From Klebsiella pneumoniae (GTDB taxonomy: Bacteria > Pseudomonadota > Gammaproteobacteria > Eutrophobiales > Eutrophobiaceae), in the NCBI GenBank assembly GCA_945870865.1, contig CAMBTO010000003.1, forward strand, positions 11,478-75,477: 64,000 nucleotides of DNA, in the 5' to 3' direction. The position numbers and the translations under genes were made by a program. Shown in pieces: positions 1 through 64,000 of this stretch. Numbering within the stretch: position 1 is the first letter of the stretch; every line of letters begins with the position of its first letter. The notes beneath the pieces were generated by a model that did not search any database, was not told where the DNA came from, and worked only from the letters and a program-made list of their open reading frames with translations.

Positions 1-2198
1 AAATAATGCGTTGCAAACAGTGTATAGGCCTGTACCTGATTTGCCAGGTAACTGGCACAGGCCCATGCCAGTGCCAGACCATCATAGGTACTGGTGCCGC
101 GGCCGATTTCATCCATCAGCACCAGACTGTGCTTGCTGGCATTATTCAGTATGTTTGCTGTTTCAACCATCTCTACCATAAACGTAGATTGGCCACTCGC
201 TAGGTCATCACTGGCGCCAATTCGGGTAAAAATACGGTCGATGGGACCGATAGTGGCAGATTCTGCCGGGACATAACTACCGATATGAGCCAGAATGACT
301 ATCAGTGCTGTCTGGCGCATGTAGGTGGATTTACCCCCCATATTGGGACCGGTAATTATCAGCAGGCGTTGGCTGTCGTTCAGCAGCAGGTCATTGCCTA
401 TAAAGGGTGCTTCCTGGAGCTGTTCCACCACAGGATGGCGGCCGTTTTTTATTGTAATACCCGGGGTCTCTGAAAATTGTGGGCGGCGATATCCCAGCAG
501 GTCAGCACGTTCGGCAAAACAGGCCAGCACGTCGAGTTCGGCCAACGCAGTTGCGGTGACCTGGATGGAAACTAGGTGTGTCCTGATCCGTTGCAACAGT
601 GTTTCATAAAGCAGTTTTTCCCTGGCCAGCGCTTTGTCCCGCGCGCCCAGTACCTTTTCCTCAAACTGTTTCAATTCATCAGTGATAAATCTCTCGGTGG
701 CCTTGAGGGTCTGGCGGCGGTGATATTCAATCGGGACGGTATCACTGTGCAGACGACTGATTTCAATATAATACCCGTGTACCCGGTTATAGCTGACCTT
801 TAGGTTGGACAGGCCGGTGCGCAGCTTTTCGCGTTGTTCCAGGTCCAGCAGCCAGCGGCTGACATCGGTGCTGAGTTGACGTAATTCGTCCAGTTGTGGA
901 TCAAACCCGTCGGCAATAACTCCGCCGTCGCGCAAGGTAACTGGTGGTTGCTCTACCAGGGCGAGATCGAGCCAGTCTTTCAACCCGGGTAACAGGTCAA
1001 TCTGTTGATCCAGTTCACGCAGGCGTGCGCAGGCCAATGGTCGGAGAAATTCATGTATGGCAGGAAGCGCCGCCAGCGTGTTGCGTAGCTGGATGAGGTC
1101 GCGTGGGCGTGCCGTGCCCAGCGCGGCTCGGGTCACAATACGCTCGGTGTCACTGATAGACCGAAGTTGTTCACGCAGATCGCTGTAAATCCGGCCCTCC
1201 AGTAAACACGCCACGGCATCATGTCGTCGCTGTAATTGTTCGTGGTCGCGCAATGGCTGCACCACCCAGCGCCGTAGCAGGCGTCCACCCATGGAGATAG
1301 TTGTTGCATCAATGATATTAAGCAGACTGTGCTGCTTGCGGCCGGACAGGTCCTGGACCAGTTCGAGGTTACGGCGACTGATACTGTCGAGCGTTATTCC
1401 GTCCTCGCTGTGTTCAACCATAATCGGTTGCAGATGCAGGATGTCCTGGCACTGGGTATCCCTTGCATAATGCAGCGCCGCGCCGGCGGCACAGATGGCA
1501 TTAACCATACCATTAATGTCCATGCCAGCGAGTGATTGCAACTGATACTGTCGCAGCAATAGTTCGCTGGCCTGTTTGTGGTCAAAATACCATTCAGGGC
1601 GTAACGTAACCCGACAGATTGCTGTGGCATATAACTGCGGGTCTGCGTTTTCACTGACCAGAATCTCAGCCGGACCTATACGTTTGAGTTCTGCGGCAAG
1701 CATGTCCGCATGTGCAATTTGCAGCACACTGAATCTGCCGCTGCCCAGATCCAGACTCGCCAGTCCAATACCCTGTTTGTCACTGTGCAATGCCAGCAGA
1801 CAACAGTCCTGGTTCTGTTCCAGCAGGGCTTCATCTGTCACCGTTCCCGGTGTAACGATGCGGGTGATCCGGCGTTCAACTGGTCCTTTCGATGTGGCCG
1901 GGTCACCGATCTGCTCACAAAAAACGACAGACTCTCCCAGCCGGATCAATCGTGCCAGATAGTTTTCGACCGCATGGTAGGGAACACCCGCCATTGGTAT
2001 CGGCTCATCGGCAGACTGGCCGCGTCGTGTCAGCGTAATATCAAGCAGTCTGGCTGCCTTGCGGGCATCGTCGAAAAATAATTCGTAGAAATCGCCCATA
2101 CGAAAAAACAGCAACTTGTCCGGGTGCTGCTGCTTGAATCCGAGATACTGCTGGATGACCGGGGTATGCTGCTGGATCGTAGGTGAGGGGATAGACAT
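1..2198 (-). CDS. mutS: DNA mismatch repair protein MutS (N-terminal ~730 aa; C-terminus lies beyond the window start)
   Basis: Not in the ORF track because it runs off the window. Manual minus-strand translation from the ATG at 2198 gives [45 protein letters not shown]. Further in come the Walker [14 protein letters not shown] and [12 protein letters not shown]. The frame stays open to position 1. Confidence 0.95.
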
Positions 2199-2251
2199 GT
2201 CCGGGATTTTAACGATATTTGATCGTATTCGCTAACACTGGTTAAACGGGC

Positions 2252-2710
2252 TTATTTCGAACCGGTGGTCTGGATAAGTTCGAGTATTCCCTGCAGTATC
2301 TGTTTGCCCTGCCCGGCCGTTGCCTGATCCTCACCGGCATGCAGTTGCAGCTGCCCCAGACTCCAGGCGGACTGCTTCAACTGGATAATGCCGAGATTGT
2401 ACCAGGCCTCCGCCATATCCGGTTGCAGGCGGATCGCCTCCCGGTAAGCCACAATTGCGGCGTCCGGCCTGCTGGTATACGCGTATATATTCCCGAGCCT
2501 GTACGAGTGCAGTGCTTGTTGTGGTCCGGAACGGACCAGCTCCGAATAATGTTTCTCACTCGTCAGCCAGTCGGTGTTGGTATAGGCCGCACTGGCCAGC
2601 ATTTCGGTCCTTACCCGATCCGCTTCAGCAGTCTGCCGGATGACGGCGGTGCCCGGGGCACAACCGCTGAATAGCAGTATGGTCAAAAATGCGAACATAA
2701 TCCGTATCAT
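2252..2710 (-). CDS. TPR-repeat lipoprotein
   Basis: 152-aa ORF. The signal peptide has the lipobox LLFSGC. TPR-like segments are present (AEAWYNLGIIQLKQ, YRLGNIYAYTSRPDAAIVAYREAIRL). Confidence 0.7.
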   Translation of the reverse strand: MIRIMFAFLTILLFSGCAPGTAVIRQTAEADRVRTEMLASAAYTNTDWLTSEKHYSELVRSGPQQALHSYRLGNIYAYTSRPDAAIVAYREAIRLQPDMAEAWYNLGIIQLKQSAWSLGQLQLHAGEDQATAGQGKQILQGILELIQTTGSK

Positions 2711-2905
2711 TGCAGGCGTGTCTCCAGGCTAACTGCAGTTGTTGTCTGCTCTATATACTACCAGAACATTTTTCGATTCAAGCGGGCGCGACAGCAAAAC
2801 CTTAATCGGGTACAGGTCCCCGAAATTCGCTCTGTACTTGAAAAAATATTGTAAAGTCACAACATAGGACACCTGTGTATATATAACCGATGAGGAACAG
2901 CAGCA

Positions 2906-4843
2906 ATGAGCATAGAAGCAAAAAAAGAAACGCTGGGATTCCAGACAGAAGTACAGCAGTTACTGAGTCTGATGATACATTCGCTGTACAGCAACAAGGA
3001 AATTTTCCTGCGTGAACTGATATCGAATGCCTCCGATGCCGCAGATAAACTGCGTTTCGAAGCGTTACAGAATGCCGCCCTGTATGAAGATGATCCGGAA
3101 CTGAAAATCCGGATTGAATATAACAAGGACCAGAAAACAATTACAGTCAGCGATAATGGCATCGGCATGTCCCGCGATGAGGTCATCCAGAACCTGGGTA
3201 CAATCGCGCGTTCCGGGACTCGCCAGTTTGTGGAAAGGCTGACCGGCGATCAGGGCAAGGACACACGAATGATAGGCCAGTTCGGCGTCGGGTTTTATTC
3301 TTCCTTTATCGTCGCACACAAGGTTGAAGTGATGACACGCCGCGCTGGGCTGGCAGCTAGTGAAGGTGTGTTATGGGTATCCACCGGCGAGAGTGACTAT
3401 ACGGTGGAGACGGTCGACCAGCCTAAGCGTGGCACCCGGGTTAACTTGTATCTTCGTGATGAGGCCGCCGAGTTCTTGGATGGTTACCGTCTGCGCTCGG
3501 TCATTAAACGTTATTCAGACCATATCGCACTGCCTGTGGTCATGCCTGCGGAGGGTGAAGAACAGGGAGAGGAGACCGTCAACAGTGCCAAGGCATTGTG
3601 GTCACGTAACAAAAAAGAGATCACCGAAGAGGAATACTACGAATTCTACAAACATGTCGCCCAGGACTATGAAAACCCGCTCACCTGGCTGCATAACAGG
3701 GTAGAGGGCAAGGTTGAATATTCCAGTCTGTTGTATATACCGGCCCGCGCCCCGTTTGACCTCTGGGACCGTGACAAGCGGCATGGAGTGAAACTGTATG
3801 TACGTCGTGTCTTTATCATGGACGATGCAGAACAGTTGTTGCCGCCATGGTTGCGTTTTGTCCGCGGCGTGGTCGATTGTGACGATTTGCCGCTGAATAT
3901 CTCCCGCGAGATACTGCAGCAGAACCGGACCATAGATGCCATCCGTTCCGGGGTGACCCGCAAGATAGTCGAGGTGTTGGCGGTCATGGCGGACAAGGAG
4001 CCGGAAAAATACAGCGGGTTCTGGAAGGAGTTTGGCAAGGTCATCAAGGAAGGTGTGATTGAAGACCCTGCGGACAAGGACAGGAAGCAGGAGCTTGCCG
4101 GTCTGTTCAGGTTTTGTTCGACTCATACCGAGGGGGAGGACCAGACTGTAGCCTTGAAGGAATACGTATCGCGGATGCAATCCGGACAGAAGGAAATCTA
4201 TTACATCACTGCCGAGAATTTGCAAACAGCGCGTAACAGTCCGCATCTCGAGATCTTTCTGGACAAGGGTATTGAGGTGTTGTTGTTGACCGATCCGATA
4301 GATGAATGGGTCACCGGGCATCTGACTGAATTTGACGACAAACCGCTGAAGTCGGTCATGAAAGGTGAGCTGGATCTGGGCGATATCGGGTCGACCGAAA
4401 ACAAGTCGAAGCAAGAAAACACGCTGGACAGTCTTATTACCCGCATCAGGGAAACGCTGGGTGATCGGGTAAAAGACGTTCGTATCACTACACGTCTGAC
4501 CACCTCGCCGGCCTGCCTCGTCGCGGCTGAACATGAGATAGGCAGACACTTGCAACAGATCCTCAAGGCATCCGGACAATCGATGCCGGAGTATCGACCC
4601 ATTCTGGAAATAAACGCCGATCACCCGCTGGTGATGATGCTGGAAGACAGGCTGGATGATGATCGTTTTGCTGACTGGTCACATATCCTGTTTGATCAGG
4701 CCCTGCTGAGTGAAGGTGGCAAACTTGAGGATCCGGCCGGTTTTGTCAAACGCATGAATGCAATCTTTATGGAGCTCGGTGACAGACAGGCCGATGCGGT
4801 CGTTCGTCGTCATCCCGCCAACTCTCCAGTTATTTCACAGTGA
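2906..4843 (+). CDS. htpG: Molecular chaperone HtpG (Hsp90 family)
   Basis: 645 aa. The N-terminal GHKL ATPase signature is LLSLMIHSLYSNKEIFLRELISNASDAADKLRF, followed by DNGIGM and GQFGVGFYS. Length and layout match HtpG. Confidence 0.97.
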   Translation: MSIEAKKETLGFQTEVQQLLSLMIHSLYSNKEIFLRELISNASDAADKLRFEALQNAALYEDDPELKIRIEYNKDQKTITVSDNGIGMSRDEVIQNLGTIARSGTRQFVERLTGDQGKDTRMIGQFGVGFYSSFIVAHKVEVMTRRAGLAASEGVLWVSTGESDYTVETVDQPKRGTRVNLYLRDEAAEFLDGYRLRSVIKRYSDHIALPVVMPAEGEEQGEETVNSAKALWSRNKKEITEEEYYEFYKHVAQDYENPLTWLHNRVEGKVEYSSLLYIPARAPFDLWDRDKRHGVKLYVRRVFIMDDAEQLLPPWLRFVRGVVDCDDLPLNISREILQQNRTIDAIRSGVTRKIVEVLAVMADKEPEKYSGFWKEFGKVIKEGVIEDPADKDRKQELAGLFRFCSTHTEGEDQTVALKEYVSRMQSGQKEIYYITAENLQTARNSPHLEIFLDKGIEVLLLTDPIDEWVTGHLTEFDDKPLKSVMKGELDLGDIGSTENKSKQENTLDSLITRIRETLGDRVKDVRITTRLTTSPACLVAAEHEIGRHLQQILKASGQSMPEYRPILEINADHPLVMMLEDRLDDDRFADWSHILFDQALLSEGGKLEDPAGFVKRMNAIFMELGDRQADAVVRRHPANSPVISQ

Positions 4844-5736
4844 CAATAACAGGCGATAATCCGGTAACGGTTCGTGATCTGATCAATAATATAACCGGTC
4901 ATTTTGAAAGTGCCGATCTCTGGTACGGCCATGGTACCGACAACGCATTTGACGAGGCTGTTTATCTGGTCTTTGCGGGACTGGGACTGTCGTTTGATCT
5001 CCCGGATGAACAGCTGGACCGGCAACTGGAGCCTGATCGACGTGATCGGATCCTGCAACTGGCAAAACTGCGCGTGACAGAACGGGTGCCGGTTGCCTAT
5101 CTGGTCAACAAGGCCTGGTTTTGTGGTCTGCCCTTTTATATCAATGAAAGTGTACTGATTCCGCGCTCACCGGTGGCCGAACTGATTGAGGAAAATTTTC
5201 ATCCCTGGGTCCATGAGGACCGGGTAAAACGCATACTGGATATCGGTACCGGCAGTGCCTGTATTGCCATTGCCTGTGCCGCCGCCTTTCCCGATGCCGT
5301 TGTAGATGCGATAGACATCAGCGATGAAGCGCTTGAGGTGGCAAGGGTAAATGTTGATGCCTATAAACTGGGTGATCGCGTGCGGCTGCTAAAATCGGAT
5401 CTGTACGCGGCGCTGGCGGGTAATAAATATGATCTCATCATTGCCAATCCGCCCTATGTGAATGCCGATGATATGAATACCTTGCCGGATGAATACCGGC
5501 ACGAACCGCGTATGGCGCTGGCAGCCGGTGAGGATGGACTGGATCTGGTTCGCCGGATAATTGCAGATTCGCGCAGGTATATGAATGAAGATGCTGTACT
5601 GATCGTCGAGGTGGGTAACAGTCAGCAGGCGATGGAGTCAGCCTTCCCTGATTTATCAGTGGTCTGGCTCGACTTTGAACGTGGTGGCGAGGGGGTATTT
5701 TTACTGACAGCAGAGGACCTGACCGTTTCACAGTGA
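4840..5736 (+). CDS. prmB: 50S ribosomal protein L3 glutamine N5-methyltransferase PrmB
   Basis: 298 aa. Motifs: WYGHGTDN, VPVAYL.NKAWFCG, the SAM motif LDIGTGSACIAI and the catalytic NPPY. Its GTG start overlaps the htpG TGA (GTGA). It lies directly upstream of aroC, as in E. coli. Confidence 0.9.
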   Translation: MTITGDNPVTVRDLINNITGHFESADLWYGHGTDNAFDEAVYLVFAGLGLSFDLPDEQLDRQLEPDRRDRILQLAKLRVTERVPVAYLVNKAWFCGLPFYINESVLIPRSPVAELIEENFHPWVHEDRVKRILDIGTGSACIAIACAAAFPDAVVDAIDISDEALEVARVNVDAYKLGDRVRLLKSDLYAALAGNKYDLIIANPPYVNADDMNTLPDEYRHEPRMALAAGEDGLDLVRRIIADSRRYMNEDAVLIVEVGNSQQAMESAFPDLSVVWLDFERGGEGVFLLTAEDLTVSQ

Positions 5737-5873
5737 AAATCACTTTGCCGGTGCGCTCCGGTATATTGCCGCAAGCCGGTAGTGCATGTGGGAATATCGT
5801 GATCCTGCACATGACAAAATGATCCAGCGACGTTACGAGCGACTACAACAAAAATCTGCTAGAATACTGTGCC

Positions 5874-6974
5874 ATGTCAGGCAATACTTACGGAAAACTG
5901 TTTACGGTTACCACCTGTGGCGAAAGTCACGGCAAGGGATACCTGTGTATTGTGGACGGATGCCCCCCGGGCATGGAATTGTCAGAGGCGGACATCCAGA
6001 TCGATCTGGATCGCCGTAAACCCGGCAAGTCCCGCCATGTCACCCAGCGTCGCGAGTCAGATACGGTAACGATAATATCCGGTGTTTTCGAAGGCAGGAC
6101 TACCGGCACGCCGATTGGCCTGTTCATCGAAAACGAGGACCAGCGTTCGAAAGACTACTCAAAGATCAAGGACAGATTTCGTCCTGGCCACGCGGACTAT
6201 ACCTATTTGCAGAAATACGGAATCAACGACTATCGCGGTGGTGGTCGTGCCTCGGCACGCGAGACCTGTATGCGTGTCGCTGCCGGTGCCATAGCAAAAA
6301 AATACCTGCATGAAAGGGAAAGTATCCTCATACGCGGTTACCTGTCGCAGATCGGGCCTGTGCGTATCCAGTTTCGTGACTGGTCAGGAGTGGAGGACAA
6401 CCCGTTTTTCTGTCCGGACCCTGACAAGGTTGCAGAGCTTGAGACCTATATGGATGCGTTACGCAAGGAAGGCGATTCGGTTGGCGCCCGTATTAATGTG
6501 ATTGCGGAAAATGTGCCGGTCGGGCTGGGTGAGCCGGTATTTGATCGTCTTGATGCGGATATCGCCCATGCGCTGATGAGTATCAATGCCGTAAAAGGTG
6601 TCGAGATTGGCGCCGGGTTTGCCTCAATCGAACAGAAAGGTACCGTCCACCGGGATGAAATGACGCCCGCGGGTTTTCTCAGTAATAATGCCGGTGGCGT
6701 ACTCGGGGGAATTTCAACAGGTCAGGATGTGCTCGCCAGCATCGCGCTGAAGCCTACCTCAAGTATCCGTCTGCCGGGTCGTACTGTTGACGCCAATGGT
6801 GAAGCGGTTGAAGTCATTACCACCGGTCGTCACGACCCCTGCGTGGGTATCCGGGCGGTTCCGATTGCAGAGGCAATGCTGGCGCTGGTACTGATGGACC
6901 ACCTGTTGCGTCATCGTGCCCAGAATGCGGATGTAAAACCACCGGTACCTATCGTCCCCTCGCGTATAGACTAA
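5874..6974 (+). CDS. aroC: Chorismate synthase
   Basis: 366 aa. Motifs: [41 protein letters not shown] and GRHDPCVG. Confidence 0.97.
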
Positions 6975-6983
6975 GCGAACACT

Positions 6984-7385
6984 TCAGACCTGCCCGGGAT
7001 TCCTGGTTATTCCCACTCGCAGTAATAATCCCGCCAGCAGAAATCCGGTATTTGTAATGCCGACCCAACGTATCCAGTGCGGTACCGCAATGACATACAA
7101 ACCTATCGGCAGAAACGAGACAAAAAACAGTACCAGTAACATTGTGCTGTTACCCTTGATGGATGCAATGACTGTCAGCACACCAATCAGGATCATCAGA
7201 AATACGACCAGCATACTGGCCGGTGAAAATGAAAACGGTGATGCCGGGTCCCACAGTGCCGCAATCCATAACAGACAGGATAACGAACCCGCCACCACGC
7301 CAACCAGGCGTCCTGTTTTCAATGCCAGTTGGCTGCGTATATTTGCGAACAAGAGTATGCCCCCCCCGGGTTGGTCGTACTGCAC
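6984..7385 (-). CDS. Small integral membrane protein (about 4 TM segments), unknown function
   Basis: 133-aa ORF made of hydrophobic helices. I recognise no family. Confidence 0.45.
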   Translation of the reverse strand: MQYDQPGGGILLFANIRSQLALKTGRLVGVVAGSLSCLLWIAALWDPASPFSFSPASMLVVFLMILIGVLTVIASIKGNSTMLLVLFFVSFLPIGLYVIAVPHWIRWVGITNTGFLLAGLLLRVGITRNPGQV

Positions 7386-7641
7386 ATGTTTGAGCCGGTA
7401 ACAGTACCGTGCGTAAAATACACATTCTAGTATAGCAGCAGTTAAACCCGCGCGGACACTTTATCCCTTACCACTGTTATCGCGTTTATATTTGCCCGGT
7501 GTCAGTGTGAGCCGATATACAACGATAAGGCCTTGATAAAAGGATGCAAATCAGGGACGAAATGAAGGCGCAAAGAGTACAATACCCAGGCGGGGCACAC
7601 GCACACTGATAATGGCAGGGCCCACATCAGGAGAACAGCAT

Positions 7642-9090
7642 ATGAATATTAGTACTAAACAGCTACAGCATCAGGAAGCACTGGAAGTCACCGCCAGTGA
7701 TATAGGTATGCTGCTGGGCAAACAACAGATAATCATGGATCTGTCACGACGGCAATCTGCCAGTGAAAAACAGGAGGTACTCGACACATTATTGAGCAGG
7801 CAACATGATGCCGAACTACGGACCAGATTGCGCAAGTTACATCCGGCTGATATCGCCTACGTCCTTGAAGGTCTGGCTCCCGAGCAACGGGACAGGTTAT
7901 GGAATATTATCGACAGCCGGGAACGTGGCGCTGTCATTGTTGAACTTTCTGACAGTGTACGTGCGTCGCTGCTCGGCGGTATGTCAGAGGAGTCTGTCCT
8001 GCAACTGGCTGAAACGCTGGAGTCATCAAGAGTGGCGGAATTCCTTCACTCGTTACCTCATGAACTTGGTGCCACTATTCTCGCCCGACTCGAGGCCAAC
8101 CGAAACGAGCTTATCCACAACAACTCCGGGTTTCCAAGAGATAGTGTGGGTTCGCTGATGGATCAGAATATGATCCGTATCAACGCAGACAGTACTCTTG
8201 CCAGCGTCATGGTTCTGCTGCGTGAACGCCAGCATGAGTACCGCAGTTTCGAACAGATTTATATTGTTGCCACGGACAATACCTATCTGGGTTGTGTAGA
8301 TCTGAAGCGCTTGTTATTCGCCCCACCTGAAACCAGAATCAGGGAGATTATGGAAAGTGACAGACTGTCATTCTACACAGATGACCCTGCATTCAATGCG
8401 GTCAGTGCCTTTGAACGCTATGATATGTTGTCTGCGCCGGTGCTGAATATACACAACCAGGTTGTAGGAAATATCTCAGTATACAGTGTAATGGATTTCA
8501 TGCATGAAGCACGCGAGATACAGCAACTAAAATCTGTTGGTCTGATAGAGGAAGAAGAGGTATTTACACCGGTATGGAAGAGTGCGCGGAACCGGTGGGT
8601 ATGGCTGGGTCTGAATCTTATGACGGCATTTTTTGCATCGCGTGTCATCGGGATGTTTGAATCAACCATCAGTCATCTGGTAGCGCTGGCAACCTTGATG
8701 CCGCTGGTTGCCAGTGTAGGTGGCAATACCGGCAACCAGACTGTGGCTATCATGATCCGAGGCTTGTCGTTAAAACAGATCAACCGGGACAATATCTTCA
8801 GTTTTTTTGTCAAGGAGGCTCATGTCGGTATGGTCAACGGTCTGTTATGGGGCGTGGCAGTTGCTATATTTGCGTATCTATTCTATGGAAATGAGATATT
8901 GTCACTGGTGTTGTTCTTCGCCATGGTGGCGTGTCTGCTGATTTCCGCCGCGGCAGGGGTATTTATACCCTATTTGCTGAGCCGGGCAGGTCGGGATCCG
9001 GTGATGGGTAGCAGTGTACTGCTGACGGCTGTGACCGATAGTGCAGGTTTTTTTATCTTCCTCGGACTGGCCAGTCTATACCTTACCTGA
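7642..9090 (+). CDS. mgtE: Magnesium transporter MgtE
   Basis: The ORF opens at 7612. I prefer the ATG at 7642 (MNISTKQ) because an AGGAG lies 8 nt upstream. It has an MgtE N-domain, a CBS pair and a C-terminal TM domain with VGGNTGNQ. Confidence 0.9.
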   Translation: MNISTKQLQHQEALEVTASDIGMLLGKQQIIMDLSRRQSASEKQEVLDTLLSRQHDAELRTRLRKLHPADIAYVLEGLAPEQRDRLWNIIDSRERGAVIVELSDSVRASLLGGMSEESVLQLAETLESSRVAEFLHSLPHELGATILARLEANRNELIHNNSGFPRDSVGSLMDQNMIRINADSTLASVMVLLRERQHEYRSFEQIYIVATDNTYLGCVDLKRLLFAPPETRIREIMESDRLSFYTDDPAFNAVSAFERYDMLSAPVLNIHNQVVGNISVYSVMDFMHEAREIQQLKSVGLIEEEEVFTPVWKSARNRWVWLGLNLMTAFFASRVIGMFESTISHLVALATLMPLVASVGGNTGNQTVAIMIRGLSLKQINRDNIFSFFVKEAHVGMVNGLLWGVAVAIFAYLFYGNEILSLVLFFAMVACLLISAAAGVFIPYLLSRAGRDPVMGSSVLLTAVTDSAGFFIFLGLASLYLT

Positions 9091-9814
9091 ACCTGTCTGC
9101 GCGATTTCTGGCGGGTTTGTCTGTACCGAGAGTCTGGCGAATCATCTCGGTTGTATCGTGTACAGAGTCGCCTATCATGTGTTCCGGAACATCACCGTGA
9201 TTGATGAGGCGTTCTCGATTATCGAAGCCGTAGCTTCCCATGATGATGCTCTCGTATCCGGTTTCACTGGCGGCACGGTAATCACTGATTTCATCCGCAC
9301 CAAATAGCGTCGATACAAACCGGTCTGATTTCATGCCTTCAAGCACATCGTGTTTTTTGGCCCCGATCGGTACCGGAATGACAAAGTCCAGATCCTGCTC
9401 ATTGACACCACTGTTGCGGAATACCTGGCGAATGGTCCGCCCGGGATTATGGGTGAAGTTACGACTGATGACACCGATATGGTATTCCGGAGATTCGATC
9501 AGCTGGTTTAATAACGGACTGAATTGCGTGTAGATTTCTCCCTGTTCCATATACGTGTCTGTCAGTTTGGCGCGGATTTTTTTCTGTTTGGGCAAGGCGT
9601 ATGAGATTAGATTGCCAAGGAATTCCTTGCCTCCGCCGATGTACTTCAGGAATTTACGCCGGTGACGGAAGCGATCCACATCACCAAGATCCAGACCAAG
9701 GTCGTCAAATGTCATTTTCAGCATCCGGTAGGAATCAATCAGAAAGCCGTCAAAATCAAGAACTATCAGCGTCTGTGCAGGTTTACGAACTGTGCGCTTT
9801 TTAGGCATGGTCAT
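9083..9814 (-). CDS. HAD-superfamily hydrolase
   Basis: 243 aa. HAD motif I is LIVLDFDGFLIDS, and a later GADE..D motif is present. Its start overlaps the stop of the upstream glycosyltransferase by 4 nt. Confidence 0.7.
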   Translation of the reverse strand: MTMPKKRTVRKPAQTLIVLDFDGFLIDSYRMLKMTFDDLGLDLGDVDRFRHRRKFLKYIGGGKEFLGNLISYALPKQKKIRAKLTDTYMEQGEIYTQFSPLLNQLIESPEYHIGVISRNFTHNPGRTIRQVFRNSGVNEQDLDFVIPVPIGAKKHDVLEGMKSDRFVSTLFGADEISDYRAASETGYESIIMGSYGFDNRERLINHGDVPEHMIGDSVHDTTEMIRQTLGTDKPARNRADRFR

Positions 9815-10977
9815 CCATTCATCCCGGCGTTGCGGATCGTGTTTTCATAGAACCTGACTGTCTTTTCGGCAAAGTGGCGGGCTGACCAGGTTTGTGCATA
9901 GATATGGGCATCGTCCGCCAGCTGCTGACGCATCTCCCGATTCGACAACAAGGTTTTAACCCTGGCCGCGAAGGTATGCGTGTCCTCCGGGGAAACAATT
10001 GCACCCTTGCAATTATGGAGTATGTCTATCGTACCCAGTTCTGCGATTGACACCACTGGTACCGCCTGCGCCATTGCCTCCAGTAGCACGAGACCCTGGG
10101 TTTCTGTCCTCGACCCGAATACAAACACATCACCTGCGCGATAGCAGTCCAGCAATTCAGTGTCACGGTCGAGATTCCCGGTGAATTGAACGTGGTGTTG
10201 CAGATCAAGACTTTTTACCATGCCCACCAGATGTTTCTGTGCAGGGCCTTCGCCGGCGATAATAAACAGCAGGTCAGGTACCGAGTGACGCAAAATATCT
10301 ACCATCTGTAACAGGAAGCCGATGTTTTTTTCGTGAGCGACGCGACCGATATGTATCAATACCGGTCGTTCCGGACTGATGTCGAACTTCTTCCGAAAGG
10401 CCAGGCCGTTACCGGGCTTGTACAGTTCATTAGACAAACCTGTCGCAATCACTTCGACCGGACAGGAAATCCCCTGGTTTTTCAGAACATCTAACATCGC
10501 ACTGGAAGGTACAATCACGGCGTCCACCTGCTTGCACTGGATACGGTTAATGTAACGTGCAGCGCCCCTTAATAGCGGGCGTGGCAGCAAGGGCAGATAA
10601 TGATGAAAGTATTCCTCAAAATGGGTGTGGTAGGTGACCAGCCTGGGTAGCCCCAGTTTCCGTGATAACTCAATACCGGCGTAGTGGGCAACAAATGGGG
10701 TCTGGATATGCAACAAATCGTATTTATGCCATTTCAGATCGTTAGCCAGTGCGCTGATATAGTCCCGGTTCATAAACCGATCCTCCGGGTCCATCGGTAT
10801 AGCACGTGAGGGTACGCGTATTATCCAGTCTTCATGCTGTGTCTCTGGACCGTATTGCGGTGCAATCAGGGTAACCTGGTGACCGAGACTGACCAACTCA
10901 TTGCGGAACGTCCTGATGGATGTTGATACCCCATTGACCCGGGGGAAATACACATCCGATATCATCAGGATGTGCAA
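9811..10977 (-). CDS. Glycosyltransferase family 4 (GT-B fold)
   Basis: 388 aa. The N-terminus MHILMISDVYFPRVNGVS is typical of GT4. The C-terminal E(x7)E-type region is ETQGLVLLEAMAQAVPVV. Confidence 0.85.
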   Translation of the reverse strand: MHILMISDVYFPRVNGVSTSIRTFRNELVSLGHQVTLIAPQYGPETQHEDWIIRVPSRAIPMDPEDRFMNRDYISALANDLKWHKYDLLHIQTPFVAHYAGIELSRKLGLPRLVTYHTHFEEYFHHYLPLLPRPLLRGAARYINRIQCKQVDAVIVPSSAMLDVLKNQGISCPVEVIATGLSNELYKPGNGLAFRKKFDISPERPVLIHIGRVAHEKNIGFLLQMVDILRHSVPDLLFIIAGEGPAQKHLVGMVKSLDLQHHVQFTGNLDRDTELLDCYRAGDVFVFGSRTETQGLVLLEAMAQAVPVVSIAELGTIDILHNCKGAIVSPEDTHTFAARVKTLLSNREMRQQLADDAHIYAQTWSARHFAEKTVRFYENTIRNAGMNG

Positions 10978-11161
10978 ACCGGTGTCCTTGTAAAGTCATG
11001 ACTGAGCATTATGAGGGTGCAGTATGCGGATGAAATATGACAGGAAGATGAAGCACCCTTTCAATCCAGCGAGTTCAGTCTCTTGATTGGCAGGCCTTAC
11101 GGGAATGTCGCAGCCAGCGGCAGGATTGCCGTCCTGTGTCTGACGAAAAAAACAGCCGAGG

Positions 11162-12150
11162 CTAGGCCGAGTCGGGCTTACGCTTGATAAGCAGCTCTGT
11201 CAGTGGTCCGGGTAAACTTACCCCATAACCTTGCGCGTAATCAACCCCGATTTCCCTGAGCATACCCATGATAAGGTCATTTTCGACGAATTCCGCGATG
11301 GTCTTCATCCCCATTACGTGTCCCATTTCGTTAATCGATTTGATCATGGCATGGTCGATCGGATCCGTCGTGATATTCTTCACAAACATACCATCTATTT
11401 TCAGAAAATCCACTGGCAGGTTTTTCAGATAGCCGAATGAGGACAGACCGCTGCCAAAATCGTCCAGTGCGAACTGGCAACCCAGCGCTCTCAGCGTGGA
11501 GATAAACTTGATCGCCCCACCCATGTTTGGAATGGCGGCGGTTTCGGTAATCTCGAAACAAATCTTGCCATTTTCAATACCGGAACCGGTGCCCTTGACC
11601 CGTATCGGCTTGCCGACTGCCGTCTCGTATCCCGGTCGTTGTACAGCAGTGACCATCGGTATCCATTCCAGCGCCTGGATCCCGCTATGGCGGAGTAATT
11701 TGGGACGTGTATAGGTGGCAAATGTTTCAGCACTGAGCTGACTGTGGCGGATAACAGGCACGCCAGCGGTCCTGCCAACAGGCTAAACAGGATGATAGAT
11801 CGTTCACGCAACAGTGCCTGGTCCTGATTCAGTATTCCTTGTACCAGTCTTGCACCAAGCCAGGCCTGGAGTAACGCACCTATCGTCATGATAATACCGG
11901 CGAGTACAGCGGTGGTCACTGATCCGCTGCCGGAAATATCCAGAAAGAAGGCGGTTTGAATCAGTTGGCTACCGATGAAAATACCGGGCAGCACACGTGA
12001 ACCGGCAATACAGACCGCTGCAAGTGCAATACCTGCGGCAGGCCAGACGATTGTCGCATTGCCTGGCGGGATAGCCAGAAGCATACCTGCTTGCCCCCCG
12101 AGAAAATAACCGAGCGCTGCCAGCAGATTGGAATATAAAAGATGTTTCAC
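11162..12150 (-). pseudogene. Degraded c-di-GMP signalling gene: N-terminal MASE1-like membrane module joined out of frame to the C-terminal half of an EAL domain
   Basis: Two overlapping ORFs lie in different frames. ORF 11491..12150 begins with about 140 aa of MASE1-like TM helices and then reads as nonsense. ORF 11162..11761 carries only distal EAL motifs (EITE, DDFGSGLSSFGYLKNLPVDFLKIDG, AEFVE, GVDYAQGY). There is no GGDEF or PAS domain and no proximal EAL half. Confidence 0.6.
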
Positions 12151-12184
12151 GTGATTATGAAATAGAACTGTTCAGGTACGATTT

Positions 12185-13696
12185 TCAGCCAGTGTGTAGA
12201 AGCTTTTTAAGGTCGGGCTTGATCACCTTGCCCATCGCATTACGGGGCAACGACGCCATGATCTGGATCCGCTTCGGGATCTTGTAGGCCGACATTTTTT
12301 GCTCACACCAGTTCTTTAATTGCTCGTAATCCAGACGGTTACCCGGTTTTAATACCAGAAATGCTATTACGGCCTCACCCCACGTGGCGTCCTCGACACC
12401 GATGACGGCACATTCGGCGACCGCATCATGGGTCAACAGCGTACCTTCGATTTCCAGGGCAGACAACTTGTAGCCTCCTGACTTGATAATGTCTACGGAG
12501 GATCGCCCCATGATCCGGTAATAACCGGTCTCAATGACCGCCACATCACCGGTGCAGAACCAGCCGTCATGATAACTTTTTGTCGTGGCATCCGCATTTT
12601 GCCAGTATTCGAGAAAGACATTGTCGCCCTGGATACGGATCTCGCCGGGCATGTCCGGCTGGTTGATTGGTTTGTTCTGCTCATCAAACAAGGCAACGCT
12701 GACACCCGGCAAGGCTATGCCTACCGCGCCGGCACGGCGTTCACCGTTGTACGGATTGGAGAGGGCCATGCCGATTTCAGTCATACCGTAGCGTTCAAGC
12801 AGCGTCTGACCGGTCAACTGCTTCCACTGCTCGTATACCTTGACCGGACAGGCCGCTGAGCCGGATACGTTCAGGCGCATCGCGCCAAAACCGGCACAGA
12901 TGGGCGCTCGCAGGTCGGGTACCAGAGATTCCAGATACTGGATAATCTTCACATAAATGGTAGGTACGGCCATAAACACAGAATAACGATGGGCACGGAC
13001 CTCGCCGAGTATCGTCTCCATATCAAATTTTCCGAACAGTGATACGGTCGCCCCTGCCCACAGTCCGCAACACAGCACGTTGATAATTCCATGCACATGA
13101 TGCAAGGGCAGAAACAGGGGAATTGTGTCATCCGCGCGCCAGGCCCAGGCCTCGATCAAAGAGCTGATTTGTGCATGGATGTTTTTACGGGTACTAACGA
13201 CACCTTTCGGCTTGCTGGTCGTTCCGCTGGTAAACAGGATCATGGCCCGCCGCTCCGGCGGAAGTTGTGGCAGCTGGCGTTCAACCACCTCCGTCGCTGT
13301 ATCTACTGAAAATAATTCTATATTTAGCGCGGCGCACAATTCTGCCAGTTTTGCATGTTGACTGCTGTGGGCCAGCAACCGGGTTACCCCGGCGCATGAC
13401 AGGGCATGTTCAATTTCGGGCAGGGCTGCACTCACATTCAAGGGCACGGCAATCCCGCCTGCCCGCCAGATTGCCAGCAAGGTCGTCACATACTCAACAC
13501 TGGCAGGCATGAAAAAGGCGATACGTTCTTCATTCAGGTCGGGGTGCTCACAAAGCAGGCGTGCTGCCGCCGCATTGACCAGACTGTCCAGACGGGCATA
13601 GCTGACCGACCGGGCCCCATCAATCAGTGCAGTACGGTGATTATTGCTGTTCAGTTGTTTGAACCACGAAGCTTGTCCGGACACGTTGTAATCCAT
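12185..13696 (-). CDS. AMP-dependent acyl-CoA synthetase/ligase
   Basis: 503 aa. The AMP-binding signature is FTSGTTSKPKGV. Also present are YGMTE, TGD and a C-terminal GKV.K motif. Confidence 0.85.
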   Translation of the reverse strand: MDYNVSGQASWFKQLNSNNHRTALIDGARSVSYARLDSLVNAAAARLLCEHPDLNEERIAFFMPASVEYVTTLLAIWRAGGIAVPLNVSAALPEIEHALSCAGVTRLLAHSSQHAKLAELCAALNIELFSVDTATEVVERQLPQLPPERRAMILFTSGTTSKPKGVVSTRKNIHAQISSLIEAWAWRADDTIPLFLPLHHVHGIINVLCCGLWAGATVSLFGKFDMETILGEVRAHRYSVFMAVPTIYVKIIQYLESLVPDLRAPICAGFGAMRLNVSGSAACPVKVYEQWKQLTGQTLLERYGMTEIGMALSNPYNGERRAGAVGIALPGVSVALFDEQNKPINQPDMPGEIRIQGDNVFLEYWQNADATTKSYHDGWFCTGDVAVIETGYYRIMGRSSVDIIKSGGYKLSALEIEGTLLTHDAVAECAVIGVEDATWGEAVIAFLVLKPGNRLDYEQLKNWCEQKMSAYKIPKRIQIMASLPRNAMGKVIKPDLKKLLHTG

Positions 13697-13875
13697 TCTT
13701 TTTTATACAGTGTGATGATATAGAGAGGACAGGCAGACTGCAATTACCGACAACAGCGGTCGCAGACGGCCGACACTAAATAATACCGGGTATCACCCGA
13801 CCTGCTATTGCAGGTTTTACATCTGCCCACTATTCTTTGAAGACTGATTCAGTCTGACAATCCGGGGGGGCGTCC

Positions 13876-15768
13876 ATGATCCAAATTCGTTTACCTGCAT
13901 TCATCACCGTGCTGATGTTATTGCAGGGTATGAGCAGCAGCGCCTGGTCGCAGGGGGTGCCTGCCGAATTGATAGAGTATCCCGAATTTGTGTTTCATAA
14001 CGGCCAGGTGCTGACCGCAGATCGGGATAGGGACTTCACTATCGCCGGGGCGGTGGCCGTGCGTGGTAACCGGATTCTGGCCGTCGGTACCAGCGAAAAA
14101 ATTCTGCGTCTGGCCGGTCCCACGACCCGGGTCATAGACCTGAAGGGTCGATCCTTGACGCCGGGGTTTATCTATAACGACGGCGATAACTCGGTTCCGG
14201 CCGGTGATATCCTGAAGGACAGCATGTGGGAAGGGCGCATACAGGCCCATCTGGGTGGCAAGACACTGGATGAGGCACTGGCCACCCTGTCCACTATTGT
14301 CGAAACCCACGGCAAACCGGGTGAGCCACTGTTTATAAAGTTGCAGGACCAGTGGGCAGGCAAGGTGATGCAGGACTGGAACCGCGCCACGCTGGATGAA
14401 GTGGCACCGGACAACCCGATAATTGTTTATCTGGATGCCAATCTGGCACTGGCCAACAAGGCGATGATCGAACTGGCCCTCCGCGAAGGGTTACCGGCAG
14501 ACCATTTTCATCTGGATCGTGATGCAAGCGGTGACTACACCGGCTGGACCGGTGCCCAGGTCAGCGGATTCATCGGGCGCGAGGTCAGGCCGTGGCCGGA
14601 ACCGGCCTGGTTTGATGAGGTGGCGATACCGATGGCGGTTAAATCACTGGCCAACTACGCCCGCCATGGTGTAACAGTGGCGACCGGCCATATGAGTGCG
14701 GCCACACTGACGATACTGAACCGCCTGTTTCATGAGCAACCGCAGGACCTGAAGGTGCGCGTGTATCCGGGTCTCGATTTCCTGCGCCAGAACCCGAACC
14801 CGGAGATGTATCTGAAACGTCTGGGTAATCTGGTGGATTTTTCGCTGGAGGATGCGCGCGGACCAATGGTCACCATCGTCGGTGCCTCGGTAGGCCCGCA
14901 TACCGGTGCGCCCGACGGCCCCATCAGCCTGTTGACGATAGGGCCAAAGACGAACGTAATTCCGGTGTTGAGTCCGAACACCAACGGATTCAACAGCTGG
15001 ACCGCACAGTCGTTTACCGGTCTGAAGCAGGAGGACCTGACGCCGGAACAATTGAAGCAGACGGATTATTACAATATTATCCTCGCCCGCCAGCATGGTT
15101 GGAATGTGACCGGCATCCATAACATGGGTAGTGAAGGTATCCGGCTGGCGATGCAGGCCGTGGTGGAAGCCGAGCAGCAGGACAAACTCTATGTGAAGAA
15201 ACTGTGGCGCCCCCAGAGTTTTGATCACAACATCGAATGGGTCCCTGAGGTGTATGAATATTACGCGGCGCATCCCGAGTTAAAGGACATCCTGCGAGTC
15301 GGGGTAAATCTGCGGATAGTCATCAAACAACGCGATGCGGCCCCGCTCAATATCAAGGATGTGATAGAGGCCCAGTGGGGTATGGCCGGTCTGGAACGGA
15401 TGGCGCCTTTAAATACGCTGCTGCAGAAAGGCATCCCGTTCCATATTGAAGGCACGGAGCCCGGTGATGAAGACGCTAGCCCGACCTGGTATATCCAGAA
15501 GGCCGTCACGCGGATTGATCGCCATGGTCGTGTCATTGCACCAGACGAGGCGCTGGATCGCCAGACGGCTTTTCTGGCGTTAACACGCTGGCCGGCCCGT
15601 TTTATCGGTGCTGAAAATGACATCGGTTCAATTCAGCCGGGCATGCTTGCGGATATGGTCGTGTTTGACGGTAACATACTGGATGTACCGATAGAAAGAC
15701 TGGCTGAATTACGGCCATTGCTGACGCTGGTCGGTGGTCAGGTGGCCTATGAGGCTGAAGGGCTCTAG
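13876..15768 (+). CDS. Secreted amidohydrolase-3 family protein, paralog 1 (non-canonical metal motif)
   Basis: 630 aa with a signal peptide (LLQGMSSSAWSQ). The N-terminal beta-sandwich segment AVAVRGNRILAVGT...VIDLKGRSLTPGFI is followed by YNDGDNS where HxH is expected. The C-terminus GSIQPGMLADMVVFD is typical of the family. Confidence 0.8.
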   Translation: MIQIRLPAFITVLMLLQGMSSSAWSQGVPAELIEYPEFVFHNGQVLTADRDRDFTIAGAVAVRGNRILAVGTSEKILRLAGPTTRVIDLKGRSLTPGFIYNDGDNSVPAGDILKDSMWEGRIQAHLGGKTLDEALATLSTIVETHGKPGEPLFIKLQDQWAGKVMQDWNRATLDEVAPDNPIIVYLDANLALANKAMIELALREGLPADHFHLDRDASGDYTGWTGAQVSGFIGREVRPWPEPAWFDEVAIPMAVKSLANYARHGVTVATGHMSAATLTILNRLFHEQPQDLKVRVYPGLDFLRQNPNPEMYLKRLGNLVDFSLEDARGPMVTIVGASVGPHTGAPDGPISLLTIGPKTNVIPVLSPNTNGFNSWTAQSFTGLKQEDLTPEQLKQTDYYNIILARQHGWNVTGIHNMGSEGIRLAMQAVVEAEQQDKLYVKKLWRPQSFDHNIEWVPEVYEYYAAHPELKDILRVGVNLRIVIKQRDAAPLNIKDVIEAQWGMAGLERMAPLNTLLQKGIPFHIEGTEPGDEDASPTWYIQKAVTRIDRHGRVIAPDEALDRQTAFLALTRWPARFIGAENDIGSIQPGMLADMVVFDGNILDVPIERLAELRPLLTLVGGQVAYEAEGL

Positions 15769-15813
15769 CGATACATTTTTCTGATTACAGGTAATTATTT
15801 ATCGGGGGTAATT

Positions 15814-17742
15814 ATGCAATTCAATTCTGTATTCCGGTTTTTGGCGATCGATGGCAAAGCTGTCCTGGCCGTACTGACCGGCCTGTGGCTTAGTGGGCAG
15901 ATGCTGTTCACGGTTCAGGCGCAATCAGATGTGCCCTCTGAGTTGATCCATTATCCGGAGTTTGTCTTTCACAACGGCCAGGTGTTGACCGCCGATGCTG
16001 ACAAGGACTTTACTGTGGCTGAAGCGGTTGCAGTGCGCGGCAATCGCATCTTCGCTGTCGGTACTAGCGCTGAGATCACTCGCCTGGTCGGTCCACAGAC
16101 GCGGGTGATAGACCTGAAGGGCCGCTCGTTGACACCCGGGTTTATCTATAATGATGGAGATAATTCTGTACCTGCCGGAGACCTCATCAAGGACAGCCAG
16201 TGGGGCGGCCAATTGCGCCCGGAGATAGGCGGTAAGACGATTGATCAAGCCCTCGCGACGATGGGGCATATTATCGAGATGGAAGGCACTCCGGGAGAAC
16301 CGATCTTTATCAACCTGCAGGACCAGTGGGCGGCGGTGGCGATGAAATCCTGGAGTATTTCGACACTGGACGAAATTGCACCGAACAATCCACTGATGAT
16401 CTATCTGGACAGCAGCTACGGCCTGATTAATACGGCGATGATCGAACTTGCGATCAAGATGGGTTTTCCGGCAGACCATTTCCATCTTGACCGTGACGAA
16501 AATGGCAACTATACCGGGGTCTCTGGTGCGCACCTGAACGGATTTGTCGGCCGGGAAGTCCGGCCCTGGCCGGATCCGTCCTGGTTTGAAACCGTGGCAA
16601 TCCCCTCCGCGGTGGAGTCGCTGGAAAATTATGCCCGCAATGGCGTGACGGTTGCTACCGGGCACATGAGTGCCGCGACGATGACTTTGCTGAACAAGCT
16701 GTTTCATGAGCAGCCGCAGGAGCTGAAGGTACGTGTTTATCCCGGGCTTGATTTTCTGATGCAAAATCCGAATGGTGAGATGTATCTGAAACGGATCGGC
16801 AACCTAGTGGATTTTTCACTCAGTGATGAACGTGGCGAGATGGTGACTATCGTCGGCACGGCTGTTGGTCCGCATACCGGTTCGGAAGATGCAGCCGCAA
16901 GTTTGTTATCAATTTCACCGAAAAAGAACGTGATCGATAATATCAGTCCGAACACACACGGATATAATCGCTGGACGGCCGAGTGGTTTACCGGGCTTAG
17001 CCATGAAGACCTGACACCGGAACAGCAACGGCGAACTGACTATCATAATGTGATGCTGGCCCGCCAGCATGGCTGGAATGTGACTGGTATCCATAATCGT
17101 GGCAGTGAGGGTATCCGTCTTGCCATGCAGAATGTGTATGAGGCCGAGACGCAGGACAAATTGTATGTAAAGAAGTTATGGCGGCCTCAGGGTTTTGATC
17201 ACAACGTAGACTGGGAACCCGGTGTGTTTGATTACTACATGGCACACCCGGAACTAAAAGAGATCATCCGATTTGGTGTGAATCTGGGCACGATGATCAA
17301 CCAGCGCAATGCCGATCCGCTCGGGATCAAGAATGTTTATGAAGCCCAGTATGGTATGGAAGGTCTGGAGCGTATTGCACCATTACGCACAATCATGGAA
17401 AAGGGTATTCCGTTTCATATCGAGGGTACCGAACCGCGTGATGACAAGGGTTTCCCGACCTGGTATATCCAGAAAGCGGTGACCCGTATTGATGCGCAGG
17501 GCAGGGTGATCGCGGCGGATGAGGCGCTGGATCGGCAGACGGCGTTTCTGGCGCTGACGCGCTGGGCGGCGCGTTTTATCGATGCAGAAAATGTGATGGG
17601 CTCCATCCAGCCGGGTATGCTGGCGGATCTGGTTGTGTTCAACGGGAATATCATGGATGTGCCGATTGAGAAGATCACGGATTTGAAACCGGTATTGACG
17701 CTGGTGGGGGGGAAGGTGGCGTATGAGGCGGGTGAACTTTAA
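15814..17742 (+). CDS. Secreted amidohydrolase-3 family protein, paralog 2 (tandem duplicate)
   Basis: 642 aa. It is colinear with the previous gene along the full length, with high identity by eye, and has the same PGFIYNDGDNSVPAGD segment. Confidence 0.8.
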   Translation: MQFNSVFRFLAIDGKAVLAVLTGLWLSGQMLFTVQAQSDVPSELIHYPEFVFHNGQVLTADADKDFTVAEAVAVRGNRIFAVGTSAEITRLVGPQTRVIDLKGRSLTPGFIYNDGDNSVPAGDLIKDSQWGGQLRPEIGGKTIDQALATMGHIIEMEGTPGEPIFINLQDQWAAVAMKSWSISTLDEIAPNNPLMIYLDSSYGLINTAMIELAIKMGFPADHFHLDRDENGNYTGVSGAHLNGFVGREVRPWPDPSWFETVAIPSAVESLENYARNGVTVATGHMSAATMTLLNKLFHEQPQELKVRVYPGLDFLMQNPNGEMYLKRIGNLVDFSLSDERGEMVTIVGTAVGPHTGSEDAAASLLSISPKKNVIDNISPNTHGYNRWTAEWFTGLSHEDLTPEQQRRTDYHNVMLARQHGWNVTGIHNRGSEGIRLAMQNVYEAETQDKLYVKKLWRPQGFDHNVDWEPGVFDYYMAHPELKEIIRFGVNLGTMINQRNADPLGIKNVYEAQYGMEGLERIAPLRTIMEKGIPFHIEGTEPRDDKGFPTWYIQKAVTRIDAQGRVIAADEALDRQTAFLALTRWAARFIDAENVMGSIQPGMLADLVVFNGNIMDVPIEKITDLKPVLTLVGGKVAYEAGEL

Positions 17743-17805
17743 ATCAACTTAGGCTTCGATTGATGGTGCGTCAGCAATCTGGTCAGGCCATTCAAAGACA
17801 TAGCA

Positions 17806-18030
17806 ATGGTAACGGATACTGCATTGTTGCTTCATATCGGCTGTCCGCCTCCGTTACCGTTATGGCTGTTCAAGACACGCCGTAAATACGTCCATGTAGG
17901 CTCGTGTGCCGCGTCCTGCGGCACACGGTCTTTCACAGACATAACGGCAACGGATGCTGGATTGTTCCTTCTTATCCGCTTCCGTTACCGCATCCTTGCG
18001 GCACACAGTATTCCACGTCCTGAACAGATT
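17806..18030. repeat. REP-like structured intergenic repeat (one full unit plus a partial, internally deleted unit)
   Basis: The core at 17877..17930 contains GTAG followed by the perfect hairpin GTGTGCCGC-gtcct-GCGGCACAC. Arms at 17851..17876 and 17928..17953 pair at 22 of 26 positions. A 45-50 bp segment at 17810..17859 recurs at 17947..17993, giving a period of about 137 bp. Confidence 0.65.
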
Positions 18031-18081
18031 GCTTCCTCCAGTCTGTGAATGGACTGGCTCCGGTCAAGAAGGTCCCCGGTA

Positions 18082-18543
18082 CTATTTATTCTTTTCGAGC
18101 TGATACTTTGACAACAACCTGTCCAGGCTGTCGGCGAAGGCCTTGCGGTCGGACTGGTTCAAGGTGGCGGGGCCGCCGGTGTGGATGCCGCTGGATCGCA
18201 GCGTGTCCATGAAGTCGCGCATGTTTAGACGGGCACGGATGTTCTGGGTGGTATACAACTCGCCCCGGGGATTCAGTGCATGGCCACCTTTGGCGATGAC
18301 TTCGGCGGCGAGCGGGATGTCTGCTGTAACGACCAGATCTCCGATCTCTACGCGTTTGACGATTTCGTTATCAGCCACATCAAACCCGGAGGGGACCTGC
18401 ACGGCGCGTATGTAAGGTGACGGTGGTACGCGTATCAACTGGTTCGCAACGAGGACCACCTCAATCGCGGTACGCTCGGCGGCGCGGTACAGGATGTCCT
18501 TGATGACGCCAGGACAGGCGTCTGCATCTACCCAGACTTTCAT
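18082..18543 (-). CDS. yaiI: YaiI/YqxD family protein (UPF0178/DUF188)
   Basis: 153 aa. The N-terminus [24 protein letters not shown] is characteristic of the family. Confidence 0.85.
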
Positions 18544-18733
18544 TATTTATACCGGCCTTGACTGCTCATAATGGGCTGTTTTTCAGGCATCATCGCTGTA
18601 TTGCTCGCTTCACGTCAAGTCTGTGAGACGGGTAGCTATATATAGCTAGGGTCGGGTGCTGTATCCGTGTTCTAATAAAAAACTGTTTTCAGACAGGCGT
18701 CAGCGGGCACATAACGAGCCGCAGGAGAGTGTC

Positions 18734-19227
18734 AAGTCAGTTGAAATATTTTTAAAGCTTGATGGAATATACGGTGGTACCCGTAACTTCACTCACAAGG
18801 GCTGGTCGGATGTGACCTTCTGGTCCTGGGAGATGCAGAGTAATCGCAGCTCTACGCAGAAGTCTGAAGGGGACAAGACGGGATTCAGACAGATGACCAT
18901 CGTCAAGCGTATCGGTATGGAAAGTGCTCATATTATGTCGCTGTTTGCAAAGGGTAGAACCATCGCCTCGGCTGACCTGGTCATTGTGCCTGTAGTGACC
19001 AAACGTGAGGCCAAACAGAAATACCTGTCCATTCATATGGAAGACGTACGGGTCAAGTCTATAGTTACCGGCGGTAATGCGGCAGAAGAGTTTTTTATGA
19101 GACCGTGGTCCTGCTGTTTGCCCGGGTCCGGTATGATTTCAGTGTAAATGCCTCTCTGGGTTCCGATCTGCCTGCAGGCGAATTCCGGTTTGCGTGGGAC
19201 ATCAATCAGGCCAAGGCCTGGGAATAA
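18734..19227 (+). pseudogene. hcp: Orphan type VI secretion tube protein Hcp (Hcp1/TssD family), apparently inactivated
   Basis: By eye it aligns with Hcp1 at three segments: IFLKLDGIYGGT..THKGWSDVTFWSWEM; VKSIVTGGNAAEEFF; then, in the -1 frame, YETVVLLFARVRYDFSVN...FRFAWDINQAKAWE. The frame breaks at the T6 run at 19091..19096. The expected start codon, 6 nt after an AGGAG, reads AAG (18734..18736). Confidence 0.7.
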
Positions 19228-19337
19228 TCAAATTTCTCTAAAGTTTTCCTTAAACCTGCCGTTTACCTGGGTAAAACACGCGTGAATGACAGCTCCTGAT
19301 TCCGGTGTGTCTGGAACTAACTCCAGGACACACAGTG

Positions 19338-20019
19338 TCAGGTAGTACGCCTTATCCTCAACATACTGTTGCCCCCACGCTGTAACTCGAAATCGACCTG
19401 CTCGATCGTGGCATGGTAGCCGGCGGCCTCCAGCGCGGTCAGTATCGGGTGCAGATACGGTGAGGTCTCCAGCATTAGTGTCAGCAAGGGGAAGATCCTG
19501 ACCTCCGCCGCGATACGCAGCATTTCCAGTATTGAATCCAGATGGAACTTGCGATCCAGATGGGCCGAGTAGAGGAACAGGAAGTTTGAACACAGGGCCA
19601 GATCAAAGCTGTCGTCTGCAAACGGCAGTGTTGGCAGGCTGGCGGTGATATACCAGCCGCTTGCCTTGCCCGCAGCAAAATCCGCCACAAATCGTTCCAG
19701 CGCACCGGCACGACTTTCCCGCAGTGGATCGACATCGCGATGGTAGGACCATACCCAGTCCTCCGGCGTGGCCCGGACCTGGTTGATGATGTTATCAACC
19801 ACGGCATAAAACTGGCTTTCAATCTGCTGCGCACTGAACGCATAAAGCGGATCGACGGAGACGACAGTCTTGCCGAGCGCCGTCATCTCGCTATTAAAGC
19901 TGGCCGTCCGCGACGCTGATAATACGATGGTTAATATCCTGATCTGTCAGATTGAACAGATGCCGATATTCATCGAGTCGGCGCCCGAACGGGACGACTT
20001 GGTCCAGCTTCATCACCAT
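19338..20019 (-). pseudogene. Class I SAM-dependent methyltransferase, frameshifted
   Basis: ORF 19338..19886 lacks an N-terminus. The upstream frame from the ATG at 20019 reads MVMKLDQVVPFGRRLDEYRHLFNLTDQDINHRIISVADG, then hits TAA TAG. The other frame continues ASFNSEMTALGKTVVSVDPLY. The frame switch lies near 19895..19905. Confidence 0.6.
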
Positions 20020-20028
20020 AAGGTGACT

Positions 20029-20553
20029 CTACTTCTTCTTCTTTTTGACGGCGACCTTCTTTTTAGCCGGTGCCTTCACCACTTTTTTCTTCACGGCGAC
20101 CGGGGCCGGTTTTTTCAGTGCTGCGACCTTCGCCTTTTTCTTCGCCACTGGTTTTTTCTTGCCGGCAGGACGGGCCTGTTTCTTCGCGGTTACCTGGATC
20201 TCGATCTTCATTGCCGCATCGGCGAGACCGGCGGCCAGCATCATCACCGCAGGACGAACGGTGCCAAAATATTTTTTCAGAACCGGGAAACACAGCTCGA
20301 ACTCCGAGGCATTCGGCAGTACATAGGTGACGCGGACTACATCATTTATTGAGGCATTCGCCTGCTTCAGTGCGGCGGAAATATTCTGCAGACATTGCTC
20401 GGTCTGCTCGACGATATTGTCGGAGATGGTCATCGTAGCGTAGTTGTAGCCGGTGGTGCCTGATACAAACACCCATTCGCCATCAACGACGGCGCGGGAA
20501 TAACCGATCTCTGCCTCAAATTTTGAACCTGAACTGATAAGCTTGCGTGCCAT
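20029..20553 (-). CDS. RidA/YjgF-family domain fused to a C-terminal Lys/Ala/Pro-rich histone-H1-like tail
   Basis: The start is taken at MARKLISSGSKFE (ATG 20553, with GGGAG upstream). This removes the overlap with the TauE gene. The RidA-like body ends at KIEIQVTA. A tail of about 50 aa follows: KKQARPAGKKKPVAKKKAKVAALKKPAPVAVKKKVVKAPAKKKVAVKKKKK. Confidence 0.75.
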   Translation of the reverse strand: MARKLISSGSKFEAEIGYSRAVVDGEWVFVSGTTGYNYATMTISDNIVEQTEQCLQNISAALKQANASINDVVRVTYVLPNASEFELCFPVLKKYFGTVRPAVMMLAAGLADAAMKIEIQVTAKKQARPAGKKKPVAKKKAKVAALKKPAPVAVKKKVVKAPAKKKVAVKKKKK

Positions 20554-20644
20554 GTTGTGCTCCCTGTTGTGAGTGTGTGGTAATTGTAGAAAACAGTATA
20601 TTAATGGATCACGCGACGGCGCGAAACTGTCGTTATAGCCCGTC

Positions 20645-21403
20645 CTAGCGAATACCCTGCCACAACAGCGTGAGCGCACCGATCACCACGACCGCTTCCA
20701 TCACCCAGAGATGAATCTTCATCGGTATATGCGCCAGTAGCTTGCGGGCGATAAACGCGCCCGGAGAGGTACACAACCCGACCATCAGCCCGACTGTTGC
20801 CAGTTCCAGCGTCAGCCTCGACATGCTGCCAAACAGGATAATCTTGGTGATCGCCATAACCACGCCGATAATACCGTCCGTTGCTATCAGCGCCATTCCC
20901 TGCAAGCCGGCCGCCATCATGATCGAGATCAGGATGACCCCGGTGCCCGCCATCCCGCCGTTGATAAAGCCGAATACACCACCGGCCAGGCACTGTGTCG
21001 TCGGGCTGATCCGGTAGCGGGCGTTGTGCAGTATCCGTCGTAACGGCACGCTGGCGAGCAGGAACAGACCGAGTAACAGCGCCACCCAGCGGCTGCTCAG
21101 CAGGGTATAGCTGTACGCGCCGAGCAGACAGCCCGGTATGCCCAGCATCAGGATCAGGCGCGCATGCCGCCATTCGATATACCGCCGGAACGCCAGCACC
21201 CGACTGAAATTGTTCAACAGGATCACCATCGACATCATCGGGATCACATTGGTGATGCCGACCAGCGGTGCCAGGAAAACCGGCAATATCAGCCCGGCAC
21301 CGTAACCGGCGATACCGCTGACCACGGAGGAGACAAACGCGACCAGACAGACCAGCGCCAGCTGAGCGAGATCGAGGTCGACGAGATGAAACAGCGAGTC
21401 CAT
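20645..21403 (-). CDS. TauE/SafE family sulfite/anion exporter
   Basis: 252 aa, about 8 TM segments, with an internal duplicated Gly-rich helix pattern typical of TauE/SafE (DUF81). Confidence 0.8.
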   Translation of the reverse strand: MDSLFHLVDLDLAQLALVCLVAFVSSVVSGIAGYGAGLILPVFLAPLVGITNVIPMMSMVILLNNFSRVLAFRRYIEWRHARLILMLGIPGCLLGAYSYTLLSSRWVALLLGLFLLASVPLRRILHNARYRISPTTQCLAGGVFGFINGGMAGTGVILISIMMAAGLQGMALIATDGIIGVVMAITKIILFGSMSRLTLELATVGLMVGLCTSPGAFIARKLLAHIPMKIHLWVMEAVVVIGALTLLWQGIR

Positions 21404-21600
21404 GGATCAGCTATCTCGGCAGTGATCTTTCAGGTCTGCCAGCGAGGTGAATTCGGTCATGCCAGTCTTGTTATGTTAAGGTCCATGCCGGAAGTTTACA
21501 GCCAAACCGATAAATGTGGATACATCGACATGCGGCTGGAGTAGAGTGGCAGACAGGTATGCGAGGTGCATACTTCACACTCACCCGGAGGAGTCGCACC

Positions 21601-21729
21601 ATGTCGAAAGAACGTAACAATACCCGAGAGATCCAGAAAAAACCGTCGATGACGCTGAAAGAAAAACGCGCCACCAAGAAGGCAAAGAAAGATGGCAAGC
21701 CCGCATTCCAGCCGTTTGAGAAGAAGTAG
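21601..21729 (+). CDS. Small lysine-rich basic protein (42 aa), unknown function
   Basis: The ATG at 21601 is preceded by GGAGG at about 8 nt. The sequence is MSKERNNTREIQKKPSMTLKEKRATKKAKKDGKPAFQPFEKK. The longer ORF from 21514 seems less likely. Confidence 0.4.
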   Translation: MSKERNNTREIQKKPSMTLKEKRATKKAKKDGKPAFQPFEKK

Positions 21730-21899
21730 TCCCCCCCCAAATCTCGCCGCCCACCTGTGCTGACCCGGACTAGAAGTCTGACTCAACCGGGCAGCGCGCG
21801 CTCCTGATCTGACACGGAAGAATGTACTTTACGTGATCGATTTTTATTAGGTTATAATCGGACCAACCAATCAGATTGACGTCTCGGACAGGGGTGGGT

Positions 21900-23963
21900 A
21901 TGAAACGGGCAGGTGTATCAATTTTTGTGTGGGCAGGTATCGCGGTACTGGGTGCCTGGGCCGTTGCCAATATCGCGATATACCGCGAGGAATCCATTAA
22001 TGCGATCTGGTTTATCGCCGCCGCTGTCTGTGTTTATCTGCTGGCCTACCGTTTTTACAGTGCATGGATCTGTGCCCGTGTACTGACGCTGGACGAGACA
22101 CGCGCCACCCCGGCGGTGCGGTTTAACAATCACCGCGACTTTATCCCGACCAATAAATGGATAGTTTTCGGACATCACTTTGCCGCCATCGCCGGCCCCG
22201 GTCCGCTGATAGGTCCGACGCTGGCCGCGCAGTTCGGTTATCTGCCCGGTACCTTGTGGATCCTGATAGGTTCGGTGCTCGGTGGTTGTGTGCAGGACAT
22301 GGTGGTGCTGTTCTGTTCGACCCGCCGTGATGGCCGCAGCCTCGGTCAGATAGCCAAGGACGAACTCGGACCGGTCGGCGGCTGGGCCGCGATCTTCGGC
22401 ACGATGATGATCATCACCGTCATTGTGGCGGTGCTTGGTCTCGTCGTCGTTAACGCGATGAAGAACAGCCCCTGGGCTACCACGACGGTACTCGGAACGA
22501 TCCCGGCGGCGATGCTGATCGGGTTGTACCTGCGTAATATCCGTCCCGGGCGGGTACTGGAAGGCTCGGCGATTGGTATCATCCTGTTATTGTTATGTGT
22601 CGTCGGAGGTGGCTGGGTTCACGGTAATGCCACAATCGGACCACTCTTTGACTGGGATGCGATGACCTGCGCCTGGTTTGTCATTATCTACGGATTTGTC
22701 GCCGCCGTGTTGCCGATCTGGCTGTTACTGGCCCCGCGTGATTATCTGTCGGCGTTTCTGAAGATCGGGGTGGTCATCCTGCTGGCCGTTTCCATTTTAA
22801 TCTATGCACCGGACATCAAGATGCCCGCGCTGACCCAGTTCGTCGACGGCACCGGCCCAATCTTCAAGGGCAATGTGTTCCCGTTTGTGTTTATCACGAT
22901 CGCCTGCGGTGCCATCTCCGGTTTCCATTCACTGATCGCCTCCGGTACCACACCGAAACTGATAAGCAATGAGATGGACATCCGCATGGTCGGTTATGGC
23001 AGTATGGCGGTCGAATCGTTTGTCGCCATCATGGCGATGGTCGCTGCCACCACGCTCGACCCCGGTATCTATTTTGCGATCAACAGCCCGGCCGGTGTGG
23101 TAGGCAAGGTCTCCAGCGACGCAGTGGCGATGATCAGCTCCTGGGGCTTCCCGGTCACGGTCGCACAGATGGAGGCACTGGCCGCCGAGATGGGCGAGAA
23201 CACACTGTTTGCCCGTACCGGCGGTGCGCCGTCACTGGCCGTCGGTATGGCATCGATCTTCAGCAGCACCTTTGGCAAGAACCTGATGGCGATGTGGTAT
23301 CACTTTGCAATCATGTTCGAGGTGTTGTTTATCCTGACCACGCTGGATGCCGGTACCCGCGTCGGCCGTTTCATCCTGCAGGACTGCCTTAAATATGTGT
23401 GGAAGCCGGCCGGGGATATTTCCTCCTATCCGGTCACCATCGTAGCCAGTTTCCTGTTTGTCGCCGCCTGGGGTTATTTCCTGATCCAGGGCGTGATGGA
23501 CCCGCTCGGTGGCGTCAATATCCTCTGGCCATTGTTTGGTATCGCCAACCAGTTGCTCGCCGGTATCGCGCTGTCGGTTGCCACCGGCATCCTGATCAAG
23601 ATGGGCAAGCTGCGTTATGTATGGGTAACCGCCGCACCGCTCAGCTGGATAGCCATCGTCTGCACCTGGGCTGCGATTGAGAAGGTCTTCAGTAGCGTGC
23701 CGCAGATCGGCTTTCTCGCCGGTGCAAATGACATGGCCGCGAAGCTGGCTGCGGGCACACTGACGCCGGAGGTTGCCGCAGTTGCGCCGCAATTGATCAT
23801 CGGCCAGCGCATTGATGCCGTATTGACCATCCTGTTTGCCACGATGTTGTGGATCGTGATCCTCGACATGCTTCGGGTCAGCTACCGCTTTATCCAAGGC
23901 AAACCGGTATTACCGTTGTCCGAATCGGCCTATGTCTCTGCCGCTGCGTTTGCGACGAAGTAA
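21900..23963 (+). CDS. cstA: Carbon starvation protein A (peptide/pyruvate transporter family)
   Basis: It is colinear with E. coli CstA by eye (INAIW, YRFYS, FGHHFAAIAGPGPLIGP, STRRDGRSLG, LAPRDYLS, FITIACGAISGFH, WPLFGIANQ). The start is taken at MKRAGV (21900). Confidence 0.95.
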   Translation: MKRAGVSIFVWAGIAVLGAWAVANIAIYREESINAIWFIAAAVCVYLLAYRFYSAWICARVLTLDETRATPAVRFNNHRDFIPTNKWIVFGHHFAAIAGPGPLIGPTLAAQFGYLPGTLWILIGSVLGGCVQDMVVLFCSTRRDGRSLGQIAKDELGPVGGWAAIFGTMMIITVIVAVLGLVVVNAMKNSPWATTTVLGTIPAAMLIGLYLRNIRPGRVLEGSAIGIILLLLCVVGGGWVHGNATIGPLFDWDAMTCAWFVIIYGFVAAVLPIWLLLAPRDYLSAFLKIGVVILLAVSILIYAPDIKMPALTQFVDGTGPIFKGNVFPFVFITIACGAISGFHSLIASGTTPKLISNEMDIRMVGYGSMAVESFVAIMAMVAATTLDPGIYFAINSPAGVVGKVSSDAVAMISSWGFPVTVAQMEALAAEMGENTLFARTGGAPSLAVGMASIFSSTFGKNLMAMWYHFAIMFEVLFILTTLDAGTRVGRFILQDCLKYVWKPAGDISSYPVTIVASFLFVAAWGYFLIQGVMDPLGGVNILWPLFGIANQLLAGIALSVATGILIKMGKLRYVWVTAAPLSWIAIVCTWAAIEKVFSSVPQIGFLAGANDMAAKLAAGTLTPEVAAVAPQLIIGQRIDAVLTILFATMLWIVILDMLRVSYRFIQGKPVLPLSESAYVSAAAFATK

Positions 23964-23968
23964 ACACG

Positions 23969-24148
23969 ATGCGCCGCCTGCTGCAACAGACCTGGAACTA
24001 TCTCCGACGCGTCTCCGGTGATGATGCCTACGAGCACTATCTGGCCCACCATCACACCGCCCACGCGACCGAACCGCCGCTGAGTCGTCAGCAGTTTTAT
24101 CTGTGGCGACTGGAACAGAAATCACGCGGTGTTAATCGCTGTTGCTAG
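23969..24148 (+). CDS. ybdD: YbdD/YjiX family small protein (DUF466), CstA partner
   Basis: 59 aa (MRRLLQQTWNYLRRVSGDDAYEHYLAHH...) ending in CC. It sits immediately downstream of cstA, the classic pairing. Confidence 0.85.
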   Translation: MRRLLQQTWNYLRRVSGDDAYEHYLAHHHTAHATEPPLSRQQFYLWRLEQKSRGVNRCC

Positions 24149-24277
24149 GGGACAGAAGACAATTAATATCGAAAGTTCCGGGGTTTTTCAGACTCAACGA
24201 TTAAAATGACCGGCGCCGGTCACGGACTTACCTGAACAATAAAGCATTGACCCCGGCGTCCGGTTGAGTGACTTGTT

Positions 24278-24652
24278 ATGGACTATAGTTTGGTGCATTA
24301 TTCTAGTCATCACCATGAGGACTTGTTCAGCGCCCATCCGCTTGAGCTGAACTCGGCGAATTTCCAGACCCAGAACGCGCGTAACGATATTCCGATGCTG
24401 GTAGATTTCTGGGCGCCGTGGTGCGGGCCGTGCAGGACGATGGCACCGTGGTTTGTGCAGGCCGCCGCCCAGCTGGAACCTGCTGTCAGGCTGGCCAAAC
24501 TGGACACCGAGGCGGAACCGAATCTGGGAGGGCAGTTTCAGATACGCAGTATCTCGACCTTGATGTTGTTCAAGGGTGGTCGTGAAATTGCGCGGCAATC
24601 CGGGGCGATGCCGGTATCGGAGATCGTGCGCTGGACAAGGTCACACCTGTAG
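24278..24652 (+). CDS. Thioredoxin (Trx2/TrxC-like body without the N-terminal zinc finger)
   Basis: 124 aa with the active site WAPWCGPCR. HEDLFSAHPLELNSANF resembles the TrxC linker. No CxxC pairs occur upstream of it. Confidence 0.88.
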   Translation: MDYSLVHYSSHHHEDLFSAHPLELNSANFQTQNARNDIPMLVDFWAPWCGPCRTMAPWFVQAAAQLEPAVRLAKLDTEAEPNLGGQFQIRSISTLMLFKGGREIARQSGAMPVSEIVRWTRSHL

Positions 24653-24728
24653 CAGAGTCAGCCTCTACGACTTCGTACAAAAAGTCAGGCTCCTTCGACT
24701 ACACTCAGGGCAGTCCCGAGCTGACAGA

Positions 24729-25454
24729 TTAAGGTGCGATTTCGTTCCCGTCCCAGGCGTAGATCCTGCCGCTGTGTTCCGGTTTCAATGTGTCGATCAC
24801 GTTCAGTAGCTGTCCGGCTGAATACTCACCTGTAAACAGTTTCTCCGGCTTGACCGACATGGCGAACGGTCTGGACAACTCGCTCTGTACGGTTCCCGGA
24901 TGCAGGCCGACGACGATGGCCAGTTTGTTGCGGCGGGCGATCTCGATACTGGCGGTTTTGAGTATCATGTTCAGCGCGGCCTTCGAGGCACGATAGGCAT
25001 ACCATCCCCCAAGTTCATTATCACTGATACTACCGACACGGGCGGTCAGTGCGGCGAACACACAGCGTCGCTCCCGGTTCAACAGTGGCAGGAAGTGTTT
25101 GGCAACCAGTGCAGGCCCTGTGGTGTTGACGGCAAATATCCGCGCCAGTTTTTCAGCGGACAGATCACGCAGCGATTTCTCGGGCTGAAAATCCACAGTA
25201 TGTAATATGCCCGTGGCTACAATGACCAGATCCAGCGGGCCATAGCCACTCGCCACTGCCGCGGCGGACTCAATGCTGTCCTCCTGTTCTATATCGATTT
25301 GATGGTGGAACACATTGGTTTTGTCAGACACGAACGGTCGGCGCGCGAACGCATGCAAGGTGCCGGTGTCCGGGCGTGCTGACAACAGGTGGACGAACCC
25401 CGCACCAACGGCGCCGCTGGCGCCTATGATGGCAATATTCAGTTTGTTATTCAT
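24729..25454 (-). CDS. Short-chain dehydrogenase/reductase (SDR)
   Basis: 241 aa. The Rossmann motif is IIGASGAVGAGF and the catalytic pair is YRASKAAL. It is the last gene of the minus-strand operon. Confidence 0.85.
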   Translation of the reverse strand: MNNKLNIAIIGASGAVGAGFVHLLSARPDTGTLHAFARRPFVSDKTNVFHHQIDIEQEDSIESAAAVASGYGPLDLVIVATGILHTVDFQPEKSLRDLSAEKLARIFAVNTTGPALVAKHFLPLLNRERRCVFAALTARVGSISDNELGGWYAYRASKAALNMILKTASIEIARRNKLAIVVGLHPGTVQSELSRPFAMSVKPEKLFTGEYSAGQLLNVIDTLKPEHSGRIYAWDGNEIAP

Positions 25455-25463
25455 AACGTAGGC

Positions 25464-26432
25464 TCAGGTGAGTTTATTGACCCGGGCAGCGAGCAGGTTT
25501 GCACTGGTAAAGGCGGCCTCGACGTTGCCGCGGATACACCAGTCACCACAGGCCGCCAGGTGATTGCGGGTGTCGATCAGGTAATTCTTGCCCGCTGGCA
25601 CGGACGTCTCTGCATAGCGCCAGCGATGCAGTGCGATATGGGCGGGCGAGGCTAGGTCTATCGCTAATTGCCGTTGCAGTTCCGTCAACAGCGTGTGTCG
25701 GACCTCATCCTGATCGTCTTCCAGATGCGTCTCGGCCCAGTCATTGTCGGAGTGGACAACCAGCGTAAAGGGGAGATCGCGTCCAGGCTTGCTCGAATTC
25801 ACACTGATCCAGCGGATCGGCGAATTCTTTACCATCGCCGCATCGAACTTCAACTTCAGGGGCTGGGCCAGGCCCAGCATCAAGGTGTAACACGCGCGCA
25901 TGGTTGCCTGCCCGGGCACGGTCTGCCCGCTGTACAGGTCTGCAAATACAAGCCGGGTCTGCGGTGCCGGCGCACTGCTGATGACCCAGTCATACGGACC
26001 GAGTATCCGTCCATCACCCGTCTGGATGTTCCATTGTTCACCATGGCGCACCAGCGCGGTCACCTCGGTCTGCAACTGGATCGACAACCCCTCGGCCAGT
26101 TTTTTTGCCAGCGCATTCATCTCCGGTGCGGCGACATAATGCGGTTCAAACCAGTCACGTTTGTAGGGTTGTTCGCCGGCGTTTAAGGTCAGCACCCGCG
26201 GCTTCCATTGCTGTAGCAGGCCGGACTCTAAATGGGGCCGCATGAATGCCTTGAACGCACGAGTGCGGATGGTCAGGTATTGCGTACCATGATCAAAGTG
26301 AAACGGGTCGGCATGGCGTGTGCTCAGGCGCCCGCCCACGCCATGCGACTTTTCCAGCATAGTCACCTCGGCCTTGAGCCGCTGCGCCAGTGTCAGGCCG
26401 GCCATGCCGGCACCGATTACGGCAATTTTCAC
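25464..26432 (-). CDS. NAD/FAD-dependent oxidoreductase (renalase/COG3380-like)
   Basis: 322 aa. The GTG start gives MKIAVIGAGMAGLTLAQRL (dinucleotide-binding GxGxxG). The C-terminus is GDWC.. Its start overlaps the stop of the TonB-dependent receptor by 1 nt. Confidence 0.8.
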   Translation of the reverse strand: MKIAVIGAGMAGLTLAQRLKAEVTMLEKSHGVGGRLSTRHADPFHFDHGTQYLTIRTRAFKAFMRPHLESGLLQQWKPRVLTLNAGEQPYKRDWFEPHYVAAPEMNALAKKLAEGLSIQLQTEVTALVRHGEQWNIQTGDGRILGPYDWVISSAPAPQTRLVFADLYSGQTVPGQATMRACYTLMLGLAQPLKLKFDAAMVKNSPIRWISVNSSKPGRDLPFTLVVHSDNDWAETHLEDDQDEVRHTLLTELQRQLAIDLASPAHIALHRWRYAETSVPAGKNYLIDTRNHLAACGDWCIRGNVEAAFTSANLLAARVNKLT

Positions 26433-28825
26433 TAGAACTCCAGCGTCAGTCCCAGTTGGGGGAAGGTGTCGAGTCCATCGATCTCCACCTCGCCAGTGCG
26501 CGGGCTGAATTCCTGTTCGTCCACATTGGCGCGTCCGAGCACGTTGATGACGTCGATAAAGCCGATGATATTCATCGCATTAAAACTACGACGGTAATCG
26601 ACGCGTATATTCAGTGTCTGGAATGACGGGTGCCGACCGGTATTGCGCAGCGTTATCTCGCGTGAGTAGCGCAGGTTTTGCAGGTCATTCAGCACATTGT
26701 TGTAGATGATGAAATCATCCGACGGGCGTCCCGAGGAGATCTGGTATTGTCCAGACAGTGCCCAGCGGTCGTTCGGTTCGTAGCTGACTGTCATGCTGGC
26801 CAGGTGCGGGCGATTGAAATCAGTCGGGGTCTCACCGCGACCGTCATTTCGGTCGGTGACGGAGTGGTTATAACTGTAGCGCAGGGTCGCAGACCAGCTG
26901 TCCAGAAACCGTCGCGACAACAAGGCATCGAGACCGGCGCTCCAGCCATCGGCGTCATTGGTCAGGCGGCCAGTGACCTGATCGTTCTCGACGATCAGAT
27001 CGTCCAGTTGCTGGTAATAGGTCTCGACCAGCAGTCGGTAGTCCCGATTAAAGTAATGTTCAACACCAAGGCTGATCTGGCTGCTGCGTTCCGGTTCAAG
27101 ATCAATGTTAGCCGGATTGGCGGCGATCTCAAGCAGACGCGGCGGCTGGTAATACAGCCCACCCGTCAGCGAAAAGCGGGTCTCGGCGCGGTATTGCCAG
27201 TTCGCCTGAAACCGCGGTGAAATATAGGTGGTATCCAGTAATCCATCATAGTCTACACGTACGCCGGGCCGCAGTGAGTAGGGGCCCGATTCAAACGCCT
27301 GATCCAGATATACCGCACCGCGGGTGGCCGATTCTTCCAGCCTGGTGTTGTAGAAGGCAGGCGACAGGATCGCATATTGCAGCAAGGGGTCGGCACGAAA
27401 GTCGTTGGTGTCATAGGTAAACACTGGATAGTCGCGGGTGACGGCGCGTTCGTAATCCAGCGTCAGATAACTGAGTCGACTACCGGCCGAGAATTCGCCG
27501 AACCGGTTTGACTGGCGGTAGTCCAATCGCCAGCCGGTTTCCGAGTCGGCCTCATTGAGCGTGATGATCGGGTCTTCGACAAACAGTTCATCCGCATCGG
27601 CGTCAAGCGGACTGCGCTCCGGAAACGCCTCGCCCTGGCTGTTGTCATCATCGGCGGAACGGTAGTAAACCGCGTTACGCAGACGACCGCTGTTGCCCAT
27701 CAGATATTCGACCACCACACCCAGCATACCGGCGTGTTGTTCGCTGTTGATGATGTTGGTGTCCTGGAAGTTTTCCGAGGCAAGTACATTTTTTGCCTTG
27801 CGCGTGTAGTGTTCAGGTGTGTAAAGACCTATCAGTTTGACGGTGGTCTTTGCATTGAGACGGCTTACACTCTTGAAGATGAAATCAGACAGTTTCGGGG
27901 CACCAAGGTCTTCTTCACCGATCGTTTCAAACAACCAGCCGAAGTTGTAATGCCGCAGCGACAGCAGCACGGTGGTATTGTCGAGTGCAACGGCCGGGCC
28001 GTCATACAGGATTTCACCGCCGGCCAGATCCAGCTTCACACTGGTGAATGGTGTCTCCGGGTTGCCCTCGGTGATCGCCAGTTTTAACAGTGAGCCGTTC
28101 GATCCGCCTTCAGCTGCCTCCCAGCCTCCAGGCTGGAACGCGGCCTCACCGACGACATTCTGACCGAAGATGGAGAAACGCCCACCACCTTCCAGATCGT
28201 CCTCTTCTCCGAGCGACTGATCAAAATGCACCAGCCGGTCATACGGTAGGCCGTCTATCAGGATCAGGTTGTCGCGTGGACCACGTCCGCGGACGGTGAA
28301 GTCGGAGAACTCGCCGGTTGCAGACACACCCGGTAATGTATTCAGGCCACGAAACACATCACCGGCTGTACCTGGAGCCCGACGGATCTCCTCGCGGTTC
28401 AGACTGGTGGCGGCGACCGATCCGTAAGGTGACATCTGTGTCGCCCTGGCGGTGACGATCACCTCCTCGATTTGTACGCGTAGCTGTTGCAGCGAGAAAT
28501 TCAACGGCATGGTCTTGTCTGCAATCAGGCGAAACCCGTTTTCCTCGGCCTCGCGATAGCCCTCCAGCGTGACGCCGACGGAGACCAGACCGACAGGCAG
28601 GGCAGGGCTGGCATAACTACCGGCCGCATCGCTGACCAGTGTGGCAATCTCCTTGTCCGCCTGGCGGATTTGAATACGGGCCGCGACCAACGGTCGTCCG
28701 GTCGTCGCATCGACGACCGTTCCGACCAGACGCGAGTCTGCTGCATGCACGGGCAGGGCGATTGTCAGTATCAATAACAGTGCACATAGTCTGGTCAGTA
28801 TTTGTAATATCAGATTTGCTTTCAT
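26432..28825 (-). CDS. TonB-dependent outer-membrane receptor with N-terminal carboxypeptidase-regulatory-like domain
   Basis: The start is taken at MKANLILQ (28825), followed by a signal peptide ending in VHAADS. Then come a CarboxypepD_reg-like segment, a plug domain and a long beta-barrel ending in the terminal LTLEF. Confidence 0.9.
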   Translation of the reverse strand: MKANLILQILTRLCALLLILTIALPVHAADSRLVGTVVDATTGRPLVAARIQIRQADKEIATLVSDAAGSYASPALPVGLVSVGVTLEGYREAEENGFRLIADKTMPLNFSLQQLRVQIEEVIVTARATQMSPYGSVAATSLNREEIRRAPGTAGDVFRGLNTLPGVSATGEFSDFTVRGRGPRDNLILIDGLPYDRLVHFDQSLGEEDDLEGGGRFSIFGQNVVGEAAFQPGGWEAAEGGSNGSLLKLAITEGNPETPFTSVKLDLAGGEILYDGPAVALDNTTVLLSLRHYNFGWLFETIGEEDLGAPKLSDFIFKSVSRLNAKTTVKLIGLYTPEHYTRKAKNVLASENFQDTNIINSEQHAGMLGVVVEYLMGNSGRLRNAVYYRSADDDNSQGEAFPERSPLDADADELFVEDPIITLNEADSETGWRLDYRQSNRFGEFSAGSRLSYLTLDYERAVTRDYPVFTYDTNDFRADPLLQYAILSPAFYNTRLEESATRGAVYLDQAFESGPYSLRPGVRVDYDGLLDTTYISPRFQANWQYRAETRFSLTGGLYYQPPRLLEIAANPANIDLEPERSSQISLGVEHYFNRDYRLLVETYYQQLDDLIVENDQVTGRLTNDADGWSAGLDALLSRRFLDSWSATLRYSYNHSVTDRNDGRGETPTDFNRPHLASMTVSYEPNDRWALSGQYQISSGRPSDDFIIYNNVLNDLQNLRYSREITLRNTGRHPSFQTLNIRVDYRRSFNAMNIIGFIDVINVLGRANVDEQEFSPRTGEVEIDGLDTFPQLGLTLEF

Positions 28826-29223
28826 GGCGCAACCTTGATAGATGGATGACAAATTTGTGTATTTTCAGCGCGGCGCGGACCCGAGATAAAACGCTCAAGT
28901 CGACCATTTGACCGAAGGATGGCGATCAGCATATACAGGCATGACCCCAGATTACCTGATAACAGCAGTGCCAGTATCCATAGCAGTGCGACAGACCGGT
29001 GTGGTTCACGCCACCATATCCAGCAGGAAAACAGTAACAGACCAGTATAGAGATCAACCAGAGACATCACGCCCCAGGGCATGTCCAGCAGCACCCTGCC
29101 TTCGCTCATCAGGTCACCGTTTAAAAATGAGTGGATCAGAAACCCGACCATCACCCAGCTGCCGATGGCCGCAGCAATAAAGGCCGGCCAGAACGGGCGT
29201 ACGGACTCGACCCAGCGACTCAC
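28822..29223 (-). CDS. Small membrane protein (DUF1475-like by memory)
   Basis: The listed ORF extends to 29439 but overlaps the upstream gene by 220 nt. A GTG at 29223 overlaps the upstream TGA (GTGA), and its TGA overlaps the receptor ATG (ATGA). It has 133 aa and about 4 TM segments (DMPWGVMSLVDLYTGLLLFSCWIWWRE). Confidence 0.5.
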   Translation of the reverse strand: MSRWVESVRPFWPAFIAAAIGSWVMVGFLIHSFLNGDLMSEGRVLLDMPWGVMSLVDLYTGLLLFSCWIWWREPHRSVALLWILALLLSGNLGSCLYMLIAILRSNGRLERFISGPRRAENTQICHPSIKVAP

Positions 29224-30011
29224 AACAGCCTCGACTTGCGGGGAAACGGGAAGAACATGTTTGTGGTCTGCTGATAAGCCACATAGGCCTGGCCACGGCT
29301 GCGCAACGATTGTTGTTCGGTATACGGTACACCGGTGATGCGGGTGATAAACACATACATCACGACCAGACCGAGCCAGGTCAGCCACCAGTAAGCGGTG
29401 CCCACGCCGAGCAGCACATAGGCAAACCAGTGCAGCCATTCAAAGAAATAGTTCGGGTGTCGGCTGTAGTTCCACAGCCCGACGCGACAGACCTTGCCCT
29501 TGTTTGCCGGATCCTTACGGAAACGGGCGAGTTGATGGTCACTGATCAACTCGCCTGCTATCGAAACAGTCCATATCAGGATACCGATCAGGTCGAGCGC
29601 CGTAATTCCGGGGCCGGTATTTTGTGCCGCTGCCCAGAACGGCATCGCAAACAACAGGGTCCAGGTGGCCTGTACCTGGAAGAAGATGAACATGACCAGT
29701 GCGGCATATTTGCCCGAGGACTTGCGCATATGGCGGTATCGCCCGTCCTCGACCTCGTGCATGACCCGACCATACAGAAAACTGCCGAGGCGGAACCCCC
29801 ACAACACAGACAGTGCGACGATGATGTACTGACGGGCATTGTCCTCAACGGTATCAAACAGGATCAGCCCGACACCGACCAGCGGGGTCATGAATGCCCA
29901 GGCCACATCGACAATGCCCGCATTCTCGGTGCGCAACTGGATGGCCCAGAGTATTGCCATGATCACAGCGGCGATGGCCCAGACATACAACAATAGTTCA
30001 CTGATATTCAT
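29220..30011 (-). CDS. DUF1295 family membrane protein (steroid 5-alpha-reductase/ICMT-like fold)
   Basis: 263 aa, multi-TM, with the hallmark YSRHPNYFFEWLHW. Confidence 0.8.
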   Translation of the reverse strand: MNISELLLYVWAIAAVIMAILWAIQLRTENAGIVDVAWAFMTPLVGVGLILFDTVEDNARQYIIVALSVLWGFRLGSFLYGRVMHEVEDGRYRHMRKSSGKYAALVMFIFFQVQATWTLLFAMPFWAAAQNTGPGITALDLIGILIWTVSIAGELISDHQLARFRKDPANKGKVCRVGLWNYSRHPNYFFEWLHWFAYVLLGVGTAYWWLTWLGLVVMYVFITRITGVPYTEQQSLRSRGQAYVAYQQTTNMFFPFPRKSRLL

Positions 30012-30556
30012 GGTATGACTCCGGTGTAGTGCACAGGTTTGTCGTATCGGTTATACAGCATTGCCAGCCACACCAGCAGTGGCATAGCCAACATCCACAA
30101 CAGAGCTATGGCGATCAGTGGCAGGTAACCCGCCTCCAGTGTGATGGCATCCAGTTTGGTCCCGGCGAAATACGCGAGCGGTCCGGCGATACCACCGAGC
30201 AGGGCCGCCAGCAGATAACGGTTCCTTAACCAGACCAGCGAGTGGTTTAGCGTAAGTGCGAGGTTGATCCAGAGTGCCACCATCCAGACGGTTGAGGGTC
30301 CGCCCAGTTGTGCATGAGGCGGAAACGCCATCAGACCGGACAGTACCAGCAAGGAATCAGCGCCATACCCAATAAGTGCGGCCGTGATACACAGACGCAG
30401 ATCAGACAGACGCTTTTGCGGGTAATTGGTCATATGAAACAGGAGCCAGCACAGGCTGAACATTGGACCTATCCAGGTCAGACCTTGTCCGGCCGGCATT
30501 ACATTGACCAGCCAGGCCAGATCAAAGATCACCGCATTTAGTACAAAATGAATCAC
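30008..30556 (-). CDS. Membrane protein, DUF2878-like (by memory)
   Basis: 182 aa with 5-6 TM segments. Its stop overlaps the DUF1295 start by 4 nt. The family assignment is tentative. Confidence 0.55.
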   Translation of the reverse strand: MIHFVLNAVIFDLAWLVNVMPAGQGLTWIGPMFSLCWLLFHMTNYPQKRLSDLRLCITAALIGYGADSLLVLSGLMAFPPHAQLGGPSTVWMVALWINLALTLNHSLVWLRNRYLLAALLGGIAGPLAYFAGTKLDAITLEAGYLPLIAIALLWMLAMPLLVWLAMLYNRYDKPVHYTGVIP

Positions 30557-30688
30557 GGCTCAATCACAGGATAAATGGCCATTCTGACGCCCGCCAAGCT
30601 AGACCCCGCCGGGGGGGGGGAGGACAGGCGACAGGCAAACGCCAGAATGACTCAATCACTATTGTAGGCATGTTGTGTGACAGGCTGA

Positions 30689-31978
30689 TTACGTTGTGTG
30701 AGAATCTGATTGCCCAGCGACCTGCAAGGGTAAGCGGCCTGCCTTCGGTTTGTGCATCAACAGGTGCACATCACCGAGGTAACGCTCACGGAAACCGGCC
30801 TCGCAGTAACACAGGTAGTACTCCCAGATCCGCATAAACTTCTCGTCATAACCAAGTGCGGATATCCGCTCGCGATTGGCGCGGAAATTGTCCAGCCAGC
30901 AGTGCAGCGTGGTCGCGTAATCAGGGCCGATGTTTTCGATATGCTCGATACGCAGGTCGGTATGGGTGGTCGCGGCGTTTAACATCGCCGTCAGCGAGGG
31001 CACACAACTGCCTGGGAAGATAAACTGCTGGATAAAGTCAGTGCGCTTCAGATACTGCGCATAACGCTGATCCGGCATCGTGATCGCCTGGATCAGCATG
31101 TGCCCATTGTCCTTCAGCAACGAGGCGCACTTGCTGAAATAACGGGGCAGGAATTCATGCCCGACTGCCTCTATCATTTCAATCGATACCAGGCGGTCAT
31201 ACTGTCCTTCAAGGTCGCGGTAGTCGCACAGTAATAAGGTAATTCTGTCCTGTAGCCCGGCAGCTGCTATGCGCTCGCTTGCCAGTTTATACTGGTCCTT
31301 CGATATGGTGGTCGTGGTGACCTTGCATCCAAAGTGTGTCGCGGCATGTATGGCAAAGCTGCCCCAGCCGCTACCGATCTCGATCAGATGATGGCTGGCA
31401 TTAAGCTCCAGTTTGCGGCAGATAGTGTCCAGTTTCTCGATGGAGGCCTGTTCGAGTGTGGCGTCCGGCTGGCGGAAGATACCGGCCGAATAGGTCATCG
31501 TCCGATCGAGAAACAGTTCGAACATGTCATTGCCAAGATCATAATGTGCGTGAATATTTTCCTGGCTGCCCTTGCGGGTGTTGCTGCGCAGACGGTGTTT
31601 CAGCGTCTCCCAGAAATTCATCAGTCTGGCGGTGCCGGTTTCAAACGCATACAGTGACTCGATGTTACGCGTCATGATCCGCAGCAGCGTAGTCAGATCC
31701 GGGCACGACCACAAACCGTCGCGCCAGGCCGCTGCGGCACCCTTGGTGCCGGAGGTCAGTATCTGCTGGTAGAAGCGCATATCATGCACGGTCACGGTCG
31801 CATCAATGCGGTTGCCGACACCGGTAAACCACTCGCCGCGCGGGTCACGGATCATGATGGTACCGTTTGCCATATTGGCCAGTCGTTTTTTCACCGCCTC
31901 GCGTGCCAGCAGTGCCATGCTGCTGTGTCGACTGGCGGTGACGGTCGTGTTTATCTCTGCGACAGTATTATTTTTCAT
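30689..31978 (-). CDS. Cyclopropane-fatty-acyl-phospholipid synthase-like SAM-dependent methyltransferase
   Basis: The start is taken at MKNNTVAE (31978), in an ATGA overlap with the DUF1365 stop. Motifs: [14 protein letters not shown], the SAM motif [12 protein letters not shown] and a C-terminal [12 protein letters not shown]. Confidence 0.9.
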
Positions 31979-32748
31979 CGCTTTACCTCGTTGTTCAGGA
32001 TTTTGGGGTGTGGGAAGAACGGTGTCTTTTTCAGCCATAGCTTCAGCGCCTGCCAGTAGATCGCGCTGATGACCTTCAGTGTCATCAGTGGATAATTAAT
32101 CAGTACCCGCGCGAGGTTCCACGCCGTGATCGGCATGGCCTCAAGATCCATCTTCGCTGTGAATACCTTGCCGTCCTGTTCAAATGTATCCATGTTGACA
32201 TGCAGCTGCCTGCCAGGTGCCGACAGGGACCATTCGTAATGCTGGTCCATTGGCATGAACGGCGAGACGTGAAACTGTTTATCAAAGCTGAAGCGATGAA
32301 GCAACCGGTTGTTACAGGAGTTGGCACAATCCAGCACATAACAATGGGTCTCGTTCCAGGGGGTGTTATGCACCTCGGCGACAATAAAGCGCAGGTCCCG
32401 AACCTGCTCATCCCAACAATAATAGAAGCTGACCGGGTTCATGCAGATACCAAAATAACGCAGATGTGTCAGCAGTCGCACAGCACCGGTGTGCTGTTTG
32501 CCGGTCCGTTCCAGGATCAATTGCCGTATGGCGGTATCGAGCGGCACGTTTGGGTCACCATAATGATCCGCACGCCTGAACCACGCCAGCGCAGGTCTGC
32601 GCGCAGACCAGAACGGCACGCCCTCAAACAATTGCTGCAGCTCAGCCAGATCCAGATACATCTGGAACAAGTTGTAATGAAAACCGTGATAACGCGGCTG
32701 TAGGCGAAAATGGCTGACGCGTCCATGATAGATCGCGCTGTATTTCAT
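31975..32748 (-). CDS. DUF1365 family protein
   Basis: 257 aa. The N-terminus is [33 protein letters not shown], the family's typical opening. It is overlap-coupled to both neighbours. Confidence 0.8.
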
Positions 32749-33995
32749 TTCAGTTCCACCCCGAACGCGGCGCAGACAGCCAGTGCACTTTTTACTCCGT
32801 CCTCATGAAATCCGTAACCCCAGTAGGCACCGCAGAAGGACAGGCCCTGATGGCGAATCATCTTTTTATGTTGTGCCTGTGCCTGCTGACGGCCTGGCTG
32901 AAACAGCGGATGATGGTAATTGATCTTGCGAATGATGTGCGCCGGATCAATGCTCCCGGTCTGGTTCAGTGAGACGCAATAGGTCTTGTCGGTGTCGAGT
33001 CCCTGTAGCATATTCATATTATAGGTAACGGACACATGACTTTGTTCGGTTGCGGGGATCCGGTAGTTCCAGCTGGCCCAGGCCTCGCGGCGGTCCGGCA
33101 GTACCGCGGTATCGGTATGCAGCACGGTTTCGTTGTCCTGGTAAGGGAAGAGTTGCAACAGGTCGCGTTCATCGGTTGCAGATGCATCCAGCAAGCGTAT
33201 GGCCTGGTCCGCATGGGTGGCAATGATGACCTCTTCAAACGTCTCCGACGGTCCACAGGCAAACCGGATTTCAATCGCATTGCGCAGGCGTTGCACGGAC
33301 CTAACCGCCTGTTTCAGCCGTATTCGATCACCAAAGCCGCTGGTCAGCGGTTTAATATAGGTGCGTGACCCGCCAACCACCGTCTTCCACTGCGGGCGGT
33401 TTTTTACCTGCAACATGCAATGGTTGTCGAGAAACTCCAGCACAAAACGGATCGGGAATTCGCGGAACGTGTGTGACGGTGCAGACCATAACGAGGCACC
33501 GAGCGGGATGAGGTAGTTCTCTATAAAAGGGGAGGAATACGCATATTGTTTTGCGAACTGCGTGACCGTAAGCCGGTCATCCAGTCCATCAGTGAGCAAC
33601 TTCGGCGCGTGATCATGAAAGCGCATAATATCTTTCAACATGATCCAGTGTGCCGGATTCAGGATATTGCTGCGCTGGCAGAACAGGCCGTTCAAGCCGC
33701 TGCCGTTGTATTCCAGACCGGTCAGCTCACTGTGTACGCTGAAACTCATATCGGAATTGCGCCCGGCCACGCCCAGTCGGTCAAAAAGACAGCACAGGTT
33801 TGGATAGTTTTGTTCGTTGTAGACGATGAATCCGGTATCGACATTGATCAGCCGGTTTTCCTCACTGACGGTGATGGTATTGGTGTGTCCACCGATATAG
33901 TCATTCGCCTCAAATACATGTACATCGTGTTTGCCATGTAACAAGTGCGCGGCGGTCAGGCCGGAGATGCCGGTGCCGATGATCGCGATCTTCAT
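32745..33995 (-). CDS. NAD/FAD-binding amine-oxidase/desaturase-like protein (COG2907-type)
   Basis: 416 aa. The N-terminus is [19 protein letters not shown]...[12 protein letters not shown]. The C-terminus is [12 protein letters not shown]. Confidence 0.85.
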
Positions 33996-34942
33996 GCGGA
34001 CTTCGCCCTGGCTTCCTGCATGACAGACACCGGAACCGGTCGCATGTCACTCACCAGTCCGAGCATCGCCATCAGGCGCAGTATCAGGTAACTGATATCG
34101 ATCTCCCACCAGAAGAATCCCTGCCGGGTGGATGCAGGGTAACGATGGTGGTTGTTGTGCCAGCCTTCGCCAAGCGTCAATAGCGCCAGCAGCGCGTTGT
34201 TGCGACTGTGATCAGCGGTGTTGTAACGTCTGCTGCCAAAGCGATGTGCGAGTGAGTTTATCGTGTAGGTAACGTGGTAGAGCAAGATGGTCGAGATGAA
34301 AAATCCCCAGACCAGCATCTGTGCGCCGTTGGTTTCAAGTGCAGGATACAGATTGTCCACTAACATACCACCGTAATAACAGGCTATGGCCAGCAGCAGG
34401 AATGGTAACCAGTGTAGCGCCTCGACCAATCGCAACTCCGGATACCGCAACAGATCATTGACCTTGTCACTACGCGCCGCAAAATGGCCTTTTTTCAGGA
34501 ACCATAACATATGGCTCTCCAGCATACCCTTGTTCGGACTGTGAGGATCATCCGACTGGTCGGAATTGAGGTGATGATGACGGTGATGGCTGGCCCACCA
34601 TACCGGCCCGCGCTGCCCGGCAGTACACCCGGCCACCGCAAACAAGAACTGCATGCGACGTGATACCTTGTAGATGCGGTGCGAGAAATAGCGGTGATAA
34701 AACGCAGTGATGAAAAGCATGCGTAGCAGATACAGGGCAACACAGACAACTACGGCGACCAGGCTGGTCCCGGTATAGAGAACGCCGGCGATACCCAGAT
34801 GTAAGGCCAGAAACAGACCCAGCCGCAACGGTTCGATCTGGTTGCTTTCCTCTGCAGGCAGGTTCGCATACAGCGACCTGTCATTCAGCAGCCAACGTTT
34901 GAGCCGGCCAACCGGGGAGATACTTTCTGCATGTACAGACAT
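33992..34942 (-). CDS. Membrane acyl-CoA/acyl-lipid delta9-type fatty acid desaturase
   Basis: The start is taken at MSVHAES (34942), because the longer ORF overlaps the kinase gene. Three His boxes are present: HRYFSHR, HHRHHH and HNNHH. Confidence 0.9.
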   Translation of the reverse strand: MSVHAESISPVGRLKRWLLNDRSLYANLPAEESNQIEPLRLGLFLALHLGIAGVLYTGTSLVAVVVCVALYLLRMLFITAFYHRYFSHRIYKVSRRMQFLFAVAGCTAGQRGPVWWASHHRHHHLNSDQSDDPHSPNKGMLESHMLWFLKKGHFAARSDKVNDLLRYPELRLVEALHWLPFLLLAIACYYGGMLVDNLYPALETNGAQMLVWGFFISTILLYHVTYTINSLAHRFGSRRYNTADHSRNNALLALLTLGEGWHNNHHRYPASTRQGFFWWEIDISYLILRLMAMLGLVSDMRPVPVSVMQEARAKSA

Positions 34943-35048
34943 TCGTGCAATCTGCTCGTTATTTATTATTCGAATTGTGAGAGAGTGACCGTGAACGGTG
35001 TGTGCAGCAGGTGTGAAAGTTAGGTGAAATCCAGGGCGGAGTTGGTAA

Positions 35049-36338
35049 TTACCCCACGGTGCCCATCGGGAAGGAAATCGTGACCCGGGTGCCACGGTCG
35101 AGTTCGCTCTCAATCTGTATCGGCCAGTGAAACCGGTCTGACAACATCTTGACGATGGTCAGTCCGACCCCATAGCCGCCGCGCTGCTTGTGTTGGCCGC
35201 GTTGAAACGGACGGAACAGTGTGCCCATCTGCGTTTCGGGGATGCCGATGCCGCTGTCCTCGATGACCAGATCGGTGCCGTTGATAGTGATGCTGATCTC
35301 GCCCTCGTCGGTATAGGAAAAGGCGTTGCGGATGATGTTGCCGATCATGACTGACAACACTTTGTCTGAGGCGACCACGTTCAGATGGTTATGGGCCACG
35401 TAGCTGATTTTTATCTGCTTGTCCTGTAACAGGCTATCTGCACGGTCAATTTCCTCACTGACGATATCGTTGACACTGACGTGAACGGCCGAGAGCATCT
35501 TTTCCGATTCGCGTGCCAGTAGTAGCAGCGTCTCTATCAGTTCTTCCATGTCCTGTGCATTGCGGCGGATACGCTCGGTCTGTTTGCGACTGCGCTCATT
35601 CAGAGTGGTGTCATTCAGCAGCATTTCCGAGGCCAATTTTATAACCGTTATCGGGCTGCGCAGTTCATGACTGGCATCGCGGGTGAAATTACGTTCGCGT
35701 TCAATAAACAGGACGATACGGTCGGACAGGCCGGACAGGGCATCAGACAGTAACTTCACTTCGCGATTGGTGTTTTTCACCAGCGACTGTTTAAGTGTGT
35801 CGGCAAACTCCTCGCTGCCAGGATCCAGGCTTTCCACCTCGCGGGCAAGCTTGATGATGGGTGATACCGCGCGTGATGAAAATCGGTAGGCGATCCAGCT
35901 CGACAGGTAGATGACAAACAGGACGACCAGCAGCGGTAACATGCCGAACAACAGCGCCAGATTGCCGACCTGTTTGTTGTCGAATTCCAGATACAGGCGC
36001 TTGCCATTATGTTCGGTGACATAGGTGGTTGTCAGAGTGTCTTGCTGGTTTTGTAACTTGTGGAAGCCGTTGGAGAGACCGTTCAGATAGTCCGGCAGTG
36101 GGTCACCCGGTTGCAGGTGCCCGGTCAGATTATAGGTATTGGCGCGACTAACATTAGGCTCTTGATCATACAATTGCCAGAAATGGTTGGCCTCTTCCTG
36201 CAGGGCGCGGCGGATGAGGATGTCACTGACCACAAACCGTGCGGCATAGATACTCGAAATGGCGACCAGACTGATCAGCCCGGCCTGAATCAGAAACGCC
36301 TGCCACAGCTGCTGACTAATCCCCGAGCGGTTCTTCAT
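35049..36338 (-). CDS. Sensor histidine kinase (2 TM, HAMP, HisKA, HATPase_c)
   Basis: 429 aa. It has the H-box ASHELRSPIT, the N-box IIRNAFSYT, G1 DSGIGI and G2 GGYGVGLTIV. Confidence 0.9.
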   Translation of the reverse strand: MKNRSGISQQLWQAFLIQAGLISLVAISSIYAARFVVSDILIRRALQEEANHFWQLYDQEPNVSRANTYNLTGHLQPGDPLPDYLNGLSNGFHKLQNQQDTLTTTYVTEHNGKRLYLEFDNKQVGNLALLFGMLPLLVVLFVIYLSSWIAYRFSSRAVSPIIKLAREVESLDPGSEEFADTLKQSLVKNTNREVKLLSDALSGLSDRIVLFIERERNFTRDASHELRSPITVIKLASEMLLNDTTLNERSRKQTERIRRNAQDMEELIETLLLLARESEKMLSAVHVSVNDIVSEEIDRADSLLQDKQIKISYVAHNHLNVVASDKVLSVMIGNIIRNAFSYTDEGEISITINGTDLVIEDSGIGIPETQMGTLFRPFQRGQHKQRGGYGVGLTIVKMLSDRFHWPIQIESELDRGTRVTISFPMGTVG

Positions 36339-37032
36339 CGGATCGTGACAGGCTGTAGCCGGAATTCTGGATTGTGTGCAGCAGTTGCAGTCTGAACGGT
36401 TTGTCGATCGACTTGCGCAGGCTGTACATATGACTACGGAGTGTATCGCTGTCCGGGAGGATATCGCCCCAGATTTGTCTTTCGATCAGTCGGCGGCTGA
36501 CCACGCGCGGCGAGGCCTGCATCAGGACTTTCAGGATCTGCATGCCGATCGGTGTCAATTTCAGTTTCTGGTTGCCACGGGTCACCGTCATCGTGCCGGT
36601 GTCAAATTGCAGATCCTCCACCCGTAATACTTCCGGACTGACCAGGCCCTGTTGACGGCGTATCAGCGATCGTATGCGTGCAGCGAGTTCGCGTATATTA
36701 AATGGCTTGACCAGATAATCGTCCGCACCGGTGTCGAGACCCGCTATCTTGTTTTGCAATGTGTCACGTGCAGTCACGATCAGAACCGGCGTTGTACGTC
36801 GGGCCTCATTCCGCAACTTGCCGAGCACCTCGATGCCATCCATGCCGGGCAGGGACAGGTCGAGAATAATTACATCATAATCGTTGGTGACGGCCAGATG
36901 CAGGCCGGTCACGCCGTCAGCGGCATAGTCCATCACATAACCATCGGACTCCAGATATTCACAGACCATGTCGGCGATATCGTGGTGGTCCTCAATAAGC
37001 AACAAATTATGTTTTTTATCGGCAGTTGTCAT
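36316..37032 (-). CDS. OmpR/PhoB-family response regulator
   Basis: 238 aa. The receiver domain has DVIILDLSLPGMDG and LIVTARD. A winged-helix output domain follows (LKLTPIGMQILKVLM, GYSL). Confidence 0.92.
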   Translation of the reverse strand: MTTADKKHNLLLIEDHHDIADMVCEYLESDGYVMDYAADGVTGLHLAVTNDYDVIILDLSLPGMDGIEVLGKLRNEARRTTPVLIVTARDTLQNKIAGLDTGADDYLVKPFNIRELAARIRSLIRRQQGLVSPEVLRVEDLQFDTGTMTVTRGNQKLKLTPIGMQILKVLMQASPRVVSRRLIERQIWGDILPDSDTLRSHMYSLRKSIDKPFRLQLLHTIQNSGYSLSRSDEEPLGD

Positions 37033-37161
37033 CTTTATTATTGTAGTACGTTGGCTTTAAATATTTTCATTATCGTGCCTTATATGTGAAATTTTCGTGA
37101 ACGTGAGTACCGCGGGAATAAATAGACATTATCGTCAGTAACAACTGCTATTATAAATTAT

Positions 37162-38463
37162 ATGAATATATTCTGGTTTCGACGTGACCTGCGGCTGGAT
37201 GACAACGCCACCTTGTACCAAGCCTTGCAGGCCGGTTCGGTATTGCCGGTCTTTATTTTTGACAGTGATATCCTTGATCTGCTGGAAGACCGGGACGATC
37301 GACGCGTCAGTTTTATCCATCAGCAACTTACACTGATCAAGTCGCAACTTGAACAGGCTGGCAGTACGCTGCTGGTTATGCATGGCCGCCCGCTGGACGT
37401 GTTCGCAAAGCTACTCGCCCTGCATCGTATTGAAACTGTGTATGCCGGCAATGATTATGAACCGTATGCGCGTGAGCGTGACCGGGAGGTAGCTGGGCTG
37501 TTGCAAGCGCACGGTGCACAACTGGTGCTGGTGAAGGACCATGTCATCTTTGAGCAGGATGAAATACTGAAGTCCGACCATACGCCGTATCTCGTCTACA
37601 CCCCTTACATGCGTGCGTGGAAGCGCAGGTATCAACAGGAAACCCCCGCCGCGTATGCCACGCAGGATCTGCTGGACGGTTTACTGGCGGAGGTACCCGC
37701 CGTGATGCCTACACTCGAACAAATTGGTTTTCAGCGAGTGGACAATCCGGTACCGGATCCCCTGCTGGACCCGCAGTTGATCCGCATCTATCACCTGCAT
37801 CGCGATTTCCCGGCACTGGATGCAACCAGTCTGATCGGGCCGCACCTGCGTTTTGGTACGCTCAGCATCCGCCGTCTGGTTGAGATGGCGGAGGATCTGA
37901 ACCCGGTCTGGATGAACCAGCTGATCTGGCGCGAGTTTTTTATACAGATATTATTTCATTTTCCGCACAGTGCGACGGGCTCGTTCCGTCGCGATTATGA
38001 CCGTATACCCTGGTGTAATAACGTTGTTGAATTTGAGCGTTGGTGTGCAGGGCGCACCGGGTTTCCGATCGTCGATGCGGGAATGCGCCAGTTGAACGAG
38101 ACCGGTTATATGCACAACCGGGTCAGGATGATCACGGCCAACTTTCTGACCAAACTGTTATTGATAGACTGGCGCTGGGGCGAACAGTATTTCGCGAGGA
38201 AGCTGCTCGATTACGAGATGGCGAATAATGTGGGTGGCTGGCAATGGTCGAGTGGTTCCGGCTGTGATGCTGCACCGTATTTCCGCATCTTCAATCCGGA
38301 CACCCAGATCGAGAAGTTTGACCCGGAGCTGAAGTATATCCGGCGCTGGATCCCTGAATTTGAAACGGCGGACTACCCGATGCCGATGCTGGATTATCGA
38401 CAGGCACGCGAACGCGCCATGTCGGTATACAAGTCTGCGCTGAAAGCCGCCGCCGCGTTATAG
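37162..38463 (+). CDS. phr: Deoxyribodipyrimidine photolyase / cryptochrome-family flavoprotein
   Basis: 433 aa. The N-terminus is IFWFRRDLRLDDN. The FAD-binding C-terminus has TGFPIVDAGMRQL..TGYMHNRVRM and GGWQWSSGSGCDAAPYFRIFNP. Confidence 0.93.
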   Translation: MNIFWFRRDLRLDDNATLYQALQAGSVLPVFIFDSDILDLLEDRDDRRVSFIHQQLTLIKSQLEQAGSTLLVMHGRPLDVFAKLLALHRIETVYAGNDYEPYARERDREVAGLLQAHGAQLVLVKDHVIFEQDEILKSDHTPYLVYTPYMRAWKRRYQQETPAAYATQDLLDGLLAEVPAVMPTLEQIGFQRVDNPVPDPLLDPQLIRIYHLHRDFPALDATSLIGPHLRFGTLSIRRLVEMAEDLNPVWMNQLIWREFFIQILFHFPHSATGSFRRDYDRIPWCNNVVEFERWCAGRTGFPIVDAGMRQLNETGYMHNRVRMITANFLTKLLLIDWRWGEQYFARKLLDYEMANNVGGWQWSSGSGCDAAPYFRIFNPDTQIEKFDPELKYIRRWIPEFETADYPMPMLDYRQARERAMSVYKSALKAAAAL

Positions 38464-38744
38464 TGGGTGTCAGGGTATCGCTGCGGTTCGGGTGTGGGTA
38501 CTCCGGAATCCGGGCACAAAAAAACCCGTTCAGCCTCGTAATATACTAGTCGCTCGAACAGGTCACTCTCTTTAGCAGATTTTATTCAGCGCCCGCAATC
38601 TGAGATCAAATCAGCGCTTTGTGGTACATTATAGGCCTCACAGAATTGAATACAAGCAGATTCCAGCGCATGGAAAAAAGTCAGTGAAATGATATAGTTG
38701 GAGCGCGGGAATATCGCGATTGGTCTGTTTTAAGACGGGAACAA

Positions 38745-39599
38745 GTGATGAACTGGAACGACTGGATTGCAGCAAATGAGGTATCGATACGCACCGGATT
38801 TTTTCTCAGCGTGTTTACCTTGATGGCGGTTTGGGAACTGCTCGCACCTAGACGAAAGGCGATGCTCGGTCGTCAGCAGCGCTGGTCAGCAAACATCGGA
38901 CTGGTTATCCTGAACAGTATCGTTCTGCGTCTGTTGTTCCCGGCAGCGGCTGTGGGTGTGGCCGTATATGCTACACAACAGGGCTGGGGCCTGATGCATT
39001 TATTATCCGTGCCCTTGCTGCCTGCTGTTGTCATCAGTGTGGTCCTGCTCGATCTGATTATTTATTTGCAACATGTGATGGTACATAAGGTGCCGGTGTT
39101 ATGGCGCCTTCACCGTGTCCATCATGCGGACCTCGATTATGATGTGACCACCGGTGCACGTTTCCACACGCTGGAGATCGTGCTGTCGATGCTGATCAAG
39201 TTTGCTGCCATTCTTCTGTTCGGCGTCCCTGTCGTTGCCGTCGTGATATTCGAGGTCGTCCTCAATGCAACCGCGATGTTTAATCACAGCAATATCCGCC
39301 TGCCGGAACCCATCGACCGGGTGTTACGTTACCTGCTGGTCACACCGGACATGCATCGCGTCCACCATTCCATAGAATATGATGAAACTAACAGTAATTT
39401 CGGATTTAATCTGCCGTTGTGGGACCGACTGTTTGGCACCTACCGTGCACAGCCTCGGGCAGGGCATACCGACATGATCATCGGGCTCAGTAACTTCCGG
39501 GACCCGCACCAGGTCAACCACTTGACGGGCATGCTGGTGATGCCGTTTGTTGCCCAGGTCAGAGATGATTCCAATAACCTACATTCCCCCCGAAGATGA
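38745..39599 (+). CDS. Sterol desaturase / fatty acid hydroxylase superfamily membrane protein
   Basis: 284 aa, multi-TM, with His boxes (YLQHVMVH, HRVHHAD, HRVHHS). Confidence 0.85.
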   Translation: MMNWNDWIAANEVSIRTGFFLSVFTLMAVWELLAPRRKAMLGRQQRWSANIGLVILNSIVLRLLFPAAAVGVAVYATQQGWGLMHLLSVPLLPAVVISVVLLDLIIYLQHVMVHKVPVLWRLHRVHHADLDYDVTTGARFHTLEIVLSMLIKFAAILLFGVPVVAVVIFEVVLNATAMFNHSNIRLPEPIDRVLRYLLVTPDMHRVHHSIEYDETNSNFGFNLPLWDRLFGTYRAQPRAGHTDMIIGLSNFRDPHQVNHLTGMLVMPFVAQVRDDSNNLHSPRR

Positions 39600-39651
39600 G
39601 AATATGGCAGAAACCTGATAAGTTGGAGGCTATAAACTTAATAACACTAAC

Positions 39652-40341
39652 ATGACTGGGGAGACTGATATGTTAAAAATGATACACGTTGTGAAAATAC
39701 TGATGATAGGCACGATAACCATTCATCTTGGTTGTGCCGCTGTCGATAAGCGACCGACCACTGAAGCTGAATACAATGCGTCCTTGCCGGGTGATGTCAG
39801 TCCGGAATCCCGGGGTCGATTGCCCATTATAAGTCGGGAGGCCCTCGATGATGCAGGCAAAGCTACCTATGATCGATATATGGCTCCGGATTCGACATCA
39901 CTTGCCGGCATACAGGGGCCGGGGGGGATCCGCTTACACGCTGGCGTCGACAAGAGCCCGACCCGAATAGACAACAAGGTCAGTGAGCTGGTGCGTCTGG
40001 TGATTGCGCGTGAAATGGATCAGAAGTTTGAATGGACCATGCATGAACCGGTCGCCCTCAAGGCCGGTCTGACCCCTGCCACTATTGATGCGATACGTCT
40101 TCGCAAATTATTGCAGGGCGTCCCGGAAATGGAGGCCTCCATCATTCAGATGGGCAGGGAAATATTTCAGGAGCATCGGGTCAGTCCGGAAACCTACCGT
40201 CAGCTTTCAAGCCATTTCGGTCCGCGTGACCAGATGGAAATCGTCGAGTTGATGAGTGGCGGCATGAACAGCTTTTTCCTGTTGTTCCTGTACGATGTTC
40301 ATCTTCCGTACGACAGACCCTCACAGTTGCCCGTAGAGTAA
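39652..40341 (+). CDS. Carboxymuconolactone decarboxylase (AhpD-like) family protein, probably exported
   Basis: 229 aa with an N-terminal hydrophobic signal ending in HLGC. The CMD-like core is ELVRLVIAREMDQKFEWTMHEPVALKAGLTPATIDAI. Confidence 0.6.
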   Translation: MTGETDMLKMIHVVKILMIGTITIHLGCAAVDKRPTTEAEYNASLPGDVSPESRGRLPIISREALDDAGKATYDRYMAPDSTSLAGIQGPGGIRLHAGVDKSPTRIDNKVSELVRLVIAREMDQKFEWTMHEPVALKAGLTPATIDAIRLRKLLQGVPEMEASIIQMGREIFQEHRVSPETYRQLSSHFGPRDQMEIVELMSGGMNSFFLLFLYDVHLPYDRPSQLPVE

Positions 40342-40446
40342 ATCTTCGCCACCTTATTCGCCTAATGGCATATTCGTTCGTTGATAGGGATAGGTGTTTT
40401 AATATGAGATGTTCAGTCATTCATCCCGGGTTAACCTAACGTGTAT

Positions 40447-40476
40447 TTGACATCCTGATCACGGAGTAAATATAGG
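40447..40476 (+). promoter_or_regulatory. Candidate sigma70-type promoter upstream of the radical SAM operon
   Basis: TTGACA (40447..40452), then 17-18 nt, then ATATAG/TATAGG (40470..40476). It is followed by the perfect 14-bp palindrome GGCCAACATTGGCC (40488..40501). Pattern match only. Confidence 0.25.
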
Positions 40477-40661
40477 GTAATACAAGCGGCCAACATTGGC
40501 CACGCGGCAAAAATTCAGCAGGCATTTGTATACACTTGTCGATGTCAGGTGATGAAGTTTTAATTCATAAGATTATTTTTATATCAACTGTAATAACCGG
40601 GCGGATCAAAGCGACTAGATACGGTTAACCCGGGATAAATCTTTATTATTAAAGGACAATT

Positions 40662-41642
40662 ATGCACGCTACCTTGCCTTTGCTGGAACGCTCTGACTTT
40701 CCGCCTATCAGTCGAGAGAGCCTCACCACCCTGCAGGTCAATCTTGGTTATAAATGCAACCAGAGCTGTCTGCATTGTCATGTGAATGCAGGCCCGACTC
40801 GTACCGAGATGATGGATACGGCAACCCTGGCACTGATCCCCGATGTCATACGTGCGCGTAATATCAGTACGCTCGACCTGACCGGTGGTGCGCCCGAATT
40901 ACATATGGGTTTTCGGGGGCTGGTGCAGTCCGCACGCCAACAGGGTGTGCATGTGATAGACCGTTGTAACCTGACCATCCTGTCCGAGCCGGGCCAGGAT
41001 GATCTGGCAGATTTTCTGGCCGTGCACAAGGTCGAGATTGTGGCCTCGTTGCCGTGTTACTCCATGGAGAATGTAGACAGGCAGCGTGGAACGGGAGTGT
41101 TCGAACGCAGTATCAGTGGCCTGCTCGAATTAAATCGACTCGGTTATGGTGTGGACGGTTCGGGGCTGCTGCTGAATCTGGTCTACAACCCGCAAGGACC
41201 GGTGTTGCCTCCGGACCAACACAAGCTGGAGGCAGACTACAAGCGTGAACTCGGTAATCGTTTTGATATCGTCTTTAATAATCTGTATGCATTGACGAAC
41301 ATGCCGATCCAGCGTTTTGGTTCGACATTGATATCGAAGGGGCAGTTTGCAGATTATATGACGTTGCTCCGGCACAATTACGCCGCCGCCAATCTGGACA
41401 ATGTGATGTGCCGTACCTTGATCAGTGTGGACTGGCAGGGGTATTTATACGATTGTGATTTTAACCAGATGCTGGGGTTGCGGGTTCCCGGCAGTTTTTA
41501 TCATGACAAACAACCACATCTGCGTGACCTGATGACTGTGGATCCGAAGGGCACACCGATCCGCGTTGCCGATCACTGTTATGGTTGTACTGCGGGTAGC
41601 GGTTCCAGCTGTGGCGGTGCGATCGCGGTCGCGACCGAATGA
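40662..41642 (+). CDS. Radical SAM/Cys-rich domain protein (ArsS-like)
   Basis: 326 aa. The radical SAM cluster motif is CNQSCLHC (CxxxCxxC). The C-terminal Cys-rich tail is HCYGCTAGSGSSCGGA. Confidence 0.85.
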   Translation: MHATLPLLERSDFPPISRESLTTLQVNLGYKCNQSCLHCHVNAGPTRTEMMDTATLALIPDVIRARNISTLDLTGGAPELHMGFRGLVQSARQQGVHVIDRCNLTILSEPGQDDLADFLAVHKVEIVASLPCYSMENVDRQRGTGVFERSISGLLELNRLGYGVDGSGLLLNLVYNPQGPVLPPDQHKLEADYKRELGNRFDIVFNNLYALTNMPIQRFGSTLISKGQFADYMTLLRHNYAAANLDNVMCRTLISVDWQGYLYDCDFNQMLGLRVPGSFYHDKQPHLRDLMTVDPKGTPIRVADHCYGCTAGSGSSCGGAIAVATE

Positions 41643-43789
41643 AAAAATGGTTGATCCTGCCGGTACTGGTGTTGCTCGCGGCGGCATTTTACTGGCTGGG
41701 ACTCAACCACTGGTTGACGCTGGAGGGCATGCAGTCGGGTATCGATCACATCCTGACAGCGCGTGAGGCGCGGCCGTTGCAGACCGCCGTAATATTTCTG
41801 GTCGTCTATGTCATGGTCACCGCGCTGTCGTTGCCGGGCGCTGTCGTAATGACACTCGTCGGAGGTGCGCTGTTCGGTCTGTGGTGGGGAACGCTGATTG
41901 TTTCGTTCGCCTCCAGTATCGGTGCATTGCTCGCATTCCTGGTCTCACGATATCTGTTGCGCGAAACCGTGCAGTCGCGTTTTGGTGATCGATTAAATAC
42001 GATTAATGCGGGGATCCAGCGCGACGGTGCGTTTTACCTGTTCAGCCTGCGGCTGATACCGGTGTTTCCGTTTTTCCTGATCAATCTACTGATGGGGCTG
42101 ACGACGATGTCCGCGTTGACCTTTTACGGCGTTAGTCAGTTGGGCATGCTCGCAGGCACGTTTGTCTATGTAAATGCCGGCACCCAGCTTGCGCAATTAA
42201 CTTCCTTGTCCGGCATACTCTCGCCCGCGATCGTACTCTCGTTCGTCTTGCTCGCGACCTTCCCGTGGCTGGCGCGGACCGGGCTGAACAGCTGGCGCAA
42301 ACATCGGGTGTATGCCCGTTGGCATCGCCCTGCAAAATTTGAACGCAACCTGATTGTGATCGGGGCAGGCGCGGCCGGTCTGGTGTCTGCCTATATCGGT
42401 GCGGCGGTGAAGGCGAAGGTCACCTTGATCGAGGCACACAAGATGGGCGGCGACTGTCTGAACTACGGCTGTGTCCCGAGCAAGACGCTGATCAAGAGCG
42501 CCCGCATCGCATACCAGATACGCCATGCGGATCGCTACGGCCTCCAGGCCGGTCAGCCCCGTTTTTCATTCCGGCAGGTGATGGCACGTATACAGCAAGT
42601 GATACGTGAGATTGAACCACACGATAGTATCGAACGTTATACTGCACTCGGTGTGGAGGTCTTGCCAGGCCATGCGCGTATTATTGATCCGTGGACAGTC
42701 GAGATTACCCTCGCCGGTGGAACGATCCAGCGTTTAACCACCCGCAGTATCATCATCGCCGCCGGGGCAGCGCCGTTTGTCCCGCCGTTGCCCGGGCTGG
42801 AACAAACCGGTTATCTGACCAGTGATACGCTGTGGGAGGCGTTGGCGAATCACGAGGTCCCACCTGAGCGGATAGTTGTACTCGGAGGGGGGCCGATAGG
42901 ATGTGAACTCGCACAGGCGTTCGCCCGACTCGGTTCCCGCGTCACGCAGATTGAAATGGGACCACGCCTGCTGATACGTGAAGATGATGAAGTCTCGCAT
43001 CTGGTGCAGCAGTCACTGGAGGCAGACGGTGTGAGCGTCCTGACCGGCCATACGGCATTGCGCTGCGAGCGCGAGGGCGATTATAAATACATCATCGTCG
43101 AACAGTCCGGCCAGACCACGCGGGTCCCGTTTAATGAACTGATCTGCGCAGTCGGTCGTGCCCCGCGTCTGGCCGGTTATGGTCTGGAACAACTGGGTAT
43201 ACCGACCAACCGTACCGTTATCACGAATGAATATCTTGAAACCCTGTATCCAAATATTTACGCGGCCGGTGATGTCGCCGGGCCATACCAGTTTACCCAC
43301 ACAGCCGCACACCAGGCCTGGTATGCGGCAGTGAACGCCTTGTTTGGCGATTTTAAAAGATTCAGGGTAGATTACAGCGTGATACCCTGGACTACATTTA
43401 CCGATCCAGAAGTGGCCCGGGTCGGACTGAATGAACAGGAGGCCGTTGAACGCGGCATCGCCTATGAACTGTCGCGCTACGAGATCAACGAACTGGACCG
43501 TGCCATCGCCGAGGGAGTGGCGTATGGGTTTATCAAGGTGCTGACCGTCCCCGGCAAGGACCGGATCCTCGGTGTGACCATTGTCGGTGAACATGCTGGC
43601 GAGTTACTGGCCGAGTTTGTGCTGGCAATGCGCTGGGGTCTGGGCCTGAATAAAATCCTCTCGACCATACATACGTATCCGACGCTGTCTGAATCAAACA
43701 AATATGTGGCCGGTGTATGGAAACGTGCACACGCGCCGCAGAAATTATTGCAATGGGTTGAGCGTTACCATCACTGGCGCAGGCAATGA
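41639..43789 (+). CDS. Fusion protein: TVP38/TMEM64 (DedA-superfamily) membrane domain + FAD-dependent pyridine nucleotide-disulfide oxidoreductase
   Basis: 716 aa. The N-terminal 230 aa or so are multi-TM and DedA-like (LIPVFPFFLINLLMG). Then come GAGAAG, the redox-active GGDCLNYGCVPSK and a C-terminal dimerisation domain (HTYPTLSE). It starts in an ATGA overlap with the upstream gene. Confidence 0.85.
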   Translation: MKKWLILPVLVLLAAAFYWLGLNHWLTLEGMQSGIDHILTAREARPLQTAVIFLVVYVMVTALSLPGAVVMTLVGGALFGLWWGTLIVSFASSIGALLAFLVSRYLLRETVQSRFGDRLNTINAGIQRDGAFYLFSLRLIPVFPFFLINLLMGLTTMSALTFYGVSQLGMLAGTFVYVNAGTQLAQLTSLSGILSPAIVLSFVLLATFPWLARTGLNSWRKHRVYARWHRPAKFERNLIVIGAGAAGLVSAYIGAAVKAKVTLIEAHKMGGDCLNYGCVPSKTLIKSARIAYQIRHADRYGLQAGQPRFSFRQVMARIQQVIREIEPHDSIERYTALGVEVLPGHARIIDPWTVEITLAGGTIQRLTTRSIIIAAGAAPFVPPLPGLEQTGYLTSDTLWEALANHEVPPERIVVLGGGPIGCELAQAFARLGSRVTQIEMGPRLLIREDDEVSHLVQQSLEADGVSVLTGHTALRCEREGDYKYIIVEQSGQTTRVPFNELICAVGRAPRLAGYGLEQLGIPTNRTVITNEYLETLYPNIYAAGDVAGPYQFTHTAAHQAWYAAVNALFGDFKRFRVDYSVIPWTTFTDPEVARVGLNEQEAVERGIAYELSRYEINELDRAIAEGVAYGFIKVLTVPGKDRILGVTIVGEHAGELLAEFVLAMRWGLGLNKILSTIHTYPTLSESNKYVAGVWKRAHAPQKLLQWVERYHHWRRQ

Positions 43790-44481
43790 TGCAAACCACA
43801 CCCGGCGAACGACTGTCGATTATAGTGCCGATGTTGAATGAGGCAGAGGTCTTGCCGCAACTGCTGGCACAACTGTCCGTATACAGCGCACGTGGTTGCG
43901 AGATAATGCTGATCGATGGTGGTAGCACCGATGATTCCGATACACTGGCACGCAAGGCCGGTTTTACTGTCCTCAACGCGCAGCGAGGCCGGGCAAGACA
44001 GATGAACGCGGGTGTGACATTCGCCACCGGCGACATCTTTCTATTCCTGCATGCGGACACACTGTTGCCCGACAGCGCCGATAGCCTGATTCAGGAGGCA
44101 CTCCGCAAGAATAGGGCGGGATGGGGGAGGTTCGATGTACAGATTACAGGGGAGTCGCTGTGGTTACCCGTCATAGCCAGCATGATGAATCTGCGCTCAC
44201 GCCTCAGTGGCATCGCTACCGGCGATCAGGCGATCTTTGTGCAACGTGATCTGTTTAATGAGGCCGGTGGATTTCCTGATCAACCGTTGATGGAAGATAT
44301 AGAACTCTCAAGACACTTGAAAGAATTTTTACCACCGATCCGCCTGCGTGCCAAAGTGACCACCTCGGGTCGACGCTGGGAGACACGCGGCGTCATCCGG
44401 ACTGTAATACTAATGTGGCGTCTGCGACTCGCCTATTATTTAGGCGTGCCTGCTGAATCGCTGGCGCGGACCTACCGATGA
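43786..44481 (+). CDS. Glycosyltransferase family 2 (rSAM/selenodomain-associated transferase 2 type, by memory)
   Basis: 231 aa. Motifs: LSIIVPMLNE, LIDGGSTD and LFLHADTLLP. ATGA overlaps occur at both ends. Confidence 0.78.
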   Translation: MMQTTPGERLSIIVPMLNEAEVLPQLLAQLSVYSARGCEIMLIDGGSTDDSDTLARKAGFTVLNAQRGRARQMNAGVTFATGDIFLFLHADTLLPDSADSLIQEALRKNRAGWGRFDVQITGESLWLPVIASMMNLRSRLSGIATGDQAIFVQRDLFNEAGGFPDQPLMEDIELSRHLKEFLPPIRLRAKVTTSGRRWETRGVIRTVILMWRLRLAYYLGVPAESLARTYR

Positions 44482-45101
44482 AGATCCATCGTATCGTCAT
44501 CTTCGCTAAGGCGCCGCGTGCCGGTTACGCCAAGACTCGCTTAATTCCGGCACTCGGTGCCGACGGTGCCGCCCGACTGGCCAGACGCATGCTTACGCAT
44601 ATGGTCAATCAGGCGCTGGATGCCGGTGTGGGTCCGACGGAATTATGTATGACACCGGCTGACGATCCGACCTGGGAGGAGACACGGTTGCCGCTTCATC
44701 TAGGAAGAACCGACCAGGGTGAGGGCGATCTTGGCGAACGGATGGCGCGGGCCAGCCAACGGGTTACCGGGGAGGGTGAAGCCATCATTCTGACAGGTAC
44801 AGATTGTCCGCAGCTGGATACCATTTGTCTGCAACAGATCGCAACAGCACTGGAGCAATCGGATGTGGCCATCGTACCGACGACCGATGGTGGATATGCC
44901 GCACTCGGACTGAACCGGTTTGATCCGCTGTTATTCAGTGATATCCGCTGGAGTACCGATACGGTAGCTGCTGAAACCCTGCGCCGAATAGCCACACTGC
45001 AATGGTCGGTGAGCACATTACCGGTGTTACATGACATAGATGAGGTCGCTGATCTTGCTTTGTTACCGGCGGACTGGCCGGAGTATGTACGGAGCGAGTA
45101 G
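44478..45101 (+). CDS. DUF2064 family protein (nucleotidyltransferase-like; rSAM/selenodomain-associated transferase 1 type, by memory)
   Basis: 207 aa. The N-terminus IVIFAKAPRAGYAKTRLIPALG is the family hallmark. TGTDCPQL and DGGYAALG are also present. Confidence 0.75.
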   Translation: MKIHRIVIFAKAPRAGYAKTRLIPALGADGAARLARRMLTHMVNQALDAGVGPTELCMTPADDPTWEETRLPLHLGRTDQGEGDLGERMARASQRVTGEGEAIILTGTDCPQLDTICLQQIATALEQSDVAIVPTTDGGYAALGLNRFDPLLFSDIRWSTDTVAAETLRRIATLQWSVSTLPVLHDIDEVADLALLPADWPEYVRSE

Positions 45102-45879
45102 TTTAATGGTTGCTCAAATACCTCGCCTGTATGTCACCCTGCTGTTGTATTTAATTGCAGGCACCACGGTGGCACAGTCGCCTGCTGTTATCGTGGGTGA
45201 GTTCACCTCAGCGACAAAAATTCCCCCGGCTCCCTGGGAACTCGTGCATCTGGATAAACGCGTCGCCGCCACCCGTTATCAGGTCAAGGAATGGGACGGT
45301 GTCGTCGCGGTCGAGGCAGTCGCGGAAAAAAGTATGGCGCTGCTGGCGCGACCACTCGATATCGACCTCAATCAGACACCGGTGTTGTGCTGGTTATGGC
45401 GTGTCGATGCGCCACTACTCACGGCCGACCTGAACAAAAAGTCCGGTGATGATTATGCCGCACGAGTATACGTTTCATTCAAACTGCCGCGACAACAAAT
45501 CAGCCTCTCTACCCGCATCAAGCTGCGTATGGCACGCACGATTTATGGTGATAAGATCCCCGATGCAGCGATCAACTATATCTGGGACAACCGCTACCCC
45601 ACAGGCACCTTGCAGGCAAATGCCTACACAGACCGGACGCAGATGCTGGTGTTACAAACCGGCGCAGGGCAGGCCGGCCAGTGGGTTGCGCAACGTCAGG
45701 ATGTCCTCGCCGACGCACGTCTGGCCTTTGGCCAGGTGGACCCGGAGGCGGTACAACTCGCCATTGCCACTGATACAGACAATACCGGCGAATCTGCCCG
45801 CGCCGGGTTTGCACAGTTGCATTTTGTTGATCACACTACTCCCTGTACGGTTCCCAAGCTGGGAGGCAAACCGGAATAA
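45085..45879 (+). CDS. Secreted DUF3047 family protein
   Basis: The ORF opens at 45040. Plausible ATG starts are 45085 and 45106. The signal peptide is LYVTLLLYLIAGTTVAQS. The family call is from memory of the composition of this gene neighbourhood. Confidence 0.6.
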   Translation: MYGASSLMVAQIPRLYVTLLLYLIAGTTVAQSPAVIVGEFTSATKIPPAPWELVHLDKRVAATRYQVKEWDGVVAVEAVAEKSMALLARPLDIDLNQTPVLCWLWRVDAPLLTADLNKKSGDDYAARVYVSFKLPRQQISLSTRIKLRMARTIYGDKIPDAAINYIWDNRYPTGTLQANAYTDRTQMLVLQTGAGQAGQWVAQRQDVLADARLAFGQVDPEAVQLAIATDTDNTGESARAGFAQLHFVDHTTPCTVPKLGGKPE

Positions 45880-45900
45880 ACGACAAAAATCAGTTGCAAA

Positions 45901-45970
45901 AATGAGGGTCAGAGTAAAAATTCCTTTGTGACATTCATGATGGTGATCAATTGTTACTTTGACCCTCATT
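45901..45970. repeat. 17-bp inverted repeat (one mismatch) with 36-nt spacer after the DUF3047 gene; possible terminator or regulatory hairpin
   Basis: AATGAGGGTCAGAGTAA (45901..45917) pairs with TTACTTTGACCCTCATT (45954..45970). A T-rich tract follows. Confidence 0.45.
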
Positions 45971-46050
45971 TTCCTGCTCTTTTCCTAACGGGCCCTTTGT
46001 TAGCATCTTAGTCCTGTGCCGGAATGTTTTAAAGTAGCCGGGATTGGGGG

Positions 46051-46096
46051 GTAGTGGCTCAGTGACTACGCTCGGGATGACAAACTGAGCCACTAC
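46051..46096. repeat. REP-like hairpin (GTAG followed by a 13-bp perfect stem)
   Basis: GTAGTGGCTCAGT (46051..46063) pairs with ACTGAGCCACTAC (46084..46096). The loop GACTACGCTCGGGATGACAA carries the dispersed TACGCTCGGGA-like motif. Confidence 0.5.
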
Positions 46097-46273
46097 AGGA
46101 TTGTGGCGAGGTAATTTTCCCATAGCCTGTCCTGGACGTAGACGGGACTTGATTTCTGGATAGGCCAGATGATCCCGGGTCATAAACAGGTCCGGCTTTT
46201 GACATTTACTGGGTATCCTTTGGCCAATACTGCTAAAATTCCCGTATGTCCCCTATTCAGATGTCTATACACC

Positions 46274-48433
46274 ATGTTGCAGACCGCTCCTGATATATTT
46301 TCATATCGCCAATACTGGGCCAAACGGCTGTTGCCGGCGCCGGTATTGCCGATGTCGCGCGAGGAAATGGACATCCTTGGCTGGGATGAGTGTGACATTA
46401 TAGTAGTGTGTGGTGATGCGTATGTGGACCATCCCAGTTTCGGGATGGCGCTGGTCGGGCGTTTGCTGGAGTCGCAGGGCTTTCGGGTTGGCATCATTGC
46501 CCAGCCGGACTGGACCTCGGCGGATCCGTTCCGGGTGCTGGGCAAGCCGAAACTGTTCTTCGGTGTGTCGGCGGGCAATATGGATTCGATGGTGAACCGC
46601 TATACCTCCGACCGCAAGATCCGTTCGAATGATGCGTACACACCCGGCGGTGCAGCGGGCAAGCGTCCGGATCGTGCCGTGATTGTCTATTCGCAGCGTT
46701 GCCGCGAGGCGTATCCGGGTGTGCCGATCGTGATCGGCGGGATCGAGGCCTCGTTACGGCGAATTTCCCATTATGATTACTGGTCGGAAAAGGTGCGCCG
46801 TTCCATCCTGCTCGACAGCAAGGCCGATCTGCTCGTGTATGGCAATGCCGAACGCGCCATTGTCGAGGTGGCGCACCGCATTGCTGCTGGAGAACAGGCG
46901 CGGCAGATCCATGACCTGCGGGGCACCGCCTATGTTGCGGATGTCCTGCCATCAGGCTGGGGTCAGATTGATTCGACCACACTGGATGAGCCAGGTGTGG
47001 TTGAAGCGCATACTGATCCCTATTCATTAACGCCGATGAAACCGGAGGCCGGACGCTATGATGCCACGGCAGCCGATACCAAACCTGTGCATTTTGAACG
47101 TTATCATCCCAAAGATGAATCGGCCGATACGGTCGTAAGACTGCCGGCTTATGAACAGTTGAAGGATGACCCGGTGCTGTATGCCCATGCGGCACGGGTG
47201 ATGCATCTGGAGACGAATCCGGGCAATGCGCGGGCGATTGTGCAACGGCATGGTGATCGCGATGTGTGGCTGAATCCGCCGCCAGTGCCGCTGACCACAC
47301 CGGAGATGGACCGCGTTTATGAATTACCCTACACCCGTCTGCCACACCCGGCCTACGGGCAGGAGAAGATCCCAGCCTACGAGATGATCCGGTTTTCGGT
47401 CACCATCCAGCGCGGTTGTTTCGGCGGTTGTTCGTTCTGTTCGATAACCGAGCATGAGGGCCGTATCATCCAGAATCGTTCCGAGGATTCGATATTGCGC
47501 GAGGTCGAGACGATCCGCGATACCGTGCCCGGCTTTACCGGTGTGATCTCGGACCTCGGTGGCCCGACCGCGAACATGTATCGTATTGCCTGCAAGTCAT
47601 CCGAGATCGAAAGCAAGTGTCGCAAGCCGTCCTGCGTGTATCCGGGCGTCTGTCCGAACCTGAATACGGACCACTCGGCGCTGATCCAGTTGTATCGCAA
47701 GGCGCGTGAGTTGCCCGGCATCAAGAAGATCCTGATTGCCTCCGGTGTGCGCTACGACCTCGCGGTCAAGTCGCCGGCCTATGTGAAGGAGCTGGTCTCG
47801 CATCATGTCGGTGGTTATCTGAAGATTGCGCCCGAACATACCGAGCAGGGGCCGCTATCGAAGATGATGAAACCGGGCATGGGTGCGTATGACCGGTTCA
47901 AACAGTTGTTTGATCAATATTCAAAAGAAGCGGGCAAGGAGCAGTACCTGATTCCGTATTTTATCGCTGCGCATCCGGGTACGACCGATGAAGACATGAT
48001 GAACCTCGCGATCTGGCTGAAGCAGAATGGCTTTCGCGCGGATCAGGTGCAGACCTTCCTGCCTTCACCGATGGCGCTGGCGACCGCGATGTATCACAGC
48101 GGCAAGAACCCGCTGCGCAAGGTGACCCGCACCAGTGAAAATGTACCGGTGGCGAAACAACTGAAGGTACGTCGCTTGCACAAGGCCTTCCTGCGTTACC
48201 ACGATCCGGAGAACTGGCCGATGTTGCGTGCCGCGCTGAAACGCATGGGTCGCGCCGATCTTATCGGTCCTGGCAAGCGTTGCCTGATCCCGTCCTGGCA
48301 ACCGAAGAGCGGCAGTACCACACCGATTGTGCAACCCGGCAGGCGATTCCTGACACGCCATACCGGACTGCCACCGCTGCCGGAGGTCACAGGCACGCGC
48401 CGCAAGCGGGGCAAACCCGGCAAGGATCAGTGA
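46274..48433 (+). CDS. ygiQ: YgiQ family radical SAM protein (UPF0313)
   Basis: The start is taken at MLQTAPDIF (46274). Motifs: [17 protein letters not shown] and the radical SAM segment [14 protein letters not shown] basic C-terminal tail is present. Length and layout are typical of YgiQ. Confidence 0.9.
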
Positions 48434-48457
48434 CCGTATTGCAGACCGATACCGTTC

Positions 48458-49354
48458 ATGAGCAATAAAACAATATCACTGGTATTGGGCAGCGGCGGTG
48501 CCAGGGGCATGGCCCATATCGGCGTGATCCGCTGTCTGCAGGAACAGGGTTACACCATCCGTTATATCTCCGGTAGCTCGATAGGCGCACTGGTCGGCGG
48601 TATCTATGCCGCAGGCAAACTGGATGAATATGCGAACTGGGTGCTTGAACTCGACCGCACCGATATCCTCCGCCTGCTCGACGGGTCTTTCAGTCATGGT
48701 GCGCTGTTCAAGGGCGACAAGATTATCGAGGTGCTCGAAAAACTGATTGGCGAATGCAATATTGAGGAGCTGCCCATCGGATTTACTGCGGTCGCCACCG
48801 ATCTGGACGGCGAGCGCGAGGTCTGGTTTAACAGCGGGTCGCTGTTTGATGCGATTCGCGCCTCGATTGCCGTACCGATGGTATTTGAGCCAGTCCGGCA
48901 TATGGGCAGGTTGCTGGTCGATGGTGGTCTCGTCAATCCTATCCCGATAGCACCGGTGCTGAATATCCAGTCGGATCGGATTTTTGCGGTGGACCTGAAT
49001 GCCGCCGCTGAGGGCCACATTACCGGATCGGGTCCTCTGGCAAGACAGACTGGCAGTGACAACGAATATCGTACAAAAATTATCAGCTTCATCGAAAAAT
49101 TTCTCCCCGGCACAGACATGCCTGAACCGGACAATCTGCCCGGCTTGTTTTATTTGATACTACGCTCGATGGACGTAATGCAAACGACAATCGCGCGTTA
49201 CAAGATGGCCGGATATACACCCGATCTGACGGTCAATATCCCGCGCGATGCCTGCGGTTTTTTCGAGTTTTACCGGGCCAGTGATTTGATTGATCTCGGA
49301 TATCAACGCGCTGAAGCGGCCTTGTCCCTGTACGAAGGTGCCGTTGCCAGCTGA
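48458..49354 (+). CDS. Patatin-like phospholipase (RssA-like)
   Basis: 298 aa. It has the oxyanion motif GSGGARG, the nucleophile elbow GSSIGA (GxSxG) and the catalytic DGG. Confidence 0.9.
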   Translation: MSNKTISLVLGSGGARGMAHIGVIRCLQEQGYTIRYISGSSIGALVGGIYAAGKLDEYANWVLELDRTDILRLLDGSFSHGALFKGDKIIEVLEKLIGECNIEELPIGFTAVATDLDGEREVWFNSGSLFDAIRASIAVPMVFEPVRHMGRLLVDGGLVNPIPIAPVLNIQSDRIFAVDLNAAAEGHITGSGPLARQTGSDNEYRTKIISFIEKFLPGTDMPEPDNLPGLFYLILRSMDVMQTTIARYKMAGYTPDLTVNIPRDACGFFEFYRASDLIDLGYQRAEAALSLYEGAVAS

Positions 49355-49812
49355 TTCCGACACAGGATTCGCAGAGGGGATGACATTTCTGTTCCTGTCG
49401 TCCGGTCAGCTGATGTCGATGGAAGTGCTGTGTTTGAAACTGGTTCCCGCAGTCCATGAAACAAGTCGCAAGTTACATGTATGTACATGATAATATGACA
49501 CTTTCAGATAACGGTGTGGTTGCCGGGTAGTGGCCTCGCTTGAAAACAGGTCTGCAGGAGGGCGAGCCCTTTGACTTCGCTTCGGGCAGGCTCTCGGGTC
49601 GATCCATTCATGGCGAGGGCGCCGCTTCAACAGAGGCTGGATGCAAGTTAAGCCAGGACAGGTACCTGAATCCATTTGATACCGGCAATGAAATACGATT
49701 AAACTTGCGCGATAGCTGTATGCCGGGCACAAGCCGGGTTGGACACGAGCAGATTCAGGAGAGTAGACCAGCGGTTTTTTTACTTCATCAGTAAACAGGA
49801 GAGGAGGATGGT

Positions 49813-50700
49813 ATGGCAATGTTGAAAGCGAGTGATTTTGATCAGGAAGTATTAGACCTGTTCAATCTTTATATACATAGCAAGATTGATCGTCGTGAGT
49901 TTCTGGCGAAGGTGTCGAAGTACGCTGTTGGTGGTATGACGGCTTTGTCGATTCTGGAGGCCTTGTCCCCGCGTTATGCCGAGGCACAGCAGGTACCCGA
50001 GAACGATCCGCGTCTGAAGACCGAAATGGTCGAGTTCCCGACTCCGAATGGTCACGGCACGATGAAAGGCCTGCTGGCGATGCCGGCCGGTGCGACTGGC
50101 AAACTGCCAACGGTCATCGTCATCCATGAAAACCGCGGTCTGAACCCGCACATCGCCGACGTGACCCGCCGGTTTGCGCTGGAAGGATTCCTTGCACTGG
50201 GTCCGGACATACTGACCTCGGTTGGTGGCTATCCAGGCACCGATGACGCCGGACGTGAATTGCAGGCGAAGCTGGACAAGACCAAGGTGACCGAAGATTT
50301 CGTTGATGCAACGACTTGGCTGCGCGACCACCCGATGAGCACTGGCAAGGTCGGTGCGGTCGGTTTCTGTTTTGGTGGCGGTATCGTGAACACGCTGGCG
50401 GTCAGGTTGCCCTGGCTCGCTGCAGGTGCACCGTTCTACGGTCGTCAACCTGCCGCAGAAGATGTGCCAAAGATCAATGCCCCGCTGATGCTGCATTATG
50501 GCGCACTCGACACCGGTATCAACGAAGGCTGGCCGGCATTCGAGGCCGCTTTAAAGGCAAACAACAAGAAATACACGGCGTTCATTTATGAGAACTGCAA
50601 TCACGGGTTCCATAATGACACAACGCCGCGTTATGACGAGGCCGCTGCGAAATTGGCGTTTCAGAGAACGATCGAGTTCTTCAAGCAGAACTTGTCATAA
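49813..50700 (+). CDS. Dienelactone hydrolase family protein, probably Tat-exported
   Basis: 295 aa. It has a twin-arginine-like DRREFLAKV signal. The alpha/beta hydrolase core has VGAVGFCFGG and a C-terminal HGF. Confidence 0.85.
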   Translation: MAMLKASDFDQEVLDLFNLYIHSKIDRREFLAKVSKYAVGGMTALSILEALSPRYAEAQQVPENDPRLKTEMVEFPTPNGHGTMKGLLAMPAGATGKLPTVIVIHENRGLNPHIADVTRRFALEGFLALGPDILTSVGGYPGTDDAGRELQAKLDKTKVTEDFVDATTWLRDHPMSTGKVGAVGFCFGGGIVNTLAVRLPWLAAGAPFYGRQPAAEDVPKINAPLMLHYGALDTGINEGWPAFEAALKANNKKYTAFIYENCNHGFHNDTTPRYDEAAAKLAFQRTIEFFKQNLS

Positions 50701-50802
50701 TACTGGTACCCAGCAGTAAGATAGCAAACCCGTGGGGGTGCAGTAATTCCGGGCTGTGGACATCATGTTCACAGCCCGGTTCTTTAACGGGGTATCCAAT
50801 CG

Positions 50803-51519
50803 ATGGAATTTCGCGACTACTACAAAATCATGGGGGTGGCGCGCGACGCCAGCCAGGTCGAGATCAAGCGCGTCTATCGCAAGCTTGCCCGCACATAACA
50901 TCCTGATGTCAGCAAGGAATCCGATGCCGAGTCTCGCTTCAAGGAAGTGGGCGAGGCCTATGCCGTGCTACAGGATCCCGAGAAACGTGCCGCCTATGAT
51001 CAGCTCGGTAACAATTTGCAAGCCGGACAACAGTTCCGGCCACCACCGGACTGGGACACCGGGTTTGAACATCGCGGCACCGGTCAGGAGCAGGTGGATC
51101 CCGCGAAGTTCAGTGAATTCTTTGAGTCATTATTCGGTCGCGCCAACCGAGGCGGGCCGCAGTCCCATACACTAGAGGGCTTTCAGTCATGTGGCGAGGA
51201 CCATCATGCGAAGGTTCTGATTACCGTTGCCGATGCCTATCTGGGTGCGCGGCGTACTATTACCCTGCGGTCGCCCGAGATAGACAATACCGGCCATGTG
51301 TTTATGAAGGAACGCAGTCTGAATGTGCAGATACCCAAAGGTGTAAGCGAGGGGCAGAAGATTCGTCTGGCCGGGCAGCCTGCCGGTGACATTATTGTGG
51401 TCGCACAGGTTGTAGTATCTCCCGTCGTAAACGATAAACAACGCGAGCTCTACCGGCAGATGGCCGGTCAGTTTGATTTCAATCCACGCAGTCACTTCGG
51501 GGTCATTGCAGATGAGTAA
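50803..51519 (+). pseudogene. cbpA: Curved-DNA-binding DnaJ homolog CbpA, inactivated (in-frame TAA plus internal deletion)
   Basis: The J-domain reads [36 protein letters not shown]. The TAA at 50896..50898 falls where the Tyr before HPD is expected. The same frame then continues ([19 protein letters not shown]). The total is about 239 codons, and the two C-terminal repeats appear collapsed ([22 protein letters not shown]). Confidence 0.8.
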
Positions 51520-51682
51520 CATCACACTGACGGGCATTATGCTGGACGAACTGGACGGGATGACGCTGGATGAGTTGGCGGGGATCTGTTTCTGTAACAC
51601 GGAATGGATCGTTGAGCTGGTGATGGATTTGATGGAGCAGGTGGATGAGTTGCAGGGGCAGCCGCGGGTGCTGGGGTTGTAG
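51512..51682 (+). pseudogene. cbpM: Chaperone-modulator CbpM remnant (about half length)
   Basis: Its ATG overlaps the end of cbpA. The 56 aa ([37 protein letters not shown]...MEQVDELQGQ) resemble the N- and C-terminal ends of CbpM, but the middle is missing. Confidence 0.5.
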
Positions 51683-51700
51683 TAGCTACGTTCGGGAGCT

Positions 51701-51827
51701 CTGGCCGTTTCAGTAACGACTTTATCTTGTTACAGAAACGCCGTGAATACGTTCATGTAGGCTCGGGTGCCGCGTCCTGCGGCACACGGTCTTACACAAG
51801 ACAAAGTCGTTACTGAAACTACATTTT
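51701..51827. repeat. REP-like structured repeat, copy B
   Basis: The core at 51738..51791 is nearly identical to 17877..17930 (GTAG plus a GTGCCGC-gtcct-GCGGCAC hairpin). Its arms at 51707..51730 and 51796..51819 pair at 23 of 24 positions. The arm sequences differ from those of copy A. Confidence 0.65.
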
Positions 51828-51844
51828 TGATTGTTTGTGTGCAG

Positions 51845-51973
51845 GCTGGCCGTTTCGGCAACACGGTATGTTCGTTACAGACGCGCCGTGAATACATCCA
51901 TGTAGGCTCGGGTGCCGCATCCCTGCGTCACACGGTCTTACATAAGATCAGATAGTTCCTGAAACTACATTTT
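51845..51973. repeat. REP-like structured repeat, copy C (tandem to B, degenerate)
   Basis: It has the same layout about 144 bp downstream of copy B. The core is diverged (GCCGCATCCCTGCGTCAC) and arm complementarity is mostly lost. Confidence 0.55.
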
Positions 51974-52082
51974 GGGTAGAGATTAAGTCAGGTGGTGCGA
52001 TTATAGAAATCAGGTGTTCTTGAATATCGCGGCGTTCAGCTAATAAACGGTGTCAGAGTTAAATCTATCATTTTTTTGAAAA

Positions 52083-53978
52083 CTAGATTTCCTGTTCCAG
52101 TACTTCCAGTTGCTCCTGTAGTTCCAGCCATTGTTCTTCGGTATCAACCAGATCTTTCCGGTAGCTGACCTGTTGTTGCAGCAGTTTTTGCAGGGTGGTG
52201 CGGTTGGTGTCCTGATAGATTTGTGGATCTCCGAGCTGGCCATCGATGCTGGCGAGTTCGATGCGAAGTTTCTCCATCTGTTGTTCGAGTTTTTGCAGGC
52301 GGTTTTTGATTGGGCTGAGTTGCTGGCGGCGGGCGGCGGCGAGGCGGCGTTGTTCCTTGGGGTTGGTAGTGGTTTTGCTGGCGTTGTCTTCGGTAGTCTT
52401 GTTCGTTGTTTCCTTGCGGGTCAGCAGTTTCTGGTAATCTTCCAGGTCGCCGTCGTAGGTACTGATACGGCCATCAGCGACCAGCCAGAATTCGTCGACG
52501 CAGTTGCGCAACAGGTGACGGTCGTGGGAGACGATGATCATAGCGCCGTTGAATTCCTGCAGCGCCATCGTCAATGCGTGGCGCATGTCGAGGTCGAGAT
52601 GGTTGGTCGGTTCGTCCATCAATAACAGGTTGGGTCTTTGCCAAGCGACGATGGCGAGCGCGAGCCGGGCCTTTTCGCCGCCGCTGAATGGTCTTACCGG
52701 GGCAAGTGCGTTGTCGCCATGAAAGTTGAATCCGCCAAGGTAGTTGCGAATTGCTTGTTCGGTTGCAGTCGGCGTCAACCTTTGCAGATGTAGTGCCGGG
52801 CTGGCGTCGAGATCCAGTGCCTCGAGCTGGTGCTGGGCGAAATAGCCGATACGCAGATGCTCACCCTGTACCCGTTCACCCGAGACCAGTGGCAGTTCAC
52901 CGAGCAGTGTCTTGATCAAGGTTGACTTGCCGGCCCCGTTTGCACCGAGCAGGCCGATGCGTGAGCCGGGGTGGAGATTCAGTCGCACATTATTCAGCAA
53001 GACCTTTTCGACATAACCAATAGCGGCATCGTTCAGTACCAGCAAGGGATCGGACAGTTTCGGTGATTCCGGGATACGGAAGTTGAACGGGGAGTCGATA
53101 TGCGCGGAGGAGATCATCTGCATACGGTCCAGTTCCTTTAACCTGCTCTGGGCCTGGCGGGCCTTGCTGGCCTTGGCGCGAAAGCGGGCGACAAACGATG
53201 CTATCTCGCGGATACGCTGTTGCTGTTGTTCAAACAAGGCTTGTTGCTGGGCCAGTCGTTCTGCCCGCTGGCGTTCAAACGCGGAATAGTTGCCCTTATA
53301 TAGGTTCAGTTTGAGATGCTCAACATGAACGATACAGTTGGTCACGCTGTCGAGGAAGTCGCGGTCATGCGAGATCAGCAGCAGGGTGCCCTGGAATCGT
53401 TGCAACCATTGCTCCAGCCAGATAGTGGCGTCGAGATCCAGATGGTTGGTCGGTTCGTCGAGTAATAACAGGTCGCCGGGACACATCAGTACCTGGGCCA
53501 GGTTCAGGCGGATGCGCCAGCCTCCGGAAAATTCCTGTATGCATCGGTTGCAGTCCTGCTGGGTAAAGCCGAGTCCGTGTAACAACTGCTCGGCGCGATA
53601 ATGTGCATTATAGCCGTCGATATGTTGCAGGGCGGCGTGAATGTGGGCTACGGCATCGTGCCTCTGCTCGCGTTCGGCGACGATCAGTTCCTGTTCCAGC
53701 CGGCGTAATTGTTTGTCGCCATCAATCACATGTTCAGTGGCCGTGATGTCGCGGAACTCGGTCTCCTGCGCCATGTGCGCGATACTTAAGCGTGGCGGCA
53801 AATGGATATTGCCGATATCCGGGCCGAGTTCACCGAGTAATAGTTTGAACAGACTGGTCTTACCGGTACCGTTCGCACCGGTAATGCCGATGTGCTGGCC
53901 GTCATGGATGGTCAGACTGGTGTTTTCAAGCAGGGGCCTGCCGCCGCGCTGCAGGCTGATGGATTCAATGACGATCAT
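52083..53978 (-). CDS. ABC-F family ATPase (YheS-like translation factor type)
   Basis: 631 aa. It has two ABC cassettes (GANGTGKTS and GANGAGKST Walker A; LSGG signatures) and no TM domain. The C-terminus is a coiled coil. Confidence 0.92.
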   Translation of the reverse strand: MIVIESISLQRGGRPLLENTSLTIHDGQHIGITGANGTGKTSLFKLLLGELGPDIGNIHLPPRLSIAHMAQETEFRDITATEHVIDGDKQLRRLEQELIVAEREQRHDAVAHIHAALQHIDGYNAHYRAEQLLHGLGFTQQDCNRCIQEFSGGWRIRLNLAQVLMCPGDLLLLDEPTNHLDLDATIWLEQWLQRFQGTLLLISHDRDFLDSVTNCIVHVEHLKLNLYKGNYSAFERQRAERLAQQQALFEQQQQRIREIASFVARFRAKASKARQAQSRLKELDRMQMISSAHIDSPFNFRIPESPKLSDPLLVLNDAAIGYVEKVLLNNVRLNLHPGSRIGLLGANGAGKSTLIKTLLGELPLVSGERVQGEHLRIGYFAQHQLEALDLDASPALHLQRLTPTATEQAIRNYLGGFNFHGDNALAPVRPFSGGEKARLALAIVAWQRPNLLLMDEPTNHLDLDMRHALTMALQEFNGAMIIVSHDRHLLRNCVDEFWLVADGRISTYDGDLEDYQKLLTRKETTNKTTEDNASKTTTNPKEQRRLAAARRQQLSPIKNRLQKLEQQMEKLRIELASIDGQLGDPQIYQDTNRTTLQKLLQQQVSYRKDLVDTEEQWLELQEQLEVLEQEI

Positions 53979-54185
53979 AGAAGCGAATTCTTAAAAAAAG
54001 AGTCTGGATTATCCGGATTTTACAAGCGTCAAAGTATAACGGTTACGAAGATTTACTGTTGTAAATAATCACATTGTGGAGCTGAAAAATATCCGCTAGA
54101 TTAACACACAACTGGCAGGTCCCTTGCCCCGGATCCCCGGAGCAGGTGGATGTGGACTATTCATCTTGCAGGAAGTAAATGATTT

Positions 54186-55007
54186 ATGCGGCTGGTCACC
54201 TTTGATCCCTTTCGTACACTCGGGTGCCCCGATCTTCGTTATATTAAACCTGCACAATTGATGAGCCACCTCAGCGAGCTGGATGCGGCCGATGTGGTGT
54301 TGTTTCCCGATTATGCCGATGTGAATCTGATCGCGTTTGTGATGCGTAAACCGATGTTTCCGAGCCTGTCGAGTTACCTGCTTGGATTCAACAAGGTCGA
54401 GATGACGCGTGCGTTTCAGTTGCGCTTCCCGGCGCATGTGCCGGTGACCTTGATCCTGCCGAATGAACCGCGTTATCAGAAACGTGTGCTGGAGAGTATG
54501 GATTATCCGTTTGTGGCCAAGCTGATCCGCAGCAGTATGGGAGAGGGGGTGTTCCTGATCGAGGCGGAGCATGACTGGCACTATTACTGCAGCAAGACTG
54601 ACATGTTATATGTGCAGGAAAAGCTCGATATCCACCGGGACCTGCGTGTGGTTTGGATTGGGGATCGTGTCGTGCATGCATACTGGCGCGTCGCGGCACC
54701 GGGTGCGTTCCATAACAATCTTGCCCTTGGCGGGACGATTGAGCTGGACAATATTCCGCAGGCGGCGTTGACGTTGGTGGAGAATATCGCGACGCAGTTC
54801 GGTATTGATTATGCGGGGTTTGATATCGCGATGGACGGGAATCATCCTTATATCTTTGAGTTCAATCGTCTGTTTGGTCTGGAAGGACTGAACCGGGCGA
54901 AGATCAATCCGGGCGAGATTATTCATGATTACCTGTTACGCAGTTCGGGGATTCAGCCGACGAGTGGACCGGAAGTGGTGAGGATAGTTAATATATCAAG
55001 GTTGTAG
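54186..55007 (+). CDS. ATP-grasp domain protein (RimK-like ligase)
   Basis: 273 aa. It has the ATP-grasp pattern (YPFVAKLIRSSMGEGVFLI, YVQEKL, DLRVVWIGDRVVHAYWR, AGFDIA, IFEFN). Confidence 0.72.
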   Translation: MRLVTFDPFRTLGCPDLRYIKPAQLMSHLSELDAADVVLFPDYADVNLIAFVMRKPMFPSLSSYLLGFNKVEMTRAFQLRFPAHVPVTLILPNEPRYQKRVLESMDYPFVAKLIRSSMGEGVFLIEAEHDWHYYCSKTDMLYVQEKLDIHRDLRVVWIGDRVVHAYWRVAAPGAFHNNLALGGTIELDNIPQAALTLVENIATQFGIDYAGFDIAMDGNHPYIFEFNRLFGLEGLNRAKINPGEIIHDYLLRSSGIQPTSGPEVVRIVNISRL

Positions 55008-55101
55008 CATATCATTACACTGATTGGACAGGCAGCCTGAGCCAGACCTGACGTATCAGGTGCCGGTGCGTATTACCTGTTTAGGTCCGGCAAATAAGCA
55101 G

Positions 55102-56943
55102 CTATTGATCCACCACGTCCTTGGCAAGGAAACCACCGGACTGTCTCGCCCATAACTGCGCATACAGCCCTTTAGCAAGGACCAGTTCTTCATGTGTGCC
55201 TTGTTCAATGATACGACCCTTGTCTATCACGACCAGTCTGTCCAGCGCGGCGATGGTCGACAGGCGATGGGCAATGGCAATGACTGTTTTGCCTTCCATC
55301 AGCGTGGTCAGGTTTTCGCGTATGGCCGCTTCAACCTCGGAATCGAGCGCAGAGGTTGCCTCGTCCATGATCAGTATCGGCGCATTTTTAAGCAGCACCC
55401 GGGCAATCGCAATACGCTGGCGCTGACCACCGGACAACTTGATGCCGCGTTCGCCAACATGGGCGTCATAACCGTGACGTCCGTGTGAGTCTGCGAGCTC
55501 CGGGATAAATCCATCGGCCCTGGCCTGAAGGGCGGCCTCGCGCATGTCGGCCTCGGAGGCATGTGGTTTGCCATAAATGATATTGTCTCGGATAGAGCGG
55601 TGCATTAATGAGGTGTCCTGGGTCACCATCCCGATATTCTCACGCAGACTTTCCTGGGTAACCCGGGAGATGTCCTGTCCATCAATACGGATGCTACCCC
55701 CCTCTACATCGTGGAAACGCAGTAACAGATTCACAAGCGTCGACTTGCCCGCGCCGGAGCGGCCAACCAGGCCCAACTTTTCGCCAGGACGGATCGTCAG
55801 CGTGAAATCATCCATCACGCCGCTGCCTTTACCATAATGGAAACTGACTTGCTCAAAGCGGATCTCACCGGCAGTGACCTGTAGTGGTTTGGCCTGCGGT
55901 TGATCGGTAACCACATTCGATTTTGCTATCGTGTTGATACCGTCCTGTACTGTACCAATATTCTCGAACAGCGCTGATGTCTCCCACATGACCCATTGCG
56001 ACATGCCGAACAGGCGGATGACCGGCCCGATGGCGGCCGCGATTGCACCTGCGGTCACGGCGGACAGTGTCCACAGGTGAATAGACAGAGCAGTGACAGA
56101 AAAAATCAGCAGTGTATTGATAATCCAGACCGATACGACCAGCCGAGTAACCAGACGCATCTGATCGTGTACGGTATCGAGAAACAGCGCCATGCTTGCC
56201 TGCGCATAATCGGCCTCACGCTGCGAGTGCGAGAACAGTTTTACGGTGGTGATATTGGTATAGGTATCCACTATCCTGCCGGTCATCTCCGACCGTGCAT
56301 CTGCCTGCCGGGTCGAGACCGCCTCCAGTTTCGGGATAAAGTGATACAGGATGGAGGCATAAAGTACTATCCAGACCAAAAGCGGAATGGTCAGCCGAAA
56401 GTCCGCCCCGGCGATCATGATAATCAGCCCGCTGAAATAGACGGTGACATATAACAACACATCCAGCAGTTTCAGCACGGTTTCGCGTACGGCCAGCGAA
56501 GTCTGCATCAATTTGGTTGCCACCCGGCCGGCAAACTCGTTCTGGTAAAAGGCCAGACTCTGACCGAGCAGATAGCGATGGGCGCGCCAGCGGATACTCA
56601 TCGGATAGTTGCCGAGCAGGGTCTGATGGATGATCAGCCCATGCAAAAAGACGGCCGAGGGCAGGCCAATTACCACCATTGCCCCCCACCAGAATAGCTG
56701 CTTACCTTTGCCCGCAAGCAAACTGGCTGGGGTTTCCTCGCCAAGCCAGTCAATAAGTGTACCCAGGAACGAGAACAGGGAGACTTCCATCACCGCAATC
56801 AGTGCGGTCAGGACGGCCATGATCAGCAGGTAGGGTTCCATCCCCCGGGTATAATAGCGGCAAAAGGCATAAAGGCCTGTTGGTGGCTGTCCCGTGTCAG
56901 CCGGTGGAAATGGATTAATCAGTTTTTCAAAAAATGTAAACAT
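55102..56943 (-). CDS. ABC exporter, fused permease/ATPase (MsbA-type half transporter)
   Basis: 613 aa. A 6-TM N-domain is followed by Walker A GRSGAGKST, the signature LSGGQRQR and Walker B ILIMDEATSALD. Confidence 0.92.
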   Translation of the reverse strand: MFTFFEKLINPFPPADTGQPPTGLYAFCRYYTRGMEPYLLIMAVLTALIAVMEVSLFSFLGTLIDWLGEETPASLLAGKGKQLFWWGAMVVIGLPSAVFLHGLIIHQTLLGNYPMSIRWRAHRYLLGQSLAFYQNEFAGRVATKLMQTSLAVRETVLKLLDVLLYVTVYFSGLIIMIAGADFRLTIPLLVWIVLYASILYHFIPKLEAVSTRQADARSEMTGRIVDTYTNITTVKLFSHSQREADYAQASMALFLDTVHDQMRLVTRLVVSVWIINTLLIFSVTALSIHLWTLSAVTAGAIAAAIGPVIRLFGMSQWVMWETSALFENIGTVQDGINTIAKSNVVTDQPQAKPLQVTAGEIRFEQVSFHYGKGSGVMDDFTLTIRPGEKLGLVGRSGAGKSTLVNLLLRFHDVEGGSIRIDGQDISRVTQESLRENIGMVTQDTSLMHRSIRDNIIYGKPHASEADMREAALQARADGFIPELADSHGRHGYDAHVGERGIKLSGGQRQRIAIARVLLKNAPILIMDEATSALDSEVEAAIRENLTTLMEGKTVIAIAHRLSTIAALDRLVVIDKGRIIEQGTHEELVLAKGLYAQLWARQSGGFLAKDVVDQ

Positions 56944-57164
56944 GGGGCGGTAATCTGTCCAGACTGGGAAAACAGTGGTGTCAAAGTTGTTCCGGTGTGC
57001 AGAACAATACTGTCATTTTATCCTAATCAGCCGCTAAAATCTGGCTAGTTTGCTCGCTTTGAGGTAACGATTTTGGCAACCTCGACTGCGGCTAAAATAA
57101 CAGTTTTGGTCGTTATAAAGACTGTATAGAAGGATAAAATCTCCCCGCCAGGCTCGCAAAAGTA

Positions 57165-57195
57165 TTACAGGTTTTTCGAAGTCAGGGTATATAAT
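57165..57195 (+). promoter_or_regulatory. Candidate sigma70 promoter for the glucan synthase gene
   Basis: TTACAG (57165..57170), then 17 nt, then TATATA/TATAAT (57188..57195), about 50 nt upstream of the ATG at 57244. Pattern match only. Confidence 0.3.
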
Positions 57196-57243
57196 GCACC
57201 TCCAACAAGTATTAATTCATCTGCAGGAAATTCCCTTGATATT

Positions 57244-59865
57244 ATGAATTCTTCAGCCACGGCGATGGGTGTAATTACCGTCTGTGCAATCCTGACGGTG
57301 GGTTTGTGGGCAGCATTCAACCAGCCGGTGATGGAACCACCCTGGCCCGAGACATTACAAGGTATGGCCTTTTCGCCATACCGTGCTGATCAGGATGGTG
57401 TAGCCGGTATCATGCCAACCGCGGAAGAGATAGATGAAGACCTGGTCATGCTGGCGGGCAAGACCCATGCGGTTCGTACTTACACAACGGAAGGTGTATT
57501 TTTTGAAGTACCGGGCCTGGCTGCCAGACATAATATCAACGTAACTATCGGCGCCTGGGTAGACCAACGCCTGAAGCACAATGAAGAGGAAATCGAAAGG
57601 GCGATAAGGCTCTCGTCACACCGTAATGTCATACGTGTCATTATCGGTAACGAGGTAATGTTACGTAACGATGTGCCGATTGAGACCATGATCAAATATC
57701 TGGATCATGCCCGTCGCAATATAGACAGGCCCGTCAGTACGGCGGAGACCTGGAGCACCTGGATGCAGTATCCGGAGCTTGCCGACCACGTTGATTTTAT
57801 CGCGGTGCATATTCTGCCGTTCTGGGAGGGCCTTGAGGTTTCCACTGCCGTCAGTTTCGTCGCTGAAAAAATGGATCAGTTGAAGGCGAGATATCCGGAC
57901 AAACAGATAATCATCGGTGAAGTGGGTTGGCCGAGTGAGGGTCGTACCCGTTATGATGCGGTTGCCTCTGAATCGAATGAAGCGCTGTTCCTGAGGCGTT
58001 TCTTCAAGCTCGCCGAACATGAAGACTATATCTATTATGTGATGGAGGCATTTGACCAGCCCTGGAAGATCCAGATTGAAGGGGCGGTCGGCGCGTACTG
58101 GGGTATCTATAACGTCCAGCGTCAGCCAAAATTTCCGTTTAATGAACCAATAGTCAGGGTGCCGGAATGGCAAATGCTGGCCGGCATTACTGTCGTTATC
58201 GGGATTATCCTGCTCAGCATCATCTATTTTACCAGCCGGACCGTGAATACCCAGGGCAAGACCTTTCTGGCGTTTATTGTTTATGGCTTGGTCACCATCT
58301 GTGCCTGGGTCATCTACGATTATACGAACCAGTATCTGACCCGCACCAGTATCGTCGTCGGTATTGTGCTGCTGATTTGTATGCTTGGGATCATCCTTTG
58401 TCTGTTGTCCGAGGCCCACGAGTGGATCGAGGCGCACTGGATCAGCGGTCGTCGCAGGACATATAACAAACCAGCTGTTGATCCTGCCTTTAAACCAAAG
58501 GTGTCTGTCCATGTCCCGGCCTACAACGAGCCACCGGACATGTTAATCGAGACACTGAATGCATTGGCCGATATGGATTATCCAAATTTTGAGGTCATCG
58601 TTGTTGATAATAATACGAAGGACGAGGCCGTGTGGAAGCCGGTCGAGGCCCATTGCCAGCTACTAGGTGACAGGTTCAAGTTCCATCATGTAGATCCGTT
58701 GACTGGCTTCAAGGCCGGTGCGCTGAATTACGCGCTGCGACACACCGCAGCGGACGTCGAGGTGCTGGCCTATATTGACAGTGACTATGTCGTATCACGC
58801 GACTGGCTGAAGGATCTGGTTCCGGCATTCAATGACGGTAAGGTAGCCATCGTGCAGGCACCCCAGGACTATCGTGATGCGGATGAAAATGCATTCAAGG
58901 CGATGTGTTATGTCGAGTACCGCGGCTTTTTCCATATTGGCATGATCACCCGCAATGATCGCAATGCAATCATCCAGCACGGCACCATGACGATGGTACG
59001 CAGAAGTACGATGGAACATGTAGGCGGTTGGGCGGAGTGGTGTATTACCGAGGATGCCGAGCTCGGCCTGCGTATATTTGAGGAGGGCCTGGAGGCACAC
59101 TACACGCCGTCCAGTTACGGTCGTGGCCTGATTCCGGATACCTTTCTCGATTACAAGAAACAACGTCATCGCTGGGCCTACGGTTCTGTGCAGATTATCA
59201 AGAAACACTTACATGCGCTGTTTGTACCCGGCGGCAACAGCAAACTGACCGCCGGTCAGCGCTATCACTTCGTGGCCGGGTGGTTACCCTGGTTTGCAGA
59301 CGGTGCCAACCTGGTATTCAATCTGTTTGCGATCCTCTGGTCCGTTGGCATGATGTACAACCCGCTGTTTTTTGAGGCGCCATTAATGGTGTTTTCGATC
59401 TTGCCGATCACGTTCTTTGCGTTCAAGATGGCAAAGTTGTTTCACCTTTACCGGCAGCAGATCGGTGCAAGTATGATTCAGGTATTTGCTGCGGCGATTG
59501 CCGGCTTGTCACTTTCGCATACGATCGGTCAGGCAATGTTGTATGGTATGTTTACCAACAACCAGCCATTCATACGCACACCTAAACGGTCAAATCCGTC
59601 TGCCTTACTGAGTGCCTTTACCTCGGCGTATGAAGAGACCCTGATGCTGATTGGGTTTGTGCTGGCGATATTGACACTGAACTCGATACCGCGGGTGGAC
59701 AGCCCTGATTTTCGCATGTGGATAGTATTGCTCGGTATGCAATGTATACCGTATGCCGCAACCTTGCTGACATCGCTGATCAGTGTCTCGCCAATACCGG
59801 CCCGCTGGATAGGCCAGATAATAGAGAAAAAATCCGATTTGACGGTTGAGCCCAAAAAAGGCTAG
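57244..59865 (+). CDS. ndvB: NdvB-like beta-glucan synthase: N-terminal GH17 domain + TM segments + C-terminal processive GT2 domain
   Basis: 873 aa. GH17 motifs are IIGNEV and GEVGWPSEG. GT2 motifs are VVDNNT, IDSDY and TEDAEL, plus QRHRWAYG (QxxRW). Confidence 0.82.
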   Translation: MNSSATAMGVITVCAILTVGLWAAFNQPVMEPPWPETLQGMAFSPYRADQDGVAGIMPTAEEIDEDLVMLAGKTHAVRTYTTEGVFFEVPGLAARHNINVTIGAWVDQRLKHNEEEIERAIRLSSHRNVIRVIIGNEVMLRNDVPIETMIKYLDHARRNIDRPVSTAETWSTWMQYPELADHVDFIAVHILPFWEGLEVSTAVSFVAEKMDQLKARYPDKQIIIGEVGWPSEGRTRYDAVASESNEALFLRRFFKLAEHEDYIYYVMEAFDQPWKIQIEGAVGAYWGIYNVQRQPKFPFNEPIVRVPEWQMLAGITVVIGIILLSIIYFTSRTVNTQGKTFLAFIVYGLVTICAWVIYDYTNQYLTRTSIVVGIVLLICMLGIILCLLSEAHEWIEAHWISGRRRTYNKPAVDPAFKPKVSVHVPAYNEPPDMLIETLNALADMDYPNFEVIVVDNNTKDEAVWKPVEAHCQLLGDRFKFHHVDPLTGFKAGALNYALRHTAADVEVLAYIDSDYVVSRDWLKDLVPAFNDGKVAIVQAPQDYRDADENAFKAMCYVEYRGFFHIGMITRNDRNAIIQHGTMTMVRRSTMEHVGGWAEWCITEDAELGLRIFEEGLEAHYTPSSYGRGLIPDTFLDYKKQRHRWAYGSVQIIKKHLHALFVPGGNSKLTAGQRYHFVAGWLPWFADGANLVFNLFAILWSVGMMYNPLFFEAPLMVFSILPITFFAFKMAKLFHLYRQQIGASMIQVFAAAIAGLSLSHTIGQAMLYGMFTNNQPFIRTPKRSNPSALLSAFTSAYEETLMLIGFVLAILTLNSIPRVDSPDFRMWIVLLGMQCIPYAATLLTSLISVSPIPARWIGQIIEKKSDLTVEPKKG

Positions 59866-59923
59866 TTTGATACCGGTATAAGTCCGGAAACTACCGGACA
59901 TATCCGGTCATACGGGGGCAGAA

Positions 59924-60487
59924 ATGCATCAACAGTCCGGTAACACTGAGTCAGTAGTGTATGCGCAAATCCAGCTAGAGCTGCGCAATATCAACCAGCT
60001 GTTTCATTCGATGGACCCATCACCGTTCCGCGAGAAAGATCTCGATGTCAACGCAGAAGAATTTATCGTTTCCTGGGCCGGGGAATTACCGGGCTCCGAT
60101 CAGTTTTTGCTGAAGATCCATCTGCTGGAAGCGACGCTGCCCGAGCGTGACGAGAAACATATCGGTGATGCGGCCAGGAATTATTTCAATTACCGTGCCG
60201 AACAATATGCCCTGCGCCAGCGTGAATTGCTGCGCGAAGGCTGGATGAACCTCGGAATTGGACTGACATGCTGCCTGCTGCTGGCCCGCTATCTATTGCA
60301 ATTTGGTACCGGCACGCTGGTAGCAATTGCCCAAGAAAGCCTGATTATCGGCGGTTGGGTCGCCATGTGGCGACCGATGCAAATCTTCCTGTATGACCGC
60401 TGGCCAATTCGTCGTATGCAGACGCTGTACAGACGTCTTGGAAATATGGAGGTAAAAGTGGTGCCCAGGGAGAGCCCGTCACCTTGA
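59924..60487 (+). CDS. Hypothetical membrane protein (2 C-terminal TM segments) downstream of ndvB-like gene
   Basis: 187-aa ORF on the same strand, 58 nt after the glucan synthase. I recognise no family. Confidence 0.45.
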   Translation: MHQQSGNTESVVYAQIQLELRNINQLFHSMDPSPFREKDLDVNAEEFIVSWAGELPGSDQFLLKIHLLEATLPERDEKHIGDAARNYFNYRAEQYALRQRELLREGWMNLGIGLTCCLLLARYLLQFGTGTLVAIAQESLIIGGWVAMWRPMQIFLYDRWPIRRMQTLYRRLGNMEVKVVPRESPSP

Positions 60488-61636
60488 TGTAGCTGCCTCG
60501 TCCTGCGGACTGATACGCAACAGCTTTCCATTAGTATCGTCTGTCAATAACCAGATATCACCTTCCGATCCCTGTATCACCTCCCGAATACGGCCGAACT
60601 GAAAGTCGAGCAGGCGCTCTTCCGATGTGACCCTTTCATCCTCAAGCTCCAGCCGCACCAGCAGACCGAATTTCAGCGAACCGACAAACAGATTGCCCCG
60701 CCAGTTCGGAAAGCGATCAGCGGTATAAAACAGCATGCCGGACGGTGCAATTGAAGGTACCCATTTATAAACAGGTTGTTCCATGCCGGCCAGATGTGTG
60801 CCTTCACCAATTGCGGTGCCGATGACATAGTTGACTCCATAGGTGATCACCGGCCAGCCATAATTTGCACCGGGACGATTGATATTGATCTCATCTCCTC
60901 CCTGCGGCCCGTGTTCATGTGTCCAGATGAGTTGCGTCTGCGGGTGTAACGTAATGCCCTGCATATTGCGATGGCCATAGCTGTAAATTTCCGTTTTTAC
61001 CCCCGGTTGCTTGGTGAATGGGTTGTCGGTGGGGACAGTGCCATCCTCATTGATACGGATGAGTGATCCCGGGTGGGTGTCCAGTTGTTGAGCCGTATGT
61101 CCACGGCCCTGCGAGGGTCGGGCGCCACGATCACCGAGCGTGATGAACAGCTTGCCGTCTGGTGCAAACTGGAGGCGGGAACCAAAATGGTAGCCACCGT
61201 CCTGTTTGGGCAGGGCCTTGAAGATCACCTTTGAGTCTTTCAGTGTCATGACATCCAGCGTGCCGCGTATTACCTCGGTACCATAATCACCATAACTACC
61301 GCCGGTATAGGACAGGTAAAGCACATGATTCGTGGCAAACTGTGGATGTAATGTGATTCCGAGCAGACCGCCCTGATCTATCGCCTGGATTTCCGGCAGT
61401 CCGCTTATGGATTGTTCCAGCAATTTGCCATCATGCACACGTCGCAATTTTCCGCTGCGTTCGGTGATCAACAGATCACCGCCTGGCAGGAAGGCCATTC
61501 CCCAGGGGTGGTCCAGTCCCTCTACCACCACGTCGACACGAAAGTTATGTTTTGCAGACGTGAAGTCAGTGGCCTGTGTGCCAGTAACGGTCAGCGCCAG
61601 CAGCTGTAAAGCGAGGGCCAGTTTGTAGACGTTCAT
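60479..61636 (-). CDS. PQQ-dependent soluble sugar dehydrogenase (YliI/sorbosone dehydrogenase family)
   Basis: 385 aa with a signal peptide. Motifs: GLDHPWGMAFLPGG, LITERSG, GHRNMQGI, HEHGPQGGDEIN and GANYGWP. Confidence 0.85.
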   Translation of the reverse strand: MNVYKLALALQLLALTVTGTQATDFTSAKHNFRVDVVVEGLDHPWGMAFLPGGDLLITERSGKLRRVHDGKLLEQSISGLPEIQAIDQGGLLGITLHPQFATNHVLYLSYTGGSYGDYGTEVIRGTLDVMTLKDSKVIFKALPKQDGGYHFGSRLQFAPDGKLFITLGDRGARPSQGRGHTAQQLDTHPGSLIRINEDGTVPTDNPFTKQPGVKTEIYSYGHRNMQGITLHPQTQLIWTHEHGPQGGDEININRPGANYGWPVITYGVNYVIGTAIGEGTHLAGMEQPVYKWVPSIAPSGMLFYTADRFPNWRGNLFVGSLKFGLLVRLELEDERVTSEERLLDFQFGRIREVIQGSEGDIWLLTDDTNGKLLRISPQDEAATSR

Positions 61637-61645
61637 TCTACCTGC

Positions 61646-62902
61646 TCAGAACCAGCCTGGCACAATCAGGAGTAGCCACACAAACAAGGGTCCAACCGCC
61701 ACCAGAATCGCACTGTATACCAGCATCTGTCGGTAAAACCGATCCTTGTCCGTTCCGTGAGAATTGGCGACCACGAGGGCGCCGTTGGTTGAGAAGGGAC
61801 TGACATCAACGATGGTCGAGGCCACGGCAATCGCGGAAACCACACCGACCGCTTCGATATTTCCCTGCAACAGAAACGGCACAGCGAGAGGTATGGTGGC
61901 ACCCAGCACGGCTACCGAGGAGGCGAACGCGGAGACGATACCACCGATATAACATAATAGCAGCGCACCCAGCAGCGGTACGCCGATACTGGTCACACTG
62001 TTACCCGCCATATCCACGGCACCGACCTTTTGCAGCACGGCGATATAGGTAATCACACCCGTAATCAGTAGCACGGTAGACCAGCTGACCTGATCGACGG
62101 CATTTTTCTGCTCATGTGGCGCGAGCAAGGCCAGCAAGACGGCGACCGATATCGCCACCAGGCCGACATTCAGGTCAAACGCGAGTGAACCGACACCGAG
62201 TATGACCAGACCGGCGAGTGTGAACGAGCGATGCGGGTTCAAGCCAGTGTTCAACAGTTCCGGTTCGGATTGCTCCGGGTTTATCATCGCGTTGGCCGCG
62301 CGTGAGGCACGGTGACCGCCAAAATAGAAAAAGATGATGACAGCGATCACGAAGTTTATGATGAGGCTGGACATGAACAGGGCAAACTCATTGCCCGGTA
62401 AGCCCGCGGTCTTGACCACCTGATTGGTAATGCTTCCATAAATACTGACCGGTGAAAATCCACCTGCCTGGGCACCGTGGATGACCATCAGCCCCATCAG
62501 TAACGGGCTGATACGGTATTTGTAGGCAAAGCTGAGCGCAATCGGTGCGATGATGGCAACGGCCGCCGGACTGACCGCACCGACGCTGGTCAAACCCCCG
62601 GTCATGATGAACATAACCCAGGGCATTGCCGCTATCCGCCCCTGTACCAGCCACACGGCCTTGTGTACCAGCCAGTCTATCGTCCCGTTTTTCTGGGCGA
62701 TGGCGAACAGGTAGGTGATACCGACAAGAGTCACAAACAGGTCGGCCGGAAATCCGGCAAACACGTCCTTTGTCGGCATTTCTGCCAGCATACCGATGAT
62801 AAACGCACCCACAAAGGCCAGCGCACCCATATTGATGGGCAAGGCTGTGGCGATAATAAACATGATTGCCAGACCCACTATGGCAGAAATTTCGACAGAC
62901 AT
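61646..62902 (-). CDS. Anion permease of the ArsB/NhaD (ion transporter) superfamily, CitMHS/DASS-like
   Basis: 418 aa and highly hydrophobic, with about 11-12 TM segments. The family-level call is approximate. Confidence 0.65.
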   Translation of the reverse strand: MSVEISAIVGLAIMFIIATALPINMGALAFVGAFIIGMLAEMPTKDVFAGFPADLFVTLVGITYLFAIAQKNGTIDWLVHKAVWLVQGRIAAMPWVMFIMTGGLTSVGAVSPAAVAIIAPIALSFAYKYRISPLLMGLMVIHGAQAGGFSPVSIYGSITNQVVKTAGLPGNEFALFMSSLIINFVIAVIIFFYFGGHRASRAANAMINPEQSEPELLNTGLNPHRSFTLAGLVILGVGSLAFDLNVGLVAISVAVLLALLAPHEQKNAVDQVSWSTVLLITGVITYIAVLQKVGAVDMAGNSVTSIGVPLLGALLLCYIGGIVSAFASSVAVLGATIPLAVPFLLQGNIEAVGVVSAIAVASTIVDVSPFSTNGALVVANSHGTDKDRFYRQMLVYSAILVAVGPLFVWLLLIVPGWF

Positions 62903-63150
62903 TAACTAACCCCCTTCCCCGAATGTATTTAACTGATTATCCGGACAGAAACTATCGAATTAAGCGCCCGCTGACAATAGCCTTATGGAATATTTTTCAG
63001 TTGTCTGTTTTTTGACTTGCTGTAATCTGGGCAGTGGACAGCTTGATGTAACGGCACGTCCGTATTCGCTGCCAGGATTCCAGGAGGGCAGGGCAGTTAC
63101 GGAATCCCTAAAATAGTATTGTCAGAGATCGCCATATTCAGGAGTCCAGA

Positions 63151-63807
63151 GTGTCAGAGATACAGGATCAGACCAATATACCCGTCGGCGAGCAGGCTTA
63201 CTTTGCCCTGGTTGAAACTATTTTATGGGAAGACTGTTGCGGGTTCTGGTTATTGATCGAGCATCTGCAACGGTTAAAAGCATCAGCCGAACAGTTTTCG
63301 TTTGCATACGATGAGGCACGCATACTCGCGCAACTGGATGATGTGGTGAAAAATCTGGTTTGTGACAGCCTGGTCCGGGTCGAGTTACACAGCGACGGTG
63401 TCCTGAACATGATGGCAAAACCGGCGAGCGAAGATCGGCGGCCAGTGCGGGCGTCACCGGCCAAAAAACCGGTCGATAGTGACAATGTCTTTTTATATCA
63501 CAGCACCACACGCAATGATCATATTCACGAACTTACCAGCGGTGTCGAGGGTGCAGATGAGGTCCTGTTGTGGAACAACCGGGAGGAAGTCATCGGGTCT
63601 GCCACTTCCAACCTGGTCGTCGAACTTGATGGCCTTTATTACACCCCGCCGTCAGGTAATGGCGTTCGTCCTGGCACCTGCCGGGCCAACCTGATGCAGC
63701 AGGGCCGCCTGGTAGAACGCCCAATACTGCTTGAAGAGTTAAAAAACTGCACAAAGGTTTATCTGATTAACTCTCAAATAGGCTGGCGTGAGGTCATACT
63801 CGTCTGA
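63151..63807 (+). CDS. Class IV aminotransferase fold protein (aminodeoxychorismate lyase-like)
   Basis: 218 aa with a GTG start. Supporting segments are LVETILW...HLQRLKASA and EVLLWNNREEV.GSATSNLVVELDG..YTPP...G.RPG. Confidence 0.6.
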   Translation: MSEIQDQTNIPVGEQAYFALVETILWEDCCGFWLLIEHLQRLKASAEQFSFAYDEARILAQLDDVVKNLVCDSLVRVELHSDGVLNMMAKPASEDRRPVRASPAKKPVDSDNVFLYHSTTRNDHIHELTSGVEGADEVLLWNNREEVIGSATSNLVVELDGLYYTPPSGNGVRPGTCRANLMQQGRLVERPILLEELKNCTKVYLINSQIGWREVILV

Positions 63808-63833
63808 TCTCACTGAGAATCCAGAACTGTGAT

Positions 63834-64000
63834 CTAGAAATTGCCACTAACCGAGATAAAGAATCGCGTCCCGTCATTACGGTCGCGCAATACGGTCCGG
63901 CGGATCGGGCTGAGGTCGCGCAGGCCCTGATACAGATAACGGTCTCGTGACTGGTTGACGTTCATCAGATTCTGGCCGTCAACCCGGATCTTCAAATCCC
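63834..64000 (-). CDS. TonB-dependent receptor, C-terminal fragment (remainder beyond the window end)
   Basis: Manual minus-strand translation ends ...NDGTRFFISVSGNF followed by a stop. The terminal aromatic residue and beta-strand pattern are typical of a TBDR barrel. The frame stays open to position 64000. Confidence 0.65.
   Translation of the reverse strand, partial: DLKIRVDGQNLMNVNQSRDRYLYQGLRDLSPIRRTVLRDRNDGTRFFISVSGNF

Follow-up and report, generated by a model that had tools for sequence, protein, structure and literature searches.

A conserved TTCAC direct repeat appears to place a photolyase-adjacent lipid operon under its own two-component system

Within the analysed stretch of DNA (the window, 64 kb), a block of about 21 kb carries lipid-modifying and redox genes on both sides of a photolyase-family gene. 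ORFs, Pfam and NCBIfam matches and a separate gene prediction for the source contig recovered all genes named in an earlier, sequence-only reading at their stated coordinates. The photolyase gene does lie at a divergent junction, with the response regulator (RR) on the minus and the photolyase on the plus strand:

24729-25454, minus strand: SDR, 241 aa (Pfam/NCBIfam)
25464-26432, minus strand: FAD oxidoreductase, 322 aa (Pfam/NCBIfam)
26432-28825, minus strand: CarboxypepD_reg/Plug TonB-receptor-like protein, 797 aa
28822-29223, minus strand: DUF1475-like small protein (Pfam)
29220-30011, minus strand: DUF1295 (Pfam)
30008-30556, minus strand: DUF2878 (Pfam)
30689-31978, minus strand: CMAS methylase in the UfaM position (PF02353, 288.7 bits)
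31975-32748, minus strand: DUF1365, UfaO-like (PF07103, 279.9 bits)
32745-33995, minus strand: FAD amine-oxidase-type acyl desaturase, UfaD-like (Amino_oxidase and NAD_binding_8 domains)
33992-34942, minus strand: membrane FA_desaturase, first gene of the operon (316-aa gene call; PF00487)
34991-35028, minus strand: four-half-site array between HK stop and desaturase start
35049-36338, minus strand: histidine kinase, HK (HisKA and HATPase, Pfam)
36316-37032, minus strand: OmpR/PhoB-family response regulator, RR (Response_reg 101 bits, Trans_reg_C 57.5 bits)
37086-37101, minus strand: TTCACgaaaatTTCAC, a direct repeat 53 nt ahead of the RR start
37162-38463, plus strand: photolyase-family gene (FAD_binding_7 244 bits, DNA_photolyase 143 bits)
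38748-39599, plus strand: FA_hydroxylase (Pfam, gene calls)
39670-40341, plus strand: CMD/AhpD-like (Pfam, gene calls)
40662-41642, plus strand: ArsS-type rSAM (TIGR04167, 456 bits, cut-off 300)
41639-43789, plus strand: DedA+MerA-like fusion
43789-44481, plus strand: TIGR04283 protein (273 bits, cut-off 182)
44478-45101, plus strand: TIGR04282 protein (196 bits, cut-off 134)
45106-45879, plus strand: DUF3047

The operon behind the kinase comprises 10 genes and not 11 as counted before. The next minus-strand ORF (24194-24598) was rejected as an eleventh member, since it is the antisense shadow of a plus-strand thioredoxin gene (24278-24652), which matches Pfam Thioredoxin with 89 bits and in which 24 of 31 substitutions against the closest relative affect third positions of plus-strand codons. 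The delta9 regiospecificity given to the desaturase is not established, its support being PF00487 with 66.7 bits and a weak DesA-family match only. The rSAM operon had been called uncharacterised but is an already named ArsS-family cluster with NCBIfam scores above cut-off.

The core genes of the lipid operon match the proven ufaD-ufaO-ufaM by Pfam family and order. UfaD (RSP1091), UfaO (RSP1090, DUF1365) and UfaM synthesise furan fatty acids, and the ufa genes belong with phrA to the sigmaE-ChrR singlet-oxygen regulon (PMC7380195; PMC6852236), in agreement with what the sequence-only reading had stated for R. sphaeroides. In Rhodobacter UfaO closes the furan ring with O2 (PMC7380195). The ufaD-ufaO-methylase order of the window is that of R. 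palustris RPA2571-2569, which is experimentally sufficient for furan fatty acid synthesis, and the UfaD-like gene takes the same position as RPA2571/RSP1091 (PMC7380195). The triad was found in ∼70 of 80 ufaO-centred loci, with the UfaD-like gene adjoining DUF1365 in 70 and the desaturase upstream of ufaD in 33 of them. From this gene content we infer a furan fatty acid as the probable product. Less likely is another lipid from an RSP1089-type/CFA-type methylase paralogue, e.g. an acyl chain with a methyl branch, conjugation or a cyclopropane ring, or a modified hydroxy-lipid. R. sphaeroides makes furan fatty acids without RSP1089, the CMAS paralogue within its operon (PMC7380195), the window methylase stays under the CFA-synthase equivalog cut-off (274.6 vs 400) in NCBIfam, where no UfaM-specific model exists, and the operon holds six additional genes of unknown role. 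However, the in-operon methylase of R. palustris is UfaM and three genes suffice there (PMC7380195), the window operon has a single CMAS gene, and the methylase is accompanied by strongly conserved UfaD-like and UfaO-like partners.

Downstream of this core, DUF2878, DUF1295 and the DUF1475-like gene keep the same order in the clade with the two-component system. The TonB-receptor-like, FAD oxidoreductase and SDR genes follow with overlapping or 9-bp junctions, and of the 80 ufaO-centred loci, that of the closest relative, L004, is the sole one with the full trio. Judged by these junctions and this distribution, it is a lineage-specific tail of the lipid operon.

At least 21 species genomes of Gammaproteobacteria (11 first relatives and 10 further genomes) show the order regulator-kinase-desaturase-ufaDOM, with RR and HK immediately before the lipid genes in the same orientation; the RR orthologues share 57-97% identity. 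The carriers of this arrangement are mostly uncultured MAGs. All kinases with a sensor region at least 48% identical are followed by ufa genes. Hahella sp. CCB-MM4 and Methylophaga differ from this order, with the kinase at the far operon end and a convergent regulator. Beside ufa genes in other loci, LitR-type regulators occur in 11 and ECF sigma factors in 6 cases (ChrR in 4). In support of the earlier statement that the window has no ChrR/sigmaE or MerR-type regulator, a scan of all but three (71-94 aa) of its ORFs of at least ∼70 aa detected neither a sigma factor nor ChrR, MerR or LitR; outside the window, the genome may still encode a ChrR or LitR system. The proposal of an OmpR-type two-component system as regulator is well supported for the left operon, both by the synteny and by a repeat at both of its promoters.

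This direct repeat, TTCAC-N6-TTCAC, has two exact matches in the 64-kb window, compared to 0.18 expected, both of them on the operon strand and one in each predicted promoter region. At 37086-37101, where promoter-like hexamers are present, the second half-site coincides with a -35-like TTCACA of the putative RR promoter, while the array at 34991-35028 consists of TTCAC, TTCAC, TGCAC and TTCAC with an 11-bp period. Sequence upstream of RR was examined in 10 relatives, all of which have the RR repeat at 41-71 nt from the gene, and the array was seen in 11 of 11 first relatives, including the high-GC locus L058. With a PWM that was partly derived from the window's own sites, the array scores 28.0 and the RR repeat 25.4 bits, compared to 9.3 bits for the third-best match in the window. 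The 10 genomes outside the model set served as an independent check; eight of them have the array, and nine have the repeat at one or both expected promoters. As background, a single match of at least 17 bits was obtained in 1.34 Mb of ArsS-centred loci, and likewise one in 1.12 Mb of ufa loci lacking the two-component system, the latter upstream of a desaturase. The repeat also precedes the desaturase in Hahella sp. CCB-MM4 and Methylophaga despite the different gene order. Gene families, synteny, and the conservation and specificity of the repeat are direct observations, and they make the repeat a candidate operator for RR, which may bind and activate there.

The cre/blr tag has the identical sequence, TTCAC-N6-TTCAC (PMC4689548). 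It is therefore conceivable, but most improbable, that another regulator such as a true CreB/BlrA encoded elsewhere binds these repeats and that the adjacent system is not cognate. The repeat tracks the two-component system: ufa loci with the system carry it, and those without the system gave the single match mentioned above. It is placed before the RR gene in all relatives examined, and it follows the system through differing gene orders. No creD or CreBC orthologue was found in the window. RR scores under every NCBIfam equivalog cut-off (best match CopR/SilR subfamily, 200 with a cut-off of 279; CreB, 134.5 with a cut-off of 273) and is 32% identical to E. coli CreB, and the CreC sensor region shows no homology to that of the window HK.

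With the adjacent RR as the cognate regulator, we propose that its phosphorylated form binds the TTCAC-N6-TTCAC direct repeats at two promoters. The pair over the -35 region of the RR promoter would confer positive autoregulation, while the four-half-site array over the -35 region of the desaturase promoter would activate the lipid operon. On this view the operon seems to be turned on, through the conserved repeat, by the sensor system encoded with it. While sigmaE-ChrR or LitR/CarH-type regulators control the same targets elsewhere, a two-component system would fill their position in this gammaproteobacterial lineage.

In HK, two transmembrane helices and a periplasmic loop of ∼80 aa are combined with a HAMP-like linker, HisKA and HATPase. 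A 12-sequence alignment and hydropathy analysis revealed conserved EEA-H-W and RPNTYNLTG motifs, while PAS, LOV and GAF domains and conserved Cys were all absent by these analyses and Pfam. With only a small periplasmic loop and no chromophore domain, HK may perhaps sense an effect of stress on the membrane or periplasm and not light itself. A cue unrelated to light, e.g. temperature, membrane fluidity, oxygen or envelope stress, could also drive the system on the lipid operon, with the photolyase being an inherited neighbour. We regard this as rather unlikely, even though a sensor with no chromophore or redox-sensing domain and a desaturase as first gene, a typical target of membrane-fluidity control, would suit it. 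It also fits that the photolyase is divergent from RR only in the closest relatives (L004, L005, L006, L007, L009 and L255), and that the RR-photolyase spacer of the window holds the regulator-oriented repeat only and none oriented towards the photolyase. Among relatives, the distance of the photolyase gene from the shared repeat varies between ∼57 and 80 nt. The window photolyase is at best a candidate member of the regulon.

Other loci speak against such a cue. In L008, three to four half-sites in the correct orientation face a folX-folE-folM-photolyase operon (FolB/FolX, GTP cyclohydrolase I, SDR, photolyase), the same gene set as in a LitR light regulon (PMC9758184); therefore, the regulon would be of photo-oxidative/light type at the family level. 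A second repeat in Hahella, in opposite orientation, faces SnoaL-like and chalcone-isomerase-like genes, and SnoaL-like genes are also present in ufa loci with ECF sigma factor and ChrR. In 15-16 of 80 loci, ufaO has a photolyase-family gene no more than 10 kb away. In Rhodobacter, Shewanella, Vibrio and Pseudomonas these targets are responsive to light or singlet oxygen: phrB and cfa form one RpoE2-ChrR operon in Shewanella (PMC4336711), and in Pseudomonas light induces phrB, ufaM, SDR and FAD oxidoreductase genes 25- to 33-fold in a LitR-dependent manner (PMC9758184). The earlier statement that photolyase is co-regulated with such a lipid set is correct (PMC7380195; PMC6852236; PMC4336711; PMC9758184).

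The sequence-only reading had proposed that the whole 21-kb block may form a single light or photo-oxidative-stress regulon under two-component control. Such control is well supported for the left operon but not for the right-hand genes, and we consider the single regulon very unlikely. No TTCAC repeat was found upstream of the hydroxylase, AhpD-like and ArsS genes in the window or in relatives, nor upstream of DUF2878 in the window. The right-hand genes including DUF3047 carry neither this repeat nor a sigmaE-type promoter, and no sigmaE-ChrR-type promoter was found across the block. A search for shared motifs gave nothing above shuffled-sequence level. In the 160 distant loci compared, none of 80 ArsS-centred loci has photolyase or ufa genes and none of 80 ufaO-centred loci has ArsS genes; the suggested link of the rSAM operon to photo-oxidative stress is not supported. 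Immediately behind the photolyase, L006, L007 and L009 have ygiQ and L005 has SRAP and DinB-like genes. The juxtaposition of photolyase and ArsS operon does not extend beyond a shallow clade with at least 87% ArsS identity, explicable by recent common descent. In favour of a single regulon, ufa genes, two-component system, photolyase, hydroxylase, (AhpD-like) and ArsS stay together despite junction indels where ArsS is 87-90% identical, and the AhpD-like protein, the MerA-like reductase and the neighbouring thioredoxin have a redox flavour. Because the photolyase-hydroxylase-ArsS juxtaposition persists in close relatives, co-regulation of the right-hand genes by some unseen factor is possible.

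The 21-kb block is very probably not one regulon, and its left operon would be a new regulatory version of a known photo-oxidative lipid/photolyase regulon. A two-component-controlled lipid operon (24.7-37.1 kb) beside separate right-hand modules (38.7-45.9 kb) is in our view the probable arrangement, in which hydroxylase, AhpD-like gene and ArsS operon would be separate modules downstream of the photolyase, without evidence of shared control. On the loci compared, the ArsS operon is an independent module, joined to the lipid operon in very close relatives alone; across its 80 loci it forms a self-contained unit (with TIGR04283 in 56, TIGR04282 in 49, the fusion in 46, DUF3047 in 17). Hydroxylase and AhpD-like gene are a variable region neighbouring the photolyase, with a rhodanese gene and a DUF2282-MbnB-DUF2063-DoxX cluster as insertions between them in relatives, and the hydroxylase is served by a conserved -10 element of its own.

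For the block from 24729 to 45879, the sequence-only reading had proposed one photolyase-centred light or photo-oxidative regulon, including the radical-SAM (rSAM) operon, under an OmpR-type two-component system. Control of the left operon (24729-34942, minus strand) by this system gained support from our comparisons, while the functional link to the rSAM operon was not supported. The new element would be a two-component system of the OmpR type whose predicted operator resembles the cre tag; it is predicted to be wired to a furan-fatty-acid-type operon, and in the relative L008, a homologous locus from another genome, the same wiring would reach a pterin-photolyase operon. Furan fatty acids and photolyase form the conserved core of bacterial light and singlet-oxygen responses, and the predicted wiring would vary the regulation of this known response.

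The ORF map, Pfam, NCBIfam and gene calls made independently for the metagenomic source contig agreed with the gene layout as first read. The following features are referred to by position:

13876-17742: two tandem Amidohydro_3 genes
18656-19147: orphan Hcp (type VI secretion) gene
35049-36338, minus strand: histidine kinase (Pfam, gene calls)
36316-37032, minus strand: OmpR-type response regulator (Pfam, gene calls)
37162-38463, plus strand: photolyase-family gene, divergent from the response regulator gene
46169-49354: ygiQ (rSAM) and rssA-like patatin pair

The photolyase-family protein carries the photolyase N-terminal domain (143 bits) and FAD_binding_7 (244 bits), and stays under the NCBIfam equivalog cut-offs (304.8 at a cut-off of 506, and 353 at a cut-off of 884.6). 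To its right follow an FA_hydroxylase-family gene, a CMD/AhpD-like gene and the five-gene rSAM operon. The left operon is tightly packed on the minus strand and separated from the kinase gene by a 106-bp spacer. Its first four genes encode a fatty-acid desaturase, an FAD amine-oxidase, a DUF1365 protein and a CMAS-type methylase; past a 133-bp gap follow DUF2878, DUF1295, a small DUF1475-like protein, a 797-aa TonB-receptor-like protein, a 322-aa FAD oxidoreductase and an SDR. The operon comprises ten and not eleven genes after the kinase. The candidate for an eleventh gene, a 134-aa ORF on the minus strand (24194-24598), is a shadow of a thioredoxin gene on the plus strand (24278-24652), which is convergent with the end of the left operon, matches Pfam Thioredoxin and contains a WCGPC motif; of 31 substitutions compared to the closest relative, 24 affect the third position of plus-frame codons.

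Two features of the operon were noted aside. A G10 homopolymer (30611-30620) lies inside the 133-bp methylase-DUF2878 spacer, which is only 27-45 bp long in the relatives L005, L006 and L007, and this tract could be slippage-prone or an assembly artefact. The TonB-dependent-receptor-like outer-membrane protein, which has a CarboxypepD_reg domain (26432-28825), is embedded in the operon; a homologue with 43% identity is located near DUF2878, DUF1295 and a two-component system in locus L190 (about 2921-5530).

In Rhodopseudomonas palustris the RPA2571-2570-2569 trio suffices for formation of the furan fatty acid 9M5-FuFA; the UfaD, UfaO and UfaM counterparts of R. sphaeroides are RSP1091, RSP1090 and RSP2144, and the RSP1089-type CMAS paralogue is dispensable in Rhodobacter (PMC7380195). 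The amine-oxidase, DUF1365 and CMAS genes of the window belong to the same Pfam families and adjoin in the RPA2571-2570-2569 order, i.e. that of UfaD, UfaO and UfaM. The UfaO-like protein matches PF07103 over the full profile (279.9 bits), and the methylase scores 288.7 bits for the CMAS family, below the CFA equivalog cut-off. The likeness of the UfaD-like protein is at the domain level only (Amino_oxidase and NAD_binding_8), and its gene overlaps the DUF1365 gene by 4 bp. In contrast to the known pathway, a membrane desaturase gene lies before the window trio, and behind it are the DUF2878, DUF1295, DUF1475-like, TonB-receptor-like, FAD oxidoreductase and SDR genes. A scan with the DUF1365 protein, in which each GTDB species was represented by one genome, yielded 80 ufaO-centred loci. 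Nearly all of them contain the ufaD-ufaO-methylase trio, 33 have a desaturase upstream, and many have DUF2878 and DUF1295 downstream. We therefore consider the left operon to be probably of the furan-fatty-acid type, with the product, 9M5-FuFA formed by way of 11Me-12t-18:1, and the UfaM assignment predicted from families and gene order.

Response regulator and kinase genes lie directly upstream on the same strand in 11 of the 80 ufaO-centred loci, with 61-97% identity of the regulator. While a scan with the single kinase protein gave only three true relatives, a profile of the sensor region, which was needed here, recovered more than 580. All relatives with at least 48% identity in the sensor region, including ten additional species genomes, are followed by the desaturase-ufaD-ufaO-methylase-DUF2878-DUF1295 genes. 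Hahella sp. CCB-MM4 and two genomes of Methylophaga instead have the kinase gene in last place of the operon and a convergent regulator gene; since the association is kept in this other gene order, it outlives rearrangement. Relatives of the kinase in Lysobacterales (39-45% identity) were not counted as the same system, as they come without ufa genes and without the repeat described below; their next ORF, read by eye, looks like an HlyD-type efflux adaptor. The components are of the OmpR/PhoB family, with a receiver and winged-helix regulator, a HisKA and HATPase kinase, and direct repeats one helical turn apart. In the kinase, two transmembrane helices and a periplasmic loop of ∼80 aa, in which EEA-H-W and RPNTYNLTG motifs are conserved, are combined with a HAMP-like linker and the catalytic core; PAS, LOV, BLUF and GAF domains and a conserved cysteine are absent from it.

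In the aligned spacers, every response regulator gene is preceded at a distance of 41-71 nt by the direct repeat TTCAC-N6-TTCAC(A), and an array of about four half-sites spaced by 11 bp separates the kinase stop from the desaturase start in all aligned genomes, including a GC-rich one. Exact matches to TTCAC-N6-TTCAC in the window are confined to 35013-35028 and 37086-37101, both on the operon strand, i.e. two in 64 kb where 0.18 would be expected. A motif model (PWM) built in part on sites of the window scored these two sites with 28.0 and 25.4 bits, the third-best match in the window reaching 9.3 bits, and among ten genomes independent of the model nine had a site at the expected promoters. 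As background, one match of at least 17 bits was found in 1.34 Mb of ArsS-centred loci and one match, upstream of a desaturase, in 1.12 Mb from ufa loci lacking the two-component system. Locus L014 shows a strong repeat before a desaturase (3313-3334, 26.5 bits) with no two-component system within 3.3 kb upstream; the gene for its regulator may lie in another part of the genome. At both window promoters the promoter-proximal half-site occupies the expected -35 position, the same geometry as for PhoB-type activators. We therefore infer that the response regulator would activate both its own gene, i.e. by positive autoregulation, and the left operon. A generic scan for sigma-70 promoters and terminators found no enrichment of promoters (15 compared to 15.2) and no clear terminator past the photolyase gene. 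Conserved synteny together with the operator-like repeat thus supports the OmpR-type system as the predicted regulator of the left operon.

The core and spacing of this predicted operator correspond letter for letter to the cre/blr tag, TTCAC-N6-TTCAC, which is bound by CreB/BlrA (PMC4689548), and in both systems an OmpR-family regulator is paired with a kinase with two transmembrane helices. The identical tag might suggest filing the window system as CreBC. However, the regulator is only 32% identical to E. coli CreB and reaches 134.5 bits with the CreB model (cut-off 273), while the kinase reaches 100 bits with the CreC model (cut-off 356) and aligns with CreC in the catalytic core only, its sensor being unrelated. 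The window system is also without creD, for which family no match was found among the scanned window ORFs, and has a different regulon. The best family match of the regulator, the CopR/SilR subfamily, is likewise below its cut-off. We therefore do not assign the system to CreBC, and the identity of the repeat and the cre tag may reflect convergent operator specificity.

The literature agrees with the statement of the sequence-only reading that photolyase and lipid genes belong together in sigmaE-ChrR or light responses. The core regulon of sigmaE-ChrR includes the furan-fatty-acid genes and phrA (PMC6852236), phrB and cfa of Shewanella belong to one RpoE2-ChrR operon (PMC4336711), and the LitR-dependent light genes of Pseudomonas comprise phrB, ufaM, SDR, FAD oxidoreductase, folE, folX and folM (PMC9758184). 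Of the 80 ufaO loci, 11 contain genes for LitR-type regulators (MerR and B12-binding), six ECF sigma factors and four ChrR, and photolyase-family genes are located within 10 kb in 15-16. For the window itself, tblastn with locus-derived sequences and Pfam scans of ORFs found no ECF sigma factor or ChrR in these 64 kb of the genome and no regulator combining MerR-HTH and B12-binding, as the sequence-only reading had stated. The sigmaE-ChrR promoter (TGATC-N15-18-CGTA, compare TGATCC-N16-CGTA; consensus from PMC4336711) matched the window three times, with 2.2 matches expected; none lies upstream of a block gene, and two are inside the block within coding sequence. Control of the block from such promoters was rejected on these grounds. 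The window thus has the photolyase, ufa/cfa-like and SDR genes that are targets of sigmaE-ChrR (ECF11) in Rhodobacter and of RpoE2-ChrR in Shewanella and Vibrio, but their control is assigned to a two-component system, with ECF sigma factor and ChrR absent from the 64 kb and no such promoter upstream of a block gene. Similarly, the targets of the class II LitR/CarH regulators of Pseudomonas (PplR1/PmlR1) match the repeat-adjacent genes in the window and L008. Unlike these MerR-type proteins with LOV or B12 photoreception, however, the window encodes a membrane kinase and an OmpR-type regulator, with no photoreceptor domain seen.

The most informative relative is L008, a related gammaproteobacterial MAG, in which the response regulator gene diverges from an operon of FolB/FolX, GTP cyclohydrolase I (FolE), SDR and photolyase genes with three to four TTCAC half-sites of its own, oriented towards this operon (L008 5457-5688 and 2219-5456). 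This pterin and photolyase operon thus seems to be controlled by the same kinase and regulator. A further repeat in Hahella, in inverted orientation, is directed at SnoaL-like and chalcone-isomerase-like genes. From the L008 array and the Hahella repeat it therefore appears that, at the family level, the two-component system would govern genes of the kind controlled by sigmaE-ChrR and LitR. The spacer between regulator and photolyase in the window clade (window, L004, L005, L006, L007, L009 and L255) contains the regulator-oriented repeat only, and the window's own photolyase is a candidate for direct control by the regulator.

To our knowledge, sensing of light or singlet-oxygen stress is described for sigmaE-ChrR and LitR-type systems only, and none of the open-access papers searched links a dedicated two-component regulator to DUF1365 or to furan fatty acids. 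It is conceivable, though we consider it rather unlikely, that this kinase family is a membrane-embedded sensor of photo-oxidative lipid damage or furan-fatty-acid status which, acting with its regulator and an operator like the cre tag, took over from sigmaE-ChrR and LitR the master control of the photolyase, pterin and furan-fatty-acid response within a mostly uncultured gammaproteobacterial clade. If true, this would be the first case in which a two-component system senses light or singlet-oxygen stress, and the membrane kinase would offer a handle on a signal produced by lipid damage. A third, unrelated regulator on the same genes would mark the regulon as a functional unit captured by different sensors. 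The predicted operator is directly testable in cultured Hahella or Methylophaga.

The right-hand block (38.7-45.9 kb, plus strand) has to be treated separately. The rSAM operon, first read as uncharacterised, is of the ArsS family by curated NCBIfam cut-offs: ArsS TIGR04167 scores 456 bits (cut-off 300), TIGR04283 273 (182) and TIGR04282 196 (134). It thereby resembles the ArsS arsenosugar cluster in all three family models, but differs from it by a DedA and MerA-like fusion and DUF3047. ArsS adenosylates dimethylarsenite (PMC13598754). A class I SAM methyltransferase, with Cys-rich termini and ArsM-like by eye, adjoins ArsS in 13 of 80 loci (e.g. L146, 11101-12207), while no methyltransferase was found in or beside the window operon, which makes it doubtful that the window cluster produces arsenosugars.

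No repeat, sigmaE-type promoter or shared motif was found that ties the right-hand block to the left side. A search for operators shared across the promoter regions, as proposed earlier, gave no more than the level of shuffled sequence: 9- and 14-mers shared among the upstream regions of photolyase, hydroxylase, AhpD-like, ArsS and DUF2878 genes gave 3 pairs compared to 2.5. The 10-mer CGCGGGAATA, common to the photolyase and hydroxylase upstream regions, was discarded as a shared operator, since it is not conserved in L255. In the 80 loci centred on ArsS homologues (59-71% identity) the operon forms a self-contained module (TIGR04283 in 56, TIGR04282 in 49, the DedA and MerA-like fusion in 46, DUF3047 in 17), and none of them contains photolyase, ufa genes or the AhpD-like gene. 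The proposed link of the rSAM operon to photo-oxidative stress is thus unsupported, and an annotation of the ArsS-type operon with this function from its neighbourhood, which would be wrong, is averted.

The genes downstream of photolyase vary among the relatives: ygiQ is the very next gene in L006, L007 and L009, and L005 has SRAP and Y-family polymerase genes at this place. L004, the closest relative, and L165, which is on the same contig, have insertions of a rhodanese gene and a DUF2282-MbnB-DUF2063-DoxX cluster. The rhodanese gene of L004 lies between photolyase and the fatty-acid hydroxylase; the cluster (99-2600), located between hydroxylase and AhpD-like gene, is a bufferin-like RiPP cluster with a DUF2282 precursor, MbnB/DUF692, DUF2063 and DoxX. 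We had considered that the ArsS block is missing from this nearest relative; this was dismissed, as the AhpD-like gene is present in L165 beyond the insertion and relatives with 90% identical ArsS keep the whole arrangement. Metagenome contigs with 87-90% identical ArsS carry, in unchanged order, the ufa operon, two-component system, photolyase, hydroxylase, (AhpD-like gene) and ArsS operon. Only contigs with the ArsS operon, all short and one with the AhpD-like gene, were found at 77-78% identity, so that the linkage is shallow. The arrangement therefore extends beyond this contig without being deeply conserved, and the juxtaposition of left and right side is most simply explained by recent common descent.

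ECF sigma factor genes recur beside the ArsS operon in ∼10 of 85 clustered ArsS loci (the 80 GTDB loci and five close-relative contigs), examples being L256 (362-3514), L085, L098, L104, L115, L122, L130 and L132. In a relative with 78% identical ArsS, genes for an AhpD-like protein, thioredoxin, DsbD, an ECF sigma factor and a 224-aa protein, in this order, immediately precede ArsS. An ECF sigma factor could be the usual regulator of the ArsS operon.

Follow-up and report, generated by a model that had tools for sequence, protein, structure and literature searches.

What is an ArsS-type radical SAM enzyme doing in a bacterial operon that has no arsM? The question is raised by five plus-strand genes lying at 40662-45879 of a 64-kb stretch of DNA (hereafter the window, 64,000 nucleotides). 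A previous sequence-only reading had described them as having no known product, judged an arsenosugar role probably inapplicable since arsM is missing, and proposed an envelope-directed metabolite or lipid head group. We consider it probable, albeit far from certain, that these genes are a copy of a module, widespread in bacteria, for making organoarsenicals (arsenosugars or arsenosugar-lipids).

Layout and integrity of the operon

The open reading frames, all on the plus strand, span 40662-41642, 41639-43789, 43786-44481, 44478-45101 and, depending on the start, 45040 or 45106 to 45879. Direct reading of the sequence bore out the five same-strand genes and the three 4-nt ATGA start/stop overlaps reported previously (41639, 43786 and 44478). 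No junction type is commoner in bacterial operons, so these overlaps are unsurprising alone. The stronger evidence for a single unit is the conservation of gene order and overlaps in relatives, together with the undivided homology block described below. With full-length reading frames, conserved motifs and dN/dS ratios of 0.05-0.17, the five genes are intact, and this is a real five-gene operon.

The start of gene 5 was revised. Its longest reading frame begins at 45040 and would overlap gene 4 by 62 nt. An ATG at 45106 is placed 4 nt past the TAG stop of gene 4, with a GGAG 11-14 nt upstream, gives the signal-peptide-like N-terminus MVAQIPRLYVTLLLYLIAGTTVAQS, and agrees with a 257-aa gene call made elsewhere (P0121, 100% identical). 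The start is most likely 45106 rather than 45040, and therefore the fourth junction would be a 4-nt gap, with no overlap. The signal peptide announced by the sequence-only reading is kept, as a signal-peptide-like segment.

Protein families encoded by the operon

By Pfam and NCBIfam scores, all domain assignments previously made for genes 1 to 5 were correct. Gene 1 (40662..41642, + strand, 326 aa) scored 456 bits against TIGR04167 (ArsS; cut-off 300), which places it in the ArsS/Cys-rich radical SAM family, and its C-terminal domain, DUF3641, scored 190 bits against PF12345. The CxxxCxxC motif CNQSCLHC (residues 32-39) and the Cys-rich tail HCYGCTAGSGSSCGGA (C306, C309, C317) were found as described earlier, and the tail is invariant across the taxa compared. 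Gene 1 is 62-71% identical at the protein level to ArsS from 80 species, and its dN/dS relative to the closest informative relative, metagenome contig L091, is 0.084.

Gene 2 (41639..43789, + strand, 716 aa) is a fusion, as the domain scores confirmed, and the redox motif described earlier is there too. Residues 1 to ~225 form a DedA/VTT (TVP38/TMEM64) membrane domain, with 82.5 bits against PF09335, above the gathering score, and ~6 hydrophobic segments within the first 210 residues. The remainder, from residue ~235 to 716, is a class I pyridine-nucleotide disulfide oxidoreductase (Pyr_redox_2, PF07992, 194.9 bits; Pyr_redox_dim, PF02852, 103), with the redox motif CLNYGC at residues 273-278 and, close to the C-terminus, the motif HTYPTLSE. 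The C-terminal 480 residues have in common with MerA, dihydrolipoamide dehydrogenase, glutathione reductase and RclA the FAD and NAD(P)H domains, the CxxxxC, and a dimerisation domain with HxxxxE. The top NCBIfam match, NF004991, reached 481 bits, under its cut-off of 620. The nearest PDB sequences were MerA (best, E 1e-73) and dihydrolipoamide dehydrogenases. Identification as MerA was rejected: TIGR02053 gave 360 bits against a cut-off of 454, the C-terminal Cys pair is absent, and a DedA membrane domain stands at the N-terminus in place of an NmerA/HMA domain. Even between distant genera the fusion retains 70-72% identity, and its dN/dS is 0.072. Its N-terminal domain resembles the DedA/VTT superfamily in its PF09335 match and its polytopic character; this superfamily includes UptA-type undecaprenyl-phosphate translocases and the TMEM41B/VMP1 scramblases, and a Ralstonia DedA protein has been linked to selenite uptake. 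We know of no flavoprotein reductase fused to a characterised DedA protein.

Gene 3 (43786..44481, + strand, 231 aa) encodes a soluble family-2 glycosyltransferase (GT2; TIGR04283, 273 bits, cut-off 182; PF00535, 64 bits), and no hydrophobic segment was found in its protein sequence. Gene 4 (44478..45101, + strand, 207 aa) belongs to DUF2064 (TIGR04282, 196 bits, cut-off 134; PF09837, 110 bits), of nucleotidyltransferase-like (CofC/MobA-like) fold. Weaker matches were to TIGR03552 CofC (E 5.7e-14), PF01983 and PF12804, and PDB entry 3cgx, a 'putative nucleotide-diphospho-sugar transferase', was matched with E 2.7e-21. Despite its TIGR04282 name, gene 4 is closer to nucleotidyltransferases (CofC, MobA, 3cgx) than to a glycosyltransferase. 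TIGR04167, TIGR04283 and TIGR04282 are all now named "arsenosugar biosynthesis" by NCBI, so that calling the product of the locus unknown was an overstatement for three of the five genes. The TIGR04282/TIGR04283 pair, formerly rSAM/selenodomain-associated transferases 1 and 2, was defined by ArsS adjacency, and its 'arsenosugar' names come from genome context, not experiment; the window members, genes 4 and 3, both exceed the trusted cut-offs and adjoin ArsS.

Gene 5 (45106..45879, + strand, 257 aa) encodes a predicted exported protein with 230 bits against PF11249 (DUF3047). Its AlphaFold2 model (mean pLDDT 90.5) has a predicted β-jelly-roll fold. Foldseek gave weak PDB matches for this model: CFAP20-like jelly-rolls, CBM4/16/29 modules and GH12 enzymes, at query TM-scores of 0.34-0.46. 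In DUF3047, C95, C247 and the core residues of three motifs, GDD(Y), W-x-W-R and DTDNT, are invariant.

Edges of the module

The operon and its borders were delimited by comparison with L091, which has a different flank. The homology runs exactly from 40512 to 45902, stopping 23 nt past gene 5, and this 5.39-kb block is one homology unit with the same five genes, order, overlaps and upstream block (DNA identity 86%, protein identity 84-94%, 94% for the gene 2 product). The putative upstream regulatory region (40512..40661, + strand) begins where the L091 homology starts. A block of 22 nt within it, CAGGCATTTGTATACACTTGTC (~40519-40540), includes the palindrome TGTATACA and is kept at 100% identity in loci L001 and L002, where the rest of the intergenic region has diverged. 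It did not recur above chance elsewhere in the window, and was absent from more distant loci. The region matched no Rfam family, and a sigma-70 scan gave nothing above shuffled controls. At the 3′ edge, a terminator-like hairpin followed by a U-rich tract (45899..45990, + strand) has arms of 19 nt, 45899-45917 and 45954-45972, which pair with 1 mismatch and occur nowhere else in the window; the intergenic segment 45880-46168 has a folding z of -4.1. On the favoured reading, the operon has its own promoter region and a terminator-like hairpin.

Just upstream, on the minus strand, 40434..40511 holds a 26-codon remnant of a 136-aa gene, aligning in tblastn with residues 111-136 of orf136 of L091 (85% identity, E 3e-11). 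The gene is intact upstream of ArsS in L001, L002, L091 and a relative on a 192-kb contig. We read the remnant as a scar that rearrangement left at the 5′ border of the module. The operon lies between a CMD-family gene and ygiQ.

Gene neighbourhoods of ArsS

The neighbourhoods of ArsS were compared in 80 species-level loci, and also in 49 ArsS loci with at least 8 kb on each side. Among these 49, GT2 was present in 40, DUF2064 in 37, DedA in 32, the FAD domain in 31 and DUF3047 in 16. Over all 80 loci, homologues of genes 3 and 4 were found in 57 and 53 respectively. The co-occurrence of the radical SAM enzyme with GT2 and DUF2064 families, mentioned in the sequence-only reading, is confirmed. 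When four DedA-FAD fusions were examined individually, DUF2064 adjoined all of them, and GT2 and ArsS were also there in three; similarly, all four DUF3047 homologues examined adjoined the GT2/DUF2064 pair, three of them together with ArsS.

ArsM-like methyltransferases, with the four ArsM-typical Cys positions conserved, lay beside the cluster in 20 of the 80 loci, leaving about three-quarters without an adjacent arsM. In locus L054, such a gene separates ArsS from the DedA-FAD gene; at 549 bits against NF038099 (arsenosugar ArsM; cut-off 400), it is a full member of the curated family. Most others fell under every curated ArsM cut-off (~160-178 bits against 263). The ArsM-like gene directly follows DUF3047 in L049, L083, L084 and L091. 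In the genome scan it was rarer beside DUF3047-containing clusters (3/21); among DUF3047-containing contigs fetched individually, three of five had it (L083, L084 and L091, not L085 and L086). A 5′-methylthioadenosine phosphorylase (MTAP; TIGR01694, 308 bits, cut-off 275) was found in 11 of the 80 loci, and PstSCAB-, PhnCDE- or PHO4-type transporters adjoin the cluster in several. Some genomes have the cluster within metal-resistance islands that also contain mer and bufferin genes, and Mer transport genes abut it in several relatives.

L091 is again informative. Its operon continues into an ArsM-like methyltransferase, pstSCAB-like genes and an ECF sigma/anti-sigma pair, and is preceded by merR-merT-merP, whereas the window has the ygiQ and CMD-family flanks. 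Pfam and NCBIfam scans of about 49 ORFs revealed no arsM, ars or selenium gene (including selD) in the window, tblastn with ArsM-like and MTAP queries gave no match in its 64 kb, and no phosphate-type transporter gene was found there. The earlier statement that the window is devoid of arsM, ars and selenium-utilisation genes is thus right. Its corollary, that the arsenosugar role is probably inapplicable, is not supported: because ArsM-like genes adjoin the cluster in relatives (20/80 loci, L054, L091), the window copy appears, from gene context, to be the same module minus the arsM/pst continuation, and not a different pathway.

A possible route to an arsenosugar

The known reference is the arsM-arsS arsenosugar pathway of Synechocystis sp. 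PCC 6803 (Xue et al. 2017, 2019; Cheng et al. 2021). Gene 1 belongs to the same family (TIGR04167), has the same CxxxCxxC and Cys-rich tail, and is 66-67% identical to cyanobacterial ArsS (66% for that of locus L067, which adjoins an ArsM-like gene). Cyanobacterial arsS has arsM as its partner and is transcribed together with it (bioRxiv 10.1101/2022.09.23.509062), whereas arsM is absent within the 64 kb of the window. Unlike cyanobacterial arsS, the window gene is translationally coupled to the DedA-FAD reductase, GT2, DUF2064 and DUF3047 genes; GT2 and DUF2064 were absent within 10 kb of ArsS in the three cyanobacterial loci fetched, one of which (L072) has DedA and DUF547 nearby. Of the module steps, only that of ArsS, converting DMAs(III) to DDMAA, is shown by experiment, in cyanobacteria only, and a single member has been characterised biochemically (PMC13598754). 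In the literature searched, bacterial arsenosugars were reported from cyanobacteria only, with no report for proteobacteria, and genome papers only repeat the annotation. The sequence-only reading was therefore justified in stating that the proteobacterial cluster has no demonstrated product.

We infer the roles of genes 2 to 5 from fold, family-level chemistry and gene neighbourhood. Dimethylarsenite, DMAs(III), could come from an ArsM whose gene lies in another part of the genome, or from the reduction of imported DMAs(V). Gene 1 ArsS would then cleave SAM and place the 5′-deoxyadenosyl radical onto arsenic, yielding 5′-deoxy-5′-dimethylarsinoyl-adenosine (DDMAA), a reaction assigned to it because of family membership and 66% identity. 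An enzyme of the MTA-phosphorylase type, cluster-linked in many relatives and presumably a housekeeping one here, would remove adenine to give arsenoribose-1-phosphate. The DUF2064 protein (gene 4) might activate this sugar phosphate as an NDP-sugar, and the GT2 enzyme (gene 3) might move the sugar to a glycerol, glycerophosphate or phosphatidylglycerol acceptor. In the gene 2 product, a membrane domain for transport or flipping may be coupled to a cytoplasmic CxxxxC reductase that depends on NAD(P)H; tentatively, this reductase would most likely keep either the arsenic substrate or the ArsS Cys-rich tail reduced. In the weakest step, the exported β-jelly-roll of gene 5 could bind or trim the product on the periplasmic side.

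Several points count against the arsenosugar reading: arsM, MTAP, ars-resistance and phosphate-type transporter genes are all missing from the 64 kb, most adjacent ArsM-like genes in relatives are below cut-off, and the structural matches of the DUF3047 model are weak (query TM-scores at most 0.46). TIGR03169, the 'N-terminal to SelD' oxidoreductase (373 bits, cut-off 310), is cluster-linked in 21 of the 80 loci and, together with selenocysteine forms of ArsS, leaves room for another metalloid.

Alternative readings

The same chemistry might act on another soft metalloid or metal, 'ArsS' adenosylating methylated selenium, tellurium or antimony species to give a seleno- or other metalloid-sugar, or belong to a mercury context. 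The family was first defined by selenocysteine-containing members, its NCBIfam name still reads '(seleno)protein', and besides TIGR03169 a PhnD-like binding protein among the loci weakly matches a 'putative selenate ABC transporter'. The sub-cut-off scores of adjacent methyltransferases, and merR-merT-merP abutting the cluster without merA in L088 and L091, point the same way. However, DMAs(III) is the substrate of the one characterised member, the L054 cluster embeds a full member of the curated arsenosugar-ArsM family, Pst and PHO4 phosphate-type transporters are a better fit for arsenate than for selenium, selD and other selenium-utilisation genes are missing from the window, and the gene 2 reductase is devoid of the MerA Cys pair; we regard this possibility as unlikely. 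Somewhat more doubtful still is the proposal of the sequence-only reading, understood as a metalloid-free envelope metabolite or lipid head group, with an ArsS-like enzyme recruited to some other radical reaction and arsenic uninvolved in this organism. The missing arsM and ars genes, the membrane DedA domain and exported protein, the infrequency of ArsM-like genes beside DUF3047-type clusters in the genome scan, and lipid-modifying neighbours in the window (fatty-acid hydroxylase, CFA synthase and desaturase) would suit it. Yet the lipid-gene and photolyase neighbours show no conservation alongside the cluster (photolyase in 0 and fatty-acid hydroxylase in 2 of the 49 loci), the 62-71% identity of ArsS across taxa and its invariant tail argue for a single function, and the 86%-identical L091 module is physically joined to ArsM-like and pst-like genes. 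An arsenosugar phospholipid would, besides, fit the idea of a modified lipid head group directed to the envelope.

Least probable, and indeed very unlikely in our view, is that the five genes are a stranded remnant, left without substrate supply and heading to decay once arsM and pst were lost by rearrangement. Each edge bears a scar of rearrangement, the orf136 remnant (40434-40511) on one side and the break in homology (45902) on the other, which together with the absence of arsM and pst from the window speaks for it. Full-length frames, conserved motifs and low dN/dS speak against it; arsM could also sit elsewhere in the genome, and adjacency is the exception among the 80 loci. A second lineage, that of the 192-kb contig (90% identical), has the same arsM-less arrangement and the same downstream ygiQ, and therefore the configuration is stably inherited.

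Gene content and layout of the operon

ORF calls and the DNA itself show five head-to-tail genes on the forward strand, at 40662-41642 (gene 1), 41639-43789 (gene 2), 43786-44481 (gene 3), 44478-45101 (gene 4) and, in its longest form, 45040-45879 (gene 5). Junctions 1 to 3, read straight from the DNA, are 4-nt ATGA overlaps, as described in the sequence-only reading, and the motifs claimed there (CNQSCLHC, a Cys-rich tail, CLNYGC) were all found in the translated genes. The five-gene layout was confirmed, with a correction to the start of gene 5. The longest form, from 45040, overlaps gene 4 by 62 nt, and the ATG at 45106 is the better start, because it lies 4 nt past the TAG stop of gene 4, has a GGAG 11-14 nt upstream, opens a typical signal-peptide-like N-terminus (MVAQIPRLYVTLLLYLIAGTTVAQS) and agrees with the 257-aa gene call made on another contig for a 100% identical product (P0121).

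To judge from its sequence, gene 1 is a full member of the ArsS family. It matched TIGR04167 (arsenosugar biosynthesis radical SAM (seleno)protein) with 456.1 bits for a cut-off of 300, over model positions 2-303 of 303, so that the ArsS-like label it had been given on first reading held in an HMM search. The radical SAM motif CNQSCLHC (CxxxCxxC) occupies residues 32-39, the C-terminal domain is DUF3641 (PF12345, 190 bits), and in the tail, HCYGCTAGSGSSCGGA, residues C306, C309 and C317 are invariant among 20 homologues. The family comprises at least 8000 clusters; the best 120 matches listed were all at least 70% identical to gene 1, and the closest species-level matches 70-71% identical. Cyanobacterial ArsS adds the 5′-deoxyadenosyl radical of SAM to dimethylarsenite, DMAs(III), to give 5′-deoxy-5′-dimethylarsinoyl-adenosine, DDMAA (PMC13598754). 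In Synechocystis, arsM and arsS are transcribed together, and ArsS performs the first committed step of arsenosugar synthesis (bioRxiv 10.1101/2022.09.23.509062).

Gene 3, in the same operon as ArsS, matched TIGR04283 with 273.3 bits (cut-off 182). Gene 4, joined to it by an ATGA overlap, matched TIGR04282 with 196.4 bits (cut-off 134) and PF09837 (DUF2064) with 110 bits; weaker matches were to CofC and MobA-like nucleotidyltransferases, and PDB entry 3cgx, a ‘putative nucleotide-diphospho-sugar transferase’, was matched with an E value of 2.7e-21. The two had been read as a GT2 and a DUF2064 nucleotidyltransferase-like protein, and these scores bear that out. The current NCBI names of TIGR04167, TIGR04283 and TIGR04282 all include ‘arsenosugar biosynthesis’. 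Since three of the five genes are already curated in this way, and genome papers repeat the names, the operon is not a new kind of system. Proteobacterial genome papers reuse these names without any chemistry.

A membrane-bound disulfide reductase and a putative exported protein

Gene 2 joins an N-terminal VTT/DedA domain (PF09335, 82.5 bits for a gathering score of 33.9, residues 69-182) to a complete class I flavoprotein disulfide reductase (Pyr_redox_2, Pyr_redox and Pyr_redox_dim; 194.9 bits for PF07992 and 103 bits for PF02852), the same composition as recognised on first reading. A rough hydropathy scan placed about 6 hydrophobic segments within residues 1-210, as in a polytopic protein. 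The reductase part carries the redox pair CLNYGC (CxxxxC) and, near the C-terminus, HTYPTLSE, which fits the HxxxxE motif; it must face the cytoplasm, since it needs NAD(P)H. Cysteines occur only at 273, 278, 422, 476 and 503, with none in the last 60 residues. The fusion family comprises at least 8000 clusters, and proteins 70-72% identical over all 716 residues are found in Hydrogenophaga, Herminiimonas, Eoetvoesiella, Nitrosospira and Mariprofundus.

The nearest solved relative in a PDB sequence search was the mercuric reductase-type protein MerA (E 1e-73). We nevertheless rejected gene 2 as a MerA: it scored 359.9 bits on TIGR02053, below the cut-off of 454.45, and has a VTT/DedA domain at its N-terminus instead of an HMA (NmerA) domain. 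In MerA, a C-terminal vicinal Cys pair hands Hg(II) to the active site, usually together with an N-terminal NmerA; gene 2 has neither. We think that the likeliest task of its reductase is to maintain either the arsenic substrate or the Cys-rich ArsS tail in the reduced state, and the DedA part would translocate a substrate or a lipid-linked product through the membrane.

Gene 5 matched PF11249 (DUF3047) with 230.1 bits for a gathering score of 27, over model positions 2-197 of 198, and had no sequence relative among PDB structures. The structure prediction that had been suggested for this family was run with AlphaFold2 on 36 sequences, and yielded a confident β-sandwich jelly-roll (pLDDT 90.5, pTM 0.85). 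Foldseek matches to the model were weak (query TM-scores of 0.34-0.46) and comprised CFAP20-like jelly-rolls, carbohydrate-binding modules CBM4/16/29 and GH12 glucanases. The predicted fold is compatible with carbohydrate binding, without proving it. Two invariant cysteines would fit an exported, disulfide-bonded protein, and the conserved GDDY, W-x-W-R and DTDNT motifs could form a binding or catalytic site. The DUF3047 protein would then act on an exported product.

Closest relative and boundaries of the module

The closest informative relative of the operon lies on a metagenome contig (L091). There, merR-merT-merP and a 136-aa gene on the opposite strand are followed by ArsS, DedA-FAD, GT2, DUF2064 and DUF3047, and the operon goes on with an ArsM-like methyltransferase gene (346 aa), pstS/C/A/B-like genes and an ECF sigma/anti-sigma pair. 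It shares with the window a single 5391-bp block of 86% DNA identity (window 40512-45902), and no homology was found on either side of it. The block begins just before a 22-nt sequence, CAGGCATTTGTATACACTTGTC, and stops 23 nt past the stop of gene 5, at the foot of a hairpin. Directly upstream, at 40434-40511 on the reverse strand, the window retains no more than the 26 codons at the end of the 136-aa gene, which has no Pfam match and is intact 5′ of ArsS in relatives; this remnant marks a deletion or rearrangement breakpoint. From the sharp limits of homology and the remnant we concluded that the five genes and their promoter region form a discrete module, which in the window lineage is, on this sequence comparison, parted from its arsM/pst continuation. 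Since the layout without arsM, again followed by ygiQ, is also found in a second lineage (90% identical), it is inherited and no assembly artefact.

The intergenic region 5′ of the operon is 320 bp long and AT-rich. The 22-nt block, at about 40519-40540 and hence just inside the start of the L091 homology, is invariant in close relatives amid a diverged intergenic region and includes the palindrome TGTATACA; within the window it is not repeated more often than expected by chance. We regard it as a candidate operator. Downstream, the DNA folds strongly (z = −4.1), the first element being a hairpin with 19-nt arms that begins 20 nt past the stop and is followed by a U-rich tract. A dispersed REP/MITE element was rejected as the source of the downstream hairpins, the arms of which pair only with each other. 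The terminator scan, which overlooked this long-loop hairpin, returned 8 sites in the window versus 4.6 ± 2.0 after shuffling, not clearly higher, and none at the operon ends. The promoter scan gave a count below the shuffled mean, and Rfam contained no known RNA leader or riboswitch matching at an E value of 1 or better, bar a spurious miRNA match.

Neighbourhoods of ArsS genes in other genomes

Taking one genome per species, we collected 80 ArsS loci, mostly from beta- and gammaproteobacteria, plus three cyanobacteria, one Oligoflexia and two Zetaproteobacteria. The window proteins were mapped onto the 49 loci with at least 8 kb on each side. GT2 was present at 40 of these and DUF2064 at 37, so that the association of both families with ArsS, noted in the sequence-only reading, is indeed conserved. 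The DedA and FAD domains were present at 32/49 and 31/49 loci, almost always contiguous and therefore fused, and DUF3047 at 16/49.

Clustering of the remaining ORFs in and around the 80 ArsS clusters revealed several accessory families: an ArsM-like methyltransferase (20 loci), whose best matches are arsenite methyltransferase models; a 5′-methylthioadenosine phosphorylase, MTAP (11 loci; TIGR01694, 308 bits versus 275); the TIGR03169 ‘N-terminal to SelD’ oxidoreductase (21 loci; 373 bits versus 310); DUF547 (17 loci; PF04784); a nameless protein of about 350 aa with weak metallophosphoesterase matches (21 loci); and PhnCDE-like transporter genes (5-11 loci, the PhnD-like binding protein being found at 5 and the ABC ATPase at 11). 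The pairing with arsM known from Synechocystis is absent from the window; it is present in L091 and at those 20 related loci. A cyanobacterial ArsS with 66% identity to the window protein is encoded beside an ArsM-like gene.

The ArsM-like family keeps cysteines in the contexts ACC, YGCG, NCVINL and GEC, which correspond to the four cysteines through which ArsM binds As(III) or acts in catalysis. Seven adjacent methyltransferases were examined. For six of them arsenite methyltransferase models were best, yet with 160-178 bits, below the cut-off of 263. The seventh, encoded between ArsS and DedA-FAD at locus L054, scored 549 bits on NF038099 (‘arsenosugar biosynthesis arsenite methyltransferase ArsM’; cut-off 400).

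The accessory family of about 350 aa, which the window lacks, shows an invariant C-G-C motif and has no PDB relative; its Metallophos_2 matches are weak, in 9 of 12 members, the best with an E value of 1e-4. Among the 80 loci (L003-L082), it overlaps with the ArsM-like family at one locus only, and it tends to accompany DUF3047 and TIGR03169. Two pathway subtypes could account for the split between the two families, and so could phylogeny alone.

Searches in the reverse direction started from the two less characterised genes. On four long contigs, homologues of DUF3047 (55-62% identity) were adjoined by GT2 and DUF2064 in all four cases and also by ArsS in three; an ArsM-like gene followed directly in two, and an MTAP-type phosphorylase was present in two. 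DedA-FAD fusions in four genomes were adjoined by DUF2064 in all four and also by GT2 and ArsS in three, with an ArsM-like gene in two and MTAP in two. Both genes therefore belong to the ArsS cluster.

The cluster is also found alongside genes of metal and metalloid detoxification, as shown by mer/bufferin islands and merR-merT-merP contexts. Eoetvoesiella caeni (L087) and a Herminiimonas-like genome (L089), from different families of Burkholderiales, have nearly the same island around it, with a mer operon, CMD, a bufferin/MNIO locus, glutaredoxin, the ArsS cluster, thioredoxin, DsbD, DUF6969, an integrase and KfrA. The shared island suggests movement of the cluster on a mobile metal-resistance element. 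In Hydrogenophaga (L088), merR-merT-merP lead straight into the DedA-FAD gene; merR-merT-merP stand beside the ArsS/DedA-FAD cluster at 7439-11151 of L088 and 6994-12151 of L091, and no canonical merA was called in the fetched stretches of either. The DedA-FAD gene of L088 occupies the usual place of merA, and the fusion is without the C-terminal cysteines of MerA.

Genes around the operon in the window

Among about 49 ORFs over 64 kb, scanned with Pfam or NCBIfam models, there was no arsM, arsR/B/C/H or acr3, and no MTA phosphorylase, selD or phosphate-type transporter gene. The combination that defines a canonical ars resistance operon (ArsR with arsenite efflux or arsenate reductase) was likewise missing from these ORFs, and tblastn of the window with ArsM-like queries, that of L091 included, and with MTAP gave no match. 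The window is indeed free of arsM, arsenic-resistance and selenium genes, as had been noted from the sequence alone.

Upstream of the operon lie genes for a CMD-family protein, a fatty-acid-hydroxylase-like protein and a photolyase. Beyond the photolyase, on the opposite strand, come a histidine kinase and a response regulator, then a lipid-modifying and redox block, next to which the kinase-regulator pair and the photolyase lie (24729-35113 on the reverse strand, together with 35049-37032 and 37162-38463). The block encodes an SDR, an amine oxidase, an 806-aa CarboxypepD_reg/Plug outer-membrane protein, DUF1295, DUF2878, a CFA synthase, DUF1365, a second amine oxidase and a fatty-acid desaturase, and resembles photo-oxidative-stress gene sets described in other proteobacteria. 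The upstream neighbours are common to the 90%-identical relative and not to ArsS clusters elsewhere, the photolyase being found at 0/49 and the fatty-acid hydroxylase at 2/49 related loci; we therefore consider these neighbours as local synteny, outside the system. On the same counts, and as the upstream motif is not repeated near those genes, membership of the operon in a light or photo-oxidative regulon was rejected. Directly 3′, a YgiQ-family radical SAM gene (46169-48433; TIGR03904, 871 bits) is kept next to the operon only in the closest lineage and lies outside the module.

The gene just 5′ of the operon, at 39652-40341, is of the CMD/AhpD family. CMD genes recur near the cluster in L086 (a DUF3047-bearing contig), L087, L088, L089 and L091, and NCBIfam includes an ‘arsenite methyltransferase/AhpD domain selenoprotein’ fusion family. 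On these two grounds, a functional link of the CMD gene to the ArsS cluster may exist.

Proposed function of the operon

We conclude that the operon is probably an organoarsenical module of the arsenosugar type. DDMAA, the expected product of ArsS, is an analogue of 5′-methylthioadenosine, and the cluster-linked MTAP would remove its adenine by phosphorolysis to give arsenoribose-1-phosphate. The DUF2064 nucleotidyltransferase-like protein would convert this sugar-1-phosphate into an NDP-sugar, and the GT2 would transfer the sugar onto a glycerol-type acceptor, producing an arsenosugar or, if the acceptor is phosphatidylglycerol, an arsenosugar phospholipid. The steps past DDMAA are proposed because generic enzyme chemistry fits each required step and because the genes co-occur tightly. 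The individual roles of DedA-FAD and DUF3047 are the least certain parts, and our confidence in them is much lower.

The same chemistry might act on selenium or another metalloid, which we think unlikely, although the ArsS family has selenoprotein members, TIGR03169 is linked to the clusters, and most of the adjacent methyltransferases score below the ArsM cut-offs. The sequence-only reading held that the arsenosugar role probably did not apply, and pointed to an envelope-directed modified metabolite or lipid head group. An envelope metabolite free of any metalloid is contradicted by L091, where a near-identical module is joined to ArsM and Pst genes, and by the lipid-gene neighbours, which are not conserved, and we give such a metabolite only a slim chance. 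Slimmer still is the chance that the window copy is a stranded, decaying remnant: all five reading frames are intact, dN/dS versus L091 is low (0.084, 0.072, 0.169, 0.054 and 0.168 for genes 1 to 5), and the same layout was inherited in the second lineage.

Within the arsenosugar-type module, a more specific and rather speculative role can be drawn for gene 2. The DedA-FAD fusion might, at long odds, be a membrane-coupled reductase that turns methylated arsenicals from the pentavalent state, MAs(V) or DMAs(V), into the trivalent one and lets bacteria without arsM build arsenosugars from scavenged DMAs. The DedA part would import or position the arsenical, the CxxxxC flavoprotein would reduce it with NAD(P)H, and DMAs(III) would be passed to the translationally coupled ArsS. 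Such a reductase would account for the many clusters, that of the window included, that have no arsM of their own; these bacteria would take up environmental DMAs and use it to make arsenosugars or arsenosugar lipids. Heterotrophic proteobacteria would in that case be a source of such compounds that has gone unrecognised. We know of no bacterial gene assigned so far to the reduction of pentavalent methylated arsenicals.

In aquatic food webs, major arsenic species include arsenosugars and arsenosugar phospholipids. To our knowledge, only the ArsM and ArsS steps of their synthesis have experimentally assigned genes, in cyanobacteria only, and in the literature that could be searched bacterial arsenosugars are reported only from cyanobacteria. 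Operons of this type occur very widely among beta- and gammaproteobacteria, and bring candidates for later enzymes (DUF2064, GT2, the DedA-FAD reductase and the exported DUF3047 protein) together in one co-translated unit. If the model is right, non-photosynthetic bacteria would be producers of complex organoarsenicals, and tractable heterotrophs would allow direct tests of the pathway's other steps. The window copy itself adds little that is unique; its own contribution is a natural arsM-less variant with clean boundaries, suited to tests of a module running on exogenous methylated arsenic.

Minor observations

On one DUF3047-bearing contig (L085, 1-12000), DUF3047, MTAP, GT2 and DUF2064 occur without an ArsS within 9 kb. 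Near this cluster are genes for an EgtD-like protein (Methyltransf_33), an FGE-sulfatase (EgtB-like), DinB_2 and an AIRS_C-domain protein, which hints at ergothioneine- or selenoneine-type chemistry linked to the cluster in some lineages. Far from the operon, at 11162-12150 on the reverse strand of the window, an EAL-domain ORF (11162-11761) and a MASE1-domain ORF (11491-12150) overlap in different frames; from their sequences, they look like a single sensor phosphodiesterase gene split by a frameshift.
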